64,000 bases of DNA from Ascidiella aspersa. Lineage: Eukaryota. Location: positions 24,056,001 to 24,120,000 of the forward strand of contig OZ004614.1 of the NCBI GenBank assembly GCA_963924565.1. The letters run 5' to 3'. The first letter of the stretch is position 1. Every line of letters begins with the position of its first letter. The position numbers were made by a program, and so were the translations under genes. The notes below the pieces were generated by a model, which was given only the letters and a program-made list of their open reading frames with translations, did not search any database and was not told the DNA's origin. This document shows positions 1 to 64,000 of the stretch, in pieces.

Positions 1-2457
1 TGAACCGTTCAAGTTATATTACAGTTAAAGAAGCTTTTGCGTATTTTTGGCTTTTTAGTTGCTAAGATTGATGGTAAACAAATACTAAAGTGTATAGTGG
101 TGATGTATATAAATATTACTTATTTTAGTTTGCTTTTTGATAGATGTGTAGTTATAATGTTTCATTAGCTGTGCAAGACTGACAGGTCTAGGATGTGAAA
201 AGTATGTTAAAAGGAGTTTTCCAGGGGAAAACGAAATGCCTAAAATTGGATTTTTGTTTCAGAGTTTTGGGTATTTCATTCATAAATCCAAAAGCAATGA
301 AAGTTTTAAAAGACTATTTCATAATAGTTTGGTGCTTACACATGTAGACATGAAGAGATTAAATGAAACAGGTTTGTAAGCTATTTCTTGTCCACTCCTA
401 AGTAGCAATTTAATTATTCTGTTAAACAATCAAGTATTATTAAATTAATAATTATTAAAGGTATTTAGATTACACTTCTTTGTTTCAGGGTGCAGATCAT
501 TGACAGCAAACTTTTGCTCTTTCCACTTCAAAAAAACTTGGTTCACAGGAGATTAGGTTAAAAATGTAAGTAAATTTTACTTACATGTTTTACATTAATA
601 TAGTTTATTCGCTTTTGGCTTTTATTTTGGTAGTAGCAGCCAGAAAATTAATTTTTTTTAATCTCTGTAAAATTTCTGAAGTACTTTAATATGTCTTTTA
701 GTTTTAATTTATGATTTCCATTGTTTAAATATTACATTCAAGCTTTAAATGTAAAATTTAATCTGTAGTACTTTTGGTATGCTACTCACCCTTTAATAAA
801 ATGATATAGTTTAAATAATTATAGTTTTTATTTATTTACAGGAATTTAAATCCAGTGTAAGATGGTAAAATAAAAGTCTGTGACAAAGTTCAAGCGGAAA
901 ACAACAAAAGAGTACAGATCTACTGAAATTGATACACAAGGTAAACAAACTGAAATTTTCTTCTTAAGTTCTTTTATCGAACTTTAAAATTTGTGGTAAA
1001 TACATAGTTAAATAGATATTTAATTTATATGTGTTGTGTTACACAACTTTTGTATAATGTTTGGTCTGCATGTCCCAGTAATGGGTGACTTTTTTGTGTC
1101 AGATTGTGTATCACTAGTTTAAGCAACTATTTTAATAGAACATAATGGCCAATACAATATTCTGGCCTACATTTTTACTTTTTATCTGAAATTATTTAAT
1201 GGTTCAATTGGTTTTCAAAGTAGGGTTAAACCTTTTTTTTTTAATTTTAGAGGGTCATGGAAATATCAATACAAATAAAAATGAACTTATTTTGTAATCA
1301 TTGTGCTGTCATTAAGTTACAGTGTAACATAAATATTAATTAATACATTTTATAATGCTATGCTTAAAGAGTACATTGCCACCAAACCTAGAACACATCA
1401 TAATAATATGCTTTTGTAGTGATAGGTGACAAACTAAAACATAGTTTTATGACGTGGCATGTAGTGGTTTTGGTGAATAACAGCAAATGAACAAAAAGTT
1501 GTTCAGTGACAGTGTATAATTTAATTATTGCAGTATATTATATTGATCTAAATTTTATTTTTTAGGCAGCCATGATCAACTCGTCTTAAAGAAGAACTCT
1601 TTAAGGCCTTTAACAGGCAAACCTTTGTACGGCACAGCAGCATTTCTGCATTTGTATATTAGTGGATGGACATTAAATTTGTGGAAGAACAACACTTATT
1701 GAACGAATTGTTAAGTTATATATCATTGATATTCGAGCCTGTTAATATGCACGGGATTTAAGTTATCCACCCTGTTGCTCTGTGTTTATATGTTTTTAAA
1801 CCACCTACTTAAGAGCCCCACCTTGAAAATTTGCCAAGCATAGCAATTATTAATCTTATAATAAAGGTTTTAACTTTGTAATATATCTCCTTTTTCTGTG
1901 CTTTTTTTTACTTTTTCTGTTTTTTTATCACATTTTGTTTGCAAAAACAATTTGAACTATTACTCAATTTGGTTTCAAACAACCTACTAAAGACCCAACC
2001 TTGAAAATTCGCCAAGAATAGAACTTATAAATATTAAAAAAATATATCTTTTGTTGTTTTTATTTACTTTTTCCCTTTTTTATTTTTTGTCGCATACATA
2101 TTTCTGTTTGCATAAACACTTTCATTGTTGTTTTCTGTTTTCCTACCTCTTTTTATTTCTAATATGAGCACTTCAATTTTAATGTATAGTTTTCCTTTCC
2201 AAGTTTAACCCTTTTTTTCAACTTTAACTGTGTTGAGCTTTTTGTGTTGTTTTTCACCTTTTTCGCACAATAAACTGGTTTACCTAATGAAATTTTTGTG
2301 GAATTGATTTGGAAACACTGAATACTAGCCCTAAACACCTGACCGAATAAACGGCAAAACGTCTAAACACCTGAAATTTAAACACGTTTATTTTTAAACA
2401 TGTTACATTTTCGCCCATTTCAGGTGTTTAATTTTGGTGTTTAATCGAATGACAGTG
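1..2457 (+). mobile_element. Second, diverged copy of the same CACTG transposon (left part outside window)
   Basis: Colinear with ~10200-12889; ends ...ttaatcgaatgacagtg followed by TA at 2458-2459. The right flank resembles 36743 onward. Confidence 0.85.
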
Positions 2458-4085
2458 TAATCTGCTCCTACCGTGCGTTTCAACCAGTTAAACTTAAATA
2501 TGCAAAAAATAAAAATAAAATGTTTCACTTCATTACACCAACTACAAGATGTCCGATAATATCGAATCGGAACCGATAGTATCGGCACAAGTCCGATATA
2601 CTCTGGGTGATATCGGTGCCGAATGTATGCATATTAGCATTTTTTGTGATCAAATTACTCTTCTAATTTGGAAAGTAAATTTTGACGCAATGTTAGCTTA
2701 CCAAAAATTAAAAGATAAGTAAGCTTCCCAACGCAGGTATGCGCCATTAAAACAAATTTTACTTCACCACCTGACAAATGTTTTCGACTGGTTATCGGAA
2801 TAAAACGTAAAATATCGAACATCCTACATACCACGGTATCAACGAGTTACTTTATCAATATAATTTAACTAAAACAAAATCAATCAGTTAGCATAAATAT
2901 ATTGTTGGAAATGGAACAGCAGTAAATTGAAACACAACAAAAATAAATAGTTTCGATATAGGAACATTAAAATTTGTAAAAAAGTTGTGTCATCAGTTGG
3001 CATCAAGAATTTGTTAAAACTAGGAACAACAGTAAGTTAAAACCAAAAATAAACAAATAAATTCGATATAGGAACATTAAAATTGGGGAAAAAACGCATA
3101 TAAGTTGTTTCATTGGTATATTACTTCACATAGGTCTGTGACTTACAAAATAGTCATACAGAAAACGGTATCAGGGATACAAATAGACTTTGCAGGCTTC
3201 ATTCTGGCATAACGTTAGACATCCCACATATTGTACAAGACAAACACAATGTTCTATATTGGTATAGAATTCCTATAATTGTAACGGGAGTCTCAGTACG
3301 TCGGCGGATATCAGAAGGAGTGGAGCTAATTTTAAATAGGAGGGCGGAATGAATAACATTTTAAATATTGTTGTTTTGTTCATTTTTGCAACCCGACCGA
3401 ATGTAAACAATAGTTTTATTATAGGCTGGCTATCAATCACAAAACAACTTCATAAAACACGTACAGTACGTGAAAGAAGAAAATAACTAAAACGTCTCAA
3501 AAGCCAAAAATTCCAAATAGTACACACTGAATTAGTTAAGATTGGTCCAAAATCCCCCAAATTTTTCTTGATCCGATAATTACACTTTCATTTACGGTCA
3601 CTGGTTGAGTCGCAGTAAAAAGGCTATAAATGATTTGACCTAATCTACAGTTATTTTAGAAATACCTTAACTGAGGCTTAAGCCATTTCATTCTGCCGTA
3701 TTTACAACACTGTTATTTTATAAAAAATATTTTAACAACAAAGTGTTATACCTTATGTGGCACCGCCATACAGTTTTTTTTTTAAGGTTTGATTTGGGTG
3801 ACCGCCAAGTAGTTTTAAGAGACCGCAAGTGTTTCATTTAAATACCAAAAAGTTGCAAGTACAAAATTTGGGAAACCGCTGGGGAAATTTCCAAAACACA
3901 TTAAAAAAACACTACGCCATACGTCGTAAAGGCAAATATAGTGCTAATATTGTGAGTTCGAAAAGTTGCAAAGGCCTATAGCGAAATAGGGATTAAAACG
4001 ACTATTGGTGGAGGGAGGGTTAACAAATAAAATAATAGAATAAGTGTATCGCATCAATATTTGGCGGACTTGGTGTCTGTTAAAT

Positions 4086-4517
4086 CAGAGTTTTCAAAAT
4101 TTTTTGGACCACGGACCACTACTTGTGAATCTGTTTTTTCCGCAATACAAACAATAAATTATTAAAACCTATTTTATTTATTTACAAAACTGACAACATC
4201 AATGGGACGGATGGCATTGCTTCTTTCTGCATAAATCATCCATTCTCGTCCACGGAAAGTCTGGACTTGGATTTTTTCCAAATGGCGATACTAATATATT
4301 ATTACGTCATAGACGAGGAATACAAGAAGTTTTCGTAAACAACTTTTTGACTATATACTGGATAGCAAAAGCTTTCGAAGTCAGTAAGTTGTGAATAACT
4401 GCGGAAATTATTGAAAGGGTACATACTGTACAACGTATATGTGTGACTTTTAATTTATTGTCATATCGCCACAGACCACTTGTGCAGTCGTCGCGGAGCA
4501 CAGTTTGGGAAACCCTG
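4086..4517. mobile_element. hAT-type MITE
   Basis: CAGAGTTTTCAAA / TTTGGGAAACCCTG ends, perfect TSD TGTTAAAT; single TGTTAAAT at the corresponding unit-2 site ~38439. Related copy starts ~32643. Confidence 0.8.
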
Positions 4518-7461
4518 TGTTAAATAACTTCACCATACAAGTCATTTGTTAAGGCAGTTAAACTAATGTTGTTGAACTCTTACCACGAGGGAACGTAAAC
4601 ACAAAATCAAAACAAACCCTACGCAAATATAACGGTTAAATCAGCTAATCTGCGAAACAGGCGTAATAAGGAAGTATTGTAGATAAGAAAAAAAACAACA
4701 CTGAGTGCAATCAGTTCTACATCAATGATTATTATAAGTCATACTATTTATCCAATGGGGTCGCCGGCTTAACAGTAAAGTTTTAAACATGTTTTAAATG
4801 TAACATTAATTTTGTTTAATATAATATATATATTTTTTTGTCAAGTATTTACGAATAATTATTATTTTTGTTATGTATCATTTTTCACCTTTGTTTTTTG
4901 CAAAAATTCTTAACTCGAATTGAATCACGGCCAGAGGGGGCAGCTGACCAGATGAGTTAACAGTCTTTCGCCGCCCCCTGAGAACTACGAACTCTTCGTT
5001 TTTTTATTTAATTTTTTGCATGTACTTACCGGTGTTCCAAAATAAAGTGGAATCTATCTATCTATCTATCTTCCTTTTGCTAAATTTGCTTCGATTTGCT
5101 TCACTTCTTGTCCTATTTCGTTTCTTGCCGTTACACCTTTACGTTTTCACTTGTATTCACTCATTGTTTTCCACTTTTGTTTCAGCCCTGAAGGAACATT
5201 TCTTCGTTTGCAATGCAAAGCGTTTTATAGCACGAGGGCAGTCTTGTGTTAGTTGTGGTGTGGGATGGACACTAAAAACGTAGCCTGGTTAACTGTTTGG
5301 TTAAAGTTGTGGCTAAAAGATCGTTTTATGTCGCTTTCAAATTAATGTGATTTGGTTCAAAAATCGAGATGAAAAAATGTTGCCTTGAACTTCGCATTAT
5401 TGCAGTAACCATAATTCAGGTTATTAATTTACTTATTAGACTTTTAGCGAAAGTATGAAGTATGAACTGATTTCTTTTGAAGGTAAAATGTATTTAAAAG
5501 CCAGAGTTTAAAGCTGTCACTATCGGATGATTTCAGTATTGTGGTATTAGCAAAACTAGCTTTTAGTTCTACTTTTATGGATTGTTTTACGTACGAGGCG
5601 CGAACATTTATGTGTAACACGGAAAAAATTGTGGCATGTAATAACTTTGTCGCCCCTTTGAAATGTTTGTGGAACTAGCGTCAGCATGTCTCAACGTTTA
5701 TGTTATTTTTTGAAGAAAAAAAAAAGAAAGAAATAGCCCAGCGTTGGCGCGGCCTTTGTCCAATAATAAAGTTTTCTAATTTAGTTTTATGCGTACACGG
5801 GGTCAGCGAAAGGCAGTTAAGATAATATGGCATAAAATTCAGACATGAAGTGATAAATTGAAGAAATGGCATATGCTGCAATATGATTACTTCCGCCATA
5901 CCAAGAGTTGTAAATTAAGGCGCAATTGACTCTGACATTTTCAAACTGTGGTTTAAGATTGAATCTTAAGTAATAAAGCGATAATAAACAGTCGGTTTGG
6001 AAACCCTGTAATACTTTTATCTTCGGAGCATATTGATTGGAGGTTGTAGTAATCTTTGGGAACAAATTAAGGCGTTTTTAACCCACTTGATGCCCATAGC
6101 AGTTGCAAAGGTCTTGGGTCTGATGCACAAGATTAAAACAGGGCGAAAAAAACTGTGCTAATCGCATTGAATTACTTAGGCTGCTTATATTAAAAACACC
6201 TTGTTTAATAAAGTTTCATTTTGACGACTTACATTGCAACAAAGCCCGAATATTTAGGAAAAAGTTTGTTTTTCAGGTTTTCTGCTAAAATCCTAATTTC
6301 CATTCGAAATCACAGCGCTTAATTCCTTAATTGTTACTATTTACATCAGGTTAAAGTACAAGGTTGTGTATTTTAATCTGATTTGCATTCATCGTTTAGT
6401 ATTTATTTGAATCATGAGTATTATGAAGTAAACAACTTAAGCACCAAGATTAAATATTGGAATTAATTCGTAATAAATTGCAAATATCCAGATTTTAGGA
6501 AGTGCAGTCTAATACGAAATTTTTTTTTAACATTTTGCCTGTTTCCAGATTTTAGTACAAATTACTGAGGCTTAGTAAAAGATTCAGTTATTCGATAATA
6601 ATTGTTATAAATAAACATTTCTCTAAAATCATCACTAATAGCAGTAACGTATCAAGCAGATAAATATTTATATTTTGTCAAAAACATCCTTAATATCTGC
6701 AACATAAAACTGAAATAGGAAAATACGTAGAATTATAGCTACAGTGTTTACAAATTTTGATTTACACGCTTACATTAAAATTGCGTTTAGCAAAATGTCT
6801 ATAAATGGAAAAAAAAAATTTACTGCTGGAAATTTTATATGTTAATCCCCCTAAGATGCCAGAATATTTTATTTATTTGTTGTTGTTTTTAACGCAGTGT
6901 ACTTTATTAATAGGTTAATGTTCCGCATGTTTTTTTAATTGACGTTCTTGCTAACGAAGTTGTTCCTATACAACCATAAAGAAACAGACACAAATTCTTT
7001 CCAAGTATGATCTTTTATTTACTTTCCATCCCGGCGAAAGACAAGCCTGAAAATCAAGGTTTGTAACCAAATGTCTTCAATTTTATAGTTATACAACTCT
7101 ACATAATAGCCGATCTAGGATTTTTTAATGGGAATAGGAATTTTAGTTAAAAACAAAGTCCAAAATAAATTACGTTTAATGTCGGTGGAGCATTTTTTTG
7201 GCTAAATCGAGTTTAAAAAAATTAAGACATTTTTTTAAATGTCATTGAAGCACTCGCCCCAAATGCATAAGGTAACGTTTAAAAAATGTCTGATCCTGGT
7301 TTTACTTGCATTTCAAACTTTGAGTTCCATTGCTGAACTTGGTTGTGCAAGTTGTGAAAAAAATTGTTTACCTATATCTTTAGTTACAGGTGGAAAAAAG
7401 TTCAAATTTATGTTTCATCACAGTCCCCATGATAAATATTTTAATATTGTTGTTACCGTTT

Positions 7462-8067
7462 TCAAGCCTCTCTATTCAACACATGTTCATAAGGATCGAC
7501 GTCTTCCAAATCTAAAAAAGTTAATATAGCACTGTGTGGTTAAGTTGACTAGAATTTATAACGAAAAGGTGCGCGATATTAGCATTTAAACATTAAATTA
7601 AAAATGTTGCCAATCCAATATACTTTACTAAACTTATATAAACAATTATTATAGACAACCTATTTCAGAATAGAAAGTTTCATGCGATACCTTCGACATT
7701 GTGGCTTTCATCCCTGCAAAAAAAACTTTATTAGAATATAAAAGTAAGAAATTAAGTGAAAACGATTGCGTACTTGATTGTTACTATTACAAATGTCCGA
7801 TAATTGACTTTTTTGCGATACCGATTCCCGATATTTTGCAAAACAGATCGCGATCTAATACCAAAAATGACGTTATTGCTATAATAAGCAAATTGTTTTC
7901 AAAAAGGAATAAAAGTTGCTGATGTAAGTTGGTTATTTAACTTACCAGCAATAGCCACCAATGCATCCCCTCCTTCTTCGATTACGCCGTCTTCTTTTAA
8001 CCGCGTCTATTCCCGACAGCAGCAGACAAGTCATCAAAAGCACGACCAAAAGCAGTCTAGAGTTCAT
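7462..8067 (-). CDS. Secreted Arg-rich peptide precursor 'a' (candidate antimicrobial peptide), 64 aa
   Basis: Exons 8067-7946, 7713-7691 (23-nt microexon), 7511-7462(TGA); 3'UTR exon from 7046 with AATAAA at 6908-6903. Translation MNSRLLLVVLLMTCLLLSGIDA-VKRRRRNRRRRGCIGGYCW-DESHNVEDLEDVDPYEHVLNREA*. Splice sites and frame are conserved in the diverged paralog c. Confidence 0.85.
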
Positions 8068-8254
8068 TGTGAGTTGCAGTGAATTAACACAAACTGAAAA
8101 GCAAGGACTTAAGTGTGAGAAATCAACGATACAGTCGTTACGGATAAGTCGATAGCGACGAAATCCTCTGCACGAATTAAGTCAACATTTTCTGGATGCG
8201 TACCACTCAGTGCATTTCTTCCGTCGCTGTTACCACAAAACAACATTTTAACAA

Positions 8255-8485
8255 CGAATTCACTAATGTACTGTCTGGGTTTAAGCATTAGCTCGATAAC
8301 ACACACTTAAGAAGTTGCTTAGCATGCCGTGTGGCAAGAATGTGCCTCATACACGCAAGTCACAATCTTTATTAGTGATTTATTTTTCTTCTAGGCCTAA
8401 CCAAACGTGTTATGACGCATAATAATCACCAGAATCACATCCGTATTTCCTTCCCTTTCTACACTTTATCCAGCACATAAGCTTG
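8255..8485 (-). promoter_or_regulatory. ~200-230 bp conserved module upstream of peptide genes (other copies ~13196-13405, 14770-15005, 16660-16842, 42290-42518, 43537-43745, 46795-47032, 47958-48162, 50205-50380)
   Basis: Recurrent block ...aagaagttgcttagc..ggcaag..gcaagtcacaatctttattag..ccaaacgtgttatgacgcataataatcaccagaat.acatccg.atttccttcc..., lying 5' of every peptide ATG. A regulatory role is inferred from position only. Confidence 0.5.
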
Positions 8486-8499
8486 GTTATTGCACTTAC

Positions 8500-8627
8500 T
8501 CGCACCACGTTCCAATGCACAATCTCCTTCTACCTCCGAAAAACCTCCGTCGTCTTTTACCCGCTTCTGTCGCCGACAGCAGAAGACAAGTCATCAAAAG
8601 CACGACCAAAAGCAGCCTAGTGTTCAT
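8500..8627 (-). CDS. Peptide precursor 'b' first coding exon (no own downstream exons)
   Basis: MNTRLLLVVLLMTCLLLSATEA-GKRRRRFFGGRRRLCIGTWC-GA|GTAAGT. Upstream TTTTCAG acceptor and phase-2 donor are intact; it is followed directly by the upstream module of gene a. Confidence 0.7.
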
Positions 8628-9228
8628 TGTGAGTTGCACTGAATTAACACAAACTGAAAAGCAAGGACTTAAGTGTGAGAAATCAACGATACAGTCGTTA
8701 CGGATGAGTCGACTGCGATGAAATCCTTTGCACGAATTAAGTTTCTTGCCTGCTACACACGAAGCAAAAAAAACATATTAGGGACCGCGGTAAAATAGTT
8801 TAAGAACTCCTGACAAAATCAGATATCAACGATACCATCGTTACGGAATGAATCTATTGTGGCGAAACCTATTCACGAACTTTACATTTAAAACAAACCT
8901 AGGAATTCAAAGTTTACTCAGGTTTTACTACAAAAATGAATAAACAGTAGCAATATTGAAACTTGTGTTAATTATTTTCCTAAACGACGCATATAACCTT
9001 AAAGCTGCTCGTGTGCCATAAATATAACGTAAATAACGGTTTGAAAACCAATTCACTAATGTACTGTCTATAGATCTAAGCCAGGGGTGCCCAACCTGTA
9101 ATACGCGTACCACTAGTGGTGTGTGAGTAGCTTACGTCTTTTCACAAAAACTTGGATTTACAATTCATATTTTGTATATGGTTTTGTTTACAAAAAAAAT
9201 CTAAAGCCAATTCATTGTTACGTAACTA

Positions 9229-12200
9229 CACTGTCAGAACGGTGTTTAAATTTAAACACCAAAACGGTCTAAGCGCGTTTAAATTCTAAACACTTAAACA
9301 CCTAATTTAAACACCTTTGTGTTTAATTTGAATTTTGATGTTTAAATTCTAAACACCAGAACGATTTTATGCTAAACACCTGATATTTTGACGTGTTTAA
9401 CAACGAATATTGGGAGATTTTAAGCACAATTAACGATTTTAAACATGTTGACGATTAAACACTTGATATTTTAACACGTTGATTGTTAGACGTGTTTAAT
9501 TCGATGCATTGTTGCAAAGTTATAGCTTAAGCCATTTATGTTGATGTGATGAGATGTTGTTGAGAGAGGTATTGTTATTTTAAAGCACTGAACGGTTGTT
9601 TTATGTACGATTGCGTCTATCAATTTCGTCAAATATTTAACAAGTTAGCATATATGGCCGTGACAGATCACAATAAACAAACGGACTTAAGTCATGGTTT
9701 CCTAACTTAACATCTGTTCGGCCTATTTGGCATTATTTTATTTTTGTAAATGTGGAAATAATAAATATACGGGTTAGTGTGCTCAACGTGTCATTTAATC
9801 CAATATTTGATTTTATTAATGCTTGCCTATAGCTTTGTACCAAAGTACAAAGCGAGGCTGTGCGGTCTTGTGCCGCCATGACCTACTTAAATTGCGCCAG
9901 CAACAAAAAAACGCGCGATGAAAACAATCTACGGCACGGATTTATTCTAGGGAAAGCTGTATCGCAATGAAGCTTATATATTTTTCAAGATCTGGTTTGA
10001 CATATGACGAACAGTAAGTATTCTTTATTAAGTGTTTGATTTACGATATATTTTAACTAACTATAGTAATTTTACATATAAATTTCATTCAATAAATAAA
10101 GTCATAGTTAATTTGAAATTGATTCGGTCCGCTGAACAACGCACTGGCCTGTGACGAACGCGGGATATTGAAACCTCAAACAGATAAAATGCTTAGAACT
10201 TTTACAAGTTATACATTACTGTTAAAGCCGGTTTTGCGTATATTTGGCTTTCGAGTTACTAACATTTATGTTAAACAAATACTAATGTGTATACTGGTGA
10301 CATATATACTTTAATATACTTTTGATAAATGTGTAGTAATAATGTTTTATTAGCTGTGTAAGACTGTCAGGTTTAGAATCTGAAATGTATGTAACAAAAG
10401 CCTTGTCTTGGAAAATGAAGTGACTGAATTGGGGATTTTGTTTCAGAATTATAGGTATTTCATTCATATATCCAAAAGCAATGAAAGTTGTAAAATACTA
10501 TTTCATGATGATTCGTGGCTTTACACTTTGTACACATTAAAGGATTAACTTAGATGAAACATTTAAGGTTTGTATGCTTTTAAATAGAAATTTAATTTTT
10601 CTGTTAAACAATCAAGTATGCTTTTAACAATTTATTATTATTAAAGATACTTAATTACACTGCTTTGTTTCAGGGAAATCAATGACAGCAAACAAATTGC
10701 TCTTTTCGACTTCAAAAACAACTTCACGGACGATCACTAAGGTTAAAATGTAATTACATTTTACTTACAAGTTTTACATGAAAATAATTTATTCGCATTT
10801 GGCTTTTATTTCATATGTAGCGGCCAGCGAGGAAAACTATTGCCTTTCGCAATTGGCTAATATATAAGTTTTTGCTTAGAACCTTTCATCATAGAATATG
10901 TAAAAAAATATGTTACATATTGTTCCAGCAGTAAAATTTAATCTGTAGTCTTTTGGAATGCTACTGGCCCTTTAATAAATTATATATTTTACATAATTTT
11001 ATTTATTTCCAGCAATTTTAACTGCAAAGTGCAAGATGGGAAAATAAAAGTCTGTGACAAAGTGCAAGTGGAAATCAACAAAAGAATATGGATCACAAGG
11101 TAAACAAACTCAATTTTTTTTTAATTTGTGGAAAATACATTTAATTTATACGTGTTGTGTATCTGGTCTGAATGTCCCAGTAATGGGCAACTTTTGGGGG
11201 TTAGATTGTGTATCACTAGTTTAAGCACAAATTTTAATAGCACATAATGGCCAATACAATAATCTGGCACACATATTAACTTTTTGTATGAAATAATGAT
11301 TTAATTTGTTTTCAAAGTAGGGTGAACCTTTTTTTAAATTTTAGTCGGTTATGAAGATATCAATTACAATAAAAATGAACTTGTTTCGCAATCATTGCAC
11401 GGTCATTCAGTTACAGCAGGGGCGGGCAACATACAGGATTTTAAGCGGCCCGTAGACAGTTTCCGGCCTTAAATGATCCACATTTCGCAACTAAAATCAT
11501 TAAACTTATGATGATTTTAGTAGCGAAATATTGTTATCTTATAACTTCAAAATCCAAACAAACTGATATTCGGTTTACTAACTTCTGCACTTAGTTTATT
11601 TTTCTTCAAGTCGGGAAGTAATCAGTATGTTAAAGTGTGCAATGAAAGTGTGGCCGTGTTTAAAGAGTACAACATTATGCGACAAAACATGCAAGATTTG
11701 GCAGTACTTAATCCGGCCCGCCAAGTACTTCATTTTTCCATATCTGGCCCGCAAACCAGAGAAGTTGCCCGCCCTTGAGTTACAGTGTAACATGTTTTTT
11801 ATGACATTACATGTAGTGGTTCTGGATGGTAACTTAAAAATTTTACTATGTTACGCAAATAAAAAAAAAGTTGTTCAGTGACAGTGTATAATTTAATTAT
11901 TGCAGTGTATATTATATTGATCTAAATTTTATTTTCTAGGCAGCCATGCTCAACTCGTCAAGAAAAGCTCTTCAAGGCCTTTATTGGGCAAACCTTTGTA
12001 CATCACAGCAGCATTTCTGCATTTGTATATTAGTGGATGGAATGGCTGTTAAATTAGACTTAGCGGAAGAACAACACTTTTGAACAAATTGATAAGTTAT
12101 ATTTCATTGATATTCAAGCTCGTTAATATGCACAGGATTTAAGTTATCAATTAACTTTAAGTTGCTCTGTGTTTATATGTTTTTAAACCACCTACTTAAG

Positions 12201-12889
12201 GCCCCACCTTGAAAATTTGCCAAGCATAGCAATTATAAATTCTATAAAAAAAGGGTTCAACTTTGGAAAATATATTCTTTATCTGTTTTTTACTTTTATC
12301 ACATACGCAATTTTGTTTGCATAAACACCTTCATTGTATTTAACAAGCGATATTTATACTATAACTCAATATGATTTTAAACAACCCACTAAAGACCCCA
12401 CCGTGAAAATTTGCCAAGTATAGAAATTATAAATATTAAAAAATATATATCGTTTTTGTTGTTTTTATTTACTTTTTTATTTTTTGTTGCATATATATTT
12501 TTGTTTGCATTAACACTTTCATTGTATCCATTTCCAACATGTTATTTTGTGTATTATGTAAGTTTTCCGTTATCCAACTTCTTTTCCTTTTTAATATAAG
12601 CACTTCAATTTTTAATGTATAGTTTTCTTTTCCAAGTTTGACATTTTTTGAAACTTTCACTGTGTTGAGCTTTTTGTGTTGTTTTTCACCTTTTTCGCAC
12701 AATAAAATGGTTTACCCAATGAAATTTTTGTGGAATTGATTTGGAAACACTGAATACTAGCCCTAAACACCTGACCGAATAAACGGCAAAACATCCAAAC
12801 ACCTGAAATTTAAACATGTTTAATTTTAAACGTGCTGACATTTCGCCCCTTTCAGGTGTTTAATTTTGGTGTTTAATCGAATGACAGTG
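9229..12889 (+). mobile_element. Non-autonomous DNA transposon, CACTGTCA...TGACAGTG termini, TA duplication (CMC/EnSpm-like by termini and subterminal repeats)
   Basis: Filled site gtaacTA-cactgtca...tgacagtg-TAtccctaatg versus empty site gtaacTAtccctaatg at 43257-43272. Subterminal (T)AAACAC arrays at both ends. No transposase ORF. Confidence 0.85.
11417..11777. mobile_element. hAT-type MITE nested in the CACTG element
   Basis: TIR CAGGGGCGGGCAAC / GTTGCCCGCCCTTG, perfect 8-bp TSD AGTTACAG (11409-11416, 11778-11785). Absent from the other copy (~1315 aagttacagtgtaac). Confidence 0.9.
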
Positions 12890-15800
12890 TATCCCTAATG
12901 TTTCATACCATTAGGATCTTCAAAATACAGGTGATGTGAATTGTCAACAAGGAGCATAGCAGTTGCTTTGAAAAGCCGCACAATGCTGTGGACAGTGGGC
13001 GTTTATTTTGTCAAATGATTGCTCTTGATAAATAGCATCTACTGTTTTATAGCTACTCTACAAATAGCGTTGAACAATGCTAGTTGCAAGCTAAAAATAT
13101 GATTCGATCAAATTATTTGTTCTGCAAGAAGTGGTTCGCGTGACACTACAGAGCGTCCATGTGGTATGAGATCGTAAAAAGGTTGGGAACCCCTGGTCTA
13201 AGCATTAGCTCAATAACACACACACATACAAGAAGTTGCTCAGCTTAGCGTATGGCAAGGATACTTCCATAAATGCAAGTCACAATCTTTAGTAGAGATT
13301 TCTTTCCGTTTTGGTCCTGACTGAACGAGTAAAGCTGCTTGATAATCACCCGAATTACATCCGCATTTTCTTCCCTTCACACAGCTTTAAACAACACATA
13401 TGCTTGTATATAGCGTTGTCCCTATAGTGTTGTCTTGTATTTAGCGTTGTCCCTGGTAGCAAATGTTGACTATCGACATATGTTAATTTTCTATCGGTGT
13501 TGGTTTTTCTCGTTTCATCAATCCGTTTAATAGCTGACATCAGTGTTGTAAACAAGTCATTTGAAATGACTAATTCCCACAAAAGTAATTTGTAAAATAA
13601 ACACGTCCAGCTAACGCCATTCTTATTAAACAACAAGTCTAGTGCATGTCCAAATCATCAGTTGTTTCGAAATCAAATCAATCCCATTCAAGTAATATTT
13701 AAAGCAAGTCAAGTCAATTAATTTTGCCCCCAAATCTAAGTCAGGCCAAATAATTTGAAAACAGTCACTCAAGTACAAATGTAATCGACTTGACACAAAA
13801 TAAAGTACAAAAATTATCGCAAGTCAGTAAAATACTGCCTGACAATCATTTGACATGTCTTAATACCCACTTCGAATACCCCCTCGTTGAGCTCTTCCAT
13901 TGGAGAGACACAATTCAATCGTTTTATGAACCTCTTGAAGAAAACTGCCATACGGTTTTGTATTTTACAGCTTTCGATGTTTCCGTTAAGACTATGTCCA
14001 TACATTGTTGATCGCAATATTCTAGTGCTCACAGATGGTGATTATTTTTTTTACTTTCTCAATCAAACTTTGAAGATCAGAAAGAGTTAATTCCCTTTCC
14101 AAAAAAGCGACATAATCCAAAATGAAAATGAGCAATATACAGTGACACCACAATCCATTTTTAATTGGTAATGTAGTAGAAGATAAGTTGGATGTGTTCA
14201 GGAACTGCTTCATACCAAGGTTTATCTGGCACGAATTCGGGAGATCGACAGTTTGTAAATATTTCAAAAATTACGAAGAGGCCTCTGATCAAGTCAAAAT
14301 CGATTTAATATTTTCGACAACATATGTCATTAAAGCATTTGGAATTTCGATTAAAATTTAGCATACATTACTTGGAAGCACCTAAACTGGCTTATGCTGC
14401 AGTTTGAAGGTTATTTGCAGTACTTAGTAAATATTCCACTGACATTTTAGCAACTGGTTTAGCAACCAGTTGAAACCACATACAGGCCTACTGATTAGCG
14501 TAGAATTTTATGAAGTGAAAAACAAAATTTTAAGCCGCGTTAGCCCAGGTCGTTTCCCGATTATAATGCAAATAATTAGGACTTAGTACAACAATACAGC
14601 TATTCGATAAATGTCATAAATAAATATTTCTCTAATAGCATCAACAAGACAGAAAAGTTAAAACGGAAATTACAAGAGATAAAAATTTATGTTTTATAAA
14701 AGCACTTATAACATTGCAGCATTACACCGGAATTTAACATTTAACTTAATCTATTAATTTTCCCGTTTGAGAACCAATTCACTTATTTACTGTCTATAGG
14801 TCTAAGCATTACCTCGGTGAAACACACTTAAGAAGTTGCTTAGAACGCCGTGTGGTAAGAATGTTCCCATAAACGCTAGTCACAATCTTTATTAGAGATT
14901 TCTTTCCCTTCTAGGCCTAACCAAACGTGTTATGCCGCGTAATCATCACCAGAATTACATCCGTATTCCTTCCTTTTTCACAGCTTTATCCAGCACATAC
15001 GCTTGTAGTGTTGTCCCTTAGAGCAAATCTTATCAATCTACATAAGTTTTTGCTAGGGCTGTAGGCTTTTCTCTCATTAATTCGTTTTAATAGCTAACAT
15101 CAGTATTGTAAACAAGTCATTTGAAATGACTTAAATCCCACTCAAGTCATTTGTACAACAACTAAGTCCAAGTAAAGTCATTTTTGTTAAATAACAAGTC
15201 AAGTACCAGTCTAAATGATCAGTTCCCCAAGTCAAGTCCCAGTCAAGTAATAATTGGAGCAATTCAAGTCCAGAAATGTTGCCCCAAAACTAAGTCAGGC
15301 CAAATAGTTACAAACCAGTTACTAAATAATACAAACCATCGACTTTCACAAAATTAAGTTCACTTAATGTAACCAAAACAAAGTTGCCGAACTGTAAAAA
15401 CAACATCAGCTGCTATCAAAATCAGAGCGTTACGTAAAATGAAACAATTAAAACCTGTTTTCTAGAGTTAAAATTTTCTTTCGAATAACAGAATATGCCT
15501 GAATTCGAATGTTGAAAACAACCGATTCTGGTTGCACATCAATGATAAAGATTAAGAGAACTTAGTAAACCGAAAATCATTTGTTTGAATGTTATAAAAT
15601 GATAAATATATTTCGCTACTAAAATCATCATCAGGATTTCATGCTTTTTTTATGTATTTTTTATCTGTTTTTTTTAAATCAGATTTACACCAAAAGTAAA
15701 CAAAATCCACTCTGACCAATTTAGCAAAACTTTTTGTTGGGTTTATATTTGGCTTTCCAGATTTTTTTTGCCTGATAGAGCATAATAACGTGTTTGGCGA

Positions 15801-18800
15801 TTTTACTAAAAATCTTAAATCGCCGCTTTTCCTTTATGCATTCGCTTTGCTCAAAACTCGTTTAATTCTCCAACATGTCTTCGCAATTTTGAGATATCTC
15901 CGCAGAATATTCACAACAAAGACTTATTTTTTTCCGAACAAGACTTATTTCATGTCATCACGGCCACGAAATTACGGGACCCATCTCTTGACAGTTCGTA
16001 TTCCTTTTTAAATGTAGTCATCAGATTTAAATACTTTAGCAGGGTGTCGGTACCACAAATAAGAACTGACTGAATTTGCAAGATATCACGTTTATTGCAG
16101 CGGTTTGAACACTAAGCAAATTTACATTTCAAACAAGATTTTTTTAATTGGATGCAGTATGGTACCTGCCGGGATTACGTATTTGCTTAAATTTCGCGCA
16201 ATTTGAACAATTGGTGCAACGAATTTTCACGTTTGTTAATCATTTTTAATCGACATATGTCCCGGGTTTTCGTTATGTAAAATATGCGAGACGTGTTTAG
16301 TCAAGGTTGTGTGTTTAGTAGCTCCATTTTTAAAAACACGCAACGTTGCCATTTGGTTTGTTGTTAAATATATATTTTTAAATTATCGGGAATAACATGC
16401 GGCTTCAGGAAGAAGGTTATACAATGCTGGTAACATGTGATTAGTGATTAAATGGTCAAAGTGCGGTCGCGCCTTTCCTTTAGTGACCTATTTCAGACAC
16501 GAAACTGCTTTTTATACGTTAATTTTTCATTTTTACACTGTTTTAACCAAATGCAAAAATAATGGGAATTTACCGAGACCAGGAATTAGATCTTTAGAAC
16601 TACCCAGATAAGTCACATAATTAAACACGCCATTCCATTAATGCCGCTTTCACACAGGAAAGAAGTTGCTAAGCGTGTCGTATGGCAAGGATGTTTCCAT
16701 AAACGCAAGTCAACATCTTTATTATACATTTCTTTCCGTTCTGAACCTAACCAAACGACAACGTGTTATGACGCATAATAATCACCAGAATCACATCCGC
16801 ATTTCCTTCCCTTTCTACAGCTTTACCTAACCCATACGCTTGCATGGAACAAATGTTGACTACTGGCTTTCTTGTCTCATTCATTTGTTTTTATAGCTGA
16901 CATCAGTGTTGTAAACAAGTCATTTGAAATGACTTAAGACCACTCAAGTCAAGTCAACTCCCATTCCAGGTCATCAGTAGTCTTAATTGGAGCAAAGTCA
17001 CGTCATTAAACTTAATTGGAGCAAGTCACGTCATTTGGCTCGAAAACCCAAGTCAAATAAAATAATTGAAAAGCGTTGATTTAAGCCTATACAAAAGTCA
17101 TCGACTAAAGTCAGCGCAATACTGGAGGACATATGTCATATTGTCTCCGGCGACAAACTTCATTTGCTGAAATGTATACAAAGCAACAGCAGTCATAAAA
17201 TGTCTCAGCGTTACGTCAATTACCGATGAAAAAATTGTTTTCTGTGAACCCGCACCATGAGTAAAAAACCCACTCACTATGACTAGTTTAACAAAACATT
17301 AAATTTTGTTAATTCATTTTTGGCTTTCCCCCATTTATCGGCCTCGATTATAATGGTGTGTTTGACGATTTCTTTAGGATCTTCCAATACTATAGAAGTC
17401 CTACATAAAAATTAGGTGCACATATGGAATGAAACACGTCGCTTCGTCTTCGGACATTTAAGTTATTTTAGCAAAGGGCTTAGGCTGCACGGAGTTGGCA
17501 AAATAATTAATTACAACCAATTTAGTTCTACTGCCTCAAACTACTTTCGAACTAAAATATTTTGGCGATTTGTGTATTAAGACAATCCTCGAAGGTATAG
17601 AATAGAAAGAGTATAATGTTTTTACGATATTGGACGACATTGTAACATATTGCGCTATTCTCGTTGACAGACTTCAAACATTAAATACACCTTATGTTGC
17701 CATAGCACTCTGTGGAATCAAGCGACAAAAATTAATCGTTTTATGACCAACCTCTTAACGAAAACTGCCATACTGTTTTAAACAACACAGCTTCCGTAGC
17801 TTCCGTTAAGATTTCGCCCATATGTTGTGCATCGCATTTTCCCAGTATTATCAGATCGTGTTCGTTTGTTTCAAAGAAGTTTTTAGAACAAATTCGGAAG
17901 AAGAATCAATTCCCACTCCAAATCAAGCGATTTTAATTAAACTGAAAACGACCATGTTAATAGTGGCACCCAAGCAGGCTTGGACAACTATAAATAATTC
18001 TAGTTATCTTATTGAATTAATTCAGAGCAAAATGCGGCTAATTTTAATTCTAATCTAATTTGTAAATTGCTGGTGTGCTTAATTCTAGTTCTATTTTCAT
18101 TCGGATTTTCATAAAAATGCCACTTTGTCCAACGGCATTTATATTCTCCCAGTTGAAACTAAGAATTTTAATTTAATACTCTTTGGGTGGCACAATTTTT
18201 TGTGATTTTATAATGTGAAAAGTATGATAAAACATCATTATAAAAATTTGCACACAAATATTTACCCATTCGCATTTATTATGAGAATAATTAGCGAATG
18301 AGATATAATTTATTGTCGATAAATAAACGTAATGGGGGCCTTAAAGTGTGGGACACGACACGAAAAGTCACGCCAAAATTGACGATAAAAATATATAGCG
18401 AAAACACAAATGTAATTCACGTACAAGTCAACTTAGCAACGTTTTATGATTGTTTTCATATTTTGGGAGCCAGCCTGTTGACTTGGTTCTACACGAAACT
18501 GCAGGAAGCAATAGATTGTTAGTAACGCTACTTCTCCATTAGTAACGCTACTTGGCGATCGGGTATTTAATAACACGGAGCCGTTATGGTTAGCTACTGC
18601 GATTTCCCGAATGGCTAACCCGAGTGGAATAATATACACATGTGGAAAATGCATTTAAGTTGTAATGCCCTTTAATTGCGCGAAGAATGTTAACTTGTAA
18701 AATAATAAAAAACATGACATAATGGAAGAAACGACTTTGATTTAAGCATACACAAGTACTGGAAGTTATGGTTTTAAGGATTCAATAACGACAGTCGCAT

Positions 18801-19459
18801 AAAGAAAAATATAATGTGCACTTACGACGTAGCAATGTAGAGTTTAATTTCCATAAACTCGTAATAGAACTTGAACAACACAATAATAAAGATATTTTGT
18901 TTGTTTAGAACAAAGTTCACGGAAACCCCAGAAAACATCTTGCGACCCACGTGTTGGGAACCACTGTGTTAAAGAGTTGCAAGAATTCAACGCTTTCCGT
19001 GTTATTCGTTTTCTGCTCAAGTAAGTTTGAAAAATTTATTCTGATCTGTATTTTGAATGCATGAAAATCAATATGTTTAAACAAATCATTTATCCTCCAT
19101 TTAACCCTATGTGTTAGTTCACTATTGAAAAAATTATTCACGCTGGGGCGAACCATTGGCCAGTTTACGAAATACAGCGTTATATCACGTAAGTCAGACT
19201 ACAGGAACATATCATATTTGGAATCATGGAATATTTACCATGGGGTGACATTGTGAAAATCAAAACAGATAATCTATAGTGCTTTAATGCAATTTGTTAA
19301 CTTCCTTCTTTCTTGTTTTTAATATTTCAAGTTTTTTTGTTTGTTTTTAGGACCAAAAAGGTGCCATGCATAGTATGACTTTTTGCTCAGTGTGAACTAA
19401 AAAACTGTCCACACTGCACAATATCCAAATGCGTTTGTTAAATTAATTGTGTAAAAACC

Positions 19460-22400
19460 CTAGTAAGCTCTCACGTACACTGATTGGCCAACAGCAGCGT
19501 TACCAATCCCAAACTGCTCGTATGCTGTGTCTTCACTTGCAGCAATCCTTGAGACGTTGTAAGCTTGACCAGGCGACTCGCCATTGGCTGATACGTAGGC
19601 AACAGGAATGACGTAATCACTGTCGTCAGACGGATGGTTGGTGACGTTATAGCTGGGATGAGCAGCAAAGCTAGTGTTGACGTAGTTGTTGCATTGTCCT
19701 CGAGATTGATCTTCAGCGTTGATGGACTTAGGGTCGTGACCTAGAAAAAAATAAAGCGTTGAAAAAAAAATAAAATATTCTTAGGCACAAAATTCTATTT
19801 GATGCACATGAAAATTCTTCAAATGACAAGACATATTTTGTTAATATCAGACACCAAGATGTTTGTAGTATATTTACCTGCTTGGGGTGGAGAACGATTG
19901 TCACTTTTCCGTTTTTCAAGCTTTGTTAAAATTTGGTTTCTGAATGAAAAAAGCACAAATATATTCACTTATATATTTAGCAAACACACAAATATATTTC
20001 ACAAAATGGCTGTCGGGGCTTACAATACCCACCTCTTGACGTAAACAAGAACGGCCACTCCAATTAGTATTATTACGGCGCAAGAAACTCCTATTGGTGT
20101 AGCAAGGCTGAGACTAGAAACAGACTGATTTTCTGAAATTAAAATACTGTTCGCTATCCTGTTTGTATATTTATGTTTAAAAGTCTTAACTTATGATGTG
20201 ATTCAAATTATCAGTATACGCGAAACTTGGGGCAACTTTACAAAAGAGCTTAAAGTTGTACATTACGTATAAGCTGAATATAACAATAAAGTTGCCTTGC
20301 GTAAATATAAATTTACAAAGCAACATCCACACTTTTATATGTGCCAGTATTTCATAAAAACATTGTAGAGTCTAGCATGGTTTACTAAAAACATTTGAAT
20401 GAAGTCACCTATTGGCAGATAACATACGCCATTCGATGCAAGAATTGTATTTCTGCACAATGACGTAATTGGGTGAAAATCTGACGTCACCGTGTCTCCC
20501 TTGTTCAACGTGACGTCATGAGTCAGTGTAATGAAAGATGTCAGTGTTATTTCGGAGGTTGTGGTTTTGTTGTTTTTGCTGGTTCTCTTAATTTTCAACT
20601 AGATACAAACGAAGATTTCAGAAAAATATACTTGGGAAAATCAATAATTCAAATGACATACCTTTGCACTTGTTATAACTGAAACAGAGGTCGACGGAAT
20701 TGTGATTTTAATTTGGCAGATTTTGTTTTGAAGGGTAAGTTTAGAAACGATTCCTGCAAAAACGTTTGAAGTTGATCCAGAAACAGTTGGCGTTTGGGGG
20801 ACTTTCCAAATATCAGGAAACAGCTTAATCTAAATTATATTGTTTTAATTGGAAAATGTAAACCAAAGAATCCTAACTAGTTTTTTTTTTAAATAAGGAA
20901 AATTAATGATTTTGAACTTACTTGAATCTTGTAATCTTCATTTCCAGGCAGGGTCGGAAATTCAGTGGAGTAAACATAGTTTGCAGAAGCCGTTGTTTTG
21001 TAATTTTTCACGATGTAAGTAAGCTTGTCATAACTTTGTGCAATCAGCTGAAAGTTGAAATCCCGGGAATATTTTGTTTCGTCAATCCACTTCACAATTA
21101 TTTTGTCGTGGTGGCACTTGGTAGCTTCAGTAAAACGAACAACTAAAACATAGAAAAGACAATTATTGTTACCAAAAAACATTATGATAATGGAAACGCA
21201 AAAAGCTAAAATTTCTGCTTATTTTGTAAACTAGAGTATTATTTTTCACTAATACTCGTTTGGTTGGTAAACTAGATTATTACATAATACTTACTGGGAA
21301 AAACACAGAGAGTGGTTAATAGAGCATTGCAATTCTTGATTTGTGATGTTCCGTTAGCAAATGAAGGACATTTGTCCGTTTCTAAAGTTGCATTCTCATT
21401 ACCTGAATTAAAGAGAAGATGTAATTAATTTAGCCTTCATTTACTAAAGTGGACAAATGTGGTAAAATTACTTTGTGTCCAAGCTGCAAACTTTGCAAGA
21501 GAGCTTCCGTTGAGATATTCCGACGACGGTAACTTGCCTCCGCGGTTCTTACAGTGGAGTTTGGCATCCGTGTATTTTCTGCTCGTGTTGTAACTGACGT
21601 AAAACTGTCCATTGTCGAACAGTAAATCTGAGGAAACAGTATTCTAAATAAAGTAACATACCCAGCATATGGTTTTAAACTATTATTTGTGCATTTTTTG
21701 CGGACCTAAAACGATAACCCATACAAAATGTCGTGCGAAATTACTGTAATTGTATATTTTCTCCGTGTACAGTATTTTGGCTGTAAACTCACATTACAAT
21801 ATTGCAATGTTTCACCAAAAAAAAACACTAAAGAATTACAAACGTTGCATAGGCCACAAAAAAGTGTTGTTACACAGAAAATAAAACACAGTTTATTACC
21901 TTGGTTAATCATAGGAAAAATATTCCCTGTAGCACCGAATTCATTTCGTGCCGAACACTTTACAGTCGCGTTGGCGCCAAATATCGCGGACGCTTCTATT
22001 GTTAGTTGTGACGTCACTGTTTTGATTGTACTGTGGATTGAGACGTAGGTTGGTGACGCGTCGCTGATGATTGTGACGTTTTGGTCGTTGATTGTCCAGT
22101 GAAAAAAGGTCGACTGGTCGGCGGCAAACGTACAATTCAACGACTGTGATTGGCTGAATTCTGCACCTGGTGATGACGCGTTAAGAAACCTTGGGGCAAC
22201 TGAAATGTTCAAAAATCGCAACCTTATTTAATAAAATTAAACCAGAAAGTGTGTCAAACATTTGCCCAAACATGCATTCACAATCTGGGCCCCGAAGATC
22301 GCCGGTTCGAACCCCCGATTCCCTGGCTTAGCAGGCGTTGAGTAACTTAGGTTTAGCTTCAAATAAACAAAGTTGCAAATTTAGTTAGGCTAAAAACATA

Positions 22401-25400
22401 TGTCTAAGCAGGAACTTCACGGCATGAAGAGAAAACATATGTTGATGAAATATATTATATTTTATTTCTACAATAATGTGAAGGATTTACAATCGAAATA
22501 TATTCGGTCATAAAAAATATTTTCATTTAGCAAATCGCTATTGATCCGTAAGCATTAAAATGTAGTTCCGCAATGGCTTGGATTATTTATTTAAACGGGT
22601 CTTTATACATTGTTTCTTCAACAAAGTGTAAACCATTAAAATATTTTGTTATGTTTCTTTGGGCTCTTACCTCTCACAACTAATGTTTTTGTTATTGCGG
22701 TTAGTATGCCGTCGCCCACTCTGTTGCTTGCATGGCAAACGTAATATCCACCGTCCGCTGTTGAATGAGTTGCTTTGAATGTAATAACAGCAACAGTCTT
22801 GTAGATCATCGTTTGAAGTATAGTCTGATATACATTAGCATCACTGCTTGCCGATACATTTTGTGAAGCTCTGTAAGTAAATTCAAAATATGCACACGAT
22901 TGTCTTATGTACTGGATAACATATTCAAAAGTTCAGAACATCACAATTGTAACATTCCACACGTGCTGTTTCGACACCAGAACTGTATAAAGCACAATAC
23001 CAAGAGGAATACTTTGACCAAGAAGCACTTAATTTTATTGAGCCATTTCAGGATTTTAGGCATCAACCAAAATGTATTAAAATCGTGTTTTTTTACAGTT
23101 CTTACAAACAGTGCTGTGGAGTCGGGGCCGGACTCGGGACTCGAGTAAGATTATACTTGGTAGCTCATTTGCAAGTTTGAAACCGATAAAGCCGTACACT
23201 GGAAACCGTAAGGGCGGAAAAGCATAGAGCGGAACATATTAAAACCACAGTATGTGGGTTGGTGGTACGCATGACTCTCCTTTGAAAATTGATGCATATC
23301 TACATTATTTTAAATATGGGGAGGGTGAATACTGTTTGTGCCGGTCACAGTACTCGATGGATTCGGTTAATTTGACCGGAGTAGAATTTGGGACGCGGAC
23401 TTTGCTTCTTTTAAACCGTAGTGAAATTTTTTTAATCTATCTTCAACATGATCAATTGCGTTTAATTTATAAATAGCGCCCGATTAAAACACGGCATTTT
23501 TGCTCACTTTGTCCAGTAAACTTCTGGCGTTGGAAAGCCGTACGACGTGCAGTTGATTTGTGGCTGTTGATCATCTTTGAGAGTAGCTGTTGCCGACGAA
23601 AGAGATATGTTGGCCTTCGCTAAAAATAACGATGAATCCTGTTAACGAGTGCAACTTTCCTTTTTGCTACTTTGTCCCAATTAATAACGCATACCTTGCA
23701 GTTGAAAGGTGGTTTGAACAGCATTAGCATTGTCGTTGTTGTTGCTTGCTGTGCATTTGTAAACTCCAACGTGTTCGATGCTTGCTGCGTTAAACTGGAG
23801 ACGAACAATCTGACGGTCATTTGGATTGATGATCGTCGTCATTTGATGTATATGAGATGCCGGATTGGAGCTGACAGTTTGAGCGTTTCTGTGAAAAACA
23901 AATATTTACAATTCTTGCAACAGCAGTATTTTATTTTTAATTTTTTAATAAATAATTACATGCTCCATGCGACTGTTGGTGCCCGCCATCCATAAGACAC
24001 GCAATCCACATGGAAACTAGCTGGAAACATTTGGATCCTCCAAGGTGATGATGGGGAAAGTGAAATGTTAGGTCCAACTGAAAATATTTCAAGTGTTTAA
24101 AAATTACATCATAAGGCATTGACGAATTATTGTTTAAAAAGTTTTTACATCAATAAAATAATCCAGTGGTCGGCAAACAGTGGGCCGCAGAGCCATTCTA
24201 AGTGGGCCGCGAGGTCAATTTGAACGCAAAATTTTTCGCGCGTCACGCGTATATTCTTCGTTTTATACTATGTTTCACATTATTATATGGCAATGTTTTG
24301 GCAATCAAGGCGCCGTGTAATATTCCAACTTAAAAACAAGTATCCTGAATCTGCCTCTGTTTTCGTAGTGGTTTCACGCAGTGGGCCTTTTATATCTCTG
24401 AAAAGAGTACTTTGGGCCGTGACAAAAAAAGTTTCCCGACCACTGATATAATCATTAATTGTACACCATGATGCTACAGTAAAAATATTTTAAAGCTGTA
24501 ACGATGGTAATGCAATTAGCTTCTTACTTTTTCTACTTCTTACGATTTTTACACTTATGAAGTATGCCATGAATACAGTATTTCTTGATATTTAATTGTA
24601 TCAATACCCTATACTTACTTAATATTTGCAGAACAGTAAACTTCTCTTTTCCCCCGTTTTGAGCGGTGCAATTGTATCTTCCTCCCACTTCAACCATTGC
24701 AATTGGAATGTGGAGTGTTGCAGTTGATTTGTATTTCGCAACTTCAGTCAAATTAGTTTGATAATACGGATCGTTGTTGTTGGAAGAAACCCCCACATCG
24801 TTTGTTCTAAATTTATTAGCGTCGATATATTTAGTTTCATTGAGACACACCAACGCTAATAAACCGAAACCAACCTCTTCCGAAATACGTTAGGCATGGG
24901 ATTACCATAACTGGTACACGTTGATGTAATCGATTTATCGCCATAATTCGCGGTGATTGCGTTCGGTGTTGATAAAGTCATGTTCGGCTGCACTGCAAAA
25001 TTGTTTACATAGGATTTGACAGAAAACAAAAGACATCCGTGAAACTAACGAGCACATAATTTAGCTTCAGTACCTAATGACAATTAAATGCACATACGAT
25101 TTTAAATTAGTAGAAATTTATGTACAAATCAATATTATTCCATTTGTAACTTAGTAAAATTGATTTGCTAAATATAAGCCCAGTGGTCGGCAAACTTAAT
25201 TTGTCGCCACCCAAACTGATCACAAAGTTACGTCATAAGACAATTAACTCTAAACACCTGTTGTTTGGAGCGCGGATATGGAGCTTATCCCAGCCTAATT
25301 GCGCGTCACACGAAAAAAAGTCATTAATCGTTTTAAATTGGCCAAACGTTATTAAAAAGGATATGTAACCCATGAAACACATAGCAATGCATTCGAATAC

Positions 25401-28400
25401 TTCTCAAAATAACGCAGTTTATAGTCCAACTCAGGGATGGCCAGCCCGCGACCAGATATTCTCACTTTCAGTAGCCTTTTTTAAAACAATTGTTTCGACT
25501 ATCACGTGTAGAACGCGCAGTATTTGATGTAGGCCCAATCTTATGTATAAGGCTATACCGGTAATCGAGCCTAGTGTCGCATTTCAACATCCATCAAACT
25601 CTTGTTCACCCATCATTGTTAAGCACGATGTGTGTTTCTGCGGACTGTTTTAAGAAAATATATCAGCCCGGAGGTGTCGTACCATGGCGTGTAAACTCAA
25701 TTTTTCGCGCTTTGCGCGATAAGGCCGACATTTACTTAAATATTTGCACACGAGTTCACTCTCGAAGAACGGGTGTTTATAAGTTAAGTTGTTTTATGAC
25801 GTTACGATATGACGTAAATTATGACGTTACCCCTTCAGTTTGATAGGTTGTGCAAGTGGCAATACGGTCCTTTCAGTTAAAGGCTGGTCTTCCCTAATCT
25901 AACACGAATTCGACTTTGTAGCGTTCAAAAGTTCCACGGCGCAACTTCCCCGCAGTAAGCATATGCTTATGGACTGAATATATATATATAAGCACGAAGG
26001 AAAATATATTTATACTGTTAATTTGGCTAAGGGTACAATTTGGAAATCCATCACCTGGGGGCCCTATGATGCAAGTATGAGCCTAAATGAAAATTCTTAC
26101 CAACGCCATTAATAAAACATGATGAATGTACGGTACAGCTATCACGCATCCCACAACTTCGTGATAAATTGAAATAATAAACGGTTGGTCGCGCTCCACT
26201 AAATATGGCTCGAAGATCCACTTTTAGTCTGCGGCCAACAGTCTGTCTCCAACTGACTTAAAACCTTAATTGTTATAAATTGCGCAATAAAAATAAGCCC
26301 GTCACCTGCAACAGTTAACGTTCTTGTTTGTTCGCCCCCAGCTGAGTTTGCTGCAACTTTACAAACATAACTTCCACCATCATGCACATTCACATGTTTG
26401 ATGTGTAGGGTTCGTCTCACGTAATACCCACTTGAAGATGTGGATTGGTAAACGTGGTGGGTTGTGTCGGTAGAAACTAAAGAGTTACCCCTAAACCAAA
26501 GTAGAATAATTATAAAATATTAACATTGAGAAAGCAAACAAACCCTGAAACTGTATACATTAACGTATTGTATCAACTGTTGAGGGTGCTACACGCACAA
26601 GGTGTCGTATTTAAAAAAAAATGAACAGCGTTTTTTTTTTGAACCAATGCAAAAATGATTCAAATAAAAAATAACATTTGCGTAGAATTAAAAGATATAA
26701 TTTTTGGGTTCAATGACCTTATTCCCTCATGCCAATCAGGAAAAGTTTGAACACATTTTGTGAAATAAAACTAAGCTACAAGAATTAATTTCGTACACTT
26801 ATTGCGCACATAACTTTGTCAAATTGCTGAGCGTTTGGCCTTGTTAAAAACTCTGAGCGTTAAAAAACGCTGAACACAACCACGTTCCCTTTGGCTGCAC
26901 GGCGGCGTGTAGTAAACGCACTATGTTCGGAGAGAAAAAAAAAACGTTTTAGGACCTAAATTAATCAAATGGACTTTTGGCAGTAATACTGAATATATGT
27001 GTCAATCACAAACGTGGGGGTTCTGTCCGTAGAAACTGATGACCTACTCTAAATTCAAATATAATATATATAAATTAATGTTGAGATGGTAAACATAACC
27101 TTAAACTGGATACACATACGCACTATAATAACCATAGAGGGTGCTACACGCAAAGGGTTTTAACGCTTTCGGCGAACTGACCTACATGATGCTAATTTTG
27201 CAAACTAAATGCGCTGGTAACTTGGCCAGAGCGAAGGGCGTTTAGCACACAGTTAGAAACTCAGAGCATCTAATATCGCCCTGCACACCCACTTACGGCG
27301 CTTATGGCTGCGCACTATTTTGGGAGAATCGTTAACCTTAAATAACAAAATTATACGCAGTCAAACGGACTTTTGGCAGTATTACTTAATATATGTGTCA
27401 ATCCCAAACATACAATATAATTACAGACCTCATCCAATCAACTTGTGGTGTTGGGTTTCCTCTCGATTCGCAAACAACTTGTTGTGTTGTTCCATGCGCA
27501 AGGTCAATAGTTGTGGGTGAAATTGTTAGCGTTGCCGGTACTGAAACCGGAAAATAATAAATTGAAAGCCTCTGAGTGAGATTAGTCGTCGTTACAAAGG
27601 CAAATTTCTAAAGATGTCAAAGACAATGCACATATAAAACGTGGTCGCTAGAACAGAAAATTAAAATATACCTATTAGCTTGTCGCTCACATAGAACTGT
27701 AAATTTTAAATTAAAAAAGGAAAATTATGCGATACATTACTTGCGTGGCTTCTTCAATGTATAACCAGTGCTTTGCACTTAGAAGTTCTAAGTTAGAACC
27801 AAGGCTGGGGAGCCGGAGCTGGAGCCCGGAGCCCGGAGCTAAGCATTTTCTCTGGAGCCAGAGCCGGAGCCGGAGCCATTGTTATTAGTTTTGTGGAGCT
27901 GGAGCCGGAGCCGGAGCCATTGTTATTATTTTTGTGGAGCTGGAGCCGGTGCCGGAGCCATTTTTATTATTTTTGTGGAGCTGGAGCCGGAGCCGAAACC
28001 ATTTTTATTATTATTGTGGAGCTGGAGCCAGAGCCGGAGCCCTTTTTATTATTTTTGTGGAGCTGGAGCCATTTTTCAATTTGTGCTGCTAAAGCTAAGA
28101 AATTATATTTTGTTCCATCTCCAACGTCAGTTAGCCAAAAGCAATTTTTAAAACTTGCCATTGAATAAGTGACTGGTGGCACCGGAGCTGGAGCCGGAGT
28201 CATTGTGTGTGTGTTTGATGGCTCTGGAGCTGGAGATGAAGCTGGAGCCGGAGCCAAAGGATATGAGTTTTACTACTCCGGATCTGGAGCCGGAGCCAAA
28301 GGATATGAGTTTTACGACTCCTGAGCTGGAGCCGGAGCTAATGCTATTTTACGGTGGCTCCCCAGCCCTGGTTAGAACTGTCAAGGCGATATTGGTAATG

Positions 28401-31400
28401 TAGTATCGGAGGCTTCTAATTTACTAAGCTTATCGAAATTGAAGCAACTGTATGGCATTTAATAAGCATTTTGTGCCACTAGACATAATATTTTTGGTCT
28501 CTACTTACCAAGGATAGTTAGAGTCTTGCTTTTCACGCCACTTCCAGCCCAGTTGGTCGTTTTACATTCGTACAAACCCCCGTTTCCAGCGTCGTTGTTG
28601 ATTCTAATGTAAAGATCAGAGTTGCCAGTTGATCCTCCGCTCGTTGTAGTTGAAACTTGATAAACTACAGTTGATGAACTGGAAGATATCTCAGCGTTGT
28701 TCCTTAAAAGTAAAAAAAAAGTTTGTGAAATTCATTCTGTAATAAAGTGCGACTATAGTAAATCCGTTCTTCATTTTAAAATCTTATGCTTTATTATGCC
28801 ACGATTTGGTCATCACTTTGTTTTAGTATACCTTTTTGTATTGTAAGGATTGCTTTTATTCAAGATATTTAAAATTGTATTTGAAAGTAAGACATATTTT
28901 GTTTTTCTAAAATGCTTGTTTATCATTTTTTTTATTTAACTATAACATACTTTAGTTCATACGCTATAAAACAACCACACATTGAGAACTTATTTTAACC
29001 AGCAAGTAGTTCGTCAAGTTTATAAAACAAACGCAAAAGCGTGAATAAATACACGTTTACATAGTACGTTTAGGTTGAAATAAATGTAAAATAACATCGA
29101 AGTTTTGGGCGAGTTACCCAACTTATTATGGCTCATCGCTTAAACGTAACTAATTACTCGTTTACATTGTACGTTTAATAAGTGTAAAACTAACATCGAT
29201 TTCGGGCGAGTAAATCAGTTTGTTTAGTTTATTGCATTGTCTGTCTCGCATATTCGATTCCATTGTGTCAACAAGATGCAACCAGAAATAAGTAAGATAT
29301 AAACACAGACTTCTAAGTCCATCTTACCTAAACCATCTACACTGAGGCTGGTGATACCCCGAGCATGTGCATTTCTCAACTGTCATTATGTTGATGCCCA
29401 ATGTCCGTGTTGTAGATGTGAGATGCAATGCAGAAGAACCTAAAAGCAAAAATAAATTGTAAACACGAAACTACCCAACAACTTACACAGAACGTATTAC
29501 ACACCAACTATTGATTCACAAAAAATCTTCAAGAATATACGTAGCGGAAAAGTTCCTAAGACAACACGTTCCTATATTTATTTTACAACTTTGAATACAA
29601 TATTGTTTATTTCTATATTAGGAAATATCTAAAAGTAAATTTAATTACCAGCTACAATGTTGACTGTTGCAACGGCAGTACAAGTTCCAGCACTATTTGT
29701 TGCAGTGAACACGAAATCTCCGTTGTGTGACAAGGCGACAGAGTTGATGACGTAAGTAAAGCTCGTCCCAACTAAATTACTTATTACGTTGGTGTTTGTT
29801 CCACCATGGGCAACAACCACGTTAAGAGGTTCCTTGTAAAAGCCAGAGATGGTTCCTGTGAATGTCAAACTGCTTCCCAATGTTGGTGTGCTGGTTGATG
29901 ACGTCACAGCCAAGTTGCGTTCGACTGCGTTGAAAAAGTCAAGAAATTAACCAAAAAAAATACTATTTTGCTATTGGTTATAAAGGTTAATTATTTTTAT
30001 CATACTGTATTGTTTGTTTGTATTGCTATGGTGTCCAATTTACGAAAAGACTGTCTTTCAACTAACGCCGTAAAACCTCATTAATTTTGATCGCAGGGAA
30101 CAAAGCAGTGGCGTAGCCAGCCGAAAAATTTGAAGGGGGGCCAAAAAGTTGGAATTTTCGGTTTGCTTTTACCATTGTATATACACCGTAACGAACACAA
30201 ATAACAATGAAAGTAGTAAAACTACATTAATGTTTAGCAAACGTTATATTAACTACATCGTTTGCGACGTAACAATGCATGACAACTTAAGGTGTGGCAT
30301 GCCTGGGATCGACTGTTGTGGTACTGCTTATAAATGCTAAAAAAAATAAATTATTAAGAGTAAAATATTTATAAAGGCCCCCTGGCTACGCCTATCATTC
30401 AAATTTGCCCTTGCAGAATCAATGGCGTACGAAATTGTGAATCTTAGAAACCATCGATGGGTAAAGTAGCCTATGGTATCATTTCAAATACGAATTTAAA
30501 TTGAACCTGCGCAAACCAATTTTACCCTTATATTTGGATGGCGGCCTATACTTTATTAAGAACCTCCGGCGTATAAAGAAATAAATAGTCTTGCAGAACC
30601 GTCAGTTTATTACTTCTGGAACATCTTAAATCAAGCTAGTAAATTACTTTAAACTAATTGAATATGTTGTTGCTTACAGGCATGGTTTCAATTGTACAAT
30701 TGCCTTTCCGGCAAAATTTTATTAAAGTTTATTTTTTATTCGGTTTAAAATTCGAGTCTACGTTCACACGTCGTCATCCATACTACTAATGAAAAGTGTA
30801 ATAAAACAACTTTCTAACTTTAATAGTTAATGTAGTTCAGTGTTTGTTAACCTTTTTTAAGTCAGGGCACACCCGGCAAGCGAAACGAGTGCGATTTTTT
30901 TTGGTATACGTGCATTTCTTTTAAATTTTTTGCAAGTTTTATTACCTTGCCAAAACTAAAATAAATGTTAACAAATATACGTCCAATACGACGCACGTGG
31001 CAGCCTTCCACGACACAACGGTAAAAAGGCACTGATCTAGTTCACAAGACAGCATCAAAACGTAAACAAACCAGACGTGCAAAGATCATTTGCGCGAAGC
31101 GCGAAAATATTTCGCACTTACTTAGGTAAAAACGTCTAAAGGTATTTGAAATGAACTCGTGTTTAGATTATCAAAGAGGCGGCGGGCCGGATGAGTTACA
31201 TTGGCGGACCGGATCCGGCCCGCGGGCCGTAAGTTGCCGATCCCTGATTTAAACTAATTGCTCATCAAAACTGTTTTATTGTTTTCAAGTACTAATGTTG
31301 TAAAATTACACACCCAACGAAGGTAAAAAGCTGTTTGCCGTAAACTCATCACGCAAAGCATTAGAGGCTCAAACATTCCAAAATAGAATGTTTAACCAAT

Positions 31401-34400
31401 ACTTCCCTCTTAAGTTAGTACAGTTAGACCGATCAGCGCAATTCACCTTGGTATTCGCAAATGTGATAGAATGTTCCAGTACACCCCGCAGCGCCCCACT
31501 TCCAAATGTAAGTATAACTTCCTGGTGACCCGGATTGTGTTCCGAAAAACACCATACATGATCCAAAGCTTGTTGGTCCACTTCCACTTATCCATCCATT
31601 GTATCCTGGTGTTGACCAGGTGCTGCCTGCTTAAAAAGATTGGTCGAAAAATAATTATTTTAAAGTTCGTACGTGTTGTGCAAGCATATAGCTATCGTTT
31701 GTTGTCTGCTTTGTCTAAATTTGTGTTTCTTTTATTTTTGACAGAATTATGTTTATAAAGAGAAAACGTTGACACCCATGAATTCTTACCGCCATCACTT
31801 TCTTATTTTGCTAAGCCAACATAAAAAGAATGGAATGATTGAGAAGGAAACAAAATCCCACTTTTAAAAAGCGAAAAGTTAGCACTAAGGATCATCACAC
31901 TTTTTCGGAGAACTGGAATGCCTGACTAACGAGGGCCGAATATAATTTTGTTCCAACTTCATCAATTTAGTTTTTGTTAATCAAAGAAACTATATGTATA
32001 TTATAGTGTATATTACGTCTTATATGTATATTATTTAATAAAAAATGTCATGAGTTTTATGAAATTGTCGTTCAGTTTTATAGTTCTTTTAAATGGTTTG
32101 AATTTGTGTCCGACAATGGTACAACCGATTAATTTAGTCTTAGATTTATTTTCGCAAAAAGACACGGACATTAAAAGGCCGGCCAACTAACTTTTCAAGT
32201 TGCAAGTTTCCAGCATGTGGTGCATATACATTCTGAGTGTTATATTGCTTTAAACATATAGATCAATACAGACAGCGCCGGCAAAGTCTTTATTGATGCA
32301 GTACGCCTACGGTATTCAGTACGCCTACGGTATAGTATAATGAACCGTCCACAAAGTAAATAAATCAACTACTTTATTCGACATACTTCTATCAACGAAA
32401 CGTCATTCTGGACTTTTGTAATGCACAACCATTACGACAAAATACATATTTCAACATAATATATTTTATCGTGCAAATTTCTCCGTAATAAAACCGATAG
32501 TTGCGACGACCTTAAATGACAAGTTATATGTGAACTTTCGCATAATATTAAACAAATAGCCCCACTACTAGTTATTTTTGTTCAACGTTTCTATATTTTA
32601 CACATTGTACGTTACAGCATTCGGTTTATGTAACCCTTAAAATAGGGTTTTCCACACTTTTTTGGACCACGGACCACTATTTGTGAATCTGTTTTTTCGC
32701 GGACCGCAATACAAAGCAAAAAATAATTAAAACCAAATTTTATATATTTACAAAACTGACAGCATCAATGGGACGAATGAGATTGCTTCTCTCTGCTTAC
32801 ATCATTAATTCATCATAAACTCAAAGCGCAACAAGTAAGATTTACGATATTGGTTAGCAAAAGCTTTCGAAATCGATAAGTTGTGAATAACTGCGGCAAT
32901 TTAATTATTTTTTAAAGAATACACATGCTGTACAACAGGGGTCGGTTAAAACCAAACTCAGAAAGGTCTCTGTGGGCCGCACAAAATGTTAACTAAGAAT
33001 TATGTTATTAAAATGTTAGAACAACTGTTAATCAGGCGGGCTTCGGATATGTTTTTGCACTTAAAATCGTGTTTAGTTACTTTTAAGGAGGCAGTAAAGT
33101 GTTGGCGCAAAGCGGGACAAAAAGGGTTTGTTAGTTTCAAAATTCGAGTCCACACGTCGTTATTCAATATTGAAAAGTGTAATTAAACCATTTTGAGAAA
33201 ACGCGATAACTTAATGGTTAATCGAGTTCAGTGTTTGTTAACATACCGTATTTAAGTCCGTGCGCACCTGGCGAGCGAAGCGAGCGCGATTGTTTTTTGG
33301 GTACACCGGCATTTCTTTCAAATTTCTTGCAAGTTTTTATTACATTTCAAAATAAAAAGTAAAGAATGTATGTCCAATATTTTTGAACACGTTTTCCATT
33401 TGTACGCGACGCACTTTGGCACCTGGCAGTCAGTCTTCCACAGAGCAAGAAGCGCTAATCTAGTTCAAATGACAGTATCATAATATAAACAAACCTTATG
33501 AATAAAGATCGTTAACGCAAAGCGCGAAAAATGTTCGCACTTACAGAGTTGAAATAGTCAAAAAGTATAAGAAATGGACTCGTATCTAGTTTATCAAAGG
33601 ATAAATTACATTCGCGGGCCGGATCCGGCCCACGGGCCAAAGGTTGTCGGCCCCTGCTTTACAACATATAGGTGTAACTTTTTAATATCTTAATTCAATA
33701 CCCTAAATAAAAAATTCAATACCCTAAATAACATGCTCAAACGATAAGTAAAGTTAAAACGTGTAACAATTGTAGGTTGACTTTCTTATGGTAAGATAAT
33801 TACCTGAATAGCTTGAAAATGTCGTTCCGTCTGGCCACTTAAAGTCGTTTACAGTGCGTTCCCCGCCAATGAAGGCATCTGGCAAATGATTTGTTTTAAC
33901 ACTTGCAATAAACAATTTAGGCACAATGTCGATGTTTGTATATACTTACAAACGTTTGAGCCTCCAATCCACCCGTTTCCAACCTTGTTGCTTGCGAGAG
34001 TGCTGAGATGGCTTTGTGTTGCTTCGTCAGGAATACTTGCCAAGTTACCACCTCCATTAATGCAAGCTGTCTTGGCTGTTGCTTGAGTTACTTTGACGCT
34101 CGAAAGCACGAAGTTTCTTCCCTTGCATGTTGCAGCGCCTATAACAGCACATAATGCTCTAAGCTGAATTTGCGTTTATTTTTCCAACCGAATCTAACTA
34201 CAAAAGGTTTTAACGATAATTAAGTTCGACGATTGTCAAAAATGTGATGCCATTTGACAGAACCATGAACAAAATGCGCGAAATACAAAAATCGAAACAC
34301 AGATATTACAATACAATAACAGCATATTGACAGATAAACAAGTGCTCCGCAACCTTTTTCCACTTGCGGCAAACCAAGAGTACTATAACAATACGGCGGC

Positions 34401-34812
34401 ACACTTTATAAAAAAAGCAAATATCCTAGGCTGCTCAGAAGTAACCTTTTACCTAACTTCAAACCATATCCCTAACTTTATCACTAAATCCCCCAATATT
34501 CCAACCATAACTTAATTTTTAACCCCACACATAACCCAACACTAGCCCCAAAGAAGGACAAACAACTCAATGCCAAAACAGCGGCGCACCAACGCCTCCG
34601 AACTAAAGCTCCGGAACGTCGACACCAAAACATCTGATGCAGATCGATGACCCCCGGTCGTCCCATACCCCTTGTTCTACAGTTTTCACTCTGAATTAAA
34701 CTTGCAATGAATACTTCGTAAAATGTTCAAAACTTTGGTAAATAACACAATAATACAAACCTGTTTTGTCGATTCCAACGGCCGTTAACAATATCAAAGA
34801 TAAGATAAACAT
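19460..34812 (-). CDS. Multi-exon type I transmembrane receptor, copy A (SP-CTLD-7xIg-compact CTLD-FN3/FN3-like-TM-Tyr-rich tail), 1296 aa
   Basis: 24 GT-AG exons with compatible phases: 34812-34761 (MFILSLILLTAVGIDKTG signal), 34138-33950, 33878-33804, 31626-31447 (CTLD: ACINGGGNLASI..WIGG..FKWPDGT..C..WKW..C..YHICE), 29924-29649 (Ig1), 29439-29328+28702-28509 (Ig2), 27540-27429+26490-26306 (Ig3), 24992-24875+24806-24619 (Ig4), 24077-23960+23888-23695 (Ig5), 23619-23508+22870-22671 (Ig6), 22199-21900 (Ig7), 21627-21472+21402-21295 (compact CTLD), 21142-20922, 20829-20662, 20598-20409 (FN3/FN3-like), 20132-20033 (TM: PIGVSCAVIILIGVAVLVYV-KR), 19939-19878, 19740-19460 (tail, TAG). Total 3891 nt, open throughout. 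Exons 5-24 and the visible part of exon 4 are matched in copy B. Confidence 0.88.
24164..24445. mobile_element. hAT-type MITE (CAGTGGTCGGCAAAC family)
   Basis: TIR CAGTGGTCGGCAAAC / GTTTCCCGACCACTG, TSD A(A/T)ATAATC; empty in copy B (~58095). Confidence 0.8.
26450..27405 (-). repeat. Intronic tandem duplication carrying a dead 5' fragment of receptor exon 9 (also in copy B ~59780-60735)
   Basis: 26450-27006 resembles 27010-27405 (gagggtgctacacgca at 26582/27137; ggacttttggcagta at 26970/27367). 27048-27010 reads AG|AGTAGGTCATCAGTTTCTACGGACAGAACCCCCACGTTT, similar to the exon 9 start. Confidence 0.7.
27800..28370. mobile_element. hAT-type MITE filled with GGAGC(C/T) minisatellite
   Basis: TIR CAAGGCTGGGGAGCC / GGCTCCCCAGCCCTG, perfect TSD GTTAGAAC; internal GGAGCTGGAGCCGGAGCC arrays; absent from copy B intron. 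Explains the ELEPEP/GAGAG ORFs. Confidence 0.88.
30106..30395. mobile_element. MITE with GGCGTAGCCAG inverted termini
   Basis: cagtggcgtagccag ... ctggctacgcc; absent in copy B intron 4. Confidence 0.6.
32936..33656. mobile_element. hAT-type MITE nested in another MITE in receptor intron 3
   Basis: CAGGGGTCGG / CGGCCCCTG ends, TSD CT(G/T)TACAA; a related truncated copy lies at ~30740-31246. Confidence 0.7.
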
Positions 34813-35147
34813 CGGGTGAAACAAGAAAGGAAACTGTTTGACTAGAAAGCTTGAACTCTTTAAGCGCTGGCTATCCTTGCAGCTCCGAAACAAACTAAGC
34901 ATGTGATTGTCGGTTAATGTGGCCAAGCAAGCCAGCAGGTGAATAAATAAATATGTACGTATAAGAACGAGGCGTTTAAGATCTTTCAGTGTTTCTAAGT
35001 GACTATGACGAAGGCAAAACCTACAAAGAACGGCGTTAACTACGTAGGTTTATCACAGTATTTATAACTAACCCTCTTACGATTTTAATATCAGCAACTT
35101 ATTACGTATTGCCTAAAGTAAACAAACTAAAAAATCATGGGCTACAC

Positions 35148-35573
35148 CAGTGATTCTCAACCTTTTCTGTGCCAGAACCGCACTTGAAACCGAAGGTTTG
35201 CAAGAAGCCGCATCAAAAAACAACAGTAGGCGTATAATTAAAAAAATATTACGAAAGCAAAGAAAATAACAAATATACATAACGCTAGCCTAGGCTTACT
35301 AATTAACACTGTTGAAATAGCTATCTATTTCTTATTGCTGTCAAGCAAGACTAAATATATTATGACGTCACAATCCAGAAAATTATTTTAAACAGCAGGA
35401 CGGAAGTAACCCGGTAACATTAATACCTCGTACCCGGGATCATTGCTGATACAATTCATTAATTCTTGATTTCTCTTACTTACTTTGTTGCAATTCTGCT
35501 ACTTCTAACTAATTTTTCACTCGGTTAGAGAGCCGCAAAATGTACAGTTGAGAGCCGCGGTTGACAATCACAG
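35148..35573. mobile_element. hAT-type MITE ~340 bp upstream of receptor A start codon
   Basis: CAGTGATTCTCAACC / GGTTGACAATCACAG ends, perfect TSD GGCTACAC. Confidence 0.8.
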
Positions 35574-37071
35574 GGCTACACCCAAGCCTTTTGTGTGAAC
35601 CTATCCTATCGTGGTGTACACAATCTTATACGTCAACCAAATTTAAAGGATAACAATAGAAATAAATAACTTCCCAGTAGATCATGGGTGGGAAATTATT
35701 TTTTACTGAGCCGCATAAGAAACAGAAAGTGTTGTGACGGGCCGGGTCAAAAACAGGATTTCAAATACACCCAATATGACGTCATATTGTGGCTCTATAA
35801 AACAAGTAAGCTTACTTAAGAAACCTGTTTTTACGTTGAGGGTTGTGCTGTGCGCCAATATGCGACTGAAGTCAATTTCAAGAAAAGGGGAGAAAAAAAT
35901 GCGGCTATTTGGTTTAAAATGCAAAAGTATAATGCACTATGAACAGATGAAAATAATTCCTCGGCATATTGGCATTTACAAGTTATGTGGGCGCGTTGAC
36001 CCAACAGCTACAAGGTTGCGCAGATAAACCATTTAAAAGTTTGCTCCAAGGACAAAAATAGTTTCTAAACGTGTACCGTATATTGAGATTTTAAGTTGAT
36101 CATGTGTCAATTGTGTCACGTACAATGCAATGTTCATATTGCAAATACGGTAATCGGCTAAAACACTAGATTATTGGATTACTATAAATTGAGTTACAAA
36201 TATGTCGAAAAGTAGCCTAAAAGTGTCGAAAAATTCCCTAATCATGCAGGAAAGGCATATGATTGTTAAAACAGAGTTGTATGTTGACCCCGAAGATTGC
36301 TTTTAAGAAAGCCACTTTAAGAAAATGAGCCGCAGGCTAGATTAAATTTGTCGGCTGGACAGACTCGGTCCGTGGCCTATTTTGACATGGTCTGCAGTGG
36401 ATTAATATAAGGCAAACTATAATAATGTGTTTTTTCTATGATTTTTTATCAGATAGGTTTTTAATAGACTAACAAAACAGCCGATGTCATTTGGCTGATC
36501 TCTGTTAGAAACACAAACCGTGGAAACCAGTTTGTGCGCATTTGTTTGTACTTTTAGAATGAAATAACATCTTGTTGATAGAAACATTCGTCATCTATAT
36601 AGAAACATTTGGCTATAGTATTATTGAATCCGTGAGTAGTGTTTCCTTTTATTAAAATATTAGCTACGCCTAATTATCGTGCAAGACCTGTTTGCTGAAA
36701 TAAATAACTTGCAGACTAATGCTACGCCGTTTACGCAAAACCTAACCTCCTTCTATTCATGCGTTTAATCGGTTGAATGAAAAAATATGTAAAAACATAA
36801 GAATGTTGCACTTTATTACATCTACTATAAGATATGTCCGACAATACCGAATCGGTACAAGTCCAATATAATGGATGGTATCGCTGCCGATCCGCTACCA
36901 ATTAATTTGTGCATATCAGCATTTTTTCGTGATTAAATGAGTTTACTTCTAACGAAATGTTAGGCTTCCTAAAGCAGATATGCGCCACTAAAACAGATTT
37001 TGCTTAATAACCGGACAAACGTTTAAATCAGGTACCGGGATGAAACGTAAAGTAACGGACATCCTATATAC

Positions 37072-37499
37072 CTGGGGTGGCCAACGTACCTCGTGAGCCA
37101 CATCTTACGTTCAGGTTTCATCGCCAAACTCGTTTTAACTTTCCAACACGTCTTTGAAAGTTTTGAGAAATCCCCGTAGAATAAAACGCTGAATTTTTTT
37201 ACGGCGTAATGTTTTTACAACGTCCTTTACAAAATTACCGGATCCATCTCTGCTGACTATAAAATTTGACAGCCTTATGGCATTTATTTAAAAAGTCCTG
37301 CAGTAGGAAAGAAAAAAATCGCTTTATGTAGCCTACATAATATTGTTAGAGTGCAATATTTATAATAAATCTATATTGGAAAAAAGTGGACAGGAAGAAA
37401 CAGGGGTTATATATCTCTGTCCATGTGTAATGTGTGGCTCTTTGGGGTTAACCAAGTAACCAATGCTCCTCTTGGCCTCTTTCTGGTCGACCACCTCTG
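37072..37499. mobile_element. Degenerate hAT-type MITE specific to unit 2
   Basis: CTGGGGTGGCCAAC / GGTCGACCACCTCTG ends, TSD CTATA(T/C)AC; absent at unit 1 ~2825. Confidence 0.65.
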
Positions 37500-50168: not shown

Positions 50169-52941
50169 CGCCATTCCTTTAATATGCCGCTTTCACACAG
50201 GAAAAAAAGTTTCTTAGCTTGCCGTATGGCAAGGATGTTCCCATAAACGCGAGTCACAAACTTTATTAGTGATTTATTTTCCTTCTAGGCTTAACCAAAC
50301 ATGTTATGACGCATAATAATCACCAAAATTACATCCGCATTTCCTTCCTTTTTCACAGCTTATCCAACCCATACGCTCGCATGGAACAAATGTTGACTAC
50401 TGGCTTTTCTTGTCTCATTAATCTGTTTTTATAGCTGACATCAGTGTCGCAAACAAAAAGTCCACTCAAGTCAAGTCAAATCCCAGTCCAGGTCATCAGT
50501 TGCCAAATCTTAATTGGAGCAAGTCACGTCATTTAGCTCAAAAACCCAAGTCAAATCAAATAAATGTAAAGCGTTGATTTAAGCCTATACAAAAGTCATC
50601 GACTAACGTCTGCGCAATCATGGCTGACATACGTCATATTTTCTCCGGCGACAAACTTAATTTGCTGAAATGTGTACAAAGAAACAGCAGTCATCAAATG
50701 TCTCAGCGTTACGTAAAATACCGATGAAAAAATTGTTTTCTTAAACGTGAACCCGCACCATGAGTAAAAAAAAACACTCACTATGACTAGTTTAACAAAA
50801 ACATTACATTTTGTTAATTAATTTTGGCTTTTCCCAATTTATCCGGATTGATTATAATGACGTGTTTGACGATTTTTTTTGGATCTTCCAATACTACAGA
50901 AATCCTACATAAACATTAGGTGGACATATGGAACGAAACACGTCGCTTTGTCTTCGGGTATTTAAGTTATTTCTGAAAAGGGCTAGGACCGAGTTACCAA
51001 AAAAAGTCATTACAACCAATTTAGTTCTACTTCCTCAAACTGCGTTTGAACTAAAATCTTTGGGCGATTTGTATATTAAGACAATCCTCGAAGGTATAGA
51101 ATAGAAAGAGTATTATGTTTTTAAGATATTGGGCAACATTGTAATGAATTGCTCTATTCTCGTTGACAGACTTCAAACCTCGAATACCCCTTATGTTGCC
51201 TAGCACGCTGTGGAAATCAAAAGACAAAAATTAATCGTCTTATGACCAACCGCTTAACGAAAACTGCCATACTGTTTTAAACAACACAGCTTCCGTAGCT
51301 TCCGTTAAGATTTCGTCTATACGTTGTTCATCGCATTATCCCAGTATTATCAGATCGTGATCGTTTGTTTCAAATAAATTTTTAGAACAAATTCGGAAGA
51401 AGAATCAATTCCCACTCCAAATCAAGCGATTTTAATTAAACTGAAAACGACCATGTTAATAGTGGAACCCAAGCAGGCTTGGACAACTTAAAGCAATTCT
51501 AGTTATTTCATTAAATGAATTCAGAGCAAAATACGGCTAATTTTAATTTTAATCTAGTTTGTGGATTGCTTGTGTGCTCTAATTCTAGTTCTATTTTAAT
51601 TCGGATTTTCATAAAAATGCCACTTTGTCCAACGGCATTTTTATTCTCCCAGTTGAAACCAAGAATTTTAATTTATTACACATCGGTCGGCACAACTTTT
51701 TTGTGACTTTATAGTGTGAAAAGTATGCTAAAACATTTTTATAAAAATTAGCAAACAAGTATTTACCCATTCGCATTTATTATGAGATTAATTGGCGAAT
51801 TAGATATAATTTATTGTCCATAAATAAACATAATGGGGGCTTTAAAGTGCGAATGTCACGCCAAAACTCACGAAGAAAATATTTAGCGAAAACACAAATG
51901 TAATTCACGTACAAGTCAACTTAGCAGTGTTTTACGATTGTTTTCATATTTTTGGAGCCAGCCTGTTGACTTGGTTCTACACGAAAATACAGGAAGCAAT
52001 ACTGTAGCCTGTCGATTTAGTTACTAACGCTACTTGGCGATGGGTATTTAATAACACGGAGCCGTCATGGTTAGCTCCTGCGATTTCCTAAATGGCTAAC
52101 CCGAGTGGAATAATATACACATGTGTAAAATGCTTTAACTTATAATGCCCTATGATTGCGGAGAACGTTAACTTGTGAAATAAAAAACAAAGCAAAATGG
52201 AAGAAAGGACTTTGATTTCAGCATGCACAAATACTAAAAGTTACGCTTAAAGGATATGTTAACGACAGTCGAAAATAAGAAAAATATAATGTGCACTTAC
52301 GACGGAGCAATGGAAAGTTTAATTTCCATAAACTCGTAATAGAACTTGAACAACACAATAAAAAGACAATTTTTTTGTTTAGCCCTAAGTTCACGGAAAC
52401 CCCAGAAAACATCTTGCGACCCACAGCTTGGCAACCACTGTGTTAAAGAGTTGCAAGAATTCAACGCTTTTCGTTTTCTGCTCAAGTAAGTTTGAAAAAT
52501 TTGTTCTGAACTGTATTTTGAATGCATGAAATCAATATGTTTAATCATTTACTCTCCATTTAACCCTATATGTGTTGGTTGACCATTGCAAAAATTATCC
52601 ACGCTGGGGCGAACCATTGACCACAGTTTAACAAATGCAGCGTTTTATCATGTAAGACATGACTACAAGAAAATATCATATTGGAATTATGGAATATTTA
52701 CCATGGGGTAACATTGTGAAAATCAAAACAGACAATCTATAGTGTTTTAATGCAATTTGTTAACTTCCTTCTTTCTTGTTTTTAATATTTCAAGTTTTTT
52801 TGTTTGTTTTTAGTTTATCTTAATTCTTTGAGGACCAAAATGGTGCCATGCATAGTATGACTTTTTGCTCAGTGTGAACTAAAAAACTGTCCACACTGCA
52901 CAATATCCAAATGCGTTTGTTAAATTAATTGTGTAAAAACC

Positions 52942-55900
52942 CTAGTAAGCTCTCTCGTACACTGATTGGCCAATAGCAGCGTTACCAATCCCAAACTGCT
53001 CGTATGCTGTGTCTTCACTTGCAGCAATCCTTGAGACGTTGTAAGCTTGACCAGGCGACTCGCCATTGGCTGATACGTAGGCAACAGGAATGACGTAATC
53101 ACTGTCGTCAGACGGATGGTTGGTGACGTTATAGCTGGAATGAGCAGCAAAGCTAGTGTTGACGTAGTTGTTGCATTGTCCTCGAGATTGATCTTCAGCG
53201 TTGATGGACTTAGGGTCGTGACCTAGAAAAAAATAAAGCGTTGAAAAAAATATAAAATATTCTTAGGCACAAGATTTTATTTATACACATGAAAATTCTT
53301 CAAATGACAAGACATATTTTGTTAATATCAGACACCAAGGTGTTCACAGTATATTTACCTGCTTGGGGTGGGGAACGATTGTCACTTTTCCGTTTTTCAA
53401 GCTTTGTCAAAATTTGGTTTCTGAATGAAAAAAGCGCAAAAATATTCACTTATATATTTGACAAAAACACAAATATATTTCACAAAATGGCTGTCGGGGC
53501 TTTACAACACCCACCTCTTGACGTAAACAAGAATGGCCACTCCAATTAGTATTATTACTGCACAAGAAACTCCTATTGGTGTAGCAAGGCTGAGACTAGA
53601 AACAGACTGATTTTCTGAAAATAAAATACTGTTCGCTAGCCTGTTAGTATATTTATGTTTAAAAGTTTTAACTTAAGTTGTGATTCAAATTTTGATTATA
53701 CGCGAAATTTGAGGCAACTTATCAAAAGAGCTTATAGTTGTACATTACGTAAAAGCTGAATATAACAATGAAGTTGCATTGCGTAATTATAGGTTTAAAA
53801 AGCAACATCCACACTTTTATATGAGTCAGTATTTAATAAAGACATTGTGGAGTCTAGCATGATTTACTGTAAAGCATTTAAATTAAGTTTTATAGTCACC
53901 TATTGGCAGGTAACATACGCCATTCGATGGAAGAATTGTATTTCTGCACAATGACGTAATTAGGTGAAAATCTGACGTCACCGTGTCTCCCTCATTCAAC
54001 GTGACGTCATGAGTCAGTGTAGATGAAGGCGTCAGTGTTATTTCGTAAGTTGTAGTTTTGTTGTTTTTGCTGGTTCTTTTAATTTTCAGCTACATACAAA
54101 CAAAGATTTCAGAAAAATATACTTGGGTGAATCAGTAATGCAAATGACATACCTTTGCACTTGTGATAACTGAAACAGACGAAGTTGGAATTGTGATTTT
54201 AATTTGGCATATTTTGTTTTGAAGGGTAAGTTTAGAAGCGATTGCTGCAAACACGTTTGAAGTTGATCCAGAAACCATTGGGGTTTGGGGGACTTTCCAA
54301 ATTTCAGGAAACATCTTGATCTAAATTATATTATTTTAACTATTATAAAGTTTTTTGATTTTTGAAACAATGCAACACACAGTGTCGTAATTAGTTGGCT
54401 AAAAAAAGAACGAAAATGAATGGTGTTAAACTTACTTGAATCTTGTAATCTTCATTACCAGGCAGGTTTCGAAATTCCGTGGAGTGAAAATAGTTTTTAG
54501 AAGCCGTCGTTTTGTAATTTTTTACGATGTTAATTGATTTGTCGGAACTTTGTGCAGTCAGCTGAAATTTGAAATCCCTGGAATATTTTGTTTCATCAAT
54601 CCACTTCACAATTATTTTGTCGCTATGGCACCGAGTAGCTTCAGTAAAACGAACAACTGAAACATAAAAAAGAGAATAATTGTTTCAGCAAACAGTTATG
54701 AAAATGGAAATGCAAAAAACAGTAATTTCCGTTTATTTTGTAAACTAGATTATTACATTATGCTTACTGGCAAAAACACAGAGAGTGGTTGACAGGAAGT
54801 TGCAATTCTTGATTTGTGATGTTCCATTCGCAAATGAAGGGCATTTGTCAGCATCTAAAGTTGCATTCTCAGTACCTGAGTTAAAAATAAGCAATTAATT
54901 GAGGTTCATTTACTAAAGTCAAACAATTTGGTTAAATTACTTTGGGTCCAAACCGCCAATTTTGAAAGCGAGCTTCCGTTAAGATATTCCGACGACGGTA
55001 ACTTGCCTCCGTGGTTCTTACAGTGTAGTGAGGCATCCGAGTATTTTCTACTCGTGTTATAGCTGACGTAAAACAGTCCATTGTCGAACCGCAAATCTGT
55101 GAAAACCGAATTTTTTAGGTTTGTGTAAAATACTCGCTTGTATGGGTTAGAATTTAATTGTAAACACGGTCGCACTTGCGCTTTCTCGCTGTTTATAATA
55201 AACCAGAGTGGCCTTACATATACCCAGCATATTGTTTTAAACTATTATTTGTTGATTTTTTGCGTACCTAAAAGGATAAATACGAAATCGTGCGAAATTC
55301 CTATAATTGTATAATTTCTCCGTGTACAGTTTTTTGGGTGTAAACTCACCGTTACAATATTGCAATGTTACAACAAAAAATACTGAGGAATCACAAACGT
55401 TGCATAGGCCACAAAAAAGTGTTGTTACACAGAAAATAAAATATATTTATTACCTTGGTTAATCATAGCAAAAATATTCTCTGTAGTACCGACTTCATTT
55501 TGTGCCGAACACTTTACAGTCGCGTTGGCGCCAAATATCGCGGAAGCTTCTATTGTTAGTGACGTCACTGTGTCGAGGGACCTGTGGATTGTGACGTAGG
55601 TTGGCGACGCGACGCTGTTGATTGTAACGTTTTGGTCGTTGATTGTCCAATGAAAGGTTGTCGACTGGTCGGCGGCAAACGTACAATTCAACGTCTGTGA
55701 TTGGCTGAATTCTGCACCTGGTGATGACGCGTTAAGAAACCTTGGGGCAACTGAAATGTTCAAAAATCGCAACCTTATTAAAAAAAAATTAAACCAGCAG
55801 GTGTGTCAAACATTTGCTCAAACATACATTCATAATCTGGGCCCCAAAGGTCGCCGGTTAGAACCTACGAGTCCCTGGCGTTAAGTTACTTAAGTTTAGC

Positions 55901-58900
55901 TTGAAATAAAAAAAAATAAACAACAAATAGTATAGCTATGAAAACACATCTAAGGAGGAACTTCTCAACATGAAGGGAAAACATATGTTGATGATATAAA
56001 TTATTGAATTTAGATTTTTTTCAAGAATAACGTAAAGGATTCACAATAGAAATATATCAGGTCATTGAAAAATATTTTTCTGTAGCAAATTGTTAACAAT
56101 CCGTAGTCATTAAAATGTAGTGTAGCAATGGCGTAAAATATTTGTTAAATGGGTCTTTATACTTTGTTTATTCATTCAACAAGGTTTACCCATAATGATA
56201 TATATTTGATATATTTGTATCAATCTTACCTCTAACTAGCAGTGTCTTTTCTACTGGGGTTATTATGCCGTCGCCCACTCTGTTGCTTGCATGACAAACG
56301 TAACTTCCACCGTCCGCTGGTGAATAAGTTGATTTAAATGTGATGACAGCAACAGTCTTGTAGATCATCTCATGAAATACTCTCTGATATACTTTAGCAT
56401 CACTGCTTGTCGATACATTTTGTAAAGCTCTGTAGGAGAATTAAACATTACACACGCCCACGGCATATATAGTTGACAATGCTCAGTAATATACTCAATA
56501 GTCCAAAGCCATAGCAGTGAAGTCGGTTAAAGAAACAAGTCTGACTCGCTTGTCCCGAGTTCGACCCCGGCCTAATGTGCAATTTCGTCGAGTCCCGTGT
56601 CCGACTCCCACTGGAGCATTTCTTTTATTTGAGAACATTTGGTGGATATTCAGCAGTTCACTATATGTCATGAAATTCTTCCACCCACAATACATTATTG
56701 GAAGTTCTTCCACCATATACTATTCCGTCTTTAGAATTTATAGTTTGTGGCCTTGACCGTTTGGAAATTTAGTAAAGCGCATGCGCACGTCGGACTCGGC
56801 ACTCTGGTAGTTGTAGGAAGTCTTATCGAGTTCTTTTTTGAAATTGTTTTTGAATTTAAGATTTTTTATTAAGCAGAACTTAACTTTTAAAATAGTCATT
56901 AGACGTTTTCAAGCATCAAACAAAATCCTTTAAATCATCTTGTTTACTTTAGAAGCAGTGCCGTGAGGTCGGGCCCAGATTCAGGACTCCAGTAAGACTA
57001 TACTTCCTAGTCCATCGCACGCCTGCTCATTTGCACGTTTGAAACCGATAAGGCCGTACTCTGGAAATCGTAAAGGCGGAACAGCAAATAAAGGTATATT
57101 TTAAAACCACGGTATGTGGGTTGGTGGTACGCACGACTCTCCTTTGTGAAATGATGCACATCTACATTATTTGATATATGGGTACGCTGAATACATGTTC
57201 GGCTGGTCACAGTCTTCGATGGATTCTGTTAATTTGACCGGAGTCGAATTTTGGACGCGGACTGTGCTTTTTTTAACCGTAGTGAAATTTATTTTTAATC
57301 TTATCATTCACATGATCAATTGCGTTTAATTTAAATATATAGCGCCTGATTAAAACAGGGCATTTTTGCTCACTTTGTCCAGTAAACTCCTGGCGTTGGA
57401 AAGCCGTACGATGTGCAGTTGATTTGTTGCTGTTGGGCATCATTTAAGGAAGTTGTTGAGGACGAAAGAAATATGTTGGCCTTCGCTAAGAATATGATAA
57501 ATCATATTAGCGAGTGCAACTTACCTTTTTGCTACTGTGTCCCAATTTATAACGCATACCTTGCAGTTGAAATGTGGTATGAACAGCATTAACGTTGTCG
57601 TTGTTATTGCTTGCTGTGCATTTGTAAACTCCAACTTGTTCGATGCTTGATGCGGTAAATTGGAGACGACCGACCTGTTTGTTATTTGGATCGTTGATTG
57701 TCGTAATTTGATGTATATGAGATGCCGTATTTGAGCCGACAGTTTGAGTGTTTCTGTGGAAAACAAATAATTACAATTTTTGCAACAACCATATTTAAGT
57801 TAAATATATAATTACCTGCTCCAGGTAACTGTTGGTCTGCGCCATCCATAAGACACGCAATCCACATGGAAACTAGCTGGAAACATTGCGATCTTCCAAG
57901 TCGATGATGGGGAAAGTGAAACGTTGGCTCTAACTGAAAATATTTCAAATGTTTAACTTGCCAATACTTGGAACATTGTCAACTGCGAACTTCGATGAAA
58001 TTTTTAATGTTTGAACTACAAAACAGTTGATTTATAAACATCACAACAGGCATTAACGAATAACAGTTTGGTGTTTAGTGCGTTTTCGCATCAATATTAT
58101 AATCAATCAATAACCGTATTGCAGTATATCATAATGCTACAGCAAAAACATTTTTAAGCTGTAAAGATGGTTATGCAATTAACTTCTCACATTTTCTACT
58201 GCTTACGATTTTCACACGAAGTATGCCAGGAATACAGTATTTCTTGGTATTTAATATTATCAGTACGGTACGATGACTTACTTAACATTACCAGAACAGT
58301 AAACTTCACTTTTCCTCCGTTTTGGGCGGTGCAATTGTATCTTCCTCCCACTTCAACCATTGCAATTGGAATGTGAAGTGTTGCAGTTGATTTGTATTTA
58401 GTAACTTCAGTCAAATTAGTTTGATAATACGGAGCGTTGTTGTTGGAAGAAATAATAACGTTCGATCTAAATGTAATTGCGTCAGTATATTTGGTTTCAT
58501 AATACAGACCAACACTAGCAAACTGAAACCAACCTCTTCCAATATACGTTGGGCGTGGGATAACCGTAACTGGTGCAGCTTGATTTTATCGATTTATCGC
58601 CATAATTCGCGATGATTACGCTTGTTGTTGATAATGTCATGTTCGGTTGCACTGCAAAGTTGTTTAAAGAGGAATTGACATAAAACAAAGGACATGCGTA
58701 AAACTAAAGATTTTCTTAAATATGGTATAGGTTTGATCAGAACGTCTTTTTAACATTGCATCTTTTACAGGACTTTTATCAAAGTAGTTGTTGAGCCCAA
58801 CATTGCTTTTGTGCGTTTGCTTTGTATTCACAAAGCCGATTCTCTTTTTTCGTATTTAGGTGGGAAGAAAAGCCATGTTATGTTAACCAATTTTTTAAAT

Positions 58901-61900
58901 AAAGTAATCTTAGAATCTTAGAGTAAACCAGCAGTGGTAGGCAAACTTTATTTATTGCGACCAAAAATGCTCATTAAAAAACCTTTTAAGGCTCACTACG
59001 AGAAACCACTACGACAATAGAAGTGGAGGGCGTGTAAACTCAGAAAAAAATTCACAAAGTGCGTAATAAAACAATTAACCCTAAAAACCTGTTGTTTTGA
59101 GCGCGAATATGGAGCTTAAACCCAGCCTTATCGTGTTTAACACGAAAAATGTCGTTGATGGTTTTAAATTGCCAAAAACGTCATTTAAAACACTTCAAAT
59201 GCATTGAAATATTTGTCTAAATAACCCCATTTATAGTCTGCCCTAACTTCACAAAAATAAACTTTGTAGCGTTTATAAGTTAGAGGGCGCAACATGACGT
59301 AGTAAGCAAAGCGCTGATGGACTGAATATATTTAAACACGAGGGAAAAAATTTTTCACTCATAAACCTGGCTAAGGGTGCCATTTATCACCTTGTGGTCC
59401 TAAGATGCAAAATGAGCCTAAATGAAAACTTAGCCACGCCATTAATAAAGTACGATGAATGTACGATCTGCTGTCACGCAGCCCAAAACTACATGATAAA
59501 TTCAAATAATAAACGGTTGGTCGCTTCCATTAATATGGCTCTAAGACCCGCTTTTGGACCGCGGCGCACAGTTTGCCCACCACTGGCTTGAAACCTTTAA
59601 TTGTTATAAATTGCGCAATAAAAATACGGTCTTTACCTGTAACAGCTAACGTTTTTGTTTGTTGGCCTCCAGCTGAGTTTGCCGCAACTTTGCAAACGTA
59701 GCTTCCACCATTATGAACGTTCACAAGCCTGATGTGTAGGGTTTGTCTCACGTAATAGCCGCTTAAATATGTGGATTGGTAAACGTGGCGGGTTGTGTCC
59801 GTAGAAACTGAAGAACCGCCCCTAAATGGAAATATAATGTATAAAATTATCGTTGAGAAAGTAACGTAACCCTAAATAGGATTGACAAACATGCTTTGTC
59901 AACTATTGACGGCGCTACACGCAAAATTGTCGAACTTAAAAAATTCCAGGGCGTTTTTTCTAACCAATTAAAAATGATTATGAGTAAAAATATAAAAATT
60001 ATGTTTCGTGAAGTTAAAATATATAGTTTGGAATTCAATGGCCTTGTGCCTATGTGGTAATCTGGAAAAGTTTGAAACATTCTTGTGAAATAAATCTGAG
60101 CTACACGAATTAATTTCGCACACTAATTGTCCGCATAACTTGGTCAAATTTCCGAGCGTTTAGACGCACTTTTAAAAGCTCTGAGGGGCGAAAAAAGCTG
60201 TACACACCCACGTTCGGCGCCTATGGTTACACGCACTATTTCTTTTACGAGGAATAAAAAACGTTTTAATTCGTTAAACAACAAAACTTTGCGCAGTCAA
60301 ATGGACTTTATGACATAATTATAAGTGTAAATCTCAAACGTGGGGGTTGTGTCGGTAAACTGATGAACCACCTCTAAATTCAAATATAATGCATATAAAA
60401 TTAATGTTGAGAGGTTAAACACACCCTTAAACTGGATAATCAAACGTTCTATATTAACCATAGAGGATGCTACCTCAAAGGGTTTGAACACTTTTGGCGA
60501 ACTGACCTATATGAAGGAATTTTGCGAACTAAATGCGCTGGTAACTTGGCCAGATCAAAAGGCGTTTTGAAGTGCTGCCAGAAATTCAGAGCGTCTGAAA
60601 ACGCTCTACACACCCACGTTTGGCGCCTATGGCTGCACGCACTATTTTGGGAGAAACGTTTAAAACCTAAAATTACAAAATTATACGCAGTCAAACGGAC
60701 TTTTGGCAGTATTACTTACTTTATGTGTCAATTCTAAACATACAATATAGTTTTCCATTATAGATAAACTGCAGCAATCATGTTAAACCAACCTCATCCA
60801 ATCAACTTGTGGTTTTGGATTTCCTCTCGATTCGCAAATAACTTGTTGTGTTGCTCCATGCGCAAGGTCAATAGCGGTGGGCGAAAATGCTATCGTTGCC
60901 AGTACTGAAACCGGAAAATAATAAGAGGAGGGCCAATAAGTGAGGTTATGTGACGTTAAAGCAACATTTCTAACGATGCCCAAGGAAATGCATTTAAAAC
61001 GTGACCGCTTAAAAATACATTCAAATATACCTATTATAGCTTGTCGCTCAAACATCAAAGTAAATTTTAAACGAACAAGAGGCACAAATTCGATGCTTGG
61101 CTTCTTAACGTATATCCGGTACATTGTACTATTGAAATATCAAGGCAATATTGGTATTACAGTATAGGAGGCTTCTATTTTAGTGAGATTATCGAATATG
61201 AGCGACTATATATATGGTATTTAATATGTATTTTGTGTCACTCCACATAAAAATTTTAGTTTCCACTTACCACGGATAGTTAGAGTCTTGCTTTTCACGC
61301 CACTTCCAGCCCAGTTGGTCGTCCTACATTCGTACAAACCCCCGTTTCCAGCGTCGTTGTTGATTCTAATGTGTAGAACAGAGTTGCCAGTTGATCCTCC
61401 GCTTGTTGTGGTTGAAACCTGATAAACTGCAGTTGAAAAACTTGAAGATACCTCCGCGTTGTTCCTTGAAAGTATATGGACGTACAATAATGGGCATTTT
61501 TTTCATTTTTTGATGAATTGCGCCTGTGGTCAAACTGTTTCTTTTTTTGCCTATGGTAACACAGTTTAATTTATAATATATCTTTTGGTATTTCACTAGT
61601 TTGTTTTAATATTCGTTTTATAGATATAGGACGAGGTTGTCTTCTGAAAATTAACATTATTAATTTTGTGCTATCATGTAGGTGTAGGCTTTGTAGGCCA
61701 TTTTGTTTTTCCAAATTGTTTTTTCCTTGTATAACTTATGGTTGATAAGTTCCAAATAGACCTAAAAAGGTATCCCTAATTTTACACAAAAAGTCAAAAA
61801 ACATGTTTATAAAAATTCTTAAACATTCATAATTATTTTCATTTTTTACTTATTTACATTGGAATGGTAAAACCACCAAAAATAAAAAGAAAGATTTGTT

Positions 61901-64000
61901 TGTCATACCGTTATAACATGCTCAATTGCATGCGTTTAAAAACCTTCAAAACAAAACGAAGTCACATATAATGCCCATCCTACCTGAACCATCTGCACTG
62001 AGGCTGGTGATAACCCGAGCAAGTGCATGTCACAGATGTAACAGCGTTGATGTTCAATGTCAGTATTGTAGATGTGAGATCTAATGCAGACGAACCTAAA
62101 GTAAAAATGAAGTTGTAAATAATAAACTACCCAACAACTTACACGCAACCTTTTACACACGAACTACTAATTGACAAAAAATCTTCAACAATATACGTAG
62201 CGGAAAAGTTCCTTAAGACAACACGTTCCTATGTTTAATTTAAAACTTTGAATACAATATTCTTTATTTCTATATTATTAAATATCTAAAAGTAAATTTA
62301 ATTACCAACTAAAAACAAATTCCACGATCGAAACATTTAACATATTTTTATTCAAATTATAATAAAGCGATTTACCGACTGTAAGTTGAACTGTTGTTGA
62401 ACCAGAACAAGTCCCAGCACTATTGCTTGCAGTGAACACGACATTTCCGGTATCAGACAAGGCGACAGAGTTGATGACGTAAGTAAAACTCGTTCCAACG
62501 AAATTACTTTTAACCGTTGGGTTTGTTCCACCATGAGCAACAACCACGTTAAGAGGTTCGGTGAAAAAGCCAGAGATGGTTCCTGTGAATGTCAAACTGC
62601 TTCCCAATGTTGGTGTGCTGGTTGGTGACGTCACAGTTAAGTTGCGAGGAACTGCGTTAAAAAAAATATTCATTTGACAGTGGTTATAAAGTTTCTCTTT
62701 AGCATAGTTCTACCGTATTGTTTATTTGTCTTTGTGTGATCTTAAATTAACGAATTTTGCCCTTGTGGAAATCAATGACATACAAAATTGTGAATCTTAA
62801 CTACCATCGATGGATAAAATATGCTATCATTTCTAAAACGTATATGTGTACACCAGAGGTTCATAAACATTTTTTTTTGTGCGACACAAGTTTAAATTTT
62901 GTTAACACCTCGCGACCCGATTAAGACACGGAAACATAGTATAAATTATATTGATTTTTAGTGAATTTGGTCTTAAACAAGTAATGCCCTGTAATGAACT
63001 ATATTTGTTTTAAATTTATACATGTTGTATTTTAAAGAAAAGACTTGAATATCCCAAAATATTAATGATGCAATAATTCAGTTCAACAGGACAAAACCAA
63101 AGAAGTGTGTTTGATGCAATCATATATAAATTTTTAACAGTCAAATATTTGTCAAATTTAAATTGAATCTGTGCGACCCAATTTTACCCTTGTCGACCCC
63201 TTATGTGGATGAGGGCGTAAAGCAGTGGTCGGCAAACTGAGGGCCGCGGCCGAAATGTGGGCCGAAGAGCCAATTTTAGTGGGCAGCGAGTTACCTATTA
63301 ATAGCTTAGTATTATCCTGTAGTTGTGGGCCGCGTGATAGCCTAGCATTACATTCAATGCACTTTATTTTAAAAGCAAGCAAGGAGCCATGTAATATTTC
63401 ACCTTAAAATCAGAATCCATCACTGTTTTCGTAGTGGTTGCACGTAGTGGGCCTTTAATAGATCTGAATAGACTACTTTAGGCCGCGACAAAAAAAGTTT
63501 GCCGACCACTGATGGCCTAAAGGTTACTTTATTTAGAACCACCGTCGTATAAAGAAATAAATAGTCTTGTTGTTAGTTTTACTTCCGGACAATCTTAAAC
63601 CAAGCTATTCAATAACATTAACCTAATTGAATATGCTGTTGCTTCCAGGAAGTGTTTCAATTGTACAATTGTCTTTCCGGACAAATTTTATTAAACTAAT
63701 TGCTCATCAAAACTGATTTATTGTTTTCAAGCAGTAATATTGTTTGACCGAAGGAGTGAAAAAATTTTTTTTGCAGTAAACTCATTCTGCAGAATATCAG
63801 TGGCTCTCAAAAACCAAAAAAGAGGAATAATAGATACTTTCCCCTTTAGTTTGTAGTTAATCCGATCAGAGCAATTCACCTTGGTATTTGCATATGTAGT
63901 AAAGTGGGTGAGTACACAACGCATCTCCCCACTTCCAAGTGTATGTATAACTGCCTGTTGAACCGGATCGTGTTCCAGTAAACACCATGCAACTTCCACT
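52942..64000 (-). CDS. Receptor copy B (paralog of copy A), 5' part beyond window end
   Basis: Exons >64000-63880, 62651-62376, 62095-61984, 61464-61271, 60904-60793, 59821-59637, 58651-58534, 58466-58282, 57933-57816, 57753-57560, 57485-57374, 56429-56230, 55750-55454, 55096-54941, 54875-54768, 54656-54436, 54320-54153, 54089-53900, 53614-53515, 53420-53359, 53222-52942. Phases and lengths equal copy A except two in-frame 3-nt deletions; no stops seen. Confidence 0.87.
63223..63511. mobile_element. hAT-type MITE (CAGTGGTCGGCAAAC family), independent insertion
   Basis: Perfect 15-bp TIRs CAGTGGTCGGCAAAC / GTTTGCCGACCACTG; internal similarity to 24164-24445; absent at the copy A site ~30545. 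Confidence 0.8.

Follow-up and report, generated by a model that had tools for sequence, protein, structure and literature searches.

The locus raises the question of whether a receptor gene and the peptide genes beside it were amplified as a functional pair or whether the peptide genes travelled with a receptor array. The original prediction proposed a co-duplicated sensor and effector module of innate immunity, with hitch-hiking or two haplotypes assembled in tandem as alternatives. In the window, the whole 64,000-nucleotide stretch of Ascidiella aspersa DNA analyzed here, the evidence on balance favors a real receptor array in which the ectodomain is diversifying and the peptide genes are passengers.

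Tandem organization of the locus

Self-BLAST followed by chaining identified 26 same-strand collinear blocks between two units. The chained blocks cover 19,814 of the 29,183 bp examined in unit 1 and 19,637 of the 27,301 bp examined in unit 2, with an ungapped identity of 90.1% over 19,316 columns and offsets of 30.4–34.5 kb, a similarity that far exceeds chance. The units lie about 33–34 kb apart and all genes are on the minus strand. Self-BLAST, gene models and a nucleotide HMM agree on the predicted order, a receptor gene followed by a same-strand peptide cluster, repeated, and the collinearity of the units supports the duplication of both together.

2511–31558, unstranded: unit 1, collinear with unit 2 (spacer, peptide region and receptor exons 24–4), from self-BLAST and chaining
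36793–63991, unstranded: unit 2, collinear with unit 1 and leaving the window at its right edge within receptor exon 4, from self-BLAST and chaining
31640–36790, unstranded: single-copy stretch with exons 1–3 and the upstream region of receptor R1, matched elsewhere only by dispersed repeats
9229–12889, unstranded: 3661-bp insertion in unit 1 only, with an empty site in unit 2 near 43262
1–2457, unstranded: partial second copy of the transposon-like element at 9229–12889, 73–82% identical, from self-comparison
8278–16845, minus strand: repeat of about 190 bp, four copies, from self-comparison

The proposed cassette of about 34 kb holds as a period (33–34 kb) but not as a delimited element, as neither unit boundary lies within the window. 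Because both boundaries fall outside it, the copy number is at least two, and the array may extend in both directions. A duplication junction or a false join could be located only in 31640–36790. At position 2458, taken earlier as the unit start, a transposon copy ends on its right side, and the collinearity reaches up to this point.

The insertion at 9229–12889 has an 8-bp terminal inverted repeat, CACTGTCA, and a TA target duplication. A repeat with a 10-kb offset (10–2459 vs. 10205–12891) was not counted with the cassette, being this transposon-like insertion. Five further copies of the repeat of about 190 bp were found in 42291–50381; all copies have one orientation and are confined to the peptide regions. 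A likeness of this repeat to a hAT transposase C-terminus was discarded, with a transposase family found by Pfam in none of the six frames. Rfam and ARAGORN gave no matches in the window.

Receptor and peptide gene structures

Gene modeling with predicted splicing gave one complete and one partial receptor gene.

19460–34812, minus strand: receptor R1, 24 coding exons, 1296 amino acids, without internal stop; signal in exon 1; C-type lectin-like domain (CTLD) in exons 2–4; seven Ig domains in exons 5, 6+7, 8+9, 10+11, 12+13, 14+15 and 16; degenerate CTLD in exons 17–18; Ig/FN3-like beta-sandwich in exon 19; segment of about 119 amino acids in exons 20–21; transmembrane helix (TM) in exon 22; 115-residue tail with eight tyrosines in exons 23–24
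52942–64000, minus strand: receptor R2, running from exon 4, which the window edge truncates, to exon 24; stop-free, from the gene model

Both copies read without a stop, have GT-AG introns and share 83% amino acid identity over 1170 aligned codons, with an overall dN/dS of 0.43 (0.093/0.218). The predicted gene model describes a type I membrane protein with an Ig ectodomain and at least two tail tyrosines; there is a single TM at about residues 1160–1182, and the tail has eight tyrosines in both copies. Exon 2 carries a CTLD signature, with a PDB match at E 9.9e-9 and a Pfam Lectin_C match at E 7e-4 that is under the curated cut-off, and the second lectin domain is weaker (collectin-11, E 0.013). 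A BLAST match between this second domain and Ig7 was judged compositional because the Ig profile gave it no support. Foldseek with the exon-19 model returned 0 matches at E ≤ 1e-3; in a wide structure search the best match had Z 6.8 (rmsd 2.4, 68 aligned) and all matches were Ig-like sandwiches, which do not single out FN3 for exon 19. The ESM Atlas likewise gave only FN3/Ig-like leads for this exon, all below 0.9. Pfam showed no meaningful family for exons 4, 15, 19, 20, 21 or 24, and an apparent ORF at 27797–28168 was rejected as a 41-bp tandem repeat within an intron. None of 53 candidates among longer proteins matched exon 16 at E ≤ 1e-3, and none of 23 matched exon 24 at E ≤ 0.1; these negatives are weak because the queries were single exons.

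Peptide exons were located by a nucleotide HMM and counted at E < 1e-20, giving five first, three second and three third exons in the whole window; one weak exon-2 match (E 0.14) was excluded. The HMM exons match the predicted content of both units.

7462–8067, minus strand: peptide gene a, exons 8067–7946, 7713–7691 and 7511–7462, 64-residue precursor, from HMM and predicted splicing
8500–8627, minus strand: orphan first exon b (signal and core), from HMM
41496–42101, minus strand: peptide gene a', from HMM
42533–42663, minus strand: orphan first exon b', with an in-frame TGA ahead of the second Cys, from HMM
45714–46416, minus strand: peptide gene c, exons 46416–46286, 45965–45943 and 45763–45714, 67-residue precursor, from HMM and predicted splicing
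45090–46791, unstranded: 1702-bp segment holding gene c, missing from unit 1 (clean junction 14763/14767), from alignment

The encoded layout is a putative signal, an Arg-rich core (33–44% Arg) with a C-x4-C loop, and an acidic tail, and the charges of core and tail nearly cancel (+9/−8 in a, +7/−8 in c). The cysteine pair is present in a, a', b and c. The 22-residue leader, as judged by hydropathy only, is hydrophobic with a small-residue end (best 11-residue Kyte–Doolittle mean 3.17; 2.66 in a'). As helices the cores are weakly amphipathic, with a whole-core moment of 0.10–0.23 and a best 11-mer of 0.24–0.55 on the Eisenberg scale, not HeliQuest. The a' precursor also has 64 residues; its core and tail are identical in protein sequence to those of a, and its signal peptide has three replacements. 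No difference separates the mature cores of a and a' (0 of 56 nt), so selection may act on at least one peptide in each unit. Exon b, with a core charge of +8 and an intact C-x4-C, is a c-like gene truncated 18 nt into intron 1; its donor is weak and its splice phase is that of a exon 1. Birth and death of the peptide genes, as originally proposed, is borne out by the deletion of c from unit 1, the truncation of b in both units and the nonsense codon in b'.

A protein search with the peptide alignment gave 0 of 7 candidates at E ≤ 10. Two peptide-profile hits among 1.84 billion representatives (E about 3–5e-4) were long tandem-repeat translations and were set aside as noise. The same profile had one match only in the PDB (E 1.7), peptide c had no lead in the ESM Atlas (best 0.75), and none of the three peptide exons had a meaningful Pfam family.

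Divergence along the units

Divergence between the units forms two arcs, one old and one young. In the old arc, the spacer differs by 13–18% and introns 4–20 by 20.6% by global alignment (range 9.5–30.6%), while local blocks of the receptor introns are 78–90% identical, divergence being higher where alignment is poor; ectodomain dS is 0.22–0.59. In the young arc, introns 22–23 differ by 6%, exon 24 by 1%, the 3' flank by 7–10% and the peptide blocks by 3.5% (171/4927). The dS falls from 0.59 in the CTLD to 0.03 in the tail. Within the young arc lies a near-identical tract:

19350–19740, minus strand: exon 24 and the first 110 nt of the 3' UTR, partner 52832–53222, from alignment

This tract has four differences in 391 nt, and exon 24 has no synonymous difference at 62 sites (P about 2e-6 at the Ig-region rate). 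The differing divergence of introns, peptide blocks and last exon indicates that the receptor and peptide halves have different histories. Since the spacer of a tandem array is the upstream region of the next receptor, the old segment runs without a break from spacer to ectodomain. The receptors are intact in both units, and gene losses have hit the peptides only.

These patterns point to a tandem array, with a period of about 33–34 kb and at least two copies, whose maintained cargo would be the large type I membrane receptor. The copies diverge in promoter side and ectodomain, and unequal exchange or gene conversion may hold down the differences in the tail exon and in the peptide block downstream of it. 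A small tandem cluster of peptide genes would already have stood beside the receptor before block duplication carried these genes along, with redundant copies now being lost. Divergence outside the cell with homogenization inside it is as expected for a recognition receptor.

The same mosaic could arise if two divergent alleles of one receptor–peptide locus had been assembled in tandem, with the 3.5% as heterozygosity and the ectodomain difference as an old balanced polymorphism. Conversion is inseparable from allelic mosaicism with only two copies and no outgroup, and the dS gradient from CTLD to tail resembles what may be seen between alleles at a recognition locus under balancing selection. 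In Ciona savignyi, the placing of two alleles in tandem is a documented assembly error (PMC1868934), and a neutral diversity of 8% is quoted for this species (PMC8270832), so that 3.5% is within ascidian diversity; however, the documented cases have medians of 0.7–3.5 kb (PMC1868934) vs. 34 kb here, and the whole window contains 0 N. Moreover, the renewed divergence of the spacer beyond the peptides would require a second divergence peak, and a false join must fall in the 1.9 kb from the R1 start codon to 36.7 kb, sparing the R1 signal exon. The haplotype explanation that the original prediction allowed is weakened by these findings and appears unlikely, and the tandem repeat is probably real.

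Candidate functions of the receptor and peptides

In a real receptor array, the product is most likely a cell-surface recognition receptor whose N-terminal lectin-like domain and Ig stalk would bind a protein-type ligand. Receptor clustering could lead to phosphorylation of the eight-tyrosine tail, on which SH2/PTB adaptors would dock. The secreted products would be Arg-rich cores, each forming a single small disulfide loop and stored together with a charge-neutralizing acidic tail, and the precursors of Ciona suggest that the cores are most likely released as antimicrobial peptides. By analogy alone, an innate-immune flavor of both receptor and peptides is plausible.

The duplication may also be real with its parts serving other ends, the receptor in adhesion or guidance and/or the C-x4-C peptides as signaling ligands, possibly for the receptor itself. 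The Ig domains are I-set-like, with NCAM2, Dscam, Otk and Robo as the best solved-structure matches (E 1e-5, single exons), and the tail has YxN and YxxP motifs, which are adaptor-type rather than ITIM/ITAM. Neither the R1 nor the R2 tail matched canonical ITIM, ITSM, ITAM or hemITAM motifs in a pattern scan ([S/I/V/L]xYxx[I/V/L], TxYxx[V/I] and YxxL/I-x6-12-YxxL/I); I, L or V follows at +3 in 0 of 8 tail tyrosines, the sole hydrophobic +3 residue being F. EPN or QPD plus WND, the motifs of calcium-dependent sugar-binding C-type lectins, are absent from the R1 ectodomain and from the in-window part of that of R2. With a tail lacking canonical motifs and Ig domains nearest to adhesion molecules, the receptor has only a putative immune role, and a six-residue disulfide ring also occurs in oxytocin- and urotensin-type hormones. 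Nevertheless, lineage-restricted, tandem, ectodomain-divergent receptors are generally typical of recognition systems and not of conserved guidance genes, single-exon queries found no conserved orthologue, and Arg-rich cores with an acidic tail resemble tested antimicrobial precursors of Ciona. Non-immune roles are rather improbable.

Like the LCAMP precursors of Ciona (Ci-MAM, Ci-PAP, KH.S921.1/.3 and KH.C1.640; 50–100 residues), the precursors here have a putative signal, a cationic core (+7 to +9) and an anionic C-terminal piece (−8), with Arg runs and comparable lengths of 64, 64 and 67 residues; this order was found in 17 of 22 Ciona candidates (PMC7387483). By eye and unscored, W-x4-N-V-E-D is common to KH.S921.1 and gene a where the core meets the tail (5 of 9 identical), and the start of the signal peptide resembles the second consensus, MN..LL.LL, of the same study. 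In contrast to the Ciona linear cationic alpha-helical peptides, which exclude cysteine by definition (PMC7387483), the cores here have two Cys, and as helices they score as weakly amphipathic on the Eisenberg scale. Profile, PDB and protein searches revealed no sequence link to the Ciona precursors.

Among ascidian receptors, Botryllus FcoR/Fester shares with R1 and R2 a type I Ig-superfamily organization, a multi-tyrosine tail, tandem clusters and copy-number change of a linked pair (PMC12582321). FcoR is Ig-Sushi-Ig-Ig, whereas the receptor here is CTLD-Ig7-CTLD with no Sushi match; its tail has ITIM, hemITAM, core-1 (YxxI/L/V) or core-2 motifs, none of which occurs in the tails here; and it pairs with another receptor, whereas the neighbor here is a secreted peptide (PMC12582321). 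On reading the window, no linked three-TM Fester-family partner was seen. Domain-level likeness extends to the Ig adhesion molecules NCAM, Dscam and Robo and to mannose-receptor-family CTLDs (best structure match E 1e-8, single exon), although none combines CTLD-Ig7-CTLD. A Botryllus C-type lectin with an Ig domain is reportedly soluble. Another large ascidian membrane protein is the haemocyte ITAM glycoprotein of Halocynthia, presumably A74. By its description, this glycoprotein uses tail-tyrosine signaling in phagocytosis and haemocyte aggregation and has two ITAMs, while the pattern scan found none here (PMC5465252). The Botryllus lectin also joins CTLD and Ig in one tunicate protein, with, going by the title of the report, one Ig domain and without the seven-Ig stalk, TM and tail seen here (Pancer et al., 1997).

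In a selected module of the originally predicted kind, the receptor would sense microbes and the linked peptides would serve as its own co-regulated output, the pair being amplified as one. Each unit retains an intact receptor together with one or more intact peptide genes, downstream on the same strand by 6.5–12 kb, the core of a does not vary from unit to unit, and Botryllus FF/FcoR is an ascidian precedent for gene-pair copy-number change (PMC12582321). However, the two halves differ in divergence (3.5% vs. about 20%), peptide content is unstable, and R1 is separated from its peptides by the 3.7-kb transposon. A crude scan, compatible with co-regulation, found no match longer than 13 nt between the 1.9 kb upstream of R1 and the 600 bp upstream of a, b and c. 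Sites of kappaB type (one mismatch) were not above background upstream of the peptide genes or R1, occurring per kb at 0 (a), 1 (b), 0 (a'), 4 (b'), 1 (c) and 0 (R1) against 0.77, the b' hits being overlapping matches at two places. A functional module is therefore improbable, and hitch-hiking of the peptides in a receptor array, which the divergence mosaic and the peptide-only losses fit, explains the linkage better. In ascidian operons, the downstream acceptor directly abuts the 3' end of the upstream gene. A trans-spliced polycistron was rejected here because of the distance from receptor stop to nearest peptide start (6526 and 10,833 bp); poly(A)-type hexamers lie 137–420 nt past the receptor stop. 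An AG, the candidate site for a spliced leader, lies 26 nt ahead of each peptide start.

We give little credence to a selected, co-amplified pair of a CTLD-Ig7-CTLD receptor and its own disulfide-loop peptide (effector or ligand), in which the ectodomain diversifies, the tail/peptide block is homogenized and b splices onto shared acidic-tail exons. Tandem arrays of immune-type receptors and of antimicrobial peptides under birth and death are familiar, and duplicated blocks commonly carry passenger genes; a selected and co-regulated pairing, if true, would be an unusual animal case of physical sensor–effector linkage. Worth keeping is the 1296-residue architecture, CTLD-Ig7-CTLD-beta-sandwich-TM with eight tail tyrosines, for which single-exon queries and literature searches gave no counterpart. 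Equally worth keeping is the cysteine-loop variant of the ascidian signal–cationic–anionic precursor, a class lost from the published Ciona screen, which filtered out cysteine-containing candidates (PMC7387483).

Extent and boundaries of the repeat

The window consists of AT-rich (~35% G+C), intron-containing DNA with no N. Self-BLAST revealed a long same-strand diagonal across it, and chaining yielded 26 collinear blocks (2511-31558 vs 36793-63991) that cover 19,814 of 29,183 bp in unit 1 and 19,637 of 27,301 bp in unit 2, with an ungapped identity of 90.1%. The repeat is genuinely present in the assembly, and these data bear out the original prediction of a tandem receptor plus peptide repeat. 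Co-duplication of the receptor and the peptide cluster also holds. The offset between the units varies between 30.4 and 34.5 kb because each unit has insertions and deletions of its own.

Neither end of the repeat lies inside the window, and the copy number of the array may exceed two. On the right, the repeat leaves the window within receptor exon 4. On the left, collinearity reaches to ~55 bp from 2457, where a transposon-like element with the inverted repeat CACTGTCA and a TA duplication has its right terminus. The cassette start predicted at 2458 is therefore an insertion edge, as the same end bounds the second of the following elements:

1-2457: second copy of the DNA-transposon-like element, 73-82% identical to the 9229-12889 copy
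9229-12889: transposon-like insertion of 3661 bp, ends formed by the CACTGTCA inverted repeat and a TA duplication, empty site visible in unit 2

This element may be CACTA/EnSpm-like. Its terminal motif also occurs internally (about 1507 and 11879), and it contains exon-like pieces on the + strand with no long ORF.

Receptor and peptide genes

The receptor of unit 1 (R1) was modelled with 24 exons (34812..19460, minus strand) encoding 1296 aa with no internal stop; exons 4-24 of the unit 2 copy (R2) are likewise free of stops, with GT-AG borders in 20 of 20 introns, splicing being predicted in both. Exon 2 matches C-type lectin domains (CTLDs) of the mannose-receptor family (PDB, E 9.9e-9; Pfam Lectin_C, E 7e-4, under the cut-off). 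Six of seven unit 1 Ig-exon queries matched Ig families at E<=0.1, one attaining the curated cut-off, and the seventh gave a weak match, in unit 2. Ig2-6 have two exons per domain and are mutually alignable, and their profile also detects Ig7 (E 1e-6) and, weakly, Ig1 (E 0.013). Exons 17-18 form a degenerate second CTLD (collectin-11, E 0.013; intimin C-type lectin, E 0.04), and the predicted fold of exon 19 is a six-stranded sandwich (pLDDT 83.8) with Ig/FN3-like structural neighbours and no specific match. Exons 20-21 received no domain assignment.

A single TM helix precedes a 115-aa tail with eight tyrosines in R1 and R2 alike, including YxN and YxxP patterns. Pattern scans found no ITIM, ITSM, ITAM or hemITAM in either tail and no EPN, QPD or WND motif in the ectodomain. 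Because the eight tyrosines are kept and those tail motifs are lacking, the receptor can, judging from its sequence, act like a phosphotyrosine-signalling recognition receptor, yet falls outside the ITIM/ITAM class and outside FcoR as defined in the accessible part of PMC12582321. The first CTLD (33804-34138, minus strand) contains two successive WIG-like segments that span the junction of exons 2 and 3, and its loop that usually holds sugar-binding motifs is rich in Gly, Ser and Trp. The core Trp of Ig4 (24875-24992, minus strand) is missing in R1 and present in R2, and Ig1 has a single Cys and no Trp.

A nucleotide HMM detected five first, three second and three third peptide exons in the window. 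The complete genes, a (unit 1), a' and c (unit 2), encode a 22-aa hydrophobic leader, an 18-21-residue core with 33-44% Arg, a terminal C-x4-C loop and a charge of +7 to +9, and a 24-residue tail with a charge of -8. The proposed birth-and-death of peptide genes was supported: c is absent from unit 1 (a clean 1702-bp gap), b' carries an in-frame TGA, and exon b is a c-like gene truncated 18 nt into intron 1 and fused to the repeat upstream of a. No difference among b, b' and c occurs within these 18 nt. Exon b (8500-8627) agrees in splice phase with the first exon of a and stays in phase with a's tail exons (7462-7713), to which it could splice in a possible variable-first-exon arrangement arisen by deletion. 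Its donor score of 4.1 is at the bottom of 43 receptor donors (range 4.0-10.9), and without splicing a stop follows immediately. The cores differ at 6 of 62 nt between b and b' and at 0 of 56 nt between a and a' (Fisher P 0.03). Precursor a' departs from a at three residues (L to S, L to F, S to P), all within the signal peptide (42036-42101, minus strand); these changes reduce the hydrophobicity of the a' leader, and secretion of a' may be impaired.

A conserved, pyrimidine-rich TTTTCAG lies 26 nt upstream of all five peptide starts (8067, 8627, 42101, 42663, 46416); it may be a splice acceptor (score 4.5-9.3) serving a spliced leader or a non-coding exon, or else an initiator element. Retention of intron 1 in any of the five genes introduces a stop within one codon and would give a cationic core without the acidic tail.

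Divergence along the unit and the basis of linkage

Receptor introns 4-20 differ between units at 1272 of 6183 aligned sites (20.6%), a figure inflated where global alignment forces insertions to align, local blocks being 78-90% identical. Ectodomain dS rose from 0.22 in the Ig region to 0.59 in the CTLD (40 codons available), and the spacer, left of the peptides, diverged by 13-18%. The flank between receptor and peptides diverged by 10%, the peptide blocks by 3.5% (171 of 4927 sites), and the stretch made up of exon 24 and the 110 nt that follow it differed at 4 of 391 sites. Along the array, an old arc (upstream region and ectodomain) is followed by a young arc (tail to peptides). Conversion or unequal exchange would produce this pattern, with ectodomain divergence allowed or favoured; dN/dS was 0.43 overall and exceeded 1 in no domain.

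The receptor and peptide halves do not evolve as a unit, and every loss falls in the peptide cluster, the receptors being intact. We therefore consider it probable that this is a genuine receptor array carrying peptides as passengers. Foremost among the alternatives, although unlikely, is that two alleles were assembled in tandem. Alleles could show the 3.5% divergence of the peptide block, and a balanced polymorphism could account for the receptor gradient. In Ciona savignyi, the available text of PMC1868934 documents tandem allele misassembly with median lengths of 0.7-3.5 kb, and that of PMC8270832 quotes neutral diversity as 8%. Against an allelic origin stand the 34-kb length, the lack of an assembly gap, the spacer as a second divergence peak, and the confinement of any false join to 1.9 kb before the R1 start. 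Non-immune roles of the receptor or peptides rank next and are doubtful. The functional sensor-effector module originally predicted is the least likely, not being supported: each unit retains one intact peptide gene, but the halves diverged unequally (peptide blocks vs introns), losses are peptide-only, and receptor and peptide upstream regions have no common sequence >13 nt, a weak test of co-regulation. Similarly weak as such a test, kappaB-like sites showed no excess upstream of peptides or receptor. An abutting operon was rejected because the receptor-to-peptide gap is 6.5-10.8 kb.

Known systems and minor repeats

According to the accessible part of PMC7387483, 17 of 22 candidate Ciona LCAMPs have a signal-cationic-anionic order, and microbial killing was demonstrated for five of the candidates. 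The a, a' and c precursors have the same segment order, and the core/tail junction of a matches Ciona KH.S921.1 by eye at 5 of 9 positions. As cysteine-containing peptides were left out of that screen, the C-x4-C peptides here represent a variant rather than members. Marine AMPs, according to the available portion of PMC10608444, generally have a short anionic propiece that neutralises the mature peptide. The closest precedents found are Botryllus FF/FcoR, whose gene pairs vary in copy number as pairs (PMC12582321, as far as accessible), an ITAM-bearing glycoprotein of Halocynthia and a lectin of Botryllus that has an Ig domain (accessible part of the review PMC5465252). Word-indexed and profile protein searches found no homologues of receptor exons 16 and 24 or of the peptides. 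The style of the precursors, the base composition and the compact introns suggest an ascidian origin, which no database hit confirmed. No account of the receptor architecture or of receptor-AMP co-duplication was found in the tunicate literature covered, which includes few subscription papers and neither the original Ci-MAM/Ci-PAP reports nor those on Halocynthia. The interest of the locus lies in the receptor, which is unusual, and in the cysteine-loop peptides, rather than in the linkage between them.

A ~190-bp repeat occurs in nine copies, in a single orientation and only in peptide regions, with one copy upstream of each of a, a' and c:

Unit 1 copies: 8278-8485, 13195-13414, 14799-15005, 16651-16845
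Unit 2 copies: 42312-42518, 43536-43754, 46826-47031, 47957-48162, 50204-50377

It could be a remnant of dead peptide units, an enhancer or, by motif likeness, a hAT relic, a reading that received no support from Pfam. A stretch at 22260-22330 (minus strand) resembles by eye a tRNA-derived SINE box, and ARAGORN and Rfam found nothing there. A 595-bp intronic insertion specific to unit 1 (27780-28374) contains 41-42-bp tandem repeats, of which a 123-aa ORF was rejected as a spurious product. Dispersed MITE-like repeats were also present:

30735-31251 and 33127-33661: MITE-like pair
4080-4245 and 32637-32811: MITE-like pair

In addition, many of the introns contain 100-600-bp insertions that are present in one unit only.

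Follow-up and report, generated by a model that had tools for sequence, protein, structure and literature searches.

A large cell-surface receptor predicted from lectin-like and antibody-like domains, with a tyrosine-rich inner tail, is encoded by an intact 24-exon gene of Ascidiella aspersa, and this gene is one member of a tandemly arrayed, apparently lineage-specific family of some 40-50 loci, part of which carries a tyrosine phosphatase domain instead of the tail. The gene lies on the minus strand within the window, by which we mean the whole analysed stretch of 64,000 nucleotides (contig OZ004614.1, positions 24,056,001 to 24,120,000). The predicted product reads in the order short cleaved signal peptide, C-type lectin-like domain (CTLD1) without the sugar/Ca motifs, seven Ig domains, a putative compact second CTLD (CTLD2), a putative FN3, an unassigned juxtamembrane module, a transmembrane helix and a tail with 8 tyrosines. 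The family looks like a recognition system, although this function is inferred from sequence alone.

Gene structure

The exon borders were derived by eye from frame-wise translations and then tested with a script that used coordinates only. There are 24 exons, 23 of 23 introns begin with GT and end with AG, no exon contains an in-frame stop and no split codon is a stop. The total of 3888 nt corresponds to 1296 codons, exactly the length and limits given in the earlier note, and the observation made there, of an open lectin-immunoglobulin receptor gene with a mirrored paralog, holds. The intron phases are also as described in it. The five split Ig domains (exon pairs 6/7, 8/9, 10/11, 12/13 and 14/15) each carry a phase-2 intron, which lies two to three codons after the C-strand Trp in 4 of 5, Ig4 having Phe there. 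All other junctions from exon 1 to exon 19, including those inside the two CTLDs, are phase 1. Two corrections have to be made: the second CTLD is a short, compact form of about 88 residues, and the FN3 is followed by about 100 residues of unassigned beta-rich sequence (the rest of exon 20 plus exon 21).

The paralog in the same window (copy B; the gene described here is copy A) mirrors all 20 coding pieces that can lie inside the window, and its exons 1-4 were found just beyond the window end. In copy B, 19 of 19 acceptors and 19 of 19 donors that the alignments reached are AG and GT at the homologous positions, and splice sites are kept at homologous places in four copies other than copy A. 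Chance cannot give this, since the same 24 exons occur in the same order in five intact neighbouring copies. It should be noted, however, that RNA support is thin: only 33 reads were placed from 6% of one run, 18 of them on a repeat, a handful fall in exons 24, 19 and 13/14, and no splice joint was seen.

Features of the receptor gene (copy A) and of its paralog in the window, with the supporting observations. All features are on the minus strand. Percentages are identities to neighbouring tandem copies, of which c0 is a rearranged one.
Position	Feature	Observations
34761..34812	Exon 1: ATG (at 34812) and 17-codon hydrophobic signal peptide, phase-1 donor	GT donor; 15 of 17 residues kept in copy B, 88-94% in four other copies
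33950..34138	Exon 2: first part of CTLD1 (first strand, helix-1 Cys, GG.LAS, WIGG)	Pfam Lectin_C E 1e-3, 20.3 bits, under the 22.6 cut-off; family profile against PDB sequences: 7 of 7 hits are CTLD proteins, best 1e-5
33804..33878	Exon 3: middle of CTLD1 (W.DG stretch)	71-96% in five copies
31447..31626	Exon 4: last part of CTLD1 with WKWGAA (31504-31487); no EPN/QPD, WGA in place of WND	Family profile: 3 of 3 PDB hits are mosquito C-type lectins, aligned on W.W.D..C....F.CE, E 0.065-0.4; 48 genome matches
29649..29924	Exon 5: Ig1, whole domain in one exon, lacking the canonical Cys pair	Pfam I-set E 0.0019; family profile: 4 of 5 PDB hits are titin Ig tandems, best 1.3e-6; 47 genome matches
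29328..29439	Exon 6: first half of Ig2, ends phase 2 after C.W	72-78% in paralogs
28509..28702	Exon 7: second half of Ig2	Pfam Ig_2 E 0.011; cross-matches to the Ig3 and Ig6 second halves
27429..27540	Exon 8: first half of Ig3	Pfam Ig_3 E 3.3e-4, I-set 1.5e-3
26306..26490	Exon 9: second half of Ig3	Pfam I-set E 6.3e-6, 26.6 bits, over the 23.7 cut-off
24875..24992	Exon 10: first half of Ig4 (Phe in place of the C-strand Trp)	Cross-matches to the first halves of Ig5 and Ig6
24619..24806	Exon 11: second half of Ig4	Pfam I-set E 0.011; the 68-nt intron 10 was placed from phase and the AG
23960..24077	Exon 12: first half of Ig5	Read directly; cross-matches among Ig halves
23695..23888	Exon 13: second half of Ig5	Pfam Ig_3 0.0032, ig 0.0045; trace of RNA reads in bin 23600-23799
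23508..23619	Exon 14: first half of Ig6	Pfam Ig_3 0.0059
22671..22870	Exon 15: second half of Ig6	No Pfam Ig hit; matches the Ig2 second half of the paralog at 31%, 3e-5; D.G.Y.C pattern read directly
21900..22199	Exon 16: Ig7, whole domain in one exon	AlphaFold2 on 17 family sequences: pLDDT 69, pTM 0.63; Foldseek against PDB: 4 hits at E<=1e-3, all listed rows Ig domains (DIP, Trk, Unc5, DSCAM, titin, PTP-delta), TMq up to 0.73; 42 genome matches
21472..21627	Exon 17: first part of the putative compact CTLD2 (strand 1, helix-1 Cys, GG.LP)	Family profile (19 sequences): 9 of 10 PDB hits are CTLD proteins (PLA2R 0.0017, DEC-205, intimin, CD93, collectin-11), all on the same stretch, E 0.0017-0.6; Pfam Intimin_C 0.035
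21295..21402	Exon 18: last part of the putative CTLD2 (three Cys, C...NC......LCVF), long loop region missing	Cys pattern read by eye, conserved in 12 diverged family copies; no database hit of its own
20922..21142	Exon 19: putative FN3, strands A to F	AlphaFold2: pLDDT 74, six strands; Foldseek against PDB: listed rows almost all FN3 domains or FN3 binders, TMq about 0.6, E 0.026-0.2, none <=1e-3; no Pfam fn3 hit, no PDB sequence hit
20662..20829	Exon 20: probable last FN3 strand plus start of the unassigned beta-rich module	Phase 0 on both sides; 88-95% in the four other intact copies, 75% in c0
20409..20598	Exon 21: juxtamembrane module with a conserved Cys-10 residues-Cys loop	Family alignment; PDB profile search gave only noise; 29 genome matches
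20033..20132	Exon 22: transmembrane helix (about 20094-20038) and basic stop-transfer residues	Read directly; 84-97% in the four other intact copies, 68% in c0
19878..19939	Exon 23: 62-nt basic cytoplasmic exon, needed to keep the frame between exons 22 and 24	85-100% in four copies
19460..19740	Exon 24: 92-codon tail with 8 Tyr, followed by TAG (19462-19460)	NY[VA]N, DYV.P and YEQ[FL] in 24 of 24 family tails, SVY..[AVT] at the end in 23 of 24; a few RNA reads at 19400-19799; 26 genome matches
52945..64000	Copy B (paralog): exons 24 to 4 inside the window, exons 3 to 1 just beyond its end

Domain composition

Each domain was assigned exon by exon. CTLD1 shows the conserved Cys framework of its superfamily, with three Cys in the pattern C....W.W....C.....CE in exon 4. 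The motifs of classical Ca-dependent sugar-binding C-type lectins are, however, absent. None of 6 aligned copies has EPN/QPD at the expected place, and five of 6 read WGD where WND is expected, this copy reading WGA. The Ig domains belong to the I-set-like type: Pfam Ig families were found on 9 of 12 Ig exons, and the halves of the split domains cross-match each other. The scores for the second CTLD and for the FN3 are weak (hmmsearch E>=0.0017 and Foldseek E>=0.026, respectively). No Sushi hit was obtained on any of the 20 coding stretches scanned. N-glycan sequons are unevenly distributed, there being 0 in exons 1-9 against 16 in exons 10-21, which speaks for a sugar-free outer tip.

A tandem gene family

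Six tandem copies lie within 194 kb, one of which, c0, is rearranged, with stops. Genome-wide, single exons match 26-48 places, nearly all on one chromosome; besides the numbers in the table, the CTLD2 search gave 30 matches and the FN3 search 31. The earlier note had thus understated the case in describing one gene with a paralog. Whole 33-kb units, including intergenic DNA, are duplicated at 82-95%.

The pooled dN/dS is 0.19-0.60 in all six regions and in all pairs with measurable divergence (dS up to 0.44), which shows that the copies are kept as coding genes. Only one exon pair exceeds 1 (Ig1, copy A against neighbouring copy c1, 1.16), and there is thus no sign of the diversifying selection expected of an arms-race receptor.

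No relative turned up outside this genome in two single-exon database searches or in the literature, and the domain order (CTLD, seven Ig, compact CTLD, FN3) did not turn up in these or in literature searches. The lineage specificity proposed in the earlier note is supported as far as two single-exon searches can show.

Two kinds of inner ends

The tail of about 115 residues contains no enzyme domain. None of the 150 listed matches to the tyrosine phosphatase domain PF00102 lies in the window, and the phosphatase exons of a sibling gene found nothing in the window or in the 194 kb around it (C8 23.996-24.190 Mb) at E<=1e-3. Four tyrosine motifs are almost invariant across the family: Y-x-N, D-Y-V-x-P, Y-E-Q-F/L and a terminal S-V-Y-x-R/K-x. 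Canonical ITIM, ITSM or ITAM motifs are not present in this copy. The ITIM pattern [ILVS]xYxx[ILV] gave no hit in the last 95 residues of this copy or of any of the 12 close copies and c0, although it is present at the C-terminus of 11 of 12 diverged-type tails, and the ITAM pattern (Yxx[LI] x6-12 Yxx[LI]) occurs in 0 of 24 tails.

At least 15 sibling genes end in a phosphatase domain instead: PF00102 exons follow family ectodomain exons, on the same strand and in order, at 15 loci, four of which lie inside this array. One of them keeps the WPD loop and the Cys-X5-Arg signature and is apparently active, as judged from sequence. The assignment of genes to the tail or phosphatase type rests on exon order on the chromosome, not on transcripts. 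The outer Ig1 domains of the two types intermix. A tree of Ig1 from 26 genes needs 6 changes of end type, 0 of 200 bootstrap trees put each type in one clade, and copy B pairs with a phosphatase gene. This tree is short (89 columns), its bootstrap had not settled, and well-supported branches force only 2 changes.

Interpretation

The reading we consider somewhat more likely than not is that copy A encodes a type I membrane receptor of a large, tandemly arrayed family. Its outer CTLD lacks the calcium/sugar residues and therefore more likely binds protein or an unusual ligand. In this view, ligand binding at the sugar-free outer tip would cluster the receptor, a cytoplasmic Src-type kinase would phosphorylate the tail, and SH2 proteins would then dock, a Grb2 type on Y-x-N and a Crk or PLC-gamma type on Y-V-x-P. 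The Grb2 SH2 consensus pYxNx and the CrkII SH2 consensus pYxx(P/L) are given in PMC10279719; the partners are read from mammalian consensus motifs only. The phosphatase-ended siblings, with closely related outer domains, could oppose that signal, and the family would then behave as paired receptors with opposite inner ends. What the analysis itself establishes is the gene structure, the domain make-up (with the weak scores mentioned above for CTLD2 and FN3), the family size, the selective constraint, the motif conservation and the two kinds of ends, whereas the ligand, the phosphorylation, the SH2 partners and any immune or self/non-self role are inferred.

The interpretation offered in the earlier note is partly supported. 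Its architecture, the lack of the classical sugar/Ca motifs and the non-catalytic Tyr-rich tail are borne out, but nothing shows the immune, allorecognition or adhesion role that it inferred: expression is barely seen and polymorphism could not be told apart from paralogs.

It is possible, although less likely, that the protein is a cell-adhesion or cell-identity molecule of the neural-CAM kind, used in development or tissue organisation, whose many copies would give a surface code as with Dscam or protocadherins, and not an immune or self/non-self receptor. The Ig7 model matches adhesion-type I-set domains best (DIP, Dscam, Kirrel, SYG-2, Unc5, PTP-delta), Ig1 matches titin I-set domains, Ig domains split into two exons occur in neural CAM genes, the siblings are receptor tyrosine phosphatases, a class with Ig/FN3 ectodomains used in axon guidance, and a dN/dS below 1 fits conserved binding partners. 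However, about 40-50 tandem, partly rearranged copies with mosaic exchange are more typical of fast-turnover recognition families, no ortholog was detected elsewhere in the two single-exon searches, and an outer CTLD head and signalling tyrosine motifs are unusual for classical CAMs.

It is unlikely that the tail-type genes are only decoys or regulators of the phosphatase-type receptors, competing for the same ligand or forming heterodimers, with the tyrosines as substrates that occupy the sibling phosphatase. The shared outer domains, the apparently active sibling and the acidic-flanked tyrosines of the tail, such as D-x-D-Y, would fit. But the conservation of four distinct motifs in 23-24 of 24 tails, including Y-x-N and Y-x-x-P docking types, suggests specific partners rather than bulk substrate, and the membrane-near modules of the two types are only 26-34% identical, which argues against simple heterodimer mimicry. 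That the copy is a non-functional by-product of recent segmental duplication, open by chance or youth, is very unlikely despite the duplicated 33-kb units, the rearranged c0 and the very few RNA reads, given 1296 open codons across 24 exons with all splice sites intact, the pooled dN/dS and the splice sites kept in five copies.

Tunicates are the closest living relatives of vertebrates, and how they tell self, non-self and microbes apart without antibodies or MHC is an open question, for which this family, with its two opposite inner ends and visibly exchanged outer domains, gives a concrete, testable candidate. A more far-reaching possibility, which for the present is doubtful, is that it is a chordate paired-receptor system of a new kind, in which one pool of variable lectin-plus-Ig recognition tips is shuffled by recombination between genes and mounted either on a phosphotyrosine docking tail or on a built-in active tyrosine phosphatase. 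A cell would then read the same ligand as "go" or "stop" according to which genes it expresses, and this would be an innate self/non-self or microbe recognition system that arose independently of vertebrate NK receptors and of the Botryllus Fester genes. Even if the role turns out to be adhesion, the pairing of a tyrosine-motif tail with a built-in phosphatase on shared ectodomains is an unusual way to build opposing receptors.

Comparison with known systems

Arthropod contactin, named in the earlier note, has an N-terminal CTLD, six Ig domains, four FN3 and a GPI anchor, and thus shares the order of an outer CTLD, a run of I-set Ig domains and then FN3. On direct reading the architectures differ: the multi-copy, tandem genes described here have seven Ig domains, a putative second compact CTLD, a single putative FN3, a membrane helix and a tyrosine-motif tail.

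CD22 and other Siglecs have a similar working plan, with a lectin-type head, a long Ig rod (seven Ig domains in CD22) and a tail with several tyrosines. The CD22 tail has six tyrosines, three of them in ITIMs, and CD22 collaborates with Grb2 (PMC5302901). The head in the present family is a CTLD rather than a V-set Ig, this copy has no ITIM, and no sequence relation is shown.

The Fester family and Fester co-receptors of Botryllus (PMC12582321) are large, linked multigene families of Ig-superfamily receptors in a tunicate, in which genes with different signalling ends sit side by side. Their tails carry ITIM, hemITAM and other conserved tyrosine motifs, including a C-terminal [A/D]VYxxV type that recalls the terminal SVY motif found here. 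Those proteins have one to three Ig domains plus a Sushi domain, and no CTLD, FN3 or phosphatase partner, although the supplementary tables of that study might list further architectures.

Type IIa receptor tyrosine phosphatases (LAR, PTP-delta, PTP-sigma) combine Ig plus FN3 ectodomains on a membrane-spanning protein, and PTP-delta Ig domains are among the structural matches of the Ig7 model. The gene described here has no PTP domain, its siblings seem to have one PTP domain rather than two, and CTLDs are not known as part of RPTP ectodomains.

The paired activating/inhibitory NK-cell receptor families (KIR, Ly49), which are mentioned in PMC12582321, are clustered multigene families in which near-identical outer domains are mounted on opposite signalling ends and are exchanged between genes. 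There is no homology, and in the present family some sibling genes, not this one, have a phosphatase built into the receptor instead of being recruited through an ITIM, which may be the opposing arm.

Gene structure

On the minus strand, frame-wise translation of the stretch reveals a chain of open stretches with lectin-like, Ig-like, hydrophobic and tyrosine-rich content. Exon borders were placed by eye and then confirmed by a script that held coordinates only: there are 24 exons, 23 of 23 introns are GT..AG, no exon contains an in-frame stop, no split codon is a stop, and the total is 3888 nt = 1296 codons. The earlier note had claimed a fully open 24-exon model, and its limits and length were thus reached independently. 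The five split Ig domains each carry a phase-2 intron two to three codons after the C-strand Trp (in Ig4 there is a Phe at this place), and all other junctions from exon 1 to exon 19 are phase 1, which is as the note had described them.

A 60-codon ORF inside intron 1, which mimics a signal anchor by a basic stretch followed by a hydrophobic one, was first taken for exon 1. However, no donor of the right phase fits and the ORF is not kept in paralog B, the neighboring copy in the window, whereas of the short signal-peptide exon 15 of 17 residues are kept there. The ORF is therefore probably not coding. Natural open read-through across the short in-frame introns 17, 20 and 13 was looked for in five copies (in copy c4 only in part), but every in-frame span had 2–3 stops. 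The coordinates of these and other features are collected in the table.

Features of the gene, its surroundings and the family loci
Feature	Position	Strand	Remarks
Window	C8:24,056,001-24,120,000		C8 is a contig of the 308.6-Mb assembly
Start codon ATG of the gene (copy A)	window 34812	minus	signal-peptide exon
Stop codon TAG of the gene	window 19462-19460	minus	follows exon 24
WKWGAA in exon 4	window 31504-31487	minus	WGA where WND is expected
60-codon ORF	window 34487-34666	minus	inside intron 1
Minisatellites	window 27845-28070 and 28240-28338		intron 7; period 41 and 42 (5.5 and 2.4 copies); open in several frames and thus resembling coding Ala/Pro/Gly/Ser repeats in an ORF list
Very high-copy repeat	window about 24164-24197		intron 11; DNA-contig depth 7,000-16,800 against a few hundred elsewhere
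Intergenic DNA	window 1-19400 and 34900-52900		of neighboring units; duplicated in long blocks of 82-95% identity; internal repeats
Copy c0	C8 23,997,940-24,014,761		rearranged; exons 12-19 occur twice; stops in one exon 19 and in exon 9; D-Y-V-x-P block of the tail four times in tandem
Extra copies of the first half of exon 2	C8 24,051,817-24,051,909 and 24,150,344-24,150,448		short, stop-bearing; just upstream of the real exon 2 in copies c1 and c3
Phosphatase-type sibling within the array	C8 24,199,200-24,203,200		WPD loop and catalytic Cys-X5-Arg signature kept; signature split by an intron right after the Cys
Phosphatase-ended loci	C8 24.20, 24.35, 24.43 and 24.50 Mb		four loci, inside this array
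Phosphatase-ended loci	C8 8.24-8.48 Mb		eight loci
Phosphatase-ended loci	C8 near 9.9-10.0 Mb		two loci
Phosphatase-ended locus	C3		one locus, on contig C3
Tyrosine-phosphatase exon arrays	C6 about 28-32.6 Mb		contig C6; dense tandem arrays with most of the 150 listed matches

Rfam gave no hit over the window. The intergenic parts hold no ORF of 125 codons or more, and no partner gene was recognized there in an inspection that did not proceed exon by exon.

Domain composition

All domain assignments rest on searches and folds of single exons, which should be thought of in the case of domains that span exons, namely CTLD1, CTLD2, the FN3 and the juxtamembrane module. For CTLD1 (exons 2–4), Pfam Lectin_C gives E 1e-3 on exon 2 alone, and family profiles hit only CTLD proteins in the PDB, 7 of 7 for exon 2 (best 1e-5) and 3 of 3 for exon 4. 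The note had claimed that EPN/QPD and WND are lacking. Indeed, the sugar/Ca triplets are absent in 6 of 6 copies.

Ig1 (exon 5) lacks the Cys pair, but its profile matches titin Ig tandems at 1.3e-6. Of the ten half-domain exons of Ig2 to Ig6, seven give Pfam Ig hits, one of them over the curated cut-off, and the halves also cross-match one another. The AlphaFold2 model of Ig7 (exon 16), with a pLDDT of 69, matches only Ig domains of the adhesion-molecule I-set kind, 4 of them at E<=1e-3, although a PDB sequence profile gave only 2 hits with E 0.28 and 0.74, which is not usable.

The second lectin-like domain, CTLD2 (exons 17–18), comprises only about 88 residues. A profile of 19 sequences of exon 17 hits CTLD proteins in 9 of 10 cases, all on the helix-1 and GG.L stretch, but with E values of only 0.0017–0.6, and exon 18 keeps a three-Cys pattern that fits the end of a CTLD with the long loop deleted. 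This assignment is considered probable, not proven. Exon 19, the putative FN3, is predicted to fold as six strands with a pLDDT of 74, and the Foldseek rows listed are almost all FN3 domains, but none reaches E 1e-3, and a PDB sequence profile returned 0 hits. No domain could be assigned to exons 20–21, the PDB profile of exon 21 giving 19 hits, all of them noise. Exon 22 holds a 19-residue hydrophobic helix followed by basic residues. N-glycan sequons are unevenly distributed: there are 0 in exons 1–9 (signal peptide, CTLD1 and Ig1–3) and 16 in exons 10–21 (Ig4 to exon 21), which gives, as predicted from the sequence, a bare outer tip on a glycosylated stalk.

A multigene family

The gene is not one of a pair but belongs to a family. 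In 194 kb around the window, six copies lie head to tail on the minus strand, each with the 24 exons in the same order. Five of them (A, B, c1, c3 and c4) are intact and one (c0) is rearranged. Splice dinucleotides are kept at every homologous border that the alignments reached: in c1 at 18 of 18 acceptors and 20 of 20 donors, in B at 19 of 19 and 19 of 19, in c3 at 19 of 19 and 20 of 20, and in c4 at 18 of 18 and 19 of 19. In the genome as a whole the tail exon matches 26 places, 11 of them 90–100% identical and all within C8 24.04–24.46 Mb, and exon 4 of CTLD1 matches 48 places, of which 45 are on C8 and 4 carry a stop. Ig1 matches 47 places, Ig7 42, CTLD2 30, FN3 31, and exon 21 29.

Nei-Gojobori estimates between copies give a pooled dN/dS of 0.19–0.60 in every region wherever divergence is measurable, and the copies are therefore maintained as coding genes. 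There is no pooled sign of diversifying selection, only Ig1 between A and c1 exceeding 1, at 1.16. The near-identity of the tails is not only due to purifying selection, however, since synonymous divergence is 0.00–0.08 in exon 24 against 0.2–0.66 in the outer exons. Blocks of complete identity differ from pair to pair: c1 equals c3 in exons 10–20, and B equals c4 in exons 15–21. We infer from this repeated gene conversion or unequal exchange.

The cytoplasmic tail

The tail of this copy has 8 Tyr in 92 residues and no canonical ITIM, ITSM or ITAM. Across 24 family tails, NY[VA]N, DYV.P and YEQ[FL] are present in 24 of 24 and a terminal SVY..[AVT] in 23 of 24. In 11 of the 12 diverged-type tails the terminal motif is a canonical ITIM. 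Y-x-N is the Grb2 SH2 consensus and Y-x-x-P the CrkII SH2 consensus (PMC10279719). Y-V-I-P is also close to the preferred site of a PLC-gamma SH2 domain. The tail thus looks like a phosphotyrosine docking platform, an inference from motifs alone.

Siblings with a phosphatase end

At 15 loci, PF00102 exons follow ectodomain exons of the family, on the same strand and in order. The one phosphatase end that was read, in a sibling within this array, keeps the WPD loop and the Cys-X5-Arg signature. Most of the tyrosine-phosphatase exon matches lie elsewhere, on C6, and represent a second, larger phosphatase expansion. The note had set transcripts with a different C-terminus, for example one continuing into a phosphatase domain, as a finding that would overturn its reading. 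No phosphatase exon was found in the window or in the 194 kb around it; as read from the genomic sequence, this gene therefore ends in its tail, and the note's reading is not overturned on this point.

The outer domains of phosphatase-type genes are as close to copy A as those of its tail-type neighbors. For example, Ig1 is 77–85% identical in 11 of the 13 phosphatase-type genes (60–61% in the two near 9.9–10.0 Mb) against 74–89% in the tail-type genes, and exon 4 of CTLD1 is 67–78% identical against 70–74%. Likeness falls toward the membrane, being 56–73% in Ig7, 32–38% in CTLD2, 26–30% in the FN3 and 28–34% in exon 21. In a maximum-likelihood tree of 26 Ig1 exons (14 tail-type and 12 phosphatase-type, chosen from the 47 matches) the two types are intermixed: the tree needs 6 changes of type, 0 of 200 bootstrap trees make each type one clade, and copy B pairs with the phosphatase gene at 24.376 Mb (support 96/87). 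It should be noted, however, that the alignment has only 89 columns, that the bootstrap had not settled, and that strongly supported branches force only 2 changes.

Transcripts and sequence variation

Reads of one RNA run of the same species label, of which 6% was read, were aligned to window positions 19200–25199. Of the 33 reads placed, 18 sit with loose ends on both sides on the high-copy repeat in intron 11, which is probably a transcribed mobile element, and a few fall in exons 24, 19 and 13/14, all in one orientation. No splice joint reached the listing threshold. These data are too thin to confirm or deny the model. DNA contigs of two other samples, aligned to the same interval, show clusters of differences from the reference in exon 21 (six places) and in exons 16, 20 and 24. 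At the likeness threshold of 95% paralogs can be aligned as well, and the differences may therefore be alleles or paralogs, so that no conclusion on polymorphism is drawn.

Interpretation and comparison with known systems

The observation made in the earlier note is confirmed and extended. Its interpretation is supported only in part: it is right on architecture and, as far as tested, on lineage specificity, but it is too narrow on scale, and the immune, allorecognition or adhesion role that it proposed remains an inference. What the analysis itself provides is an independent exon model, fold and profile tests of the doubtful domains, estimates of selection, a census of the tail motifs, and a tree showing that the outer tips, which would serve in recognition, are shared between the two signaling types, whereas exchange between copies and docking on the tail are only inferred from these data, and any function of the receptor is a proposal.

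With respect to lineage specificity, a search of 1.84 billion representative proteins with the Ig7 exon gave only 2 hits at E<=1e-3, both of them bacterial repeat proteins (Flg_new, PKD) and therefore noise, and a word-indexed search with the Ig1 exon gave nothing. Both are single-exon queries, and the latter sees only proteins of 50–160 residues, so that full-length relatives are not excluded. In the literature, as far as open-access full text without supplements can show, neither this architecture nor a lectin-headed receptor phosphatase in ascidians was found to be described, and PMC514892 says nothing on CTLD-Ig proteins of tunicates. The nearest concept is that of the Botryllus Fester and co-receptor families, which are composed of Ig plus Sushi domains, with tails carrying ITIM, hemITAM and other tyrosine motifs (PMC12582321).
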